Source: Pachysolen tannophilus NRRL Y-2460 (Eukaryota). From it: a DNA stretch of 64,000 nucleotides. Each line of letters starts with the position of its first letter. The first letter of the stretch is position 1. The translations under genes and the position numbers were made by a program. Positions 1 through 64,000 of this stretch are shown here, piece by piece. The stretch spans positions 585,498-649,497 of the forward strand of contig KV454011.1 of the NCBI GenBank assembly GCA_001661245.1, read 5' to 3'. The notes under the pieces are model-generated. The model was not told the origin of the DNA and made no database searches. It saw only the letters and a list, made by a program, of their open reading frames with translations.

Positions 1-37
1 AAGATCAAGACTAAATTATTGCTGAAAATAGTTTGCT

Positions 38-1612
38 ATGAAAAATCAAATTCCTGAAAGTGAGTCCATCAACAAAAATGAAAATATAAGAACGTTATCT
101 ACAATTGATGAGATTTATACATGTGTGCTTTTCAATGAAATTTTTTTAAAAGCTATTGAGTTTGCTAAGAGCATTGAGCTCGAAATCAAAACAGCTATAA
201 TAAATTTATTGTTTGTTCAAATTGATTCACTGATGGCTCTGGAATTACAAGAACTGTTGATTCTTGTCAGAAGTATGATTTCTTCTTTGAAAACAGATTC
301 ATATCCAAAATTTAAGGAATTTTCAAAAAATGATTTTATGTATTCAAAAATTATATTCGAAAGTGCAGTTAATAGGTTTCTAAGTGGATTTAAGGAAAAT
401 TTAATGAAAACTTTAAATAATTATAATAATAAGTTTAATAATAATCAAAATGAATGCTTTGATGATTATATTTTAGCTGAAAAATGTCATTTAATTTATA
501 AATTTGGAAATAGCTTGATCACACCGAGTCAACAAATAGAAACTCTTGTTGAACTTTTTTCATCAAATGAACCTATAGATTCTTTTGAAATTTTAAGAGA
601 AATTGAAAAAAATTTTAAAATTGATTTTACACAGATTTTATTAAAAAATATAAGAATATCATATATTACTACTACAATTATTCATTTAGAAGATGAAAAT
701 ATAAAAAACTTTAAAGATTTTTTTCATCGCAAGACATGTAAGGATACACTCGAAAATGATAATATATATGAGATGATTACGGAAAGCTATAATTCTTTTC
801 AAGATACTTTGGTCATTAAAAATAATTTTTTAGCTGAAAAAAATGATATTTTCAGGTTTTTACTTGAAAATGAGAAAACTGGAATTTATATGCTGGTTTT
901 ATATAAACAAAAACATGTTTTTCTACTGTTAGTTGGTTTAGGATTAGATTATGTCTGTTTACTTTCAAGTATTTTTTTGAAAGTTACAGGTATAATAGAG
1001 CTTTCAAATTATGAAATACTGATTCGAAGTTATTTTTCAGAAATATTAAAACTTTATCTGGAAGTAGAAGTTACATGGGAATTTCAAGCAAAATTAAGCA
1101 TTTTTAAAAAAATAAATTACAAAGTAATAAGCTCTTTAATTTATGCTCTGGAATCAAGAAATGTTTTTGATAAATATTGTTCAACCATATATGAAACTGA
1201 ACCTTTTAAATTTACTTCAAATTTTGATGCTTTACTTTGCGGAGAAATTTTTAAAATCCATAGTTTCCAAAATTCTTTTATTGATAATTTCCATTTATTT
1301 TTCGAAAAAGACCCATTAGATAATAATATGCTCTTAATTGTTGATCATGATAAAAAAAATTTTTATGAAAAATTTTTACAAATAAAGGAAATTTTTTTAG
1401 ATGAATTAGGAATTGGTTTGGAAAATAATCAAAACGAACATTCTGGGTTTGAATACTTTATCAACATTTACAAAGAAATAGCCAACAATAATACCACGAA
1501 CATCGACTTTAAGCAAATCACACCCTACCCACTTATGACCATGGATGAATTAAATGATATGCTTGATTCAATTACATCTGATACATGTACTACCACCTTA
1601 GCACCTCTTTGA
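38..1612 (+). CDS. Hypothetical protein (524 aa), no recognisable family
   Basis: Long uninterrupted ORF, in-frame TAG just upstream of the ATG; F/I/K/N/L-rich; no motif recognised. Confidence 0.55.
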   Translation: MKNQIPESESINKNENIRTLSTIDEIYTCVLFNEIFLKAIEFAKSIELEIKTAIINLLFVQIDSLMALELQELLILVRSMISSLKTDSYPKFKEFSKNDFMYSKIIFESAVNRFLSGFKENLMKTLNNYNNKFNNNQNECFDDYILAEKCHLIYKFGNSLITPSQQIETLVELFSSNEPIDSFEILREIEKNFKIDFTQILLKNIRISYITTTIIHLEDENIKNFKDFFHRKTCKDTLENDNIYEMITESYNSFQDTLVIKNNFLAEKNDIFRFLLENEKTGIYMLVLYKQKHVFLLLVGLGLDYVCLLSSIFLKVTGIIELSNYEILIRSYFSEILKLYLEVEVTWEFQAKLSIFKKINYKVISSLIYALESRNVFDKYCSTIYETEPFKFTSNFDALLCGEIFKIHSFQNSFIDNFHLFFEKDPLDNNMLLIVDHDKKNFYEKFLQIKEIFLDELGIGLENNQNEHSGFEYFINIYKEIANNNTTNIDFKQITPYPLMTMDELNDMLDSITSDTCTTTLAPL

Positions 1613-1665
1613 TGGCCCAATACCATCCTCATATATGGAACCTGGCTCAACTGAAAACCAGAATT

Positions 1666-1739
1666 GGTTTTGTGGTCTAGTTGGTTATGGCATCTGCTTA
1701 ACACGCAGAACGTCCCCAGTTCGATCCTGGGCAAAATCA
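1666..1739 (+). tRNA. tRNA-Val, anticodon AAC, intronless
   Basis: GGTTTTG...CAAAATC acceptor stem, A-box TGGTCTAGTTGG, anticodon arm TCTGC-TTAACAC-GCAGA, T-arm GTTCGATCC; nearly identical to the yeast tRNA-Val(AAC) as I recall it. Confidence 0.97.
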
Positions 1740-1740
1740 A

Positions 1741-1749
1741 TTTTTTTTT
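1741..1749 (+). terminator. RNA polymerase III oligo-T terminator of the tRNA
   Basis: T9 run immediately after the discriminator base. Confidence 0.75.
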
Positions 1750-1824
1750 AATTTTTTTTTTTTTTTTTTAATTTTTTTCAATTTTATTTTTTACTTTGAA
1801 ATAGCTCTCTCACGAACATACTGA

Positions 1825-1853
1825 GAAAAATTTTCCAGTTTTTAATATATAAA
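1825..1853 (+). promoter_or_regulatory. RRPE-like element plus TATA box upstream of the snoRNA host
   Basis: GAAAAATTTT at 1825-1834 and TATATAAA at 1846-1853, about 100 nt before the host exon 1 ATG. Confidence 0.4.
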
Positions 1854-1946
1854 TCAAAATCTTTTCACTTCTTAGTTAACGTTCTATTTTATTTATTTTT
1901 TTTTTTTTTTCTTCTTCTTCCAGTAAGCTATCACAACATTGAAAGA

Positions 1947-2258
1947 ATGAGCAAAGTAAGTACTTCTTTTTCATTTTAAGTTTACTTGATGCCAATGCTT
2001 TTAGTTTTTCATTTTAGTTTCCACTATTATTATTGATATGTTTGTTAATGATGATACATTTTTCTCAGCTCACTCAGAATATATATAATGCTGATAATTT
2101 TAACCTATCCAACATTCATCATATCTGATTAATCTTAACGTTTCAATGAAATAGTGATATTTACTTGATATCTATTATGTTCTAGGTGTAATATTCTTTA
2201 CAGTGAATGATTTAGACATACTAACAATTTTTTAATATTATTGATTTGATAGATTTAG
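1947..2258 (+). other. Spliced snoRNA host transcript with a 4-codon micro-ORF (MSKI*); intron 1956-2252
   Basis: ATG AGC AAA | GTAAGT 5' splice site at 1956; TACTAAC branch point 2219-2225; first downstream AG (TAG) ends at 2252; exon 2 begins ATT TAG. Confidence 0.75.
2044..2132 (+). ncRNA. SNR71: Box C/D snoRNA, snR71 orthologue (guide for 25S rRNA Am2946, yeast numbering)
   Basis: C box ATGATGA 2048-2054, D' CAGA 2075-2078, C' ATGCTGA 2088-2094, D box CTGA 2125-2128, short TTAA terminal stem. Guide CTCAGCTCAC (2064-2073) pairs with 25S GUGAGCUGGG; the D'+5 rule hits the A. The CCTATCCAACATTCATC segment matches my recollection of S. cerevisiae snR71. Confidence 0.88.
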
Positions 2259-2618
2259 AATTTTAGTTTTTTTTTTTCTCTCTTTCCAATAAAGAAGCTT
2301 TGAAACCCAAACTTGTGTTTACTTGTAGATATTTAAATTGAAACCTGTACAATCTCTGTAGCCTATGGATGCTATGATGAAATCTTTTTGTATATATATA
2401 ATTGGTGTTTTTTATTTTTTGGACGGGATTCCCAGGAAATTTCCCGCCTGGAGCGAGCTGTGATTTTGGGCGGTGAATCTGGGCTGCGGTTTCCCTCCAC
2501 CAAGAGTCTATGCAAATACATAGTTTTTCGAACACCAAAATAAATAAATATAATAAAAATTAACAACTAATTTATGAGTGATGATTAATTATCTTTTAAA
2601 CCAGGTAATTTAGGTGCG

Positions 2619-5042
2619 ATGTCCATAGATCTTGAAAATCTATCTCAAGATCAGTTATCCAATCCAATATTGTTGACTAAACAAATAAATCAGAAATTAA
2701 ATTCTCTTATAAGTGATTTAACAAGAGAATTCAAAGATGAAGATGATTTGATGTTATCTATTGAACAAGATCCAAACTTGATCTCGAATAAGGAAAAACA
2801 ATCTCAATATAATAGGGTTGATGTTAAATCGCTACATGACTTAAATTCTTTGAATGATGAGTTGATTAGAAACTTGGATCTCAGTAATAAATTGTGGGTT
2901 TTAAAAGGTTTTATAGATCAGTTATTTGAAGATTTGTCAATGAATGAATTCGAATCGATCTTGTTTAATTTAAATAAGTTCAAATTGAAGTTGAATGATT
3001 TGATTACAGAATTGAGTGATGAAGATGATGAAATCGTGATAATAAGCAAATTTCAAGCACAATTGTCAAATTTCGAAACAGAATTATATTCAAAATTAAA
3101 ATTCTTTGTTAATAACAACTATTTCAATTTTGATGAACAAAGTTTGGTTTTTAAAAATATGGTTGATCTTAATGATTATAGTCAATTAGAATATGCAGAA
3201 ATTGTCGATGTTCTTACTAGCAAGAAGGAATATAAAGAATATTCAGACTTGTTGAATATAAACTCAAAAATTGATAATTTGATTTTGCAACCATTTATAT
3301 CTAATGATCATTTTTGTCAATTAATTTATGAGAAAACCATCTCAAAAGATGATTTAGAATCTTATCAAATATCTCTAACAATTAAAAAATTAGAAACTAC
3401 AAAGTTTGGACCAATAAAGTATTGTCATTCTTTACTTAACTTGATCAATTTTATAAATGATTTAACGTTTTCATTTAAAAATTCAAAATTGGAGAAATCA
3501 CTTAAAAATTACTTGGTGAAATCAATTTTGAATGATTTAAAAGAAAAAATATTTAACGAGAACATTGAAATTTTGATCAACAATGAAAAGGATATCTTGA
3601 ACATTTTACAAGAAATTTCTAGCAAGATGGATCAAAGTAATTGGTTCAATAACCAGATTAATAATGAGCTAAGCAGCTGGCTAAATAATTTATTAGATTA
3701 CTGGTTGAATAAAAAGATCAGTGATTATACTATAACTTTAAAAAAATTTTTAGTCGGTGATTTATCTACTGTCAATTCGCTTGTGAATGAAATAATTGAA
3801 CATGACGAAAAACAATCATCTCATCAAGTTATCAAGACTAAAAACCAAAAAGAAATACAAGCAAACGAAACTAAAGTTGAAGAAGAAAAAGAAGAAGAAG
3901 ATATTGATGACTGGAACTGGGGAAACGATGACGAGGACAATGAGAATGATGAAATAGATACATCAAAGAAAAGCTTTACAGCTAAAGAAACAGATGAAAC
4001 AATTTCGAAAAATGTCAATACCTACTCTAATGAAGAAGAAAATGATTGGGAAGCATGGGATAATGATGATTTATTTGAGGAAGATGGAAACCTGATAGGA
4101 GACACCAATAAAAAGGAGACCTTACTGACAGTGAGCACCAATTCGTATAAAATAACAGGAATCCCAGCATATATATACGATAATTTTGTTGAGTCTTATT
4201 TGAATTCATCTATAAATTTATCCCCCTTATCTACGGTGATAAAAAAAAATACTGATTTGAAAAAATTGTTAATTTCGAAATTAGACCATGTAGTTGCTAA
4301 TTATTTCATAATATGTTCAAGGATAAATTATGGAGAAAGTTTCCAATCAGATTCCATTTATAAATCAAAAGTGTTGTTTTATAACGATTTTAGTTATTTA
4401 TTGGAATTGATGGAATCCAAGGAAAAGAATTACCTGAGTGATTTGCGTATAGTTTTAAGTTCTTTACAAGACTTGAACGAAAATTCTATGAACTTGATAA
4501 TAGAAAACTACAATCTACAATTAGAAAATGCATTGAATAGCTGTGATTTTGAAGATGAACTTGATAAAAATGACGAAGCTGAATTTATCAAAAATTTGCG
4601 AAAAATTTTCAAAGAAGAATTGTTTGATCAATTGTTGAATAACGAAAGTCAATATAATAAGGAATTAGTTGTCAGGAAAATGTTGAATGATAAAATTTTA
4701 CCAAATTTCTACAATCATTTATACAAAAAAATTTTGGATCTTAAAGTTATTTCAGAGTTAAATTCCGAAATTTTCTCAAATATAGTTCTTGAATTAATCC
4801 AATTACTTCCTCATAATTTAGAAATGCTTAATCCATTGTTGGTTAAAATATTGGAAAAATTGAAAATATTATCGAGTTTCTTAACTTCAAATTTGTCTAA
4901 CTTAGAAAATATGTTCAACAATGGGGATTTATATGCTTTTAACAACGAAGAGTTATTCAAATTAATTAATGCATTATTTGTTGACAGTGAAAAGAAAAGC
5001 GAGTTTTTTAATTATATTCAAGAAGTTAGATATGAAGAATAA
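2619..5042 (+). CDS. DSL1: Dsl1, retrograde Golgi-to-ER tethering complex subunit
   Basis: Helical protein with a central acidic Trp-containing COPI-binding loop (DDWNW, NDWEAWD) and a Dsl1/ZW10-type C-terminus (LYAFNNEELFKLINALFVDSEKK). Confidence 0.8.
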   Translation: MSIDLENLSQDQLSNPILLTKQINQKLNSLISDLTREFKDEDDLMLSIEQDPNLISNKEKQSQYNRVDVKSLHDLNSLNDELIRNLDLSNKLWVLKGFIDQLFEDLSMNEFESILFNLNKFKLKLNDLITELSDEDDEIVIISKFQAQLSNFETELYSKLKFFVNNNYFNFDEQSLVFKNMVDLNDYSQLEYAEIVDVLTSKKEYKEYSDLLNINSKIDNLILQPFISNDHFCQLIYEKTISKDDLESYQISLTIKKLETTKFGPIKYCHSLLNLINFINDLTFSFKNSKLEKSLKNYLVKSILNDLKEKIFNENIEILINNEKDILNILQEISSKMDQSNWFNNQINNELSSWLNNLLDYWLNKKISDYTITLKKFLVGDLSTVNSLVNEIIEHDEKQSSHQVIKTKNQKEIQANETKVEEEKEEEDIDDWNWGNDDEDNENDEIDTSKKSFTAKETDETISKNVNTYSNEEENDWEAWDNDDLFEEDGNLIGDTNKKETLLTVSTNSYKITGIPAYIYDNFVESYLNSSINLSPLSTVIKKNTDLKKLLISKLDHVVANYFIICSRINYGESFQSDSIYKSKVLFYNDFSYLLELMESKEKNYLSDLRIVLSSLQDLNENSMNLIIENYNLQLENALNSCDFEDELDKNDEAEFIKNLRKIFKEELFDQLLNNESQYNKELVVRKMLNDKILPNFYNHLYKKILDLKVISELNSEIFSNIVLELIQLLPHNLEMLNPLLVKILEKLKILSSFLTSNLSNLENMFNNGDLYAFNNEELFKLINALFVDSEKKSEFFNYIQEVRYEE

Positions 5043-5118
5043 ATGTATAGTACATACTTTTGTTTAAAAAAATTTAATCAGTAGATAAAAATTGTTATAA
5101 AAGAGATTAACTCTTTAG

Positions 5119-5946
5119 CTATTCATGATCGTTATATTTCAGTCTAATTGACCGTCTATCAATATCCTTGTAGTCTCTTTTTTCCTTATTAATCATTTTA
5201 TCCGAAGAATGATGAGTACTTCCATCTTCGTTATGTCTACGTGACGACGATTGATAGTGACGACTTCGATCATGATCATGACTATCACTATCAACCTGAC
5301 GATTGTGACGATGACGGTGGTGGTGGTGACGATGAATTTGGGGACTGCTCTTCTCTTCAACATCTTTAGACTCATTAAAAGTTTTAATTTTTTCTTCATT
5401 CAATGACGATGAAACCTCATCATTTGTGTTCAGTTTTTTTTCCTTTTTCACCAACTCTCCACAAGTCTCAATATATACTTTATCAATTGGTCTATCTCTA
5501 TCATCTACCTTTATACACGAAGACCATTCAATCAAATAATTTAGGTTCTTCACTACTCTTCCAATTATTGTATAGTTGTAATTTAGAGATGATAAATTAT
5601 CCAGTAAAGTTATGAAAAATTCAGTTGACTTGACCAGATCGTCATTAGTAGCTATTGCCAATAAACCTTTCTTTCCATATTGGAATTCCGTATTGAACTT
5701 GTCAAACTCCCCTTTATCAAAAATTGTGAGATCAGCAGGACCATCTTTGAGCGTCCCTCCTTGAATGATAAATTCTGGAGATATTACTCTAGATATCATT
5801 GCACCTTTATAAGTTATTGTCGACGACGACGAACAAAATTTATGAAATTTGGAAACTGAAATTGGATACTTGTCATTGAAAAGTTCCACTATTACCGTCA
5901 CCGAAGAAGAATCAGAATCTGTCTTAAAAGTTAAGAAGATTCGCAT
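5119..5946 (-). CDS. Divergent cyclophilin-type PPIase with His/Arg/Ser-rich C-terminal tail
   Basis: VELFNDKYP, YKG..ISRVI..FIIQGG, EFFITL, YTIIGRVV, DRPIDKVYIETCGEL cyclophilin motifs followed by a basic low-complexity tail. Confidence 0.8.
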   Translation of the reverse strand: MRIFLTFKTDSDSSSVTVIVELFNDKYPISVSKFHKFCSSSSTITYKGAMISRVISPEFIIQGGTLKDGPADLTIFDKGEFDKFNTEFQYGKKGLLAIATNDDLVKSTEFFITLLDNLSSLNYNYTIIGRVVKNLNYLIEWSSCIKVDDRDRPIDKVYIETCGELVKKEKKLNTNDEVSSSLNEEKIKTFNESKDVEEKSSPQIHRHHHHRHRHNRQVDSDSHDHDRSRHYQSSSRRHNEDGSTHHSSDKMINKEKRDYKDIDRRSIRLKYNDHE

Positions 5947-6092
5947 GTTAGTCTGTTATCTTTCAATAATACTGTTTGTAATTAAGTAAAGATAACATGT
6001 ACTTTTGTAGATAAAAAAAAAATAAATAAAAATAAAGCAAAAAATACCATGTTTTTATAGATAAATATATAAATCAAGAGAATAGGATAAAT

Positions 6093-7532
6093 ATGGACAG
6101 AACCACTAGGATACAGGACTATGAGTTGGAGAATTCGTTGCTAGACTTCTACTTCAACTCAATATTTTCATCTACTAATAGTAGTAATAAGCTATTTACT
6201 AGGAAGGAGTTGATGAATTTAATGATTAATTATGAAAGAAGTTACTACTCGAATCATATGTGTTGTACTGGAACGGTATCATCAATTGATGCTGAAAGTT
6301 TGAATATCTTGAACAGGGATAGCACCACCTATGTTGATATTCAAGGTTTAAGTTGGAATGATCCTGAACAAAGAGCAAATATTTTTAACAAGAGATCATT
6401 GTTTTTCAAAAGTTATACAAATTTTGAAAATTCTATAGAGATGTCATCTCATAATTGTACAAGATTACTGAATAGCAATAACGAGTATTGGTATTTTAAT
6501 AAGTTTTTCATAATACCCAACATGTATTTAAATCATTTTCAACTTCGAAATTTAGTAGCTTTTAATGAATTGAATGAGATCATATATGTTGAAAATAAGC
6601 TTAATCAAGTTGTTGGTAGTAGCGATTTTAATGTCAAAAGATTGAATCCTATAAATTCCAAGCAAGAAGTAATTTTTGCTTCAAATGATTTTTCTAATGA
6701 TTATGGGGATGAAGAATCTTTAAAAGTTTCTACTTTGAATTCATATAAAGATTTGGTTATAAGTGGGTTGTACAATGGTACAATTATAATTCATAATAAA
6801 GGTTCAGATTTAACGCTCAAGCATACTTTGACAACAAATCCTCAAGCGATAACAAATTTTATTGATATAAATTCGCAAGATAATGAATTACTTATATCTT
6901 CAAATGATGGGAAATTAAGGTTTTTTTCACTTTCTGTTTTAAAGACTTCAAGAGAAATAGATCTGGAAAACCCAATAAATTGTTTAACCAAAAATCCTTT
7001 AAATTATAATCAAATATTGCTAGCAGGGGATAGGCCAGAGTCTGTTATAATTGATAAGAGAAGCAACCGTGATTGTCTTGAGTTGACAGGGCATAGAGAC
7101 TATTCATTTTCATGTGATTGGAATCCAAATGGATATTTGGTGGCTACTGGAAATCAGGACAGTACGGTAAAGTTATATGATCTAAGGTATTTATCCAAAA
7201 ATAAAGAAGATGATAATAGCTTGAAAACTCTTGGAGGGAAATTGAAAGGAGCAGTAAGAAACTTAAAATTCGATTTGGATGGGAATTTTTTAGCATTTGG
7301 AGAAAGTTTAGATAACGTTTATTGTATTAATTTACAAGAAAATGAACTTAACTATCAATCGATAAATTTCATTGGAAAGATAACAGGCTTAAATTTCATA
7401 AGAAATCAAAACAATTTTGGTCAATTATTAAGCATAGGTATAAGTGATGAGTGCACTGGTGGCATCTTACAATATGCTTTCGAAAGTAGTAGTAAAGTGA
7501 TCGATTTATATAATGACGGCGAGTTCATTTAA
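6093..7532 (+). CDS. WD40-repeat protein (uncharacterised fungal HFQLRNL-type family)
   Basis: GHRDYSFSCDWNPNGYLVATGNQDSTVKLYDLR WD repeat; N-terminal HFQLRNLV motif. Confidence 0.8.
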   Translation: MDRTTRIQDYELENSLLDFYFNSIFSSTNSSNKLFTRKELMNLMINYERSYYSNHMCCTGTVSSIDAESLNILNRDSTTYVDIQGLSWNDPEQRANIFNKRSLFFKSYTNFENSIEMSSHNCTRLLNSNNEYWYFNKFFIIPNMYLNHFQLRNLVAFNELNEIIYVENKLNQVVGSSDFNVKRLNPINSKQEVIFASNDFSNDYGDEESLKVSTLNSYKDLVISGLYNGTIIIHNKGSDLTLKHTLTTNPQAITNFIDINSQDNELLISSNDGKLRFFSLSVLKTSREIDLENPINCLTKNPLNYNQILLAGDRPESVIIDKRSNRDCLELTGHRDYSFSCDWNPNGYLVATGNQDSTVKLYDLRYLSKNKEDDNSLKTLGGKLKGAVRNLKFDLDGNFLAFGESLDNVYCINLQENELNYQSINFIGKITGLNFIRNQNNFGQLLSIGISDECTGGILQYAFESSSKVIDLYNDGEFI

Positions 7533-7900
7533 ACTGGAATTAAGTAAAATTCTCTTTTTTTTTCATATATATAGATATATAGCTAATAGCTATCTGGGTT
7601 TAACGGTATAACGACTTGAAATCTTATCAACATAATATTCAACAACTCTAGTCTCTTCCTACTTAAGATGATCGGCAGAATGCTACCAGTAAAGAGTTCT
7701 TCTGGAACATCGAAGTATCCAACCACATCTTCAATTATTGAGACAATTTTGCCGGATTCGGTAAATTGAAGTGTAAAAAAATTATATAAGAATCTTTTAT
7801 TAATAATGTTCTTATTTAAATGATGATTAATTATTAATTTTATTTGAAGAGGAATTGCTATCTATTACTTTTGAATAGTATTTCTAGGATTTTAATAAAA

Positions 7901-8221
7901 ATGGCTGATCATCAATACCAATTCGATGTAACAATGTCCTGTTCAGGTATGTATAAAAGATATTTGGAAGCTGAATTCTTTACTTATTTTTCAAGATTTT
8001 TCTATAATATAATAATACTAACTAGAAATTTATATATAATAGGTTGTTCAAATGCGGTCAATAGGGTCTTGAACAAGTTACAAGGTGTTAAGAAAGTGGA
8101 TATTTCTTTGGAAAAACAGTCCGTTGACGTTGTAACTGATTCAAATACAACTTATGATGATGTTTATAAAGCCATAAGTAAGACTGGTAAGAAGGTTAAC
8201 AGTGGTCAAACTATTGTTTAG
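7901..8221 (+). CDS. ATX1: Copper chaperone Atx1; exons 7901-7946 and 8043-8221
   Basis: Intron 7947-8042 (GTATGT, TACTAAC 8016-8022, TAG); splicing restores YQFDVTMSCSGCSNAVNRVL and the C-terminal KTGK of the HMA domain. Confidence 0.95.
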   Translation: MADHQYQFDVTMSCSGMYKRYLEAEFFTYFSRFFYNIIILTRNLYIIGCSNAVNRVLNKLQGVKKVDISLEKQSVDVVTDSNTTYDDVYKAISKTGKKVNSGQTIV

Positions 8222-8398
8222 GTTTAAATTCATGGTTTAATATTTTTTAGTTAATCTAGGTTTTATGAAGTAACTAAGTTTAATAATGAAACTTTTTTTT
8301 TTTTTGTTTTTTGGTTTTTGATTTTATCACCTTTTAAGTGAAAGCTATATACAAATTAATAAGAAGGTGAGTGAGACTCCTACAAATATTTCACTTAA

Positions 8399-9748
8399 TT
8401 AACGTCTTTCGTTAAAAATAGCACTTTCAGTAGCTAAACCCAAGGATTTTTTATAATCGGCAACATTTTCCAATCTTCTCTTTCTACCTATTTCACCTGC
8501 TTTTGATAAGACTCCAATGACCAAATTTGTGGCTCTAATACTATCATCATTACAAGGAATAGGATATGTTAGTAAACTTGGTTCTGAATCTGTATCAACC
8601 AATCCGATTGTAGGTATTCTAGATTGGATTGCTTCTCTGATACAGTTTCTATTTTCTATTGGGTTCAAGATGACTATTAAATCAGGTTTAATTAAAGAAT
8701 CCAATTCTGCAGGTTCTAATTCTCTTTGTGTTGGTTTATCTTCCATATCAAGTTCATGTCTTGGCCAAATACCATTAATCTCCGTACAATTTGTAATACT
8801 TCCTGGAATCCATCTATTTGAAACATAATACCCATTTGTTCTCTTTGCTGCTTGTTCTAATGATTTTTTTTGGCCTTCTCTAGTTCCTAAAAATAAAATC
8901 AACCCACCTCTTTCAGCAATACCTTCAACAACTTTTGCAGCTCTTTTTAAATATGTTAATGTTTGTTCCAAATCAATAATATGTATACCTTTATATTCAC
9001 CATATATAAATGGTTGAGTAGAAGGTCTCCATAAAGATGTGGAATGTCCTAAATGACAACCTGCAGAAAGTAAAGTCTGAATAGACAATTTTGAAGGTTT
9101 AACAGGTTTTAAAACATCTTCATGAGGTAAATAGACATCTTCAATTTGAGAACCAAGTTTGGCCATATGTTTTGAATGCTGATGTTGACGAACAAATAAT
9201 TCTTGTTTTGAATATGGTCTATCCATAGGTGTAGAAACTAAATATGGAAATTTCCCCTTTGATGAAGAACCTGTTGTATAAGATGATGAAGAAATTGTAG
9301 AAATCATAGTATCATCTTCTTTAATTTCCCTCTTTGTGAAAAATTCTTGAAGAAAAGTTTCAAACTCATCTTCTAAATTCTGCCTCTTTGTAGGATCAAT
9401 TTTTTGTTCTGATATCATTCGATTAACATCTTGTTTTGAAAATTTTTCAACTTCCTCCAAATGTTTTATAGCAACTTCGTTTAATAACTTCATTCTTTCA
9501 ATCTCATATTCAATTTCCGACGAAGATCTCAACGAAGAATTGGAGCCAGAACTAGACACATCCAAAGAAACTGATTCTTGACCTTGTACTTGCTCATCCA
9601 CTGCAGCTGATGGAGATTTTGTGTCTTCATTTTCCTCGACTACCACTGAGGATTTGGTACTGTTGTTGAATCTTACAAAAGTCGGCCTCATATAATGACG
9701 CACAGAACCATATGCCCTCATCTTTGGTACAAAATTTCTCGGAAACAT
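8399..9748 (-). CDS. MRP4: Mitochondrial ribosomal protein uS2m
   Basis: [53 protein letters not shown]2 signatures; Arg-rich presequence; first ATG at 9748. Confidence 0.93.
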
Positions 9749-9904
9749 CACCGCCCTATGAATCTATCTATACTATCTATATGAATATGAATGATTCCTC
9801 TTTAACTTATTTTTATTCAACTAACTCGTCCAAGAGACTTTTGAAAATTTTTGAATTTTTGAATTTTTTTTTTTTTTTGGTGAACAAAATTGAAAAATTC
9901 AATT

Positions 9905-9913
9905 GTCACGTGA
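9905..9913. promoter_or_regulatory. Cbf1-type bHLH site in the divergent promoter
   Basis: GTCACGTGA between MRP4 and the 10023 ORF. Confidence 0.45.
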
Positions 9914-10022
9914 AAGTTTTTTTTCACCAAAAATCCAAAATCACCAAATGGTGCAAAGTTGGCAGTTCAAACAGTTGATGAACTGGAGGAGTTGTAGTTT
10001 CAGTTGATGTAGGAGGAGGAGA

Positions 10023-10583
10023 ATGGTGATGGTAATTGAGAGCTGTAGTAGCTTTGAGTCGTTTGTATCAGATTTTGTTTGTTCTGAAGATTTTGTGCCT
10101 ACTGTTATTTTGGTTTTTGGTAATGGTGATAGTGATAATGATTTCAATAGGGATGAAGAGGGAAGATTGAAATTGAGCAATGTTAGAGAGATTACGAATT
10201 TTTCCAAGATAACTATAATCACAGTTGATAGTCCAAAGAAATGTGAAAATATATTGGTTTATCTCAATTGTATTTCTTCAGCAAGGAGAATTTTATTTTT
10301 CAATTTTTTATCTAGCTTTATTAATCAGGATGGTGTTATTCCCATTAAATGTTTAAACATACGGTTTCTATCGACGATTTTGAATTTTTTCCAGAAACAG
10401 AATAGAGGTGGGTTTTTAGTGGAAAGTTATAAGCCATCGTTTTATCAAGACCATTATTTGCCTGTGAGACAGTACGTTGATCCCGATTTGTTTGCAAAGG
10501 AAAATGAGAATGAAGCATTACGAGATAAGGAATGGTTTGAAATGTATAAATATTTAATTAAACTGGGGTATGAATTCCGATGA
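10023..10583 (+). CDS. Hypothetical alpha/beta protein, possibly Shu1-like
   Basis: 186-aa ORF divergent from MRP4 with alternating strand/helix pattern; weak motif-order resemblance to Shu1 (see findings). Confidence 0.6.
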   Translation: MVMVIESCSSFESFVSDFVCSEDFVPTVILVFGNGDSDNDFNRDEEGRLKLSNVREITNFSKITIITVDSPKKCENILVYLNCISSARRILFFNFLSSFINQDGVIPIKCLNIRFLSTILNFFQKQNRGGFLVESYKPSFYQDHYLPVRQYVDPDLFAKENENEALRDKEWFEMYKYLIKLGYEFR

Positions 10584-10700
10584 TAATTGAAATTCCTACA
10601 TTCATGGCTATAGTTCAATCTAGATTAAAATTTTAAAAAAATGAAGAAAGAAAGAAAAAAAAAATCCCCCCTTGCAAAGAAGAGAGAAAAAAAAAGCCAG

Positions 10701-11230
10701 TTAGTTCTTCTTATTCTTATTATTTTTCCTAGCATTCTTCTTTCTAGCATTATTGTTCCTTTTTTTATTTGGTACATTATTATTGTTGTTATTGTTATTA
10801 TTGTTATTAGTCTTGTCCGTACTGTCGTTGGTCTTTTCATTTGAGAAATCGACTGAGACTTCACATCCGTCACCTCCATTTTCAACTTCACTTATCTCTG
10901 TTGATTTATTACTTTCATCTAGTTTTATTTGTGCTGATGAGTTTTCAGTATCGTCATCATTTTGAGTCTCATCCTGTGATGCCTCTGCTGTTGATGGTAT
11001 TACTTTTGGTGACTGTCCCTCTTGTTCAGTTGTTGCTGGTTTCAGAGAAATTGGCTTGTCACCTTGGACTTTCTCTTCTGGCTCAGGACTTTGGGAAGTA
11101 GCGGGAACTATCGATTTTCTTTTATTCCCATGACTGAAATTTCTTCTTTGCTGATTGCCACTTGGTGATCTGCTGTCAACACGCGGCGAGGAAAACTTTC
11201 TGCTGTGTTCATTGTACGAAGATTTTCTTC

Positions 11231-11270
<40 letters not shown>

Positions 11271-12338
11271 TGCATTTGATTTTCTTGGAGTTTCGGTTTC
11301 GTTGTTTCTTACTTTTGCAACGTTCAATGTTTGAATATTATTATCAGGATTATCAGTATTTTGTGCTTCTACTGTTTTTGCACTAGCAACATTTACTGTT
11401 TCTGTTGTTGGTGTTGGGTTTTTTTTACTATTAGCATTTGAACCACTCAGTGAATCCAAACGTGATTGTTTTGGTTTCACTTCTGGTTGTTGTGATAAAT
11501 TTGTAGGCAATGTCAATTCATTTGGAGGTGCTGGTGAATATTTCAGTTCTCCATTATTATTATTATTATCAAAATTTGGTAGTCCCCTATTAGCGATTTT
11601 TAATACTTCTTCACATTCATTTAAAATAATAACAGTTTTAGTTCCATGTTCTTTTGTAGCCATTGCTAAAGTCTTTAACAGTTCCACTATAGAACTATTT
11701 TTTTTCTGGTATAAAATTTCTAATTTACTTGATTTATTAACAATTTTATTATAATTGCTTATTATTTCATCATTATTATTTTTAAATTTAGCAAAATTTT
11801 TATTCATTTTTTCTTCTTTATCATATAACAGTTTTTTCAAAAATTCTAATTCATTATCATAATAAAGTTTCAATTCTTTTTGAGATTGTACTAAACAATC
11901 ATAAGATGTTTTTAAACTTTCATTTTCCCTTTGATACTTATTTTCACTTTCTTCTAAATTTTTTAATTTTAAAACCAGACCTTTTTCCTTATATTCTAAA
12001 TCTGAAATTTTTGTCAAACAATTATTCAACTGTTCTTCTAAATCTTTAACTCTACGGTTCTTACTTGCTAGTATCGAATTGATCATTTCATTTTCATGTC
12101 TCGTATTAGTCAAATTTTCAATTGTCTGTCCCGATCTTTTCAATAATGTTTGATATTTTTTTTCATACTCCTTGCTTTCATTTTTCGAAACGTCCAACAA
12201 ATGTTTTAACTCATCTATCTCGGTATGTAATTGATCAATTACTCTTGAAGATGGACCCGTCTGAGGTTTCATATATTTTGAAGGTGATTGAACATTATTA
12301 TTCAAATTAACCATTGGCGAATTCTCCTTATCACTCAT
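10701..12338 (-). CDS. SHE3: She3-like myosin/mRNA transport adaptor
   Basis: SRVIDQLHTEIDEL and ENEMINSILASKNRRVKDLE match the She3 N-terminal coiled coil; Asn/Ser-rich disordered C-terminal half. Confidence 0.75.
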
Positions 12339-12877
12339 ATCAATAGCTCCAAAGAAATAAAATTAAAAATAATAATAATAATAAATAATTAAATTAAAAT
12401 AAAACCAGAAAAAAAAAAAAAATTTTAAAACAAAACAAATAACTCTTTCTCTCTTTTTCTCTTTCTCACACTCTCACACTCTACATATATATATATATAT
12501 ATAGATATAGATATATTATTCAGAAATACATATATTTATTTCATCTATATTATTTATGGACAATTTAACGCTTATCCTATCCTATTTTTACTTAATGTTT
12601 TGCTTTTTTTTTTCTCTTTATTTTTTAAAGATGTTGAATTTGTTTTGTTTACGTTTCCAAAAAAAAAAAAACAAAAAAAAAAAAAATTCTTTGATCAAAA
12701 AAGGATAAATTGGCGATCCAGACACGACAAGTTTATTACACTATAAAGAAACAGAGCCGATAACGACAACGACAACCGACAACCGACAGACGACAGACGA
12801 CAGACAAGAGTCGACCAATGGAAAAATCCCATAATGTGTATAGGTTAACGTATATATAATTATATAAGTACTATTTA

Positions 12878-14536
12878 TCACATACCACCGCCAAATTGTT
12901 TCATCATATTTTGCATCATGCTTGGATTTTTCATCATCTGTTGGACTTGAGGGTTTTGCATCATACTAGCCATTGCATTTGGATCAGACATCATTTTAGA
13001 TATTTCTTCTTCTCCACCTGGCATTGATCCTAACATGCTTTTCAACATTGGATTATTTCTCATGTTTGCCATTGCTCTTTGAATATTTGCTGGATTCATC
13101 ATATTTGCTAATCCTCCAGCACCTCCAGGGCCACCAGTAATTCCTGGAGGTGGTGTACCACCTGCCCTACTCATTCCTGCCATGTTGGAGGCCATACCTT
13201 CCATAGCTCTTTGTTGCATCAATACAGATTCGACTTCACCAACAGATGTTCCTGAACCTCTCGCTACTCTAACAATTCTTGATGGTTCTTGAATGAAAAT
13301 TCTTCCATCACTCAGTAATTCTTTTTTAGTCATAGAATCCATTATATATATCATTCTTTTTATCATTAATGTTGTATCTTCTTCACCAGCTTGATTTAAC
13401 ATCTGCCCCAAGCCACCAGGTAACATAGATGCTATCTTGGATAAAGGTCCCATTTTTAACATATTATTTAATTGAGTTTGAAAATCTAATAATGTAAATT
13501 TACCTTCACTTAAATTTTTCATTGTATCCTTTTGATCTAAATTTAAAGATTTAACATGTTCCATTAAACCTTGAATATCACCTATACCCAACAATTTACT
13601 GATAAAATTTCTAGGTTGAAAAGTTTCTAAATCTTGAATATGCTCACCAGTACCTATAAATATAATTGGAGTCTTTGTAGCTGCAACAGCTGAAATAGCA
13701 CCACCACCTTTTGCATGACCATCCATCTTGGTTAATATTATCGCACCAAAATTGGCAGATTCCTTAAAAGCCTTGGCCTGAGATTCTGCAGCTTGACCAA
13801 TAGCAGCATCTAAAACCATAATTGTCTGTTGAGGATTAACAGCATTAGATATTTGAATCATTTCTTCAAATAATTGTTCCTCTTGTCTATGTCTACCAGA
13901 AGTATCAACAATAATTATTTCAAATTTTTCCTTTTTAAATTTCTCAACACCATCAAAGGAAACTTTTACTGGATCAGTTTCTGTATAAGAACCATAATAT
14001 GGAATTTTAGCCTTGGTTGCATTTTGTTTTAATTGATCAAATGCACCTGCTCTAAATGTATCAGCACAAACAAGACCTACTTTAAAACCTCTTCTTTGAT
14101 AATAAACTGCCAACTTGGTACATGAAGTGGTCTTACCAGAACCTTGTAAACCAACAAACATTATCACATTAGATTGTTTCTTTTTAGGCTTGAAAACAGT
14201 AATTTTTTTTTTATCATTATTATTATTATTATTATCATTATTTTCTTCATAAGTTTCAAAATCAACCAAATTACATAATTCATCAAAGACAATCTTTTGA
14301 ATCAATTTCTTCTTATTTATCGATTTGTTCTTTTCACATTCAACATCAATACTCTTCTTTATCCTTTCCCTTAATTTCATAACCAATTTAATATTAACAT
14401 CACTTTCCAATAATGCATTGGAAATTTCTTTCAACATTAAATTGATAGAATCTGAATCAACATTTGAACCACCAGATTTTATAATATTCTCATTCACCGC
14501 ATCATTAATGCGGCGACCCAAGTCTGCTAATACCAT
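12878..14536 (-). CDS. SRP54: Signal recognition particle 54 kDa subunit
   Basis: Starts [11 protein letters not shown] (ATG 14536); [26 protein letters not shown] GTPase motifs; Met-rich M domain. Confidence 0.98.
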
Positions 14537-14866
14537 CACGCACTGAGAAAAGCTAAAGAAAAAAAACAAAAAAAAAAAAAAGAACCTCCTACTACTAATT
14601 ATTTGATATTGATTGATATTAATGAAAATAACAATTCTTCGATAAAAAGTTCAATATGTTGAAAAAAATAAGAAAAAAAAAAATGCAAAAAATTGAAAGA
14701 AAAACAGGTCGTTCCGCTAAAGCTCAAAAGTCCTAAATAGGAAACTGGTTTTATGAGTTGTGATATCAGGTTCTAAGCTGGAGTAAAACTTTTGTAGTTG
14801 AATTTATTTGCAAAAAGAATTGAATAGAATAGAATAGAATTATCTTATTGGAAGTTTAGTTGGGAG

Positions 14867-17020
14867 ATGAATTCGATATATAATAATCTTCAGCCTTCTG
14901 CTCTGAATTCGTTTTTGCCGTCGTCGTTGGTGAATAATGAGGAAGATATAGTAGTGCGGCCGCTGTTGGACTATTTTATAATATTTAAAGATGAAGATGA
15001 AGACGAAAATGAAGAAGATGGTGCTAGTGAAGATAATACGATATTGAGTTATATTAAATTTGGCGATTCAGAGCAACTTGGGAGTGATGGTAGTGCCAGT
15101 GTATTGGATAATGGTGTGCGATCCAAAATTGGGTTGGTTAAAGGGTTGAATGAGTTTAGCGGTAAATTCGATCAAATATCTGGGAAAAGTAATATTAAAT
15201 TTATAGATACTGAAAGGCAGCGGATATTAATTAATTTGGTTTCAGAATCTAGTAGCAATTTTTATTTGTGTTTATGTATTAATGTTGGTAAAATAATTGA
15301 AAAAAAAACTTCTAAAATTATATATTCACTGAAAAATTTATCAAATTCAAATTATTTAATACAAGAAATGATTAAATGTTACAAAATATTTACTTTAAAT
15401 TATGGAAGTTTTGATTATAATTTAAAAAGTTTATCTTTAAAAGAATTTCGGAAATTATTGAATAATTGGTTTAAATATTATTTGGAAAATAATTTCCTGT
15501 CATCTTTTAATTTATCATCAAAAGGTTTTTTAAATTTATTTAATAAAGATTTTTATAAATCAAGTTCATCTTTATTATCATTAGGTTCTGAAAAAACTTT
15601 GAATTTATACCTTTCAAAAATTTTTTGTCAAAATGAATTTTTATTAGAATTTTTCATAACTGAAAATGGATTAAAATCTGAAAATAATGGGTTAATTTAT
15701 AAATACTCAATGATAAATAAAGATGATGATAATATTAAAAAAAATCAAATTTCACAAGATTCAATAATAGATTTACTTAATTATATTGAAGAAATTGAAA
15801 TTAAATATGGGTTAGATAAGATAATTTTGAAAAATTTACCACCTTCAACTCATCAGGAACAGCATCAACAACAAAGATTAGAAGAATTAAGAATGCATGC
15901 AACAAATATTGCAACCACATATATAACTGATCCTTTAACTCAAATAGTTTATGCTCCTATTAATGCTGTGAATAACTTTAGCGAATATTTACCAACTTGG
16001 AAATTATGGGGGGATAGTAGTAATAATGATAACGATAATAATAACGTTCATGATAATAATACCAATCAAATATCCAATGAAGAACATTTTTCAAATAATA
16101 CTGGTATTGACAATGTGGTAGTTAATTCAGAAATTGATAAAGGTCGTTTCATTGTTGGATATAGCAAGACTTTAGAAAACGTAGAAGATGAAACATTGAA
16201 TATAATATCCAAGATAATTTATTTAAATAGTAATGATCAAAAAAATGCAGTGAATGAATGTAAATTAGTTGTTTACAACATAATGAATTTTAATATTTTT
16301 TTAATTTACAAATCAGATTATCCATTGTTGAATGAAGTGAATTTTTATCAAGATTTGAAAAAATTTTTATATGAAGATGTTTATAAATTACATTTGCAAA
16401 AAATTAATAATATTACTACTAATAAAATTTCTCCTAATATTAGCAATAATGAAAATGTGGTAATTAATATTTCCTCATCAGAACCATTTTATTACATATT
16501 AATTGATGAAAATGGGAAAACTTATCAAACTTCTTTACCGTACATTTTAGAGCATAACAAGAATGATGAATTAGATAAATCTAACAAATCACAATTAATG
16601 CATGTTCATAATAATTTAATTTCATTTTATATGAGTTTGAAATCAAATAATGAACAAGTCAATGATGATGAAGTTTTAGTTAAAAGTTTCCGAAACTGGT
16701 GGTTTTTTTATAAAAAATTTGATTCAAATAATGATAAATTTTTTAAAAATAAGAAATTAATTATATTGAAAAAAACTAATCATACTAGTAAAAATGATGA
16801 TATTAAAAGATTATTTACTACACCAAATTCAAGGAAATTATTATTTACTAAAAATGATCATGTTAAACGTCATAATAAAACAACTGATAATAATAATTTT
16901 TACAATGATAATCAAGAAGATTTAAAAAATGAAAATAGTGATTTTTTGAATTTTTTACAAAATTTAGGAGAAGATGTATGGGAATGGTACCTTCAATATA
17001 AGAATGAAGGAATCTTATAG
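14867..17020 (+). CDS. CCZ1: Ccz1, vacuolar fusion/Ypt7 GEF subunit
   Basis: N-terminal longin-like segment (DYFIIF, SKIGLVKGLNEFSGKF, CYKIFTLNYGSF) and C-terminal LGEDVWEW. Confidence 0.7.
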   Translation: MNSIYNNLQPSALNSFLPSSLVNNEEDIVVRPLLDYFIIFKDEDEDENEEDGASEDNTILSYIKFGDSEQLGSDGSASVLDNGVRSKIGLVKGLNEFSGKFDQISGKSNIKFIDTERQRILINLVSESSSNFYLCLCINVGKIIEKKTSKIIYSLKNLSNSNYLIQEMIKCYKIFTLNYGSFDYNLKSLSLKEFRKLLNNWFKYYLENNFLSSFNLSSKGFLNLFNKDFYKSSSSLLSLGSEKTLNLYLSKIFCQNEFLLEFFITENGLKSENNGLIYKYSMINKDDDNIKKNQISQDSIIDLLNYIEEIEIKYGLDKIILKNLPPSTHQEQHQQQRLEELRMHATNIATTYITDPLTQIVYAPINAVNNFSEYLPTWKLWGDSSNNDNDNNNVHDNNTNQISNEEHFSNNTGIDNVVVNSEIDKGRFIVGYSKTLENVEDETLNIISKIIYLNSNDQKNAVNECKLVVYNIMNFNIFLIYKSDYPLLNEVNFYQDLKKFLYEDVYKLHLQKINNITTNKISPNISNNENVVINISSSEPFYYILIDENGKTYQTSLPYILEHNKNDELDKSNKSQLMHVHNNLISFYMSLKSNNEQVNDDEVLVKSFRNWWFFYKKFDSNNDKFFKNKKLIILKKTNHTSKNDDIKRLFTTPNSRKLLFTKNDHVKRHNKTTDNNNFYNDNQEDLKNENSDFLNFLQNLGEDVWEWYLQYKNEGIL

Positions 17021-17981
17021 TATGAAAATTTTAAAATTGTAAAAATTATAAAAATTACATAGATAATAAAAATTTAAAAATGCCTAATTTCATTGCATCA
17101 TTTTATTTTATCTTTCGGGATTTTCCTATCAAACTTATCTTAATGCTAGGATATTTCATTTGTCAGTAGCAAGAATAAAAAAAAAAAGAAAAAGAAAAAA
17201 GTAATGGTTATTGAAAAGAATGAAAACCGGAAATCTTTTTATTTTTTTTTTTTTGCTCTCTAAAACTTTGTTTGATAATTTACCGCATGGGTAATATATT
17301 CCTTTTTCCATTCTTGTTTCCTACCGCTGGTAAAAAAGGCGATTACTCACATGACTTGTAGATAGATAGATAGATCTACAATTGTATATATCTATATATC
17401 CACATAAAGGCAGAATGCCTACATGATCTTTCACCATAGGATTAAAAATTCCGGTCATTTCTTTCAGTATTTTTGTTTTGTTAACCAACTTGATTTTGGT
17501 GGTGGCTGGGGTAAATTACATGGTTATCTTAAATCATCCGGCAGAACTTTCCTTTAGATAGTTGAAAAAGGACAATCATCCACGTTTCAAGCGAGTTAAA
17601 AACCCTTGAAACGTTATAAAAATCTACTACTCCTTACGGAATTACTAACAATTGCAATGATTCCCTGATTCCCGCTAACTAGCTATAATATGGAAACCGA
17701 AATTTTTAACAGTAATATGTTTCGGATTTTGTATGGAGTTTACTGTTTTAAAGTTTTACAAAAAAAAAAATTAAAAACAACATAAAGGGTAAAAAAAACG
17801 ACATAGGAAACCCAAATTTAATAAATAAGATAATTTTACTCAATTGAATTAAAATTACTCCTTTCTACGGTTCCATGGTAATCATCGCCCTTTAATCTTG
17901 AAAAGAATTTTTAAACTTTTATCATTTTATAACAAATTTCCGTTATCTACCTATCTATTACGATTACAAATAAAGGTCTTT

Positions 17982-18032
<51 letters not shown>

Positions 18033-18034
18033 AC

Positions 18035-18462
18035 NNNNNNNNNNNNNNNNNNNNNNNNNNNNNNNNNNNNNNNNNNNNNNNNNNNNNNNNNNNNNNNNNN
18101 NNNNNNNNNNNNNNNNNNNNNNNNNNNNNNNNNNNNNNNNNNNNNNNNNNNNNNNNNNNNNNNNNNNNNNNNNNNNNNNNNNNNNNNNNNNNNNNNNNNN
18201 NNNNNNNNNNNNNNNNNNNNNNNNNNNNNNNNNNNNNNNNNNNNNNNNNNNNNNNNNNNNNNNNNNNNNNNNNNNNNNNNNNNNNNNNNNNNNNNNNNNN
18301 NNNNNNNNNNNNNNNNNNNNNNNNNNNNNNNNNNNNNNNNNNNNNNNNNNNNNNNNNNNNNNNNNNNNNNNNNNNNNNNNNNNNNNNNNNNNNNNNNNNN
18401 NNNNNNNNNNNNNNNNNNNNNNNNNNNNNNNNNNNNNNNNNNNNNNNNNNNNNNNNNNNNNN
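18035..18462. other. Assembly gap (N run)
   Basis: Run of N preceded by adjacent long poly-T and poly-A tracts. Confidence 1.
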
Positions 18463-19231
18463 AAAAAAAACTGAACATCCTTCTTTCTTTTTTACCTTTT
18501 AAGCAAGGGTTCTTTGTTATTTGTTTAAAAAAAAAATTGATTGCTACAAGTATGAAATTGCAGTTTCATAAAAGCGCAAAAATAAAAAAAAAAAAGGATT
18601 TTTAACCATAGAAATGAATTAATTTTTAATTAAATTAAAAATAATGTTATTAGATGATACGCCATTTCGTCATTAGCCAAAATTTGGTAATAAAAAGAAC
18701 GTGAGTGAGAATATAGTAGCAAAATAATACAAATTACAATACACTAGAATTAAGTAAAAGCGCTTAAGCGCCATTCGTTTTTCTTTAAATTTTTCTATCA
18801 AAATTTCAATTTTGCTATTACTTTATTATATTTCAAGGTTTATTAAATTACGTCTATCATTCTTTATTTCTCTCTCTCTCTCTTTCTCTCTTTCTCTCTT
18901 TCTTTCTTTGTTTCTCTTTACAATTTTATCTTCATTTATTCTTATTTATAATAGAAGTGTATAGAAGGTAAAAGATAAAGATAAGAGAAAAGAAATTTTT
19001 CGTAATCTTTGTCACTTATCTTTTTTTTACAAGTCGATCGATATCCTCATGCATTGTGGTTTCACCACAACTAGGCATCGGCACCTTGTCCACTATAAAT
19101 AAACATAGATATCCCAAGTCTTGTTAAATCTTATTGTTGTTTATTATAATCATAATATATATATTATATATATATATAATATATATTTATTTATTTGTTT
19201 TGTTTTTGTTGGGGGAAAAAAAAGAGAGAAA

Positions 19232-20122
19232 ATGATAGCATATGCTCCACCACCAAGAGTGAGGTGTGATTACACACATATGTATAATCATTACAAGACA
19301 AATAACGAAGAATCAATTTTTAATACAGGAAAGAATGTATTATCTAAGAGGGAGAAATTAGAAAGAGAAATATTTGATAAATCTATTGAAGATATTGAAA
19401 GAATTTTTAATTTTAAGATAAATGGGAATTTTATAAATAACTATTTGTTAACTAATAATGAAATTGAAAATGAAAATGAAAATGAAAATCATTACAAGAG
19501 GAAAAGAATTGAAACTGTGGAGGAACGTATAGAACGTAATAATATTCTTCCTGTGGATTTAAAACAGCGGAAATTAGGGAAAATTAATAAAAATTTTAAT
19601 AATGGGTCATATGAAACTTTATCTTCTACAACAAGGCAAAATCAACAAAATCAACAAAAAATTTTCACAAATAATAAAGAAGATGATGGTAATTACTACG
19701 GTGATCTTACAATGACATCAGCTGGAAATTCTAATTCACAATCTTGGAGTGGGAAAGTAGATATTTCAGCAGCAGCAGAAAATTCGGAAATGGTGAATAC
19801 AACAACAATAACAACAACAACGGCAACAACAACAACAAAAACAGCAACAATAACAAAACTGAAAACAAAACCAAAAATAAAAACAAAACCAATTTCATCA
19901 TCATCATCATCTTCCAATAATAGTAAATATCTATACTTACAGGATTTTAATTTTTTCAAAAACGATTTAGAATGCGAAAAGACAGAATTACAAAGCGATA
20001 TAGAAACGGTACATGAGGTATACCATAATTTGATAAATATTCAAAATGAAAAAGATTATCGTAATTACAAAAACAGTTTTCAATTTACGATAAGAGAACC
20101 TATTGATGAAGCATTCATATAA
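19232..20122 (+). CDS. Hypothetical protein (~296 aa)
   Basis: First ATG (AAAATG) at 19232; the ORF-track extension runs through AT microsatellite. Thr/Ser low-complexity centre; no family recognised. Confidence 0.65.
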   Translation: MIAYAPPPRVRCDYTHMYNHYKTNNEESIFNTGKNVLSKREKLEREIFDKSIEDIERIFNFKINGNFINNYLLTNNEIENENENENHYKRKRIETVEERIERNNILPVDLKQRKLGKINKNFNNGSYETLSSTTRQNQQNQQKIFTNNKEDDGNYYGDLTMTSAGNSNSQSWSGKVDISAAAENSEMVNTTTITTTTATTTTKTATITKLKTKPKIKTKPISSSSSSSNNSKYLYLQDFNFFKNDLECEKTELQSDIETVHEVYHNLINIQNEKDYRNYKNSFQFTIREPIDEAFI

Positions 20123-20758
20123 TTTTGATCGCACGCATAATAAGAATTAAGTAAACTTTTTTTTTTTTTTCTTCTTTTTTCCTTTTTTTTTCTTTATCTC
20201 TTTTATCTCTTTTGTCTTTTTTTTTCCTTAGGAATTAAATCTTTGCTTGCATATTATTTCGCAATTATTGTATTTGCTTAATAAATTTTTCTTCAAAAAA
20301 AAAAAAATACATATATAATACATATTTATTTTATCATATCATTATCATTTAAAAATTTCAAACTAAAAGTTTAAAAAATTAAACTAATTAATTTCCTTCT
20401 TATTAATTGCCTTGTATATATTTACTTTAAAACCTTCTTTTTTTTATTTTTTTTATTTTTTTATGTTTTTTTTCCCGTATCGCGTAAATGCATGCGCAAT
20501 ATCCTCGATGCAAGATTAGACGGAAAAGGCGGACACTACCACTATGAAGCGGAAGGCAAAGGAAAAAGGAAAACAAAGCCCGTGGAAAAAGGCCCTTACT
20601 TGGTCTAAAGACCGGCCGCCGGCGAGCCAGGAAAAAAAAACCGAAATGAAAAAAAATAAAAAAATTTTTGTAGCGCCGTTTCGCGAAGAGAGCGGCCTTT
20701 ATTCCTATCTTGATTGGAACGGCTATTTCTTTTATCTCTTTGATATACATATAGATAT

Positions 20759-20789
<31 letters not shown>

Positions 20790-21206
20790 GAAGAACATCA
20801 GCGGCAAACCGAAAAGTCTTTACTCCAAGTCAAACCGTTTTTCAACTCTGTAGTAAAAAATCAATAAATTTTTTTTTTTCCTTTTGTTTTTTAATTCTTT
20901 TAGCCTATCTGAACCACGCAGTTGGTCTTACGAGATGTATATCAAACAGGAACAAGAAAAAGTCACTTGCTCCACCATTAGCCGGTTGTATCTTTTTTCA
21001 TTTTGAAACAAGGATATGTATATGTATGTCCTTTGTTATATTTAGAGGGATGACAATTTCGGTTAAAGGTACGAAGTAGTGGATGGATAAACTGTAATTT
21101 ATAATTAAATTATTTAGTTGAATTTCTTTAGCCGCAGTCTTCCTTCACCTTTGCCGCCTTCACATTCACATTCACATTCACTATTTCACTATTTCACTAC
21201 TTCACC

Positions 21207-21379
21207 GCCCCAGCACTTTATTGCCCCAGCACCTTAAAAGTCTTGAAAACTCTTTTAAGAGCCTCACTCAGCTCTTCTTCACTTTTAGGTGGAGCTGTTT
21301 CCCTTTAAACAATAGTAGTGCACGCAAAAGCGGAAATACTAGGACAAAAACAAAAACAAAAACAAATTCTTTTGCGGGG
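21207..21379. promoter_or_regulatory. Candidate Mig1/CreA-type GC boxes upstream of ADR1
   Basis: GCCCCAGCAC twice (21207-21216, 21223-21232; CTGGGG on minus strand) and AT-flanked GCGGGG at 21374-21379; all fit SYGGRG. Confidence 0.45.
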
Positions 21380-21474
21380 AAACTGTGATCATTATTTTGA
21401 TCAAAGTAGTATTTGAAAGTGGTGTAAATGCATTTTGTATGTCACCAATAGGCGGTTAAGTTAACAAGGACAGC

Positions 21475-21506
<32 letters not shown>

Positions 21507-21547
21507 AATAGTAATAGTAATAATAATAATATTATTATGCCATACAT

Positions 21548-21584
<37 letters not shown>

Positions 21585-21701
21585 TGATATTAACATGTAG
21601 TTTATTGATCAAACTTTATATATATCGTATTACCGAGGATAATGGGTAATTGAAGACAAAAGATAAAATAATTTTAGTTATCTATAATGTCAGTTTAAAC
21701 C

Positions 21702-24700
21702 ATGAGCGGTAATAATTATAATTATAATAATAATAATAATAATAATAATAGTAATAGTAATAATTTAGCGCTGTCGTATACGAACAATTCATCGTCTTCA
21801 TCAACAGCAAATACACCTCCATCGTCCAATAAAGGCTTTAAGAGAAGACAACAAAAGAAAGTGTCAAGAAAAGATCAAGGACCTATTCCTGCTTCGTTAA
21901 CTGTGAATGGAACAACGCCATCGGGGAAACCAAGGTTATATGTCTGTAGTTCATGTACAAGGGCATTTGCAAGACAAGAACATTTGAAAAGACATGAAAG
22001 ATCGCATACCCAAGAAAAACCATTTGTTTGTGGTGTATGTGAAAGGGCTTTCTCTAGAAGAGATTTATTATTAAGACATGCACAAAAATTACATGCTGGA
22101 TGTGCAGATGCTATAACAAGATTAAGAAAAAAGAGTGTTAGAAAGAAAAGTACTGCTTCAACAAGTTCAAGTATAAATGACCTGAAAATTACAATTACAA
22201 ATACAATTTCTAATGAAATTAATGATGGATCAAATACTGAGTCATTATTTCCTCAAAATGATATGCAAAATTTAATTCATCATCAACATCAACAACAAAA
22301 TGGAGATTTAAATGATAAACATCTTCAAGATGGTCATCAAATTCATCATCCTGTGAAAAGAAGAGCTTCATTTTCAGCAGTTAGTTCTGCAAATTATGCA
22401 ATGCCAATCCCGGATATCTCATACGCCGAGAATGTTGAGTTTGGTACTCCAGATTTAGTTCCTTCAGAACCAGCATGGCTTAAAAATATAGATTTGAATT
22501 CAATACCAGAATTTGATTTACTAAATTTTGGACACAATATTGGAGGAATAGAAGGACCAGGTAATGGAGGAGTAGTTGCCATGAATAAATTTGATCAACT
22601 TGGTGGTGGTAATAGTGGTAATAATAGTGGTAATAATTATAATACCGATTCAACTTCTATTAAACCCTTGGGTATACAACTATTATCTCAACGCCCTTCT
22701 TCAAATAGTATTCATACTATTAATAATAATGGTACGCTAAAAAATGGTAAAAAAAATAACAGTATTAATAGTATTAGCAATAGTAACAGCAATAATAATG
22801 AATCTAATAATAATAATACTCATAGTAATTTAGAAGGATATTCATTTTATCAAGACGCTGATGGACCACCAGTAGTTGAATCATTATTCAGTAGTAATAA
22901 TAATTATTTTAAAAAAAATTATACTTTAAACAAGAATAACCTGGTGAATAAATTAAGAAATGATTTTTCACCATCTTTTGCTCCAGTTAATAATAATCAA
23001 AATATTAAAAATAGAAGTACTTCAAATGTGGATATACAAACTAAAGATACCATTGATAGAAATTTTAATGAAATTGAAGAATTAACTGATTTAAATATAC
23101 CAAAGATGTATGACGATCCAGCAGGCTACTCATTTTATGGTAATGCGGATCAGATGCAAATCAATTCAAGTTCTGCATCTGCAAGGTCTTCATCAAATGC
23201 AACCATTTCTCCAATATTACTAGACAGCAATAATAATAGTAATATTAATAACAAATCATCTCCTCCACAAAGAGTCTTAATTCAAACTGCAAATACTTTC
23301 TCTTCAATGCTCAATTTGGAAAAATATTCAAGAGTAATGTTATTTTCACCAATATTAAGGTCCCATATTAACCATACTTTAAATAACTATCCTTTTGTCG
23401 GTGTTAAAATTCCAACATTACCGTCAAATGAAAAATTGAACATTTACACAAAAAATTTCATGGAAAGATTCTTGAATCATTACCCCTTTATTCATAAAGA
23501 AATGTTAAATGAATATTCATTGATGAGATCTACTTTGGATGAAGTAAATCGTGATTTCAAAAACGGTGACGGTAATAATAATCAGAATCATAATGATAAT
23601 TGTAATTACAATGTTAACAACGGTACAAGTCCTAGAATGAGTCAAGTAGAATTAGATAATTTGAGAGCCTCCATAACTTGTCTTCCACTATTAGTTGCAA
23701 CCATTGGTGCATTGGTGTCAAATGAAAAACTGGATGCAAATAGTTTATATGAAGTTTCAAGACGCTGTATTCATGTATATCTTGATACAAGGAAAAAGAA
23801 ATCTTCTGAATTAAATCCAACGACAACAGGTATTGGTAATAACGATGCTAGTCCCTTGTGGTTAGTGCAGTCTTTATCACTTTCTGTCATTTATGGCTTG
23901 TTTGCTGATGATGAAATAAGTATAAATGTTGTTATTAGACAGATTAATGCTCTAACTGCATTAATCAAATCGTCTTCAATGACTAAGATACAATGGGATT
24001 ACTCATCAATTTTGAGTGGATTGAATTCAGAAAATAACGAAGAATATTATTACAGTTTCATCAAATATGAATCTGCTGTCAGAACAGTTCATACAGTGTT
24101 CCATGTTGTGGTGTTGTTATCATCTTTGTACAACATCGCGCCATCATTGAAAATTGAAGATATGCAATTGGATCTTCCAAATACAAGTGTCTTGTGGAAT
24201 ACAGGTAATTTTGGAGAATTTAGAAGTTTCTATAATGGTTTTGCATTTAAACCTGAAAATTTCCAATCTTGTTTAAAAAGATTGGTTAATTTGAACTTGC
24301 AAAAAGTTGAGCTTAATGAACCAGAAGATGGCTTAAATGAAGTTGGTGGGTTTTTCTTCAAACATCATGTCAGTGACTATGGATTAATTTGTTTACAAAA
24401 TGGGTTGCACCAGATGTTCTATTACCAAAAATTATATGGAACTAATGGTAGTCAAAATATCACTAGACAGAATAGTATGAACAATACCTTTGGAGAACCG
24501 GATAATAATAATTCATACTCTGCCTTAGAGGATAATTTCATCAACATAGCAAAATGTTGGAACCTAATGGTGGATCAATGTCAATTGTATTCGAGTGATA
24601 AGGAAATTATCATTGACTCAAAAGTTATGAATTATCATTTATTGTTAAAGAATTCTCTATTTGAAATCAATACTAAATTTAAAAACAACAAGACTTTTGA

Positions 24701-25772
24701 ATTAAGGTTGCACAAGTTGAAAGAACGTGTTTGGCTTAAAGATTGGCATAAAATGTCAGAAATTTTCGTAGAAGATAATAATGACAATACTAATGATTTC
24801 TTGTTTGGATTTAGTAATGATAACGAGAAATCTCAGGAAGACGATAGTGAGTTGGATGATATGATTACTGAAATGGTACAGTATTGCATATTAATTTTGA
24901 AAGAGATATTTTTCAGGAATAACCTTCCGACTAGGCAGGAGCATGAGAATATAAATTTTCCTGCATATTTACAGAACAACAGACAAATATTGAGAAATGA
25001 AATTGAAACATTGCTTTCTTCGTTGGAAACAAATTTGTCTTCTGCATCAGTTGATGATTTGATTTGCAACCATTTGTTGTTGATAAAATTAGCTTCATTA
25101 AACTACCAGATATTATTTGATGTTTGCATAGTTATTTCCAAATTTATCAGAAACTTTGAGAAAAAATATTACTATGATAATTTGAAGGCTTTAAGATATT
25201 CTCATTCACCTGGTGTTCATAATGATTTGATATCTAAGACTGAAAATGGTGTCAACAAAAATGTGATTCCAATCAATGAAAAATTGTTCAGCGTTTATAA
25301 ACAACTATTCAAGATTATCGTTATATTTGAAAACTATCTTCGTTTGAAATACGATTATGATAATAATAAGGAAGACGATGATAATTTTAATTTTTCAAAT
25401 TTAAACTTGAATGGTGATAGTGTTAAGGAAGCACAAAAGCTAAATTTGCAGCAGCATCATAATCAAATGAATTTTTTGTTCAAACATGATAATGATAATA
25501 ATGATATGTTTACTGGATTTACTTATGATCAAAGCAATCCTCCAATTTTAACGAGTAATAGAAATATCAATACCAGTCCCGATGAATTGTTAGCTCAGAA
25601 TAGAAGTTTTGAATTGTTGAAAAATTTAATCAGTTGCAAAAAGATTAACAACTTTTTAATAATATTCAAGTTTATTTTTAAGTTTATTTTTTATGAAAAC
25701 TTGAATTATAAGATATCATGTTTTAAGAACTTAAATAATGGCTTGGACTACTTGAATAAATCTCTAGCTTGA
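21702..25772 (+). CDS. ADR1: C2H2 zinc-finger carbon-source regulator Adr1/Mxr1
   Basis: [51 protein letters not shown] zinc fingers, RRASFSA regulatory phospho-motif, fungal TF middle domain. Confidence 0.9.
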
Positions 25773-26349
25773 GAAAGAAATATAGGGAAAAAAGTACGAA
25801 ATTAGAAATGTTTATGTTTTTTTTTTTATTTTTTTTAATTTTTATTTTTATTTTTTATTGAATTTTAAAATTACTCATGAAGTGATCTGTTGAAGAACTT
25901 TTTCAGATTGAGTTCTTTTTTTAAAGAAGTTTTTTTTATTTATTGGCTTTATATAACAACAATAATGATAATGATTTGATGATTATGTTAATTGTTTGAG
26001 GGATTTGTAAAATCAAGGGAAGATTTTCATATCTTTATAAAGAAGTCTTACAAAATTTAAGTTAAGAAAGTAGAAACTGTAATGAATCAGTATTAATAAA
26101 TATAACAAAAAATTTAAAGAAAAAAAAACTAAACACTTAAAGCCAAAACTACTATAATAATTATCATTATTATTATGGATTTTCTGACTTTTTTTTTTTT
26201 TCCTTCTTCTTCTTCTTTATTGAGTTGGTTAATTTTAAATTTTTTTTCCAGTTTTAACATTACTTACTTTCCTTTCATTCGACTAATAAATACATCACAA
26301 TAATTCTAATAATTTTAATTCAACTCTTATTCTATCATTTAGCTTAAAT

Positions 26350-28017
<1,668 letters not shown>

Positions 28018-28035
28018 TTATATAATGATTAATTA

Positions 28036-28217
28036 TATACGAAAACGACAAATATATTTTAAAAGAAAGAATAATGTCAAAGGTATTAATATTATATTAT
28101 TACAATTTACTAGGTTTTTCTTGATGTTTTTTTTTTAATAAAAAAATAAAAAAATCTTTTTTTTCGTATACGAAATTTTTCAAGTTTCTTTTAATACAAA
28201 ATTAATACTTTAAACGA
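28036..28217. promoter_or_regulatory. Sterol response elements (Upc2/Ecm22-type) in the ERG11 promoter
   Basis: TATACGA 28036-28042, palindrome TTTCGTATACGAAA 28162-28175, TAAACGA 28211-28217 (TCGTATA/TCGTTTA cores). Confidence 0.75.
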
Positions 28218-29311
28218 GAAATTGAAAAAAAATTGGAATTAACAACCAATTAAAGATGATAAGTTGGTCAAGAAATGTAATTGAAAAATATTAAAAAAAG
28301 GATATTTTAATCAAGATTCAAAATTCTAATAATTTTTGGTAATTTTTATAAAAAAGAAAGTCATTCCACTCTGTAAAAGTACATTAAATAAAAAGTATAT
28401 AGGCAAGTCTCAGCTGGTTACGCGTATAGAAGAAATGAAAAATATTGTGTAGAATCAATCTGCTGAGCCCTTTAACAAATCTTGCTCTATGGGATGTTTT
28501 TTTTTTATTATTATTTTTTTTTTTATTTTTTTCACTTTTTTTTTTTCTATTTAATTTGCAAAAAAAAAAATATACTTGCTTAAACATTTAATTTTATTGT
28601 CTTTTACAATTAAAATAGAATAAAATTTTAGCCTTACTTAACTTGATTAAATTAGTTTTTAACAATCTTTATTGTTTAACTTGAACGATTGCTATGTATT
28701 TTTAATTCAGATTTTCGTAAGGCTGTGATGGTACCAGCCACATACCCTCATTCCTACATACTTTTTTAAGAAAAAAATTTTTTTTTTTTTTTAAACATTT
28801 TTTTTACTTTCCTATTAGAGTAATTGAAATTAATCTAAATAGCCCAGTAGAGTACAAATACAGTACAAAGTGGCTAGAGGGAGAGGGTTCCACAATAAAA
28901 TTTAGTTAATAAATAAATTTTTACATTTTAATTCACTCACTCACTAACAAACTATCTTAAATATATATAATAAATTAATGAATAAAAAGTGTCTATGCAT
29001 AATGTGAAAATAATACTAAAAACAAGTTAAATAATAAAGATCTTTGAAGGAAAATATGTAAAATAGTTAATAAATATTGTGCAAAAAAAAAAAAAAAATA
29101 ATTGCTAAATGATTGCTAAATTTTATGAATTAAATAAAAATAAAAATAAAAAAAAAAAAAAAAAAAAAAAAGGAAAATTAAACTGAAATAACCCAAACCT
29201 AATTAAACTGAACTAAACTCATAAGATAGAAAAATATAAAAATAGATAGAAAGATTAAAAAAAGAAAAAGCAAAAAAAAAGTTTTTTTACTTTTTCTTTT
29301 TATGTTGTTGC

Positions 29312-31129
29312 TTAAACAATAAATGAAGGTTTTTCATTTGCTGGTGTAGCAGCAATTGTTTCCAACCTATTTACATGACTTTGACCCTCTTGTGAACCAG
29401 GAGCAACATCAATAGCACCACTATTCCATTCTTCTAATTCCTTTTTATGTTCCCTTTCAATAGCATATTTTACCAGCTCCAATACATTTTCACAAATATG
29501 TTTTGGTTTATATTTGGGTATAGCACCATCTTTATAAACACCAGTTTTAACCAAGATAGAATGCCATGATTCATCATGAGAATTTGCAAATCTAATATCT
29601 GATTCAGGAGTATCACCAACAAAATAAACTGTTGAAGCAGGAGGTAAATCCAAAGTTAATTGTGATAATTTTTGAACTGTTAATGCTTCATCACCATCTT
29701 CATCTTCTGATTCAGAATCAGAAGCTCCAAATACTGGTCTATTTTTAGGATCTATTTCTAATTCTTCTTCTTCATTTTCTGGAGTTAATTTTTCAACATG
29801 ATCTTCCAAGACATCTTTTCTCCACAGACTTAAAACTTTATTTGCATACTTAAAAGTACCTCTTTGTGGTTTACCAAATCTAGTAACAACTAATTCTTTA
29901 CCTGTATGTTCTCTATATAATGCAGCAATAGATACTTGTAAAGCTCCCATACCATATCTTGAAAGTTTATAATTTGTAGCCCAAACAAAATCAGAATGAG
30001 CAAAATATAAACCTGGACCTTCATCAAAAGTTTCAGAACGTGTACCCATAACACCTTTTTTACTTAATAATAAATCCAAAATAATTTGTTGATCAGTTGC
30101 CCAATCTCTTGAATCTGCAAAAACTAATATAGCATCAATTGAAATTTTACTAAAATCAACATCTTTTCTAACAACTTTTTTCTCTTCTTCAGTTAAAGTA
30201 TGATATGGAGCAACACTTGGATTCCAATACATAATATCCAAAGGTATATAAACATTTTTAAAACCATAGTCAATGGCTACTTTTCTACAAGCATCACCAA
30301 CACCACCAACAACAAGAACATTCTTGTAAACATCAATTAAATCTTTCATTGGTGTATGACCTTGAATAATCTGCTCAGGAGTAACTTCAATACCTAATCT
30401 TTGAGACAAATCTTTAGCTCTAGCTTCTTCTGGTCTACCACCACCATTTGTAACAAAAATATATGGTACTTTAATGTTATATTTATTTTGACCATTTAAC
30501 ATTTTCAAAGCTTCTTTAGCTTCAGGAATTGTGTCCGGTCCACGAACAATAACACCATCAATATCAAATGCAAAAGCATACGAAGCAACTCTTTCATGGT
30601 CAATTATATTTTTTTTAAATCTCATCGATAATGAAGGTCTTCTAGAAGATCTATTACTACTACCAGCACCAAAGGAAACTCTTGATCCACTATTCTTTAA
30701 ATTAGTCGATGAAGATTTTGTAGAATTCATACCTGAAAGCAGCACAGAAGAATTCCATTGATCAGATAATGATAAATTCGAAACTTGCTTTTTCCTCAGT
30801 AATGGTTGTAAACTATCAATTCCATCGTTATTCAAATAAGAATAACCAGGTTGAGAAGGATCTATCACAGGCGTCGACTTATTTGTATTACCTTCACCAA
30901 CATCATTACTCGAGGAAGAATGCACAGTTTTTTTCTCCTCTTCTTTCTCCTTCTTCTCAATTTTAGAATCACCAACTTTATCACTAGTATTAATCGGCGG
31001 CTCTTTTGAAAACATATTAGTCGGGTTATTTGTATTAACAGTACCCGTAGTACCCGTAGCACCTGAACCACCCACGGCGCTTGAAACACCGGCACTATTC
31101 TTTGTAGTTATATCTGATTTACCTGACAT
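29312..31129 (-). CDS. HAD-superfamily IIA hydrolase, CECR5/HDHD5 (YKR070W-like) family
   Basis: FAFDIDGV, FVTNGGG, FGKP, FVGDTPESDI, SILVKTGVY motifs; long disordered N-terminal extension. Confidence 0.9.
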   Translation of the reverse strand: MSGKSDITTKNSAGVSSAVGGSGATGTTGTVNTNNPTNMFSKEPPINTSDKVGDSKIEKKEKEEEKKTVHSSSSNDVGEGNTNKSTPVIDPSQPGYSYLNNDGIDSLQPLLRKKQVSNLSLSDQWNSSVLLSGMNSTKSSSTNLKNSGSRVSFGAGSSNRSSRRPSLSMRFKKNIIDHERVASYAFAFDIDGVIVRGPDTIPEAKEALKMLNGQNKYNIKVPYIFVTNGGGRPEEARAKDLSQRLGIEVTPEQIIQGHTPMKDLIDVYKNVLVVGGVGDACRKVAIDYGFKNVYIPLDIMYWNPSVAPYHTLTEEEKKVVRKDVDFSKISIDAILVFADSRDWATDQQIILDLLLSKKGVMGTRSETFDEGPGLYFAHSDFVWATNYKLSRYGMGALQVSIAALYREHTGKELVVTRFGKPQRGTFKYANKVLSLWRKDVLEDHVEKLTPENEEEELEIDPKNRPVFGASDSESEDEDGDEALTVQKLSQLTLDLPPASTVYFVGDTPESDIRFANSHDESWHSILVKTGVYKDGAIPKYKPKHICENVLELVKYAIEREHKKELEEWNSGAIDVAPGSQEGQSHVNRLETIAATPANEKPSFIV

Positions 31130-31500
31130 TTTTGTGTATATTAAATATTTTTTTATAAATTATTGTTTTTTTGTATTATACTCTTATCCTAATTAAAAGA
31201 TTATCAGCAGAGCGAAATCGACCCTACTTTTATATGGTTTCTGAACGCACATAAATAAAATAATTATTTTTTGATACGGAATGCACTAGCGAAAAATTTA
31301 GAGCCAAAAAGAATTTATTATGATGACGTAGGCATCCCACGGAAATGTTTACATCATCAATTACATAATACATACAGTATACATAATATAATATATTATA
31401 TTATATTATAATATATGACCCAGCATCCACGACTTTGTACTGGGACGCCCCTCTTTGGTCACGCGCTTTTTGCTGCAAGGGAAATGACAAGAAAATTTCT

Positions 31501-31544
31501 GGGCTTTTCCAGGGCTTTTCCAGGGCTTTTCTTGGGCTTTTCCA
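31501..31544. repeat. Four tandem 11-bp units GGGCTTTTCCA
   Basis: Copies start at 31501, 31512, 31523 (variant ...CTT) and 31534. Confidence 0.95.
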
Positions 31545-31595
31545 CCGCCCAACTTTTGCCCGGGGATCTGCCTGAGAGAGCTTCTGGAGAGCTGC

Positions 31596-34031
31596 TTACA
31601 TCTGTTCTATGGCGAAATCTAGGAGGTAACTCTGCTCAATCAAATCATCAATTCTGGTGGTATGGCGCTCGCTATACGGGATGATAGCATCTATGATACC
31701 CATTATCTTCGGGATGCTAATTAGCCTTTCACTTCTGAAGCTGATCAATAAGAATCTAATCAATTTTTGAGAAACGTTGAAAAATTTTGAATTAATGTTC
31801 CAGTCTCTAATTCTTTGGAAAAGTTTTAAGATTTGTTCATCGTTTAATGTTAAGATAGTTTTTTCCAATTCTTTAGAACCTAACGTTGATTCTTGGTCAA
31901 TATTGGACTCTATTGCAGATTTCAACACATTATAAAGTCGCATAGGATGATCCAATGTAAGCGCCAATAGGAATGCATTAGCAAAGTCATTTTCTCTCAT
32001 GTAGTTTTGTAACGATTGGTCTTGTTCTACTTTGAGTTTCGACAGCGCTTCCTGCTCTTGTAACTTTTCAGCTGTGTTGTCTTCCCAAATGGAAATTTTC
32101 CCGTCGGCATCTGCAGTGATAAACTCTTGGCCATCTGCTTTAACACATAAAGACCAAATTCTGTTGTCATGGTTGTCTAAAGTTTCAAGGCACGTGTTGG
32201 ATTTGATATCCCAAATCTTGATTAAACCTTCTGCACCAACACTCAAAAGCTGTTGATTCCTGTTGATAAAGGAAACTCTTTGTACAGAGTTTGTATGTCC
32301 TTCGAATGTCTTTGCACATGTGAAATCTTGAATTGACCATAATTTTAAAGTCTTATCACCAGACCCAGTAACAACAAGCCTATCAAACAGACAAAATTTG
32401 ATATCCCAAAGTCCACGCCTATGTCCTTTCAAGATCCCTACAACTTCACCAGAATCCAAATCCCAAATCTTACCCAATTTGTCATAACTACAAGTGGCCA
32501 AAAAATCGTTATTTGGAGATATATCCAACGAATTAATATCCTTTTCATGTGCTCTTCTTGTATATTCCGATGTCTTTACAACAATTGGAATCTTACCTGA
32601 CTTTATGTAATCAGCTAAATTAGGGATCTTCCATTTTTTTATAGTCAAATCCAGAGATGCAGTGATCAAGAAATTCGGCTGTGAAGTAACATTATTTCTA
32701 GGTAACCCACAACAAGTAACGGAACCAGCATGTCCAATAAAACGAGCAAAAATTTCAAATTTGGAATCTTCCAAATTGTATCTCCATAAGATGGCTTCAT
32801 TATCCTTACTACTTGTAGCCAACCATAAACCATCAGAAGTTGAATCTAAAGAATTCAACAAATCTTTATGACCTTCATAAAGGTCAACTTCCAATGGCTT
32901 ATTTAAAGGGTCAATTATTCTAAGTGATGGAGAATTTGTCGCAAGTGCCAACAACTTTGAATCAGGTCCAACAAATCTCATATCTGCTATTGTACCATGG
33001 TTCCCTGCAATCCTCCCACTGATTGGAATTATATTTAATTTCCCATCTTCCAAATATACATCGTTTAAATTTAGTTCACATAAGGTCTGGTCAGATAATA
33101 CCAATACCAATTTCAATTTCGATAATGCTGAATCCTCATTATCCTGTTCTTCTAATACTTGAATAACGTTAATGATTAATAATTCTTCCACAGTTTCTAA
33201 AGGTTTTGGTGAAGTGGCTACCAATTGACCATTTTCCAAATCCCAGATTTTCAATAAACAATCACCACCAGCAGTATAGAAAAACTCTCTGTCATTTATC
33301 TTGACAAAATTAGAATTCTCAATTTGATGCTTGGCAGATATACTCTTGATAACTTTGAAATTATTATTTTTACCTCCACATTTAAACAAATTTGAAATAT
33401 TATCTCTACCACCAGTTATTAAATATTCTCCAGTGGCATTGAAATTAACACCACGTACCGCAGCAGTATGTTCACTACTAATGACTTTTTCACATTTTCT
33501 TTTCACTAAGTCCCAAATCCTTACAGATCCCATTACATCACCACTAGCTAATTTCCAATTGGTAGTATTCAACTCTCCGTAGAAAGAAATGGCCGAAATG
33601 GTAGTTCCATGTCCTTTCAAAGAATGTGTCACATATCCACTCTCAATATCCCACACAGTTATAGAACCATCAGAGCCACCAAATGCAAATAAAGTGGAAG
33701 TAGGATCACAAGCTGATATATAAACTGGTGATGATAATTTAAAACTTTTCTTAAAAAGTCTTTCAGAAATATCAAATATACGTAATTGTTGAGATTGAGA
33801 AACTATTGCTAAATATCTCCCATCTGAAGATAACTGCAAACACGTAACCAATTCCCCATCACCTTCTAAATTATGTATTATTGTATTCGTCTTCGTATTG
33901 GTTATAACAATATCCTCCATAAGAGGAGTAGCCAATATTGAACCATCTCTCGATAGCGTTGCAGAACAACTTCCAACATAAAACGGTACTATATCAGTAC
34001 TCTTAAACGTGGTCTTCAAGGCAGAGCTCAT
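31596..34031 (-). CDS. UTP13: U3 snoRNP/UTP-B WD40 protein Utp13
   Basis: Multiple WD repeats (HSLKGHG, RAHEKDINSL, KGHRRGLWD, EGHTNSVQR) and Utp13 C-terminal domain (AFLLALTLDHPMRL, RDWN); first ATG 34031. Confidence 0.95.
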   Translation of the reverse strand: MSSALKTTFKSTDIVPFYVGSCSATLSRDGSILATPLMEDIVITNTKTNTIIHNLEGDGELVTCLQLSSDGRYLAIVSQSQQLRIFDISERLFKKSFKLSSPVYISACDPTSTLFAFGGSDGSITVWDIESGYVTHSLKGHGTTISAISFYGELNTTNWKLASGDVMGSVRIWDLVKRKCEKVISSEHTAAVRGVNFNATGEYLITGGRDNISNLFKCGGKNNNFKVIKSISAKHQIENSNFVKINDREFFYTAGGDCLLKIWDLENGQLVATSPKPLETVEELLIINVIQVLEEQDNEDSALSKLKLVLVLSDQTLCELNLNDVYLEDGKLNIIPISGRIAGNHGTIADMRFVGPDSKLLALATNSPSLRIIDPLNKPLEVDLYEGHKDLLNSLDSTSDGLWLATSSKDNEAILWRYNLEDSKFEIFARFIGHAGSVTCCGLPRNNVTSQPNFLITASLDLTIKKWKIPNLADYIKSGKIPIVVKTSEYTRRAHEKDINSLDISPNNDFLATCSYDKLGKIWDLDSGEVVGILKGHRRGLWDIKFCLFDRLVVTGSGDKTLKLWSIQDFTCAKTFEGHTNSVQRVSFINRNQQLLSVGAEGLIKIWDIKSNTCLETLDNHDNRIWSLCVKADGQEFITADADGKISIWEDNTAEKLQEQEALSKLKVEQDQSLQNYMRENDFANAFLLALTLDHPMRLYNVLKSAIESNIDQESTLGSKELEKTILTLNDEQILKLFQRIRDWNINSKFFNVSQKLIRFLLISFRSERLISIPKIMGIIDAIIPYSERHTTRIDDLIEQSYLLDFAIEQM

Positions 34032-34125
34032 TATATCCAACCTTTACCTTTAATATCTTTTAATTTTTTTTTTAAAAAAAAGAATATATTCTATAGTTTC
34101 TTCTGTCTATCTATTATTTAATACC

Positions 34126-34187
34126 TGAAAAATTTTTTTTTTTATTTTTTTTTAATTTTTTTCATTTACAAATTTTCAACTCATCGC
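34126..34187. promoter_or_regulatory. RRPE and PAC ribosome-biogenesis elements of UTP13
   Basis: TGAAAAATTTT at 34126-34136, second AAATTTTCA near 34170-34178, CTCATCGC (GCGATGAG) at 34180-34187. Confidence 0.85.
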
Positions 34188-34344
34188 TGCTTACATAATT
34201 TCATATAAAATATAATATATTTAAAAAACGACGACAACAACGATTAGCTATAACCAACAACGAATATATATATGTGTATATAGATATATAGGTATGTACA
34301 AGATCAAATACTGATTTCTATTAGCTATGAATAATGGTTGGTTT

Positions 34345-36102
34345 TTAACCAGCAAGAATGTCTTGGTTCTTGTCGATTTCAACTCCAAAACTATTGGCAA
34401 CATAAACTAATTGGTCTTCTAAAATATCCTCTGAACCTTTACTATTCTTATCGTTAAATATTCTATTCATGATAATTTGCTTCAGTTTAATGATATAAAA
34501 AATCAAACTTGAGATTTGTAGTACCACATGAACAACTAAATAATTGTACAGCCTTCTTAACAAAGTTATTCTAGTACTTTTATTACCTAGTGGGCCTTCA
34601 TTTAAGGCAATAAAGTTTTTAATTGCTTCATTACCCAATATGTTGATTCTGTTACATGGAGATCCAAATTTTTGGTTTAAAGCTTGCATCATTCTCATAG
34701 TTTTACCTAAAAAGATTAAACTCAAGGGAAATTTATCTGTATTTTCGAAAAAATTTAAAAATCGATTTTTTATGATATTATTTCTTTCAAATTCAGAGAG
34801 ATCATGTTCTTTTTCACTTGTTATCTCTTCAAAATTGTCGGATCTAAATCTCTTCATCATAACCATAGAAGAAAATAAATCTGGAGAACCAATACCCCAA
34901 CTTGAAACAATTCGTTTAACTTCTTCCATATCAAATTCGATTAAAGATTTCCATAATAAGCAATAATTTTTCCTAAAATTTGTATCTAATTTGATATACA
35001 ATCCATGATCCAAGATAACCAATTGCTGTTTACCATCAACAAATCTTACCAAAAAATTCCCAGGGTGAGGATCACAATGAATAAGACCCCATTTGAAAAT
35101 TTGTTTTGAGTATAAAACTAACATATTTTTCATTATATTTTGAAGACTAAATCCCTTTCTTTCTAATTCATCAGGATGAATCAAAGAAGTACCATCTATA
35201 AATTCACAAACTAAAACTTTCTTTGTAGATATTTCTGGGTGCAGTACAGGAACATACACTTTACCCGCCAAGTCATCATGTTGTAATAAATTTTGCATTT
35301 CCAAACTATTCTTTAATTCATTTTCAAAATTAGTTTCTTCTGAAACTTTTTTAGAAACATAAGCAGTAATAAAATCTAAAGGCATATCAAACAAATAACC
35401 ATAAATCTTCATCATGAATCTATAAGTAAATAAATCAATATTAACTTGTTTTGGAATGGCATCGTGCTGAACTTTAATAGCAACTACTTCACCATTCTTT
35501 AAAACACCCTTGTGAACTTGAGCAATACTAGCACTAGCAAATGGATCTTCATCAATATGAGAAAAAATTGTTTCATAATAATCAGAACCTAATTCTGATT
35601 CTAAAGTTTTATTCACAATAGACCATTCATCTTTTGGTGCATTATCAAACAAAAGATTAAATTTTTGTTGGTAAACTTTTGGAAATAAAGTCAGCTGCAT
35701 AGCAATTGTTTGGCCAAGCTTAATATAAAGCCCTTTGTTTGTCGATAAAAGGTCAAACAATTTGTTTGCATTCGACTGATTCAACAGATCAACATCAGAT
35801 TCTTCAGTAAACCTAAACTTATAATCTATAGCAATTGACAGTAAACACACCACTGTTCTTAACGACCTCCTAAAAGCAGAGTACAAATAATATTTATCAA
35901 TAAGATAACCAACAGTTAAACCACCCAGGGATATGATTAGGAATTTGCCAAACTTACTTATGGATGGCGATTTCTGTTTGCTAAAACCATTAACTCCTGA
36001 TGAGAAAAAATTCACCCTTTGATAAGGTTTTAAAAACACAAATTCATGAGTTAACCTCGAAGGCCTTAACAAAGCTCGATTTAACAAGCCATTCTTAATC
36101 AT
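34345..36102 (-). CDS. ABC1/ADCK atypical kinase, mitochondrial (Mcp2/Cqd2-like)
   Basis: YIKLGQ, ASASIAQVH, VAIKVQH, HCDPHPGN, ILDHGLY motifs; presequence plus TM segment; first ATG 36102. Confidence 0.9.
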   Translation of the reverse strand: MIKNGLLNRALLRPSRLTHEFVFLKPYQRVNFFSSGVNGFSKQKSPSISKFGKFLIISLGGLTVGYLIDKYYLYSAFRRSLRTVVCLLSIAIDYKFRFTEESDVDLLNQSNANKLFDLLSTNKGLYIKLGQTIAMQLTLFPKVYQQKFNLLFDNAPKDEWSIVNKTLESELGSDYYETIFSHIDEDPFASASIAQVHKGVLKNGEVVAIKVQHDAIPKQVNIDLFTYRFMMKIYGYLFDMPLDFITAYVSKKVSEETNFENELKNSLEMQNLLQHDDLAGKVYVPVLHPEISTKKVLVCEFIDGTSLIHPDELERKGFSLQNIMKNMLVLYSKQIFKWGLIHCDPHPGNFLVRFVDGKQQLVILDHGLYIKLDTNFRKNYCLLWKSLIEFDMEEVKRIVSSWGIGSPDLFSSMVMMKRFRSDNFEEITSEKEHDLSEFERNNIIKNRFLNFFENTDKFPLSLIFLGKTMRMMQALNQKFGSPCNRINILGNEAIKNFIALNEGPLGNKSTRITLLRRLYNYLVVHVVLQISSLIFYIIKLKQIIMNRIFNDKNSKGSEDILEDQLVYVANSFGVEIDKNQDILAG

Positions 36103-36563
36103 ATCCACTTTTAAAACCTATTTTAAAACAAGAAAACTTGATATTTCTCAACATTTAAATATATAATTTCGTTAAAATCCATAAACTCCATTTACTACAG
36201 CGTTGGTCAGTGCATTATCGCGCACAGAGTTACGTGAATTGAAAAATTATAATAAATACCAAAATCATAAAGACTGCTACAAAGTTGGCAATCTACTAAT
36301 ACAAGCAATATGGAACCATTGCTTATGGAGTCTCTTTGAATGATAGAGAGCTGGATTCTATGTACAAGATTTATTTCAAAAAAATACAAAAAGAAAATAC
36401 TTTATACAGGAGGAATACATAGAAAAAAAAAAATGATCAAAACAATAATACCGTATTAGTTTAGATAACTATTCGAATGGCGAAATGGCAATTGGGCCTG
36501 AAGAGGGTGCCTGAACTTGTTTATATACATGAACATGAGTTTTTTTTTTGAACTTGTAAGGAT

Positions 36564-37271
36564 TTAATCCTCAATTATGCCCCAAGCTTCCGATGGTGGA
36601 ATGTTTGTGGCAATCTTGGTAATTTCTAATTGCAGAATGTTTTCACGCCATTGTTCGAGTACTGGAAATTTTTCCATGCTAATTTTTGAAAACTTGTGAC
36701 GGTTTACCCATGGCCAAGTGGTGAAATCTGCGAGAGTCAATTTATTTCCGACAAGATAACCTGTACCATTTTTTTTCAATTGACCTTCCAAGACGTTGTA
36801 AACTCTATTGACTTCATCGGTATATCTCACGATGCAATATGGGATATTCTCGGGACAAAGACGTAAGAAATAAAGTAAATTAGTTTGATTTGGTCCCAAA
36901 TTTGCCATTTGGAAGAAAATCCAAACTAATTCTTCATAATAATGAGGATCAGAAGCTGCATAATGGTACTTGAAATCTTTATCAAACTTATCAGCCAAGT
37001 ATATTAAGATAGCAGCAGATTCGAAAACCAGATCAATGATTTCTCCATCTTTACCAACGTTTAGCAATACCGGGATCTTACCATTTGGATTCAATTTTAA
37101 AAACCAATCTTGTTTCTGCTCATTTGCAAACACATCAATACGTTTAACATGGTAAGACAATCTTAAAAACTCTAAAAAAAGACTAATCTTATGACCATTT
37201 GGAGTAGGCGAGGACAACAATGTCAAACCTTCAGGAAACTTGGAAGTCTCTTTAATATAAGTAGCAGGCAT
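36564..37271 (-). CDS. Glutathione S-transferase (TPNG-type, Ure2/Nu-like), tandem paralogue A
   Basis: TPNGHK, LNPNGKIP, ESAAILIYLA, TLADFTTWPW. Confidence 0.92.
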   Translation of the reverse strand: MPATYIKETSKFPEGLTLLSSPTPNGHKISLFLEFLRLSYHVKRIDVFANEQKQDWFLKLNPNGKIPVLLNVGKDGEIIDLVFESAAILIYLADKFDKDFKYHYAASDPHYYEELVWIFFQMANLGPNQTNLLYFLRLCPENIPYCIVRYTDEVNRVYNVLEGQLKKNGTGYLVGNKLTLADFTTWPWVNRHKFSKISMEKFPVLEQWRENILQLEITKIATNIPPSEAWGIIED

Positions 37272-37653
37272 TATCCAATCTTGTTCCTTGAATAATACTA
37301 AAAGAATCCAATTATTTAACTTGGAAGAAAGGGAACTTATATACTAATCGCGAATACATAATTGCCACTTAATTACATTACAGGAATGACAATCCTATAC
37401 TCGTTTCAGTTTTTTAGACTGGAAAGTGCTGCTTAGTTTTAAAGATAAATCTTAGTTCTTCGTTAAAAAAGATGAAGTTGTTTGGTGAAAAGTTATTTAT
37501 TATGGGCAAATTCTACTATATATGAAAAACACACAAAAAAAAAAAAAAAAAAAAAACAGTGCTATGTTCTATTTTTTTTTTTGCTAATATGAGATCTACT
37601 CTGAAGCCTATAAGTAGAATCAGACCAACACCAAGTGAATTGTTTAAAAGAGC

Positions 37654-38343
37654 TTAAGCCTTTTTCGGTGGGATGGTGATGGCAATTTTGGTTGCTTCTA
37701 ATTCGGAAATTTTTTCGAACCATTTCTTGACATTTGGGAACTTGTCCAAATCAATGTGTGCAAACTCATGACGGAAAACCCATGGCCAAGTCAAGAGATC
37801 AGCTAATGAAAATTTGTTACCAACAATGTAACCAGTACCACTTCTTTTCAATTGTTCATCCAAGACACCGTAAAGTCTATTAACTTCATCGGTAAATCTC
37901 TTGATACCGTAAGGAACTTTCTCTGGAGCATAATTCAAAAAATGGTGCAACTGGCCCTGATTTGGTCCCAATGATGCCATTTGAAAGAAAATCCAACCCA
38001 ATTCTTCGTAATAATGAGGATCAGAAGCTGCATAATGGTACTTGAAATCTTTATCAAACTTATCAGCCAAGTAAATTAAGATAGCAGCAGACTCGGAAAC
38101 CAGATCAATAATTTCTCCATCTTTACCAACATTTAACAAGACAGGAATCTTACCATTTGGATTTAATTTTAAAAACCAATCTTCTTTTTGTTCATTCGAA
38201 GACAAATTAATAGATTTAACATGGTATGGCAACTTTAGCAACTCCAAGAGTAAAGTAACCTTATAACCATTCGGAGTTGGTGAGGTCAATAAAGTTAAAC
38301 CTTCTGGAAACTTGGTTGTATCACTGATATAAGTAGCAGGCAT
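37654..38343 (-). CDS. Glutathione S-transferase (TPNG-type, Ure2/Nu-like), tandem paralogue B
   Basis: TPNGYK, LNPNGKIP, WIFFQMASLGPNQGQLHHF, SLADLLTWPW. Confidence 0.93.
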   Translation of the reverse strand: MPATYISDTTKFPEGLTLLTSPTPNGYKVTLLLELLKLPYHVKSINLSSNEQKEDWFLKLNPNGKIPVLLNVGKDGEIIDLVSESAAILIYLADKFDKDFKYHYAASDPHYYEELGWIFFQMASLGPNQGQLHHFLNYAPEKVPYGIKRFTDEVNRLYGVLDEQLKRSGTGYIVGNKFSLADLLTWPWVFRHEFAHIDLDKFPNVKKWFEKISELEATKIAITIPPKKA

Positions 38344-38918
38344 AATTTAAACTTAAAATATATAAAGAAATGAAAAACTATTTAATAATATTTAATTGTG
38401 TGGAATCCAGTGGAAAACTCACAATTATATATAATACCGGTATTTAACAATTATAATGATGTTACTTACTGTGCGGCTCACTCAAAATTTATGCTTAAAA
38501 AATTTACACAGTTTTTCTATTTTTCACAACTATTGATAATCGTTGCCGTACTCCCGCAATGCTTCTAGAAAATCATAGTCCAATTAATGGTAAGTTATGT
38601 TATTTGATCAATTCTAAATACTGAAAAGACTAAAGATAAAAAAAAACGAAAAAAGACAGAAAGAAAGAAAGAAAGAACAAGGACATAAGTTGTTGAGAAG
38701 CAATACAGTTCTATGAAAACAGAAGAGAATAAAAAAAAAGACAGTAATCATGATTATGCTATAAGCACACGTAATTTTGATCAGCAAATTGTAAACTTTC
38801 CCTTTCTCTTTTTCAAAATAATCAGTTATTACCTCTTAGTCTCCAGCTATACGAAACTCTGGACTTTTATGTTTGTATATAATATGATATCTAACCTGTA
38901 ATTAGTACCATATTTTTT

Positions 38919-39887
38919 TTAATTACGATCTTGAATAATATTAGTCAATTTTGCGCTTAATTCCAATTGTGATTTAATAGAGCTTGCCAAGTATTCAATC
39001 ATCAAACTATCTTGAATATGGGTGTTGAACAGTTTTTCCAAACTTTCTTTTGAGATTGAAGAAGGTTTTGAAGTTAAATTGCTTAACAAAAATTTACCAA
39101 TATCGTCATCACCTTTAATTTCACCACTAAGAACTTTATTAACATAATTTGAAATATTATCAATTAATCCATCAATTTGATTAACAGAAGTAGCTAATTG
39201 TTGTAATTCTGTAGAAGTACCCATTGGTAACTGCACTTTTCTTGATTCTGTGTTTGAAGCTTTTGAAACCCATGATAACGCAGTTTTCTCTGATAAATCT
39301 GATTCCACTCTATTAGCAATAGGATTGAAAAAATAAGATCCAGATTTTTCCAAACCTAAAGATGCAGCAAGTTTCCCAGTAGCACCTATTTCCGATCCAA
39401 CATAAGTTCCAATAATTGGTGTAACGATTTTATTCGAATTTTCATCAAAAGCTTGAACAGTTAAATGAATAGCAGGGTATGGTTTTGTGCCTTCTGTATT
39501 TGAATAAAAATCATGGATTAAACCTGTCAAAGTATCAATTTTAGGACTTGTTGCAAACCAACCAAGAATAACTTCTTTAGGATTAGCTTTCTTATATAAC
39601 TGATATAAAGCCTTATGTTGATATTCTTTTATAATAACTTCATCACCATCTTCCTCATGAGGAACTATATAACAATCTTTGACTTCCACTTCAGACCCAT
39701 CATCAGATCTACTTCCTAATAAAGTACCAATAATCCTAGAATTAGAATTTGTACTATACGATGATTCTATTAATTGTAACAAAGCAGGCGATTGTATCAC
39801 AACACTTATAGGAGCCATCGATAAAGATGGCATCAAAGCACCTAAATTAGGCCTAACAATATGTAACTCCGGAACCTCTAAAGACAT
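38919..39887 (-). CDS. Translation initiation factor eIF3 subunit F (MPN domain)
   Basis: RIIGTLLGSRSDDGSEVEVKDCYIVPH, KANPKEVILGWFATS, IHDFYS, LFNTHIQDSLMIEYLAS; first ATG 39887. Confidence 0.85.
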   Translation of the reverse strand: MSLEVPELHIVRPNLGALMPSLSMAPISVVIQSPALLQLIESSYSTNSNSRIIGTLLGSRSDDGSEVEVKDCYIVPHEEDGDEVIIKEYQHKALYQLYKKANPKEVILGWFATSPKIDTLTGLIHDFYSNTEGTKPYPAIHLTVQAFDENSNKIVTPIIGTYVGSEIGATGKLAASLGLEKSGSYFFNPIANRVESDLSEKTALSWVSKASNTESRKVQLPMGTSTELQQLATSVNQIDGLIDNISNYVNKVLSGEIKGDDDIGKFLLSNLTSKPSSISKESLEKLFNTHIQDSLMIEYLASSIKSQLELSAKLTNIIQDRN

Positions 39888-40351
39888 TTTCTCAACGTGT
39901 AACGGACAATAATTCAATAACTAATAAACTATTAAAAAACATATATATATATTTTTAGTTAAGCTGTTCAAACTGTTGAATCCTCTACACCCAGAGAACA
40001 AAGAAAAAAAAATTAAAAAAAATTTTTTTTTTTTTTTTTTTCAAAATTTGAAAAATCATAAAAAATTTCCTAATTCGGAAATTAACGTTTTAAGTTCCTA
40101 ATAACGCAATTGCTGTATTTGGTCATAGGTTTTTTTAACTGTTTTTGGTTGAGTTTGTCATTAAAAGATTGGATTCGTTGAACTTTAGATATGAAAAGCT
40201 CTTGTGACACAAGTTTCAGCGGAACCAAAGTTTTGATTTTAGCCAAAACTTTATAGTTTTTGTCTGTCCAATGGCGAAGAGTCCAATTGATTACTCGTCT
40301 GCTGAAAATTGGGGTAGAGTCAAAGTGCTTATTTTTCCATAGTGAGACAAA

Positions 40352-40628
40352 GTCACGTGCAATTCTTTAATACCACTATTTTGATAATAAATAGTTTTTT
40401 TCATGATGAGTACAAGTTGAAAGAGCAAAAGAAAAATTTGATGGTAGCTAGTTTAGATGACATGGGAGAAGCTCTTTGAGGAAATTTTTTCAAATTTCAT
40501 AAAGGCTAGCCCGAAAAGTGCAGAGGTATAGGGTAAAAGTTTAGAGAAGTAGATATAGAAGGAAAAGGATTATCAGACCCCAACTTTTATCTGCAGTTGC
40601 ATCTAAAATATACTGCATGTGCGGCTCA
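40352..40628. promoter_or_regulatory. Cbf1 site and Stp1/2-like CGGCTC element upstream of the permease
   Basis: GTCACGTG 40352-40359; TGTGCGGCTCA 40618-40628. Confidence 0.45.
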
Positions 40629-40785
40629 AATCCACCATTTTAGAGGCAAGCAGCAACGAATAAACATATTCATTATCCACAATATGACGAAGAGCGATTA
40701 TATATATGAAAGTAGGTCTGTTCTTTAAAAATAATTTTCAAAAATGGGTGAATTTTAATTCTTTTATTTCTTTCTGTTAGCAAAA

Positions 40786-42515
40786 ATGTCAGGAAATAAC
40801 AGTAAGGATGCTGGTGTTTATGAGGTGAATAAGGTGAATATATTTGATGAAGTAAATTCACTTGAAAGAGCTTCAAATTCAGAAGAATCTGCTTTACAAA
40901 TCAGGGAAAAAATTGATCCACATACTGGAGTTAAGCGAGGATTGAAGACTAGGTTAAGTTTTTTTTTTTTTTTTTTTTTTAGCAGCATCGTATTAACATT
41001 TTTTTTAATCAAGACATATTTCTATGATGGCATTGGCTGGTATTATAGGGCCTGGAGTCTTTGTTGGATTTGGTACAGCTTTGCATGAAGGTGGTCCAGT
41101 GGGTTTAATTGCAGGTATGTCATTTTTGCTCGGTTTTTTGTTGTTGTTGTCCTCGTTCATTTACTAACGTATAAACAGGTTTTAGTATCGTTGGTCTCTT
41201 GGTGCTTTCCATGATGACAAGTATAGGTGAGTTGAATACCTTGTATGATTTCAACTTTGCCATTCATGCATCAAGATGGGTTGATCCTGCTTTTGGTGCA
41301 TCTGTTGGCTGGAATTACGTATTGTTATGGGTTTGTAATATCATTAGTGAATACGTTTCTCTTACGTCAGTTGTTTCATTTTATTCTGATAAAGTTCCTG
41401 TTTGGGGTTATTTCTTGATTTTTTGGGGGTTTTTCACAATGTATCAAAGTTTAGGGGTTCAAGTGTTTGGTGAAGGTGAATATATTTTATCATTTGTCAA
41501 AATTACATTTCTATCTGGTTTCTATTTATTTAGTATAATCTTTGCTGCAGGCGGTATTAAAGGTTATAGTCCAGGTAATCCATTTGGTGAATATCCTTTA
41601 GCTCATGGGTTTAAAGGTATTGCTAATTCCTTTGTGTATGCTGGAGTTTTCTATTCAGGTGTTGAAGCGGTTAGTATGACTGCTTCTGAGGCTAAGAATC
41701 CAAGAAAGGCCATTCCAATTGCTGTAAAGCAAACCCTTTGGAGAATTCTCTTTGTCTATTTTGGTGCATCTATAAGTTATGGTATAACAGTTGCATGGAA
41801 TAACGAATCCTTATCTACTGGTAACAAGACAATGAAGTCACCAATGACAATTGCGCTTATTAGTGCTGGATGGAAAAATGCTGGATATTTTGTCACGACG
41901 CTTATCATGGTAACATGCTTCAGTTCTGTAAACAGTGCTATATATATTTCCAGTAGGTCATTATTTCATTTGGCAATCGATAACAAGGCACCTAAGATCT
42001 TCACAAAAGTCGATAAGCGTGGTAATCCATGGGTTGCAGTACATACTGTACATTCATTGGGTGCTTTATCGATGTTGAGTCTTGGTTCTACTGCACAAAC
42101 AGCTTATACTTATATTGTAAACTTAGCTGGTGTTTCTGCTTTCATTGTTTGGGCAGCAATTTCTTTTACTCAAATAAGGTTTAGAAAAGGTTGGTTATTG
42201 CAAGGACATACTGTAGATGAGTTACCATATGTGGCTCCATTTTATCCATATTCTCAAATTTTTGCGGTTGGATTAGGTATATTGTTATGTTTGGTTCAAG
42301 GTTGGACTGTTTTTGTTCCTTTTGAAGCAGGAACATTTGTCGATGTTTACATATTATTGCCAATTTTTTTCATAATAATTGCTCTCTATAAAATATTCGG
42401 TAAGACAAAATGGGTTACTTATGATAAGATGGATTTTGAAACTGATAGAAAACACGTTGAAATTGTTGAAGACAATGAAAAATCTGTTTTCAGAAAATTT
42501 TGGAAAGATATTTAA
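40786..42515 (+). CDS. Amino-acid permease, YAT family, AGP3-like; exons 40786-40952, 41014-41114, 41179-42515
   Basis: Two introns (40953-41013 GTTAAG/TATTAAC/AAG; 41115-41178 GTATGT/TACTAAC/CAG) restore KRGLKTRHISMMALAGIIGPG...GGPVGLIAGFSIVG; EAKNPRKAIPIA motif; multiple TM segments. Confidence 0.9.
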
Positions 42516-42607
42516 ACAAAAAAAGATAAATCATGAAGATTTGGATTTAGGGTATGATATAAATTAAAAGTCGAGTTTTTTTCTGTTTCAATTGAAAATA
42601 TATAGAC

Positions 42608-42646
<39 letters not shown>

Positions 42647-42824
42647 TTTGATTTCAATATATATATGAATTTGTAGTGAAGACAAAATATAAACCAAAAA
42701 TAAAATAAAAAAATAAAATAATAATATAAAGAAGAAAGCTTTTGTATTTAGGGCAAGGAAGAAGTAACCAGTTCAAAATAAGTAATTATTTTTAATTCAA
42801 TTCATTTTCATCCACTTTTTTTTT

Positions 42825-44651
42825 TTAATTGCCCAGACTGAGTTCTTGCAAATTACGACAATTTGCATTATCAAAACGACGGTTGTCTTCTTCATTTCCA
42901 ATAAATACATCATCAGAATCACCGTCTTTATTTTCAGCTTGTTCAGTACGGCTAGGTGCAGTGTGATCATTACCATTGCTGTTTAAAATATTGCTACTGC
43001 CTCTTATGTGAGTGTTTGCAAGGCGATTATTTCCACTCCTGATCAAAGGATGCTGTGTCAAATAAGCGCCGTTGAAAATTCTACTAATTTCATTGATTTC
43101 GTTCAAGATGTGGTCATCCAATTTCATGAACTTTTTGTAAGAAACTAATTCGAAGTTTTTGTTTAATTGGTATTTAATACCACATACAGAAAATTTCTTC
43201 AAATTAGGGAACTTAGTTAACAATGATGGGGAATTTAATCTTAGCGAAAAAAAATGGTCTAATAATAACCCATTATCATTGATAAATTCTTTTGGAACTA
43301 AATTCAAATAGATTGGTTCCACTTTTAAGAAAGAAAAATTTGAAGATTGATTAATAATCAAATTATCAATAAGGGATTGAGAATTTTCCAACTCTGAACC
43401 AATAACCATCAATGTTGATAGTAAACAAGATTCCATGTTATCATTGTCAGAATTTTGATTTTTGGTTCCATGGAATATCTTGTTACAATTATCACAAGAA
43501 CAATCAACTTTTAAGAAGGGTAAGTATTCTTGTAACTCATCATTATCAATCTTGTTAACATTATTTGAAATCAAATTTTCCAATGGATCAACAATGTTAA
43601 AATTGAATTCGTTTATAGATTGAGAATGAGTTTTAACAATACCCATAAAAAGCATTAACAAGTTCACAGCAGATACATTTGGGATATTCAAATAAAGTGA
43701 TAAGGATTTCAAATTGTTGAATGAACCAATTAAAGTAGTCAATAACATGAATCTTATATTGTTTTTATTTTCATCTGCAGAAGGTAACAAATAACTGATG
43801 GATAATTTCTCCATTGTAAAACAAGATGATGAAATCTTATTAAACAAAGGAAATAAACTTTGGAACATTCTCAAAGGTCTAGAATTAGAAATCGAATCAT
43901 CAATTAACAAAATTTCAAAATTGTTCAATTGTGAGATATCAATAGCTTGTAATAATGATAAAATTTCAAACTTAGTTGTTTGGTTTGTAAATGGTAAGGA
44001 TAAAGTTTTCAAATTAGTCAATTTAATTTCTTTAGAATTTAAATATTGAAAAATTTTAAAACTATTATTATTTAAATTTCCAATTTTTGCATCACTTAAA
44101 GCTTTTGAATAATCATAACTAATAAATAATTCTTGTAAATTAGGTAATAAAAATCTATTTGAATTAACTAATGATTCCAAAGAATTTAAACTTGTATCTG
44201 AAGGAACAATATGTAAAGTTTTCAAACATTGTGACATGTGGGGATCACCAATTAGATTTGATTTAGAAATGAAAAAATCAGTATCATTGTTGTTGTTACC
44301 TTCACTGTTAATTTGAATATCCGTATCTGTCACTATTGAATTATCTTTAGAATTCTTACCATTATCAAAATTAATAAATTCTGCATTCAGCTTGCACGGA
44401 TGCTTTGATTGTTGGAAAAGTAATAATTGTTTTTTTGAATTGATCACTTTTAAATTTCCAATCAAATTTCTTTTATTGAAATCTTTATCGTTAAACGCAT
44501 ATTCATAAGGTAAATAAACTATCCTATTATAAAAAAATCTTGGTAAGATTAAATCATAGAAATAGCGGCAAGTATAACTTAACGATAGCAAGTCATTATT
44601 TGACAACTCTTTAAAAATGAGTTCTTCGCAATTTTGCGGTAAGTTGAGCAT
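42825..44651 (-). CDS. F-box protein with LRR-like region
   Basis: N-terminal LNLPQNCEELIFKELSNNDLLSLSYTCRYFY F-box; repeated LxxLxL segments. Confidence 0.78.
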   Translation of the reverse strand: MLNLPQNCEELIFKELSNNDLLSLSYTCRYFYDLILPRFFYNRIVYLPYEYAFNDKDFNKRNLIGNLKVINSKKQLLLFQQSKHPCKLNAEFINFDNGKNSKDNSIVTDTDIQINSEGNNNNDTDFFISKSNLIGDPHMSQCLKTLHIVPSDTSLNSLESLVNSNRFLLPNLQELFISYDYSKALSDAKIGNLNNNSFKIFQYLNSKEIKLTNLKTLSLPFTNQTTKFEILSLLQAIDISQLNNFEILLIDDSISNSRPLRMFQSLFPLFNKISSSCFTMEKLSISYLLPSADENKNNIRFMLLTTLIGSFNNLKSLSLYLNIPNVSAVNLLMLFMGIVKTHSQSINEFNFNIVDPLENLISNNVNKIDNDELQEYLPFLKVDCSCDNCNKIFHGTKNQNSDNDNMESCLLSTLMVIGSELENSQSLIDNLIINQSSNFSFLKVEPIYLNLVPKEFINDNGLLLDHFFSLRLNSPSLLTKFPNLKKFSVCGIKYQLNKNFELVSYKKFMKLDDHILNEINEISRIFNGAYLTQHPLIRSGNNRLANTHIRGSSNILNSNGNDHTAPSRTEQAENKDGDSDDVFIGNEEDNRRFDNANCRNLQELSLGN

Positions 44652-45541
44652 TTTCTTTTGATACTAGGGGGTGTCACGCAACACTTTTACCGGATTCTGA
44701 TGATGATTGTTCTTGTGATTCAATAGTATTGAAACCGTGGGACATTGGATTGATGTTCAATATAGTGAATATTTCTTTTTGTCTCTCTCTCTCTCTTTCT
44801 TTCTTCTTTTTTTTTTCTTCTTTTTCTTTTTCTTTTCTGGCCTTTTTCAAAAGATTAAAATCACTTACTTTTCCTTTCTACAAAAAAAAAAAAAAAAATA
44901 ATAATAATAATAATAAAAACAGAAAACAAAATAAAATCAAAAAAGAAAAAAAAAAAAAAAAAAAAGCAACTAATTAACTGATTGATCAAATCAACAAAAA
45001 AAAAAATATAAATTGTTCTATTATAATAATTTAATTAATTTAATTATAATAATACTAATTCTGCTGTTACTTTTATCTTTTATCTTTTTTTTTATTTTAA
45101 TTTTTTTTAACTTTTTTTTTTTTGTTTTGTTTAAAAAAAAAGATATTTTCCGCGATTCCTAATACGGTACTCTATTACCTCATTTGGTCATTATCATTTC
45201 TTACTATCTACCAACTTCCTATTTTAGATTAATTAGTGTTATTGAGCACTACTTCAATTATTTATTTTTTGTTTGGGTTTTAAATACACGTCCCAATAAT
45301 TTTCACAGGTTGCGAGCATGCACGTGAGGTTTCAACTCAGAGTAAAAGTAAAAGAAACAAACAAGGTTGAATTCGGAGATGTATTACCGGTGCCGTGGAT
45401 AATTAAGTAACAACCACTTGAATAATATGTAGTTTGAAGTATAACGGTGGAAAGGGGAAATTAGGAAATTAGATTTATAAGAGAAAAAAAAGAAAAAAGA
45501 AAAAAAGTTGTTACAAGCGTTTTGTTTGTGCGTATAATATA

Positions 45542-45577
45542 TGTATTATGTGTATTATGTGTATTATGTGTATTATG
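45542..45577. repeat. Tandem (TGTATTATG)x4
   Basis: Four perfect 9-bp copies. Confidence 0.9.
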
Positions 45578-47156
45578 TGCGAGACCGTTTACATGGGGCA
45601 AAACTGCGGACAGGTTTAAATTGATTTCGGACTAGATTAAACACGGAGTCAAAATAAATGAACAAGCAAGTAAGATTTCACAATGAGGCAGTATATGAGA
45701 ATAGATAGAAAGAGAAAGAGAAAGAGAGAGAGAGAAATAAATAAATAAAAAATTTTTTGTTTTTTTTATTCGCTTGTTTCTTATAGTTAGTTGAATACGG
45801 GCGGACTCATCAAGACTTTTCCTTTTCCACCATTATTAGCATACCACTTCATCTTTCGGGGTACTGGGGGCAGAAACTAAAAAAACAAACAAAAAAAACA
45901 AAAAATCCCACTAAAACGTTAATATTAGCTTTGACGTACATGTTTTTCCGGATTTCATTATCCTACTAATTCCTGAAAATGTCCAAATATTTTTATGATA
46001 TGATATGATTATTACGGTATAAAATATATAAAATTATATAAAATTAAAGCTTATTACAGAAATATTACTACCGAAACTAATTTTGTAATTTCCCGAAATT
46101 ATTTTAAAAAAATAAAAAAATATTTAATTCTTATAAATCATTCCACCCTGGTGAGAAGATCCCATGTACATCAATCGGAGGATAGAAAGAAAAAAAAAAA
46201 AAAAAAAAAAAAGAAAAAGAATCTATATATTTTTTTTTCTTTCTATTTTAAATTTTGTGTTGCCTTTTCTTCAACATATAGCAACAATAATTAATAATTT
46301 AAATAATTATTTATTTTATTGTTAAAAAAAAATAAAAAAAATTCTTTTACCTTTTACCTTTTACTTTATCTTTTCGTTCATTCTTTCGTATATACATCAT
46401 GCTATTACAACATAAAGTGCTATAATTTTATTTTTTTTTTATTTTTTAAGCTTAGTAGGTCGGTGACAACCTTCGGAGTCGAAGCTGCAAAACGTGAAAT
46501 AAGATAAAAAAGAAAAGATGATTTCTTTTTTTTTTTAATCCCCCCCTTTCCTCCCTCTCTTCTTTTCTAAGGTAAAAAGTCTCACATGGACTCTCACTCC
46601 AAAAAAGAAAAACAAAAAAAAACAACCTTCAATTGGCTAATCTGCTGCTATCTCTACAAGTAACGCCAGCTAGATTCAAGATGTAAAAGTAAATAAGAAA
46701 ATGATTTTTGAACCGAAGAAAGAGTTATCCAAGTAGATTGTAAATAGAGCAGCACGCTAAAAGGAAATAAACTAAAAAAAAAAACAAATTTCGGAAATGA
46801 ATCTACTGTATGAAAGGGCAACTTTTTATCACTTGCTTAAGGCACATACGGACAACGGAGTTTATGATTGCGAGATTTTTTTTTTATTATTATTATTATT
46901 TTATTTTTTAATTTAATTTTATTTTATTTTCAGTAGACAGACATAACCATTACCAATTCGCCAAGGTCATATTGCTTTTCTTTTTTTTTTTTTTGAATAG
47001 AAAAAATAAAAATCCTAGTTCTCAAGATAAGTTGAAGCTCGATGCGGCCATATGGAATGATTTTTCTTAGGAAAAGAAATAATTGATTATGATTTGAAGA
47101 AAAAGAAAAAAAGTTATAACTTTGAGATTATCTATTATATTAATCTTATATGGAAT

Positions 47157-47227
47157 GGTCTGAGGTCTGAGGTCTAATGTCTAATGTTCTAATGTTTAAT
47201 ATCTGATGTCTGATGTCTCATGTCTGA
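47157..47227. repeat. Degenerate 7-bp minisatellite (KGTCTRA) about x10
   Basis: GGTCTGA GGTCTGA GGTCTAA TGTCTAA ... TGTCTGA TGTCTCA TGTCTGA. Confidence 0.85.
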
Positions 47228-47745
47228 GCTCAATGTCAAGTTAAAAAAAAAAGAGTACCGTGCCGGTAAATTTTACGGACAAATATTGTTCACCTTCTCT
47301 GTGCCTTTTTTCCCGGTTCGGGTCCCTTAGGTTAAGGTTCAACGCACCCCACAGAAATAAAGCGGAAAAAATTTTCTTTTTGGGCCAGAAATGCAAAATG
47401 CAAAAAGAAAAAAAAAGTTTGAAAATTAGTATTAGTAACCTTTTTCTCTTTAACTTTGTTCTGGTTTCTTTTTAAATAGATAGATATTAAGTCGAGAGTC
47501 AAGTTTTTTAAAATTATTCTTACCTGCAAGACTCTTTAGTCTTTATAAACTTAATCTAATCCGTGAATAATAATTTTTGATAATATCTTGATAATTTAAA
47601 TTTCACATATATATATATATATATATACATACATATATATACGTACATATATATATCATATATATGTATCTATCTATCTATCTATAATATATTTATATAT
47701 ATATATAGATGTATATATATATTGTATTATTAATTTTCATATCAA

Positions 47746-49356
47746 ATGGGTTCACCAAAAAATTCTATTGACTTTTTAATAAGTCCATCAGATTCTTCAA
47801 ATATAAAACAGTTTAATGAGATTCCTAATAATAGGAATAATATTGCATCTAATACAGATATTGTTCAAAAAATGAATGGGAATCAAAAAATCAAGTTACC
47901 AGCTCCGATTATCCGTCATCCTGGTCCAAATACAACAACAGCGAGTATGAATTCAAGTTCAAAATCATCTTCAACTCCATCACCTTCATTGAACAGCAGC
48001 AATAAAAATACAGACAGCCGCAGTTTTGGCGGTTGTTGTAATAACAGTTTAATGAGCAATAATTGTAATTTTAATGCTCATCTTTACCATGCTTATAATA
48101 ATTCGAAGACAAGTGTTGGAGATAGAATTAGTATCAATTTAATATCACCTTTTTTAAGATTACCATCATTAAATTCTTCGAATAATTTGATTGAAAAATT
48201 ACCTCCTTTGAAAAGCATTACAAATCCAATTTTCATAAATGATTCAAATAATAATAATAATATTGAAAAAAATCATATTGGAGATACAAATAATCTTCAA
48301 CTGTATTCTTATAATGTACCAAGATATGAAAATCCAACAAATGCATATAACGCTAGTAATGAAATGACAACTGTTAAAAGAGAACCAATCACAGCAACGA
48401 CAACAACAACGACGACGACAACGACATCATTGTCATCATCATTGTCATCGTCATCATCGTGTTTGTCATCGTCGTCATCATCTTCATCATCGTCAAGCAA
48501 TAATAACTGGAATCAAAATCCATTGGATCTGAAAAATAATGATTTCCGGAAGAGGTCAGTATCTGATATCTATGAAGAAAATAATTTAAATAAAAAGAGA
48601 AGACAAAGGGCAGGACCTTCTTGTGATTCTTGTAGATCAAGAAAAGTTAAATGTGATGCCGAAATCTTGATCTTGGATTATGAAGAATTATCACTGGAAG
48701 AAAAATCAATTTTTGAAAAACCAATAAGAGAACTGAATATAGATAACTATGATTATAAGAAAAACCCAATTTTCAAATTATCTAATAATTGGAGAATAGT
48801 CAAGACTCAGTTGGACAATATTAATGATTATAAATTGAAAAATGAAATTAAATTTGTTAAATACAAAATTTGTTGGGCTTGCGAAAGCAGAAACTTCAAA
48901 TGTCAATTTTCAAAAGGTTTCACAAGAATACATTCAACGAACAGTCAAAACTCTTTATCACTTGTATCTGCTAATACGAACAACGATAACGGCAATGACA
49001 ACGAAAGCACCAGAAACAACAGCAACACCAATATAAGCACCAGCACCAGTACCAGCACCAGTACCAGCGCTAGAGACATCGTCAACTCTACTAACATCAA
49101 TAACAACACGATCAAGAGTTTTGTCGAAACCCCTAAACTTTCAGTATCATCTTCAGCATCATCTTCCAATGAAATACTAGATATACAGCGCTCCAAATCT
49201 ATGAGCTTGAGCAATAGATCCGGTAATAACAAGCTAAAGACTTCATGTGTTAATTGTCGGTCAAAGAAAATAAAATGCAAAAAAATGGAAAACCAAGATT
49301 CTTCTGCAAAATGTTTTAATTGCGTTAAAAAAAGTATAGATTGCAATTACGAATAA
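47746..49356 (+). CDS. SUT1: Sut1/Sut2-family zinc-cluster transcription factor
   Basis: Split cluster RAGPSCDSCRSRKVKCDAEI...CWAC...CQFSKGFTR typical of Sut1, plus a second intact C-terminal Zn2Cys6 cluster. Confidence 0.8.
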   Translation: MGSPKNSIDFLISPSDSSNIKQFNEIPNNRNNIASNTDIVQKMNGNQKIKLPAPIIRHPGPNTTTASMNSSSKSSSTPSPSLNSSNKNTDSRSFGGCCNNSLMSNNCNFNAHLYHAYNNSKTSVGDRISINLISPFLRLPSLNSSNNLIEKLPPLKSITNPIFINDSNNNNNIEKNHIGDTNNLQLYSYNVPRYENPTNAYNASNEMTTVKREPITATTTTTTTTTTSLSSSLSSSSSCLSSSSSSSSSSSNNNWNQNPLDLKNNDFRKRSVSDIYEENNLNKKRRQRAGPSCDSCRSRKVKCDAEILILDYEELSLEEKSIFEKPIRELNIDNYDYKKNPIFKLSNNWRIVKTQLDNINDYKLKNEIKFVKYKICWACESRNFKCQFSKGFTRIHSTNSQNSLSLVSANTNNDNGNDNESTRNNSNTNISTSTSTSTSTSARDIVNSTNINNNTIKSFVETPKLSVSSSASSSNEILDIQRSKSMSLSNRSGNNKLKTSCVNCRSKKIKCKKMENQDSSAKCFNCVKKSIDCNYE

Positions 49357-49688
49357 CAAAATCCCAATTATCAGTATATAGCAATCAATATTACTAGAAT
49401 AGAATAATCTTATATTTGATATATATATACAATCAATAAACTCAACTGGTTGATATAAACCTTCTCTGTAAGTCTTTATGTTCATTTTGAAAAGTAGTTT
49501 GAACCAAATCAAATCAATTTGGTGTCTAAATTCCGTTAAAAGAGAATGAATATTCTATTATAATAGGTTTCTAAAGAAGTTTATTGATTGACTTTGAGTG
49601 GGTTAAGAGCCGGTATTTTTCCTATAGTTTTCCGGTAGGAATCAGCTATTGACTGATTTGTATTCGGTGTGTTGAAAATTTAGGTATA

Positions 49689-52600
49689 ATGTCATCTAAT
49701 AACAAGATTTTGACGGGGCAAAATGTTGCTCATCAGAGGAGAAGTCGTATTTCGAAAGCTTGTGATTATTGTAGGAAGAAGAAGGTGAAATGTAATGGTA
49801 GCAGTCCATGTAGAAGCTGTACTACTTCTCAAGTTGAATGTACATATACTCATGTTCCTAAAAAGAGAACTCCAAGAGTTCAGAAAAATTCAAATGCAAA
49901 GACGATTAAAGAGTTGGAAAACAGGTTAGGAAATATGGAATCGTTAATGCAAAAATTAGTTAATAAATTAGAAGGGTCGGATAAAAATTTAGCAACTGGG
50001 AATAGCTCAGGAAGTAATGGTAACAGCAATATGGTATCTGAAGAGTCGGATAGTTCAGTGGAATCAGAAGATGAAGTGGTGGATGGAGATGACTATGAAG
50101 ATGAATATGAAGAAGCAAGTGGCATGTCATCTGATGGTATCAAACATGAAGAATCTTATCTGACGGGACATTCAACTGATTTGAAATTGCTTTCAATGAC
50201 GAAAGATGGGCATCATATTTCTCCCACATCCAACTTGAATATAGCTACCCATTTGAAACGAGATTCGGAATCAAACGAAAATAAAATACCTAAAAGTAAT
50301 AGCACTACAACTGAATTTTTTTTCGATCCAAATAGTTCATACTCTGTTTTTTCACCAAGAGGTTTACAATGGATTTATTCCAAGACTCAAGATCAAGATT
50401 CAATAATACCGTTGCAGAATTTGCATCAGGAAATGAGAGAGTCTTTAAAAGATGATTTTAGAAAATGGATAGAACCTATTGAAAAAAATTCATTAGTTGA
50501 ATTACCTCCTAGAGATCTTTGCGAATTTTTATTAAGCCGAGTAACCAATACTGCACTTCTTGATTCCAGTTCATTAACTGTTGAAGCCATAAGTGCAATA
50601 TTTAATAATTATTACAATTTCAAAAGTGATAAAAGAAGATCAGCGGCACAATTGAAAATTAGTTATTCCGATTTGTTGTTGATGAATAGTTTAATTGTAT
50701 TAAGTGCATTTTTTTCACAGGATTTATTAAGAGTCGGTGAAGATGTTGAAAAATTCCAAAAATTCAATTTGACTAAAGAGAAATTAAAAGAGATTGAAGA
50801 AAGTTATTATATTAATGCTATTTTTTACTATCAAAGAATTTCTGTAATTGGAGATGGGTTGAGAGCTTTGGAGGCAATAATTTTTCTAGTAATCTATGTT
50901 TACACTTCGTTAAATGCACATGCTAGTTATCTTTTAATATCTACACTTATTAGACTAGCTCAGGAACTAGGATTGCATCGTCGTGAGTCATACTATGGTT
51001 TACCACCAATGGAGGCTAAAAGGAGGTTACTATTATGGTGGAAGTGCTACTATTTAGATAGAGAAAGCAGTTTGAGATCCGGGAAACCTCCAGTTTTAAA
51101 TGATGAAGATATTTCAACTTTTAGTCCAGAAGATTTTAAAAAATTTTTCCTTACTTTCGATCCAACTCAAATTGAAAATTTTGATAAATTTGATTTTGTA
51201 AGACTTATGGAAAAACAAGAATTGAAAGCTGCATCTCAGCCCGAAGTAGAGCACGATAGAATTGCAGAAGCAGCGGCTCTTAATGCGAAATTATTAGATT
51301 TGATGAACTCTAAATCTGAAAGCATCTGTGATGTTTTTTCGAGCAGTCTTTACTATGATTTATCAAGGATAACATCAAAGGCTTATAAGTATTTGTTTTG
51401 TGCAACTGCTTTGAGAGGGAAGACTGCTGTGGAAGTTGTTAAAAAAATAACTTACTTGAATGATGAATTATATTATTGGGAAAAAGCAATTCCGGATTTT
51501 ATGATTACTGAAGATTTTGAAAATAATTATCTTTCTTGGGACAAAAAAGATGGTTATCTTTGTAAAGTTCTTTCATTGAAGTTCAGTTATTATTTGCATG
51601 TCATGATAATAAATAAAATAAGAGTTCAGATTGATTTAGATGAAAAGGGAGATAGTACATTTGATGAATTAAAAGATAAATCCTATAATTCTGTTGATTT
51701 GTGTTTAGATGCGGCTAGAAATACGCTCAAATTGGTTACTGTATTTGATAACAGACTTCAAATTTTTTTAAATTGGTGTTTATTTTTTCCATTTTGCGGA
51801 TTTTTGACTTTATTTTGTGCTTGCATTCAAGATCCAAATTCCAAGAGCGCTAGAGATGACATTTTATTAATGTATTCCACATCGAAAATCTTATTTGAGA
51901 ATGTAAATGTTTCACAAAGTTGTTTAATCATGTTTGACAATACATTTAGATCTATGCTTCGTATTGTTGTTCTTTTTTACGATAAAAATCATCCACAAGA
52001 TGAAATTATGAATGAAGAAATTAGAGAGTATCTTAGACCTGTCCAAGAGAAATTGGAAAGGTTGAAAAATGAAATAGAAGCCAAACTGAAATCCAAAAAT
52101 CATGAAAAGCATAATGGTACACATCATAACAATAACAGCAAATCCCATCATAAATCTTCACCATCATCATCATCATCGACCTGTAGTACACCTACATTAG
52201 CTATGAATAGTTCTAATTCTACTACTTCAACTGTCAATTCGATTTCAAAATCAGGTTCTAATAAGAATTTAAAACAGATTCATCTTAGTCCAAACCCAAG
52301 ACTTGCAAAAAATTTGAAAATGATGAAAGGGGACAAGAATAGTCCTAATTCAAAGCAGAATGGGTTTTTTTACGACAACACTGCATCTAATTTGTTTCCA
52401 CCATCTTCTTTGAGCTGTAATAAAGTGAGCTGGATGGATGGTTCATCTGCACTTGACCTGGATCTATCTCAGATTTACTCTCCAATAGATCTGAAGAATG
52501 AAAGCAATGGAGCGGTCGGTGGTCTCAAGTCACAAGTTACAGGTGAGCCTCCTGAAGCTCTGATTTCGCCTTCAATCAGTGACAGTTCCAAACATGAAGA

Positions 52601-52793
52601 CAATTACAGTAACGGAAGTATGAATCAAAAGAGTTGGATGGAGAATTTCGATGTAGATGATCCATTATTGTTAGGAATCATGGAATATCAGGACAATAGT
52701 TTTTTGTATCAGAATATGTTTAATTTACCAAATTTTGTCACAGGAATTGATTCTCAGAACCAACTGATTAATAATCTCGAGTTTAAAGACTAA
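49689..52793 (+). CDS. Zn2Cys6 transcription factor with fungal-specific TF domain, Mrr1/Pdr1-like
   Basis: KACDYCRKKKVKCNGSSPCRSCTTSQVECTY; RLAQELGLHR...RRLLLWWKCYYLD..SLRSGKPP; acidic C-terminal activation tail. Confidence 0.85.
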   Translation: MSSNNKILTGQNVAHQRRSRISKACDYCRKKKVKCNGSSPCRSCTTSQVECTYTHVPKKRTPRVQKNSNAKTIKELENRLGNMESLMQKLVNKLEGSDKNLATGNSSGSNGNSNMVSEESDSSVESEDEVVDGDDYEDEYEEASGMSSDGIKHEESYLTGHSTDLKLLSMTKDGHHISPTSNLNIATHLKRDSESNENKIPKSNSTTTEFFFDPNSSYSVFSPRGLQWIYSKTQDQDSIIPLQNLHQEMRESLKDDFRKWIEPIEKNSLVELPPRDLCEFLLSRVTNTALLDSSSLTVEAISAIFNNYYNFKSDKRRSAAQLKISYSDLLLMNSLIVLSAFFSQDLLRVGEDVEKFQKFNLTKEKLKEIEESYYINAIFYYQRISVIGDGLRALEAIIFLVIYVYTSLNAHASYLLISTLIRLAQELGLHRRESYYGLPPMEAKRRLLLWWKCYYLDRESSLRSGKPPVLNDEDISTFSPEDFKKFFLTFDPTQIENFDKFDFVRLMEKQELKAASQPEVEHDRIAEAAALNAKLLDLMNSKSESICDVFSSSLYYDLSRITSKAYKYLFCATALRGKTAVEVVKKITYLNDELYYWEKAIPDFMITEDFENNYLSWDKKDGYLCKVLSLKFSYYLHVMIINKIRVQIDLDEKGDSTFDELKDKSYNSVDLCLDAARNTLKLVTVFDNRLQIFLNWCLFFPFCGFLTLFCACIQDPNSKSARDDILLMYSTSKILFENVNVSQSCLIMFDNTFRSMLRIVVLFYDKNHPQDEIMNEEIREYLRPVQEKLERLKNEIEAKLKSKNHEKHNGTHHNNNSKSHHKSSPSSSSSTCSTPTLAMNSSNSTTSTVNSISKSGSNKNLKQIHLSPNPRLAKNLKMMKGDKNSPNSKQNGFFYDNTASNLFPPSSLSCNKVSWMDGSSALDLDLSQIYSPIDLKNESNGAVGGLKSQVTGEPPEALISPSISDSSKHEDNYSNGSMNQKSWMENFDVDDPLLLGIMEYQDNSFLYQNMFNLPNFVTGIDSQNQLINNLEFKD

Positions 52794-53274
52794 TGATATT
52801 TTTCACTAAATGTGGGGTTAAATTTTTTATTTGAATCTCGAGGTAATTTTTTTTTCTTTTGGTTTTGGTTTTGGTTTTTATATATGCATTTAGTATTTCA
52901 TATGAAATGACATTTTATAACTCATTGTTTTACCCAGTAAGCTATAGGAATTTTATAAACCTTTTTACTTTCTATTGTATTCTTCACCAATTTTTCATTA
53001 ACAAAATCTTTTTGTCTCCTTTTCATAAATAAATTCAAATGTTGCATAAGTCTGCATTCGCTATGGTCCTGGTATTAAAGAAGAAATTGAAGAACCAAAA
53101 ATAAGATATTCAACCAAGGTTTGATTCACTCCTTACCACAGATGAAACACCTAGTTATTACCAGTATCTTGGGGAAAAATTTTTTTATTTGATATAAAGA
53201 TCAACAACATATTTCAAAATTGTGTCCGCCCGAACCTGCCAATATAATTTCATGAAGAAAAAGATAAGGTGGGA

Positions 53275-53631
53275 TTCTCGTCTCTATTTCAAAATTGGAA
53301 AACTATTCAAGAACTAACCAAGCACACTAGCCAAATACTAGTTTATACACAGGTTTGGCCTTTTAGCTAGACGAGAAAATTTAATATGTAGTAATCACAG
53401 GTGTAGTCGCGAGGGGCAGAACTCAGTGCATATACATTACTAGTTGAAAACGATGACATTAATAGAACTTGATTAATGACCAATGACCGAGCATATAAGC
53501 CCAAAGACCATACGAGCTGACATCCACATTGACAAGACAAGTTCTCGTCAATTAGCTCTCATACTCTTCAGTTCGTAGATCTTGATTCATTGATCACTCT
53601 CGCTACATGGTGATTTTGAATTGGTGAAGGA
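53275..53631 (+). ncRNA. Candidate structured non-coding RNA (unidentified)
   Basis: At least five compatible helices with G-U pairs favouring the plus strand, in a non-coding, locally GC-richer stretch (see findings). Confidence 0.45.
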
Positions 53632-53828
53632 AAAAAAAAATGACAGAAATCATTCAATTATGACAAAAAGAAAAAAAAAGATTCGGTCCAAGGATTCAAC
53701 CCCACAAAAACTATTTAAATGAATCTGCAAATCCGCCTTTTTCAAGCTAATTAATTAATTGTATAGATAATAAATATCAGGTAATCCGAGTTAAAGTAAA
53801 CGAACGAATGAACTAGGAGAGAGATAAT

Positions 53829-54689
53829 ATGGCGGAGGAAGTAGATACTTTATTAATAGATAATGTCAAGTCGTTTGTAGCAGGTGGTGCTGGTGGTATA
53901 GCTGCGGTGCTAACCGGGCATCCTTTTGATTTGATTAAAGTTCGGTTGCAGACAAATCTTTATTCGAGTTCAATTGATTGTGTTACGCAAACAATTAAGA
54001 ATGATGGTCTTGTTGGGCTTTATAGAGGAGTTTTACCTCCATTAATAGGTGTTACTCCAATGTTTGCTGTTAGCTTTTGGGGTTATGATGTTGGGAAAAA
54101 ACTTGTATCTTCTTATACTAATGTTAAACCAGAAGATTTTACTATACCGCTAATTAGTGCTGCTGGTTTCATTAGTGCAATACCAACCACTTTAATAGCT
54201 GCACCTTTTGAAAGGGTGAAAGTTATGTTACAAGTGCAAGAAAAGGGCAACAAGACTGGGATGTTTAAAGTGATCAAGACCATATATAAAGAAGGTGGAT
54301 TGAAATCCGTTTTCAAAGGTAGTGCTGCAACTTTGGCAAGGGATGGTCCAGGTAGTGCTTTATATTTTGCGACATATGAGTTTTTAAAGCAAAGATGGTC
54401 CTCTAAGGATAAGGATCTCTCCTTAGGTGCAATAACTTTAGCTGGTGGTTTTGCAGGTATGTCTATGTGGCTTGGTGTATTTCCTATAGATACTATCAAA
54501 TCTATGCAACAAAGTTCAACAATTCCAAATGTTTCCATAAAGCAAATTACAAAACAAATTTATTTGAAAAATGGTCTTAAAGGATTTTTCCCAGGTATTG
54601 GTCCTGCATTGGCTAGGAGTTTCCCAGCTAATGCTGCTACATTTTTAGGTGTTGAGTTAGCTAGAGATTTTATGAACAAGGTTATTTAA
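53829..54689 (+). CDS. CRC1: Mitochondrial carnitine/acylcarnitine carrier
   Basis: Three carrier repeats (PFDLIKVRLQ, PFERVKVMLQ, PIDTIKS), GVTPMFAVSFWGY, RDGPGSALYF, RSFPANAATF. Confidence 0.95.
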   Translation: MAEEVDTLLIDNVKSFVAGGAGGIAAVLTGHPFDLIKVRLQTNLYSSSIDCVTQTIKNDGLVGLYRGVLPPLIGVTPMFAVSFWGYDVGKKLVSSYTNVKPEDFTIPLISAAGFISAIPTTLIAAPFERVKVMLQVQEKGNKTGMFKVIKTIYKEGGLKSVFKGSAATLARDGPGSALYFATYEFLKQRWSSKDKDLSLGAITLAGGFAGMSMWLGVFPIDTIKSMQQSSTIPNVSIKQITKQIYLKNGLKGFFPGIGPALARSFPANAATFLGVELARDFMNKVI

Positions 54690-54891
54690 ATATATCCTTT
54701 CTTTTCTTGATGATTGATGGTTTTTCATTTTTTTTTTATTTATTTTATTCAAGTTTTTAGAATGATACATACCTTTACAATTGATTAAAGATTTACATTT
54801 ATAAAAAGACAAGGCAAAAAAAAAACACAAAAGACAAAATACAAAAGTTAACGTATGAAATACATAAAAAAAAAAAAAATCATTTATTTAT

Positions 54892-55654
54892 CTAACCACC
54901 TTTAACTTCTACACCACTAACTATCTTCTTAATGTAAGCTAGTTGGTCTTCATCTTTACAATTTTCATTTTCGATTTTATCATATGGGTATTTTATTGTT
55001 ATTGTATCGAATACCGTTATATCATCATTTTTCGAAAATTTGACTTCACCTTGAGGTAAAATCTTGTATAATTTCTTAAAAATTTCAACACCTTTATAAT
55101 TATTCTTATTCAATTGTCCTGTCAATATCTTATTTAAATTGGAATAATTTGTATAGTCTAATGCTGATTTTCCATAATTTCTTTGTAAAGATGCTGGAGA
55201 TAATGGTATTACAATATCTCCTGATGATGCAGGGCCCAACGATGGAGAACTTGAAGTCGATAAACTTTCTGTATTTTCCGATGAGTTTTTATTTATCAGT
55301 TTTAAAGATTGTTTCTTATTTAGCACTTGTATAGACTTGATGAATGTACATTTTAATACTTTAAAATTTTTCAGGCTTGATCTCACAGATTGTTGATGAG
55401 CAAGTTTGAACTTGTCAGGTAATTGGGTTTTCGAAAATTCATCCAACGACAAAATGAGTAAACTGGATGATGGATCATATGAATATATCGTACCTTGGAA
55501 ACTAGTATCTATAGTGGTTACAACTTTGACTCTATCATTCAATTTATAAGAATTTTGTTAATAAATATTCCAACTTTATTACAATGCAAAACCTCCCCAT
55601 TTAACACATAACTACTTACTTTAATCCAATGCAATTAGAAAGATTGAAAGACAT
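54892..55654 (-). CDS. LSM12: Lsm12-like protein; exons 55654-55620 and 55531-54892
   Basis: Intron 55619-55532 (GTAAGT, TATTAAC, TAG) gives MSFNLSNCIGLKVKVVTTIDTSFQGTIYSYD Lsm fold; C-terminal AD-like domain ending KGG. Confidence 0.82.
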
Positions 55655-55873
55655 AATCCACAATGAACTCCACAAATGAAACTTGATAATAACCTGTTGA
55701 ACTCAAATCTTTGATTAAAAATAAATTTTAGATTCAGATTTGGTGAAAATATTAAAAAAAATACCAAAAAAAAAACGTAATAAAAAAAAAAATAAATAAA
55801 AGACCGTAACAGAGCCTTATTTTTTAAGATTATGAGGTTGAACTTATTTATATGATTTAATTTGAAAAGTACA

Positions 55874-58800
55874 ATGGCTTCGAATAACCATTTATCGAAA
55901 GAGGCTCAGTTGTTTGAAGAGGCCAATGTCATTGATATTGGGGTAGTTAATGATAAAGATCAAGAAAATCAGTTATTGAATAATCCACATGTTTCTTCAC
56001 CGGGTAGATTGAACAGAAGTAGGAGAAATAGTGTTCATTCTGCTTCATCATCGGCTTCATCACTTCAGGATATTAGATTTCAGCCCAAGAAAAATAAAAG
56101 CAGCGGGAATATTAATACTGGCAGTAGCGGTAGTGGTAGTAGTAGTAATTATGATAGCGGGAACAATAATAATAGTAATGGTAATGGCAAAGATTTTCGC
56201 AAACATAGCAATAAGCCATTTTCATATGATGAAGATCTTATTATATTTGGTGATCACTTGAACGATAACAGGGACGAGAATATATTGTATGATTATGATG
56301 CAGATGCTGATACTGCTTCTATAGCCACTTCGGTAACAACAACATATGATGATTCAACGAATGAAGGAGGAGATCAAGCAAACAGTGAAAATGATAATGA
56401 TTTGATACTAACTATACCAGAATTGATGTTTAAGATGGAAGATAAACAAAGTTTTATCATTGAGATAAATGACTGGTTTGTTTATAATGATTTGAAAAAA
56501 ATACCTGCTGTAGAGCTGATTTTTAACAATAGAGCCAATGTCGAACATTTTCTGAAGCTAGATCAACATAAACAAGTTTCAATTATAGAAGATCTGACTG
56601 CTGAATTTTCTCGAATAGTAAGTAATATTGTTGATAAAAACGATGATTATAAAGGTTTGTTAAAGATTTTAATATCATTGAGTTATTTATCGATGGGTGG
56701 TTGTTACAGTGAAGAAGTAGATATACAAGAACATGAAATGTTAATTTATGAAAATTTATCAAAATTGATAACTTATGACATAGTTGATCCTTTGTTGAAT
56801 ATTAATAAATATTTGTTGAAAAATATTTTGAAATCAGATGGGGATATAAGGAAATTGTTGGAATTAACAACGATGTTTTTCTATTCATTGACTATTTTGT
56901 ATTTTTTACTTTGTTTTATATTGGAAGAAAAAATCTTTGTTGACTTAGAATTGAAGGAGAAATTGATTCAACAGATTGATGATTCCAATATTTTAATTGA
57001 ATTTGTGAAAGGCATCAACACATGGAGATATTTAAACACCGATTTAGACTGTTATCAGTTAAAGATAAAACAAAATTTTAAATTACGAAACCTAATTACA
57101 TGTATTTCAAAATTAATTTTGCTAGAATTTGGAGGTTTAAAAGATTTGAAAAAAACAAAAGATTTTCTTCGATTCAAGTATGAAAAAGATGATCCTCAAA
57201 AAGTTAATGATAAAAGTCTTTGGCAATCTGGTAAATTTAAAGTATCGCCATTGGATTATTATCAATTTAGAGAAGATTTGGCCACAAGATACCCCTCGTA
57301 TACTCCTCCACCACCAAAAAATATTTCTGAAGAAGTGGAATTGACTTTGGAAGATATTAATTCAAACACATCAATAAATAATTATGGAACAAATAATGAT
57401 TCAGACAATAACAGCCATGACAATACTCTGCAGAAAAATGAATACAAGGATTCACTTCCGTTCCTAACACGGCGTTTATCAGAATCTCTTATCAATCCTC
57501 CATTTTCTCAAAGAAGAGCCAATGCAAGAATGAGCCTGATAAATATTCCTCCTCCAGATATACATATTGCAACTCCCGCATGCTCGCCTATATTAGATTT
57601 TGCCGAGTCTCCGACAACTAACAACCCCTTCTTAAGCTTCGCTGTTAACAATAACAATGTCGATAATGGCCACGATAAAAACAATAATCACAGTAACAAC
57701 AACAACCACAATAATAATAATAGTAATAATAATAGTAATAATAACAAGAGCAATGCTAAGAAAAGTTTTCAAACAAATTCCAACTATCCGTATATTTATC
57801 CTGATGATGAAACTGACGTTCCGTATAGTATCAAGGAAGCTGGGAATATATTTTATAATAGCGTTAAAGAAGATGTGAATACGGCCCAATTCATGGAAGT
57901 CTTTGAAGATTTCATTGTCCAAGAGAGAGGAGTCATTGACACGTTGAAAGAAGACCATAACAAGAAAAGAAATTTTGAATATAAGAAAGAAGATATTGAA
58001 AGGTTTCCTAATTTTGAAAAAGAGATTAAAATATTGATGAGAATTGAAAAATTTTATCAATATTGCTTATCTGATTTTAATTCTTTAGTTTTCGTATTAT
58101 TACAGGTAATTATTTCGAATACTGATAAAGAAAAATTAACTAAAAAACCTACTTCTCAGAAACCAAATACTCATCTTCATCAACAGCAACAACAACTGCA
58201 AAAGGAAAGTAACAAAAAAGATTTTACAAAAGAAGAAATTTTCAAATTAGCATCATCTGTTTATGGTGGTGAAAAATTGCCTTATGCTTTAAAACAAAAA
58301 TGTGAAGTATCAAGAACAAAAGAAATAACACTAAAATTTGCATCACAGATATTATTTTTATTACTAAAATGGTTTAAATTATCACATATATTAAAATTTG
58401 AATATTTAGCAATGATTATATTTGATGAAAATTACTACGAAATTTTTTTAAATTTTTTATCATCGAATTTTGAACAGGTTCAAGAGAGTTTAAACAATTT
58501 CGATGATTTCATGCTAGATAATATTGATGATAGTGAAATATTAAGCAAACAATTCAATAACGATGAGTTGATCTTTCTTAAATATCAATATTATTCTGAA
58601 TTTGGATGGAATAAAGTTTTAAAGGAAGAATTAGATATTAGTGATTTCAAATTTTTTGATTTTTGTTTCAAAAATACAAGCAATGGTATTAGAAATTTGG
58701 ATAATAAAGCACAAGATTTGAAAAAATTTCAAAAACAACATGAAAATTTGAAAAATGAAGCAAACAAGCACAATAAACTTATTCCGTCATATTACAATTT

Positions 58801-59314
58801 GAATAATCCTAAACTATCAATATACAATTGGAATTACTGTTTTATCTTAACAAATATGTTAAATGTACTTTATTTGACTATGGATAATAACAAAACACAA
58901 AGAGTTAACCAGCTTGTGGATAAAAAACCAACTGAACTTTTAAGATTATGTCTACAAATCTACAACAAGTATTATTATAGACCAATTTTGAAGATTATCA
59001 AGTTAATCATTCCTTTCAATGGTAAAAAATGGAAATCCAACAATATGGATTTGATCTCTTTAATATATTTATACTATAAAGTTGAACTCAAAGATTTGTG
59101 GCTAACAAATAATTACAACAATAACAACTTGGATACAATGGAAGAATTGAAAAGATCTTACAACCAAGAATACTCTTTAAGATCATTATTACAATATTAC
59201 AATTTGAAAAACTATCATTCACAAATGAAAAATCTAGGTTACGATTATTTTGCAATGGATTTCTTTAATAAAGAATTGAGCAAATTGTACCTGTCCCAAG
59301 AATATGACAACTGA
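55874..59314 (+). CDS. FAR11: Far11 (STRIP1/2 family; N1221 and DUF3402 domains)
   Basis: EINDWF, SPLDYYQFREDLATRYPSY, VPYSIKEAG, LLKWFKLSHILKFEY, GKKWKSNNMDLIS motifs; first ATG 55874. Confidence 0.92.
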   Translation: MASNNHLSKEAQLFEEANVIDIGVVNDKDQENQLLNNPHVSSPGRLNRSRRNSVHSASSSASSLQDIRFQPKKNKSSGNINTGSSGSGSSSNYDSGNNNNSNGNGKDFRKHSNKPFSYDEDLIIFGDHLNDNRDENILYDYDADADTASIATSVTTTYDDSTNEGGDQANSENDNDLILTIPELMFKMEDKQSFIIEINDWFVYNDLKKIPAVELIFNNRANVEHFLKLDQHKQVSIIEDLTAEFSRIVSNIVDKNDDYKGLLKILISLSYLSMGGCYSEEVDIQEHEMLIYENLSKLITYDIVDPLLNINKYLLKNILKSDGDIRKLLELTTMFFYSLTILYFLLCFILEEKIFVDLELKEKLIQQIDDSNILIEFVKGINTWRYLNTDLDCYQLKIKQNFKLRNLITCISKLILLEFGGLKDLKKTKDFLRFKYEKDDPQKVNDKSLWQSGKFKVSPLDYYQFREDLATRYPSYTPPPPKNISEEVELTLEDINSNTSINNYGTNNDSDNNSHDNTLQKNEYKDSLPFLTRRLSESLINPPFSQRRANARMSLINIPPPDIHIATPACSPILDFAESPTTNNPFLSFAVNNNNVDNGHDKNNNHSNNNNHNNNNSNNNSNNNKSNAKKSFQTNSNYPYIYPDDETDVPYSIKEAGNIFYNSVKEDVNTAQFMEVFEDFIVQERGVIDTLKEDHNKKRNFEYKKEDIERFPNFEKEIKILMRIEKFYQYCLSDFNSLVFVLLQVIISNTDKEKLTKKPTSQKPNTHLHQQQQQLQKESNKKDFTKEEIFKLASSVYGGEKLPYALKQKCEVSRTKEITLKFASQILFLLLKWFKLSHILKFEYLAMIIFDENYYEIFLNFLSSNFEQVQESLNNFDDFMLDNIDDSEILSKQFNNDELIFLKYQYYSEFGWNKVLKEELDISDFKFFDFCFKNTSNGIRNLDNKAQDLKKFQKQHENLKNEANKHNKLIPSYYNLNNPKLSIYNWNYCFILTNMLNVLYLTMDNNKTQRVNQLVDKKPTELLRLCLQIYNKYYYRPILKIIKLIIPFNGKKWKSNNMDLISLIYLYYKVELKDLWLTNNYNNNNLDTMEELKRSYNQEYSLRSLLQYYNLKNYHSQMKNLGYDYFAMDFFNKELSKLYLSQEYDN

Positions 59315-59652
59315 ACTACAACTAGATCCAGATCCCCAATCTACAATCCTTTTTAACTTTATGTATACATCTTTTATATAGTTCATATCATATCATAACC
59401 ATAGTTGGTTTAATAGATATATATGGTGTGGCCCAAACCCACAGCTTTCCAAAATAGGCAATTCTGTACAATTTCCAAATTCGGTTTTTTTTTTTNTTTT
59501 TTTTTTGTATTTGTTTATCAAGATGCGAAAAATGTAAACAAAAAACCTCATTTTTAAATGTATTTTTATGATTTCTTTGTTTAATCACCGCGTAGATAGT
59601 TGTTTAGTATTATCAAAATAAAAGGAGAAAGTAAAAGGCGGTTAGCTTTAGG

Positions 59653-62331
59653 ATGTCAATGCATTCAGGTCAGATGATAAGGGTTTATTTTCATAAACTT
59701 ATAAGTTCACTATTGCCAGATGAGATAGACCATTATTATGCCGATGGGTTATTTGAGAACTTGTATAATTTCTTAATTTTAGGTGATGTGGACTCTACCA
59801 ATAGTACATCTTTACAAAATATCATTAATGAATATAAAAAGGTAGTATTATATCAGCTGAATTCAAGTTCTAATTGGAAAATTTTTCAAACAGTTGTGGA
59901 GAATTTAATAAGTTTTAATTACGATGAGGAAAAAATTTTGAACTATTTGATTTTCTTGGATGATTTTAAAAATAACAGGAATGAGGAACAGGAAATCAGA
60001 AGACCTACTACCAGATATAATAGCATGCCAGCCATCAATGGTAATGGGAATCACATTAACAATAACAATATGAATAATGGCTTCAGGGCGAATAGTTTCA
60101 CGTTAGGAAGTAAAACGTTGAACGAATTGATACAGCCGTATTATTACAATAATCATTCTGATCAAAATAATATAACAGATGAAGAGATTTTAAAATATTT
60201 GTCATTTACCTTATTAGGTTCTACTTCTAATATTTTTCCATTTATAAATAACGGAGAAGGAATTAAATTACCCTTAAACACAAATTACAGCATTAGCGGA
60301 TTATTATTTAAAATATTAGAACCAGCATTACTTTATAGGAAATTGATAGCTATTATTGAAAATAATAATAAGCATCAAAATTATTCAAAGTCACAGATTA
60401 AAGTTGCCTTTTTCACTGAATTGCAAAACAATTATTTGAAAAATTATCTGAAGTTGATCAATGATTTATTTAGTCTGGAAAATCATTTGACAATAAAAAT
60501 TGTTTATTTATCGATATATGATGAAATTATTAAGTTAAGATTTTTGCACTATTTAACCATGAATCTGGAATTACCTTCTAATGAGTTTTTATCATTGTTA
60601 TTCAAGTTCAGCGATCATGGAGATGCATTAATTCAAAAAGTTGCCAAAAATTTGTTTGATAAATCTGTCGCACCATATTATGAAGTATTGTTCAAATGGA
60701 TAACAAGTGGAGAATTAAACAGTGATAATAACAATAATGAAGGATTTTTTGTTGAGTTAAAAGCCGATCATCAACAGCAACAACAACAAATACTAACAAT
60801 AGCCCATCAAAATGAAGGAATTATTAATGCACATAAATTCATTAAACATAGAGTACCAGAATTTATTCCTTTACAACTGTGTCAAAAAATTTATCAAATA
60901 GGTAAAACAATTATTTTTTTGAAAAACTATTGTAAAGAGTTGAAGTTTTTAAATGATTTTAGTCAAAAAAATGATTTCTTAATCAAAAATTTTAAAGAAA
61001 TGAACCTAGTCCAGAAGAAATTAACAAATTTGATCAATTTACAACACAAGGAAATTATCAATTACTTTAATTTTGTGATAGTAAAGAAATTTGGTCTTTT
61101 AGAAATTTTACAAAATTTGAACAATTTCTTATTAATGTCAAAAGGTGATTTTATAAATTCAATTATAGAGAAGAGTTCACATGTACTAAATAAACCTTCA
61201 AACTCGTTAACATCTCATCAACTAACACGAATTTTACAAGATTCCATATATGATTCAACTGTTAAGAATTTCCCTAAATCAACGCTAAATTCGCTTGATG
61301 CGAGAGTTTTAGAAATAGGAGGGAATTCATCGACTTCAAGTTGGGATGTATTTACTTTAGATTATAGAATTAACATGCCTTTGTCAATAATTTTAAACAA
61401 CAAGGATAATGAAAGTTTAAAAGAATACTTAAGAATGTTTAATTTTTTGTTTAAATTGAAGAGAGTCCAGTATCTACTACATTCAAATTTTAACAAGAAG
61501 AAAACATTTAGAGAAGTTAACACTTATGTGAAAAAATTGAAATTAATTAAAAAAAATAATAAGGAAAATTTTATAATTGGTGAAGATGATGTAAAATTTC
61601 TGATGGTGGTTAATAAATTTAAAAAATTAAACATTATCAATTTAAATATGTTACATTTTATGAATAAAATTACGAATTTTTTCAATTATGAAGTTATTGA
61701 TAAAAATTTCCATAAATTTATTGATTTATTCTCTATCAAAGATGAAGATAATTATCAAATAAATTCAATAACTGAAAATGAAAGAAATTTGAAAGTTTTA
61801 AAGCAAAAATTGATGCCAAATAAAGAATTTTTATCTCAAATTAATAGCCAAAAAGATGATGATTTACCACAACCAAATATAATTAAATTAGAATATAACG
61901 AATTTGATATAGATGAATTAATTGAAAATCATAAATCATATATTTTAAGTATTTCCAGAAACAAGATTTTAAACAACAAGAATTTGAATTCAAAAGGGAA
62001 AGTTTCTAATGTTTTCTATATTCAACAATTGAATAACTTGGTACATTTAATTTTTAAATTTGTTATACTTTTTGAAGAATTTTATAACAATTCTCTTGAA
62101 CTATTAACAGTATTAAACAACAAAGCTTTTAGCAATCAATCTTTTGAACATGAAAAGCTGGAAACTGATGAGTATATTACAATGATTGGAAGCAAATTAG
62201 GCGTTTTAGAAAATAATTTATACAAAGATGTGTTGATAAATTTTAAAGGAGGTTTAGATTTTTTTGTTAAAGATTTGATTAGTGATGATGATTTGGATTT
62301 AAAGTATTTAGGTCTGATGCTAGACGACTAG
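59653..62331 (+). CDS. SPC98: Gamma-tubulin complex component Spc98/GCP3
   Basis: HGD...WITSGEL, VPEFIP..KIYQIGK, FLLMSKGDFI, LDARVL, WDVFTLDY, YLRMFNFLFKLKR. Confidence 0.92.
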   Translation: MSMHSGQMIRVYFHKLISSLLPDEIDHYYADGLFENLYNFLILGDVDSTNSTSLQNIINEYKKVVLYQLNSSSNWKIFQTVVENLISFNYDEEKILNYLIFLDDFKNNRNEEQEIRRPTTRYNSMPAINGNGNHINNNNMNNGFRANSFTLGSKTLNELIQPYYYNNHSDQNNITDEEILKYLSFTLLGSTSNIFPFINNGEGIKLPLNTNYSISGLLFKILEPALLYRKLIAIIENNNKHQNYSKSQIKVAFFTELQNNYLKNYLKLINDLFSLENHLTIKIVYLSIYDEIIKLRFLHYLTMNLELPSNEFLSLLFKFSDHGDALIQKVAKNLFDKSVAPYYEVLFKWITSGELNSDNNNNEGFFVELKADHQQQQQQILTIAHQNEGIINAHKFIKHRVPEFIPLQLCQKIYQIGKTIIFLKNYCKELKFLNDFSQKNDFLIKNFKEMNLVQKKLTNLINLQHKEIINYFNFVIVKKFGLLEILQNLNNFLLMSKGDFINSIIEKSSHVLNKPSNSLTSHQLTRILQDSIYDSTVKNFPKSTLNSLDARVLEIGGNSSTSSWDVFTLDYRINMPLSIILNNKDNESLKEYLRMFNFLFKLKRVQYLLHSNFNKKKTFREVNTYVKKLKLIKKNNKENFIIGEDDVKFLMVVNKFKKLNIINLNMLHFMNKITNFFNYEVIDKNFHKFIDLFSIKDEDNYQINSITENERNLKVLKQKLMPNKEFLSQINSQKDDDLPQPNIIKLEYNEFDIDELIENHKSYILSISRNKILNNKNLNSKGKVSNVFYIQQLNNLVHLIFKFVILFEEFYNNSLELLTVLNNKAFSNQSFEHEKLETDEYITMIGSKLGVLENNLYKDVLINFKGGLDFFVKDLISDDDLDLKYLGLMLDD

Positions 62332-62606
62332 TTTTTTTATATAGGATAATTATAGAGTCCTACTACTATATTGTTAATAACAAATCTTTAATTGACAATA
62401 TAAAAATTACGGTAAAACTAAAAATTTTAGAACAAATAAAAATAAAAATAAAAATAAAAAAAAAAAAAGAAACACGTCAAGCACGCGGAAACCTCCAATC
62501 ACCAAATCTCAAACCTGTATATGACCAACTAACCACCACGAATTCAACCTTTAACCGTTAACCAAAAAAAAATAAAAAAATAAAAGAATATAAAAAAAAA
62601 AAAAAG

Positions 62607-63260
62607 TTACATGTAATTATCATCACCTGCCTCACTTGCACTAGGTGTAACGTTTCCATCAGTGGTACTATAACCCCCGTCAGAATTAATTTCAACATAA
62701 TCTAAAGACAATCCGTTCACTTGAGTTAAACTTTCATCATCATCATCGTTATCTTCGTCATTCGAGTACTCATCAACGTTGTTATTATTACCATTGATTC
62801 CATTTTCACTAATAAGATTTGAAGAAGACAATCTGGAAAAATTAATATTTTTCCGATTTCTTAAATTTCTCCTTTTCTCATCTATATGAGATCCGTCCGC
62901 TTTTAAAGTCTCGACCGAGGAGGTAACAAGCGGTGTATGATATAATTCTTCTTCATCTTCGTCTTCATCTTCATGATAATGATGATAACGGTACGGATCA
63001 GCCGAAGAAGATGACGCCTTTTCATCATCAAATCCATCACCTTCCTCATTCTCAGAATACTTCGACCTTGAATCTTTCTCCTTATCCTTAAAATCGTTAT
63101 TGAATTCATTCACTTTATTTTCAAATTCTTCTAAAAAGAATTCAAAATCTTGCCTTGTCTCATAGTACGCCTGCAAGATTTTATCTCTATTCATTATTAT
63201 AGCCGCAGTAATACCAACTGTAACGGCTGCTCCAAACACGAACGGTAAATGAGCAGGCAT
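62607..63260 (-). CDS. Hypothetical acidic protein with N-terminal membrane anchor
   Basis: First ATG 63260; hydrophobic LPFVFGAAVTVGITAAIIM then charged, disordered body. Confidence 0.65.
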   Translation of the reverse strand: MPAHLPFVFGAAVTVGITAAIIMNRDKILQAYYETRQDFEFFLEEFENKVNEFNNDFKDKEKDSRSKYSENEEGDGFDDEKASSSSADPYRYHHYHEDEDEDEEELYHTPLVTSSVETLKADGSHIDEKRRNLRNRKNINFSRLSSSNLISENGINGNNNNVDEYSNDEDNDDDDESLTQVNGLSLDYVEINSDGGYSTTDGNVTPSASEAGDDNYM

Positions 63261-63780
63261 ATCCAAGTAATCAAAAAATCAAAAAATCAAACAATCAAAA
63301 TTCCAAAATCAAACCTTCTAACCTCTTCAAATTATAAACTTCTATACTTTTACCTCTTCTTCCTGAATTCATAATAAATATCATATATATTAAGACATTA
63401 CTAAAAAAGCAACACTAGCAGCAAATGGCTGAAAAACAACTTCCGTGTCACCAAAAAGGGGGAAACAAAATTCTGCCATCTGCCATTTTTAAAATACCCG
63501 CTAAAAAAACATTTGCGTTGTTTGACGTGTCATTAGCTAAAGCAGTTTTTTTAAATCTAAGGGCGGTTAAATATTGTCAAACATATATTTATATATATAT
63601 ATATATATATATATGTTTTTTTTTTTTTCAATTGATCCAGGATGTTATAGATTAATATATTGTGTCTATCTGTTTAGTCAATATAAATGCTTTGAATTGA
63701 TTACTTTCTTCTCTGTGTGGTTTATTATTATGTGTTTTTTTTTTTTTGAGCGCTGGGCTCCTTGTTAGGCGGAAAAGGGG

Positions 63781-63830
63781 TGATGTGCAGTGGTGTGCAG
63801 TGGTGTGCGGCGATAAGCGGCGATAAGCGG
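63781..63830. repeat. GC-rich 10-bp-period tandem array with changing unit
   Basis: TGATGTGCAG, TGGTGTGCAG, TGGTGTGCGG, CGATAAGCGG, CGATAAGCGG. Confidence 0.85.
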
Positions 63831-64000
63831 AGATGATGCTTTCGAGAATAGTTGGGAAAAAAAGGGATCATTTTCTGACCCTTTTCTTTTAAGGAATGGA
63901 CCACAAAAGGGACTTTTCTTGTCATATTAAATCTTCTTTATTAATTTTTCGTTGAGCCAAACAAAACCCAATGTTTAAGAAACTCTTAGTGATTTGCATT

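Follow-up and report, generated by a model that had tools for sequence, protein, structure and literature searches.

CTG codons in a 64-kb window of Pachysolen tannophilus: not leucine-like, and almost certainly read as alanine

The closest described system is the nuclear code of Pachysolen tannophilus, the type organism of the CUG=Ala code of the Pachysolen/Nakazawaea/Peterozyma clade (NCBI table 26), which the first-pass annotation of this DNA had correctly cited as established. PMC5951914 also places the species in the Ala clade. Its tRNA(CAG) carries G3:U70 and A73 without a long variable arm, and LC-MS/MS assigned alanine to 97.2% of 907 fragment-supported CUG positions; 8 of these positions yielded a mixture of alanine and a second residue, and 18 yielded a residue other than alanine, which resembles the AUG control (PMC4937558). 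According to the literature, the ancestral tRNA-Leu(CAG) would have been lost and CUG use reduced before an alanine tRNA gained the anticodon CAG and captured the codon. The alanyl-tRNA synthetase would read the acceptor stem (G3:U70, A73) and ignore the anticodon; the tRNA(CAG) would therefore still be charged with alanine and would place it at CUG.

Two other systems are comparable. The serine codes (Ser1, table 12, and Ser2) are likewise reassignments of CUG in budding yeasts through a tRNA(CAG) and a synthetase blind to the anticodon, but they differ in amino acid, clade and tRNA origin. In the mitochondrial CUN=Ala code of Eremothecium, a Leu-box codon also passed to alanine through an Ala-identity acceptor stem, but the source was a tRNA-Thr that gained G3:U70 and not an anticodon-mutated tRNA-Ala (PMC4937558, in the section on that code); this mitochondrial case is not applicable to the nuclear genes studied here.

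We analysed a stretch of 64,000 nucleotides (the window), which holds 82 in-frame CTG codons spread over 26 real ORFs. The nine positions singled out in the first-pass annotation each hold an in-frame CTG on the coding strand. ARAGORN found one tRNA gene only in the window, and no tRNA(CAG). Three of the genes used for pooled comparison, together with this tRNA gene, were the following.

1665..1740, plus strand: tRNA-Val(AAC), ARAGORN, the sole tRNA gene of the window
34345..36102, minus strand: ABC1-kinase-like gene, 7 CTG (codons 59, 88, 106, 137, 287, 518, 540)
55874..59314, plus strand: FAR11 gene, 7 CTG (codons 215, 227, 241, 519, 555, 775, 1140)
59653..62331, plus strand: SPC98 gene, 8 CTG (codons 69, 266, 275, 305, 409, 650, 836, 888)

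Three public proteins matched the window translation, with alanine at every aligned CTG (21/21), a residue that reflects the depositor's choice of table and no independent measurement. In particular, P0001 equals the window ABC1 ORF, the sole differences being A at 7/7 CTG codons; P0121 (PACTADRAFT_47643, Pachysolen tannophilus NRRL Y-2460) has A at 8/8 CTG codons of SPC98 and 1 other mismatch; and P0127 (PACTADRAFT_20293, same strain, partial) has A at 6/6 aligned CTG codons of FAR11 and 0 other mismatches. The nearest other homologues were only 33–45% identical, and those with names came from Kuraishia, Ogataea, Brettanomyces and C. arabinofermentans. The near-exact protein matches thus place the window in the Pachysolen/Nakazawaea/Peterozyma clade, and not in a Ser clade. 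We conclude that the window is, with very little doubt, nuclear DNA of P. tannophilus (NRRL Y-2460 or an identical assembly) in which CUG is read as alanine under table 26. It is the same organism as that of table 26 by protein identity, its public records have alanine at CTG, and there is no difference in kind, CTG lying likewise away from conserved leucine sites. The first-pass annotation had proposed a CUG-Ala genome from the residues in homologous columns; the proposal is right, but on the strength of the public-protein matches and the published tRNA and LC-MS/MS data, and not of the column argument. Its remark that standard-table ORF translations are wrong at CTG also stands.

The residues that homologues carry at single CTG sites varied widely.

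5602..5604, minus strand: cyclophilin-domain protein codon 115; V in 2/2 PDB matches
5635..5637, minus strand: cyclophilin-domain protein codon 104; D and N in two PDB matches
13313..13315, minus strand: SRP54 codon 408; D in the three best PDB SRP54 chains
14963..14965, plus strand: CCZ1-like ORF codon 33; in frame
26425..26427, minus strand: ERG11 codon 504; best PDB chain V (homologues F 28, V 27, L 17, M 12, I 10)
26854..26856, minus strand: ERG11 codon 361; best PDB chain Q (homologues K 37, R 23, Q 20, S 11, N 11)
27283..27285, minus strand: ERG11 codon 218; best PDB chain A (134 occupied homologue rows: E 42, S 21, A 15, D 14, K 12)
29474..29476, minus strand: HAD hydrolase (YKR070W-like) codon 552; A in YKR070W chains 3kc2 and 3rf6, L in one weak archaeal match
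29825..29827, minus strand: HAD hydrolase codon 435; D in YKR070W
32043..32045, minus strand: UTP13 codon 663; K and Q in two PDB orthologues
32388..32390, minus strand: UTP13 codon 548; Q and P in two PDB orthologues
32652..32654, minus strand: UTP13 codon 460; N and Q in two PDB Utp13 orthologues
35692..35694, minus strand: ABC1 codon 137; G 94, A 12, S 11, Q 2 in 119 homologues
35839..35841, minus strand: ABC1 codon 88; L 70, S 12, I 8, G 6, A 5 in 119 homologues, a Leu-majority column
36633..36635, minus strand: GST copy a codon 213; TCC (Ser) in the paralogue, copy b (PDB homologues L, Q, R, R, L)
37029..37031, minus strand: GST copy a codon 81; gap, S, S, S, T in 5 PDB chains, two of the three S chains being near-identical YfcG forms
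38101..38103, minus strand: GST copy b codon 81; aligns with the CTG of copy a (copies identical at 166 residues over 235 alignment columns)
39030..39032, minus strand: eIF3f-like MPN protein codon 286; M in PDB eIF3f chains
60877..60879, plus strand: SPC98 codon 409; L in the best PDB Spc98 chain, S in the second (5 database homologues: M 3, I 1, Q 1)

The sites that the first-pass annotation had read as alanine or small-residue positions therefore fared unequally. The alanine expected for CECR5-type HAD proteins is present in YKR070W at codon 552, and ABC1 codon 137 is a small-residue site, with G, A or S in 117/119 homologues. For ERG11 codon 218, the S. cerevisiae EMRAKL motif agrees with the best PDB chain, but the residue most frequent in homologues is E, and Leu falls outside their 7 commonest residues. 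At GST codon 81 the small residue of F[AS]VFES held as S or T, and A occurred in none of the 5 PDB chains. The alanine expected from FFITLA in cyclophilin was contradicted by the V of the PDB matches, and SRP54 codon 408, taken for a small-residue site, proved to align with D. The CCZ1-like ORF had no Pfam match at 1e-5 and no match in the PDB search. Single sites that support a conserved alanine at CTG were thus ERG11 218 and HAD 552. Finally, SPC98 codon 409 had been offered as a counter-example that aligns with Leu; the best PDB chain carries L there, and therefore the counter-example is real.

We then pooled 22 alignable CTG sites in four genes (ABC1, SPC98, FAR11 and ERG11), a small sample, and compared the residues of their homologues with those at other codons. 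The mean Leu share was 0.194 at CTG (n=22), against 0.448 at CTT/CTC/CTA (n=50, p=6e-4) and 0.464 at TTA/TTG (n=260, p=2e-4), and columns with at least 50% Leu numbered 2/22 for CTG and 23/50 for CTT/CTC/CTA. The deficit persisted when the homologues were limited to named NCBI entries (n=15, p=0.0017). When 22 true Leu sites were drawn, Leu was called in 497/500 draws, whereas the CTG sites were not called Leu. In a Codetta-like score, L reached +24.5 for CTA (n=22) and +17.5 for CTT, and −8.6 for CTG, the site numbers being similar. CTG is clearly not Leu-like in this window, and it is the lack of Leu relative to true Leu codons that goes beyond chance.

Under the standard code, CTG would simply be a rare Leu codon that lies at weakly conserved sites of an AT-rich genome. 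Leu was nominally the top Codetta-like score at CTG (L −8.6, S −9.5, A −18.9), was the most frequent residue in 5/22 columns, exceeded its share at random sites (0.117; P=0.07, not significant) and is the residue of the best PDB chain at SPC98 409; other rare G/C-ending codons also score badly, e.g. GCC (n=13), with A −8.7. We nevertheless consider a normal Leu codon extremely improbable: the true Leu codons were Leu-rich in the same alignments, every pooled rare-codon control was correctly classified, Leu was found in 0/119 homologues at ABC1 137, and the identity of the organism and the published proteomics (PMC4937558) speak against it.

The same columns gave no sign of alanine. The A/G/S/T share of the homologues was 0.220 at CTG sites and 0.210 +/- 0.059 at random same-gene sites (P=0.41), and the Ala share was 0.049 versus 0.043 (P=0.33; n=22), as compared with 0.327 at GCN codons (p=0.002). 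In the four genes, columns with at least 50% Ala amounted to 0/22 for CTG and 20/63 for GCN. The general rule that CTG sits at alanine or small-residue positions accordingly fails, the 22 sites being no different from random sites; the examples of the first-pass annotation are a chosen subset. Tabulating orthologue residues at CTG columns, the check it had suggested, confirmed that the codon is not Leu-like but showed no Ala enrichment. The substitution-spectrum score, relative to the best residue, was V 0, M −0.06, T −1.1, I −1.48, L −1.51, S −2.16 and A −4.65. The comparative data of the window do not point to alanine and cannot separate it from serine, and the earlier caution that Ser is not fully excluded was correct for window-only evidence.

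Serine decoding, known from the Candida (Ser1) and Ascoidea/Saccharomycopsis (Ser2) clades, ranks above alanine in both window-only scores, and is favoured by the S/S/S/T at GST codon 81, the TCC opposite CTG at codon 213 of the GST copies, and polar residues in many CTG columns. Moreover, as related in PMC4986446, a 2014 conservation study first gave Pachysolen a Ser code, because of the same ambiguity over the replacing amino acid. However, the Ser share was 0.053 at CTG sites and 0.287 at Ser codons (p=3e-5), and columns with at least 50% Ser were 0/22 in the four genes. The relatives of the window proteins are Pichiaceae-like and not of the Ser clades, the public records use alanine, and P. 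tannophilus itself has the Ala-type tRNA(CAG) and the proteomic record described above (PMC4937558), so that we attach hardly any probability to this reading. A dual decoding of CUG, partly as Ala and partly as Leu (cf. the Ser/Leu mixture in Ascoidea asiatica), has a precedent in stochastic CUG decoding (PMC6041473) and fits the Leu/aliphatic lean of CTG columns (LIVM 0.397 versus 0.269 at random sites, P=0.05), but is highly unlikely, given that mixed or other residues at the 907 published positions are about as few as in the AUG control and that the lean towards Leu itself is not significant.

Alanine decoding of CUG in this window is right but already known, because P. tannophilus was already known to read CTG as alanine; the reassignment was published in 2016 in the type organism, and there is therefore nothing new about the code here. 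One 64-kb window is enough to exclude a normal Leu codon and too little to name the amino acid that replaced it. In practice, standard-table translations of the window are wrong at 82 codons, and anyone who annotates these genes, models their proteins by homology or expresses them in another host needs table 26.

Each of the 82 in-frame CTGs almost certainly encodes alanine, at weakly constrained, random-like sites rather than at conserved Ala or Leu sites. A tentative reading, which we hold to be possible though not the likelier one, is that these CUG(Ala) codons are young and may have arisen, once the codon had been reassigned, through single-base changes in TTG/CTN (Leu), GTG (Val) or ATG (Met) at tolerant sites, the captured codon serving as a mutational bridge by which Leu reaches Ala in one step. 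It would fit because the CTG columns are random-like with a lean to Leu/aliphatic residues (Leu 0.194 versus 0.034 at GCN sites, p=0.0016), as seen at 22 sites in four genes whose nearest homologues are only distantly related. The emphasis differs from that of the 2016 paper, which for cytoskeletal and motor proteins reports CUG 'mainly at conserved alanine positions' (PMC4937558), as compared with 0/22 CTG sites at conserved alanine here.

Finally, one gene had been described as using no CTG for any leucine, and this was borne out (0/27 Leu-box codons).

53829..54689, plus strand: CRC1-like mitochondrial carrier, CTG 0, TTA 12, TTG 6, CTT 6, CTC 1, CTA 2

The CTG density of the window agrees with that published for P. 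tannophilus (16,824 CUG in 5288 proteins, ~3.2 per protein; PMC4937558), both being about 3 per gene.

We counted 82 in-frame CTG codons (0.56%) over the 26 real ORFs of the window, which comprise 14,654 codons; the same ORFs held 717 TTA, 474 TTG, 157 CTT, 77 CTA, 26 CTC and 516 GCN (alanine) codons. This density of about 3 CTG per ORF agrees with the 16,824 CUG positions in 5288 proteins reported for the Pachysolen proteome (PMC4937558). The window has a G+C content of 29.0% and 429 N, and tRNA-Val(AAC) was the only tRNA gene found within it. Four of the 26 ORFs had no CTG, including the CRC1-like carrier, as the first-pass annotation had stated. That annotation had also read nine CTG codons (ERG11 218, HAD hydrolase 552, cyclophilin 115, both GSTs 81, ABC1 137, SRP54 408, CCZ1-like 33 and SPC98 409), and all nine were in frame on the coding strand. 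Besides the 82 in-frame CTG, the 26 ORFs contained 298 CTG in frame +1 and 24 in frame +2, and the frame +1 excess probably comes from frequent NCT codons followed by codons starting with G. The genes, assigned by Pfam, were of ordinary budding-yeast kinds:

Genes of the window assigned by Pfam
DSL1, cyclophilin-domain protein, mitochondrial ribosomal protein S2, SHE3, SRP54, ERG11/CYP51
YKR070W-like HAD hydrolase, UTP13, ABC1 kinase-like protein, two tandem GSTs, eIF3f-like MPN protein
amino-acid permease, two Zn-cluster factors, mitochondrial carrier, FAR11, SPC98

When the ABC1 ORF, its CTG codons masked as X, was used as a database query, it recovered a public protein (P0001) that was identical to the ORF except for alanine at 7 out of 7 CTG codons. 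Public copies were also found for SPC98 (P0121, PACTADRAFT_47643) and FAR11 (P0127, PACTADRAFT_20293), both from Pachysolen tannophilus NRRL Y-2460, with alanine at all aligned CTG codons (8 of 8 and 6 of 6, respectively) and 1 and 0 other mismatches. The homologues that followed these copies were only 33–45% identical, the named ones belonging to Kuraishia, Ogataea, Brettanomyces and Candida arabinofermentans. The window therefore belongs to P. tannophilus and is publicly annotated under a CUG=Ala table. At 55874-59314 (+, FAR11) and 59653-62331 (+, SPC98) the longest ORFs of the window and the public gene models do not coincide: for FAR11 the record is a partial protein of 938 aa, compared with 1146 in the window ORF, and for SPC98 it has 885 aa compared with 892, the alignment showing 7 gap columns and a single mismatch.

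The alanine reading of CUG is already known as NCBI table 26, of which this species is the type organism. The single Pachysolen tRNA(CAG) is reported to cluster with alanine tRNAs and to carry G3:U70 within G1GGC4 and A73, without the long variable arm of the leucine and serine type (Mühlhausen et al. 2016, PMC4937558). According to the same paper, LC-MS/MS of strain NRRL Y-2460 covered 1433 of the 16,824 CUG positions, and alanine was found at 97.2% of the 907 positions with full fragment-ion support; 8 of the 907 had alanine together with another residue and 18 had another residue, about as in the AUG control (PMC4937558). Krassowski et al. (2018, PMC5951914) group Pachysolen, Nakazawaea and Peterozyma as an 'Ala clade' that lies next to the Leu2 Pichiaceae. 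An earlier conservation study (2014) by the authors of the 2016 paper is reported to have placed zero Pachysolen CUG at highly conserved leucine or serine positions and assigned the serine code first (PMC4986446), so conservation is weak evidence for this species.

We aligned homologue sets with MAFFT, with CTG masked as X (119 sequences for ABC1, 5 for SPC98, 26 for FAR11 and 150 for ERG11), and an occupancy filter kept 22 of 25 CTG sites in these four genes. The searches had yielded 6 proteins for SPC98, one of them the organism's own, and 27 for FAR11; crowding of the candidates by low-complexity words probably explains the small SPC98 set, whose columns are based on 5 possibly related sequences. 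CTG is not a normal leucine codon in the window:

Residue shares in homologues at CTG sites and at sites of ordinary codons
Leucine: 0.194 at CTG sites, 0.448 at CTT/CTC/CTA (p=6e-4), 0.464 at TTA/TTG (p=2e-4)
Alanine: 0.049 at CTG sites, 0.327 at GCN (p=0.002)
Serine: 0.053 at CTG sites, 0.287 at serine codons (p=3e-5)

Columns with at least 50% leucine, alanine or serine numbered 2, 0 and 0 out of the 22, respectively. The first-pass annotation had described CTG as falling generally at alanine or small-residue positions. Its coordinates and several of its examples hold, but the general pattern does not, as the 22 sites resembled random sites of the same genes in small-residue share (0.220 vs 0.210, P=0.41) and in alanine share (0.049 vs 0.043, P=0.33). 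Its interpretation as CUG=Ala is supported on grounds other than the column pattern. The leucine share was 0.194 at CTG vs 0.117 at random sites (P=0.07), and it exceeded that at GCN codons (0.034, p=0.0016). The outcome was the same when SPC98 was left out and ABC1 and FAR11 were limited to named NCBI homologues (15 sites); mistranslated homologues from outside the named set are rejected as the sole cause of the leucine signal, since the signal remained with the named homologues only.

CTG was assigned neither by a Codetta-like per-column log-odds score nor by a substitution-spectrum classifier, though both work on controls. The former identified 43 of the 47 control codons (n≥8) correctly, missing GAC, GCC, GTA and GTC, and reached +24.5 for leucine at CTA, +17.5 for leucine at CTT, and +18.6 and +19.7 for alanine at GCA and GCT, at similar n; at CTG it was positive for no amino acid (L -8.6, S -9.5, A -18.9). 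The latter was right for 22-site draws of true leucine, alanine and serine in 497, 498 and 494 of 500 trials, respectively, and for all pooled rare-codon controls, and it scored CTG as V 0, M -0.06, T -1.1, I -1.48, L -1.51, S -2.16 and A -4.65.

The CTG codons of the window appear to lie at weakly constrained sites. That their leucine share exceeds that of GCN is consistent with their having arisen after reassignment through single-base changes in leucine, valine or methionine codons, and not from alanine codons; the nearest homologues, at 33–45% identity (two ERG11 matches reach 65–68%), are too distant to infer ancestral residues. This emphasis on weakly constrained sites differs from that of the 2016 paper, which for cytoskeletal and motor proteins describes CUG as lying 'mainly at conserved alanine positions' (PMC4937558). 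However, a sample of 22 sites from four genes that lacks a close outgroup is too small for the difference to carry weight.

Solved structures of orthologues gave the following residues.

Residues at CTG sites in PDB chains
ERG11: A, Q, V
UTP13: N/Q, Q/P, K/Q
HAD hydrolase: D, A
SPC98: best chain I, T, S, E, L, R; second chain N, V, N, N, S, L, D
SRP54: D
cyclophilin: D/N and V/V
GST codon 81: gap/S/S/S/T
GST codon 213: L/Q/R/R/L
eIF3f: M

The organisms of these chains are those we presume, except for YKR070W, which is given in the molecule name. At the 14 sites covered by the best chains of ERG11, UTP13, HAD and SPC98, alanine occurred twice, leucine once and some other residue 11 times. Residues in homologues bear out the best examples proposed from the sequence (ERG11 218, HAD 552, ABC1 137 and GST 81), as well as the proposed counter-example, SPC98 409, which is leucine in the best PDB chain. 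Cyclophilin 115, proposed as alanine, is valine in the PDB matches, and SRP54 408 is aspartate; the CCZ1-like ORF had zero matches in the PDB search.

The tandem GST genes (36564-37271 and 37654-38343, both -) encode proteins that are identical at 166 of 235 alignment columns, and among solved structures the YfcG- and Ure2p-type GSTs are closest to them. Codons 53-81 are identical in the two copies, including the common CTG at codon 81. Codon 213 is CTG in copy a and TCC in copy b, which is uninformative because the codons differ at three bases.

Several gene models deserve comment:

18035-18462, run of 428 N; a single N lies at 59496
18011-18478, 155-aa 'ORF', an artefact of the N run
38-1612 (+), 524-aa ORF without a Pfam family
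40786-41088, 100-aa ORF just upstream of the permease ORF
41211-42515 (+), amino-acid permease ORF
47746-49356 and 49689-52793 (+), adjacent ORFs, each with a Zn(2)-Cys(6) domain

Within the window, CTG is densest in the 524-aa ORF, which has 8 such codons, three of them inside nine codons (65, 68 and 73) in a leucine-rich stretch. The permease ORF starts late and matches its Pfam profile only from position 46, an arrangement that could reflect an intron, a frameshift or a truncated gene. The Zn(2)-Cys(6) domain lies at the N-terminus of the second adjacent ORF (23-59) and at the extreme C-terminus of the first (499-535 of 536), a position unusual for the family that may indicate a gene-model problem.
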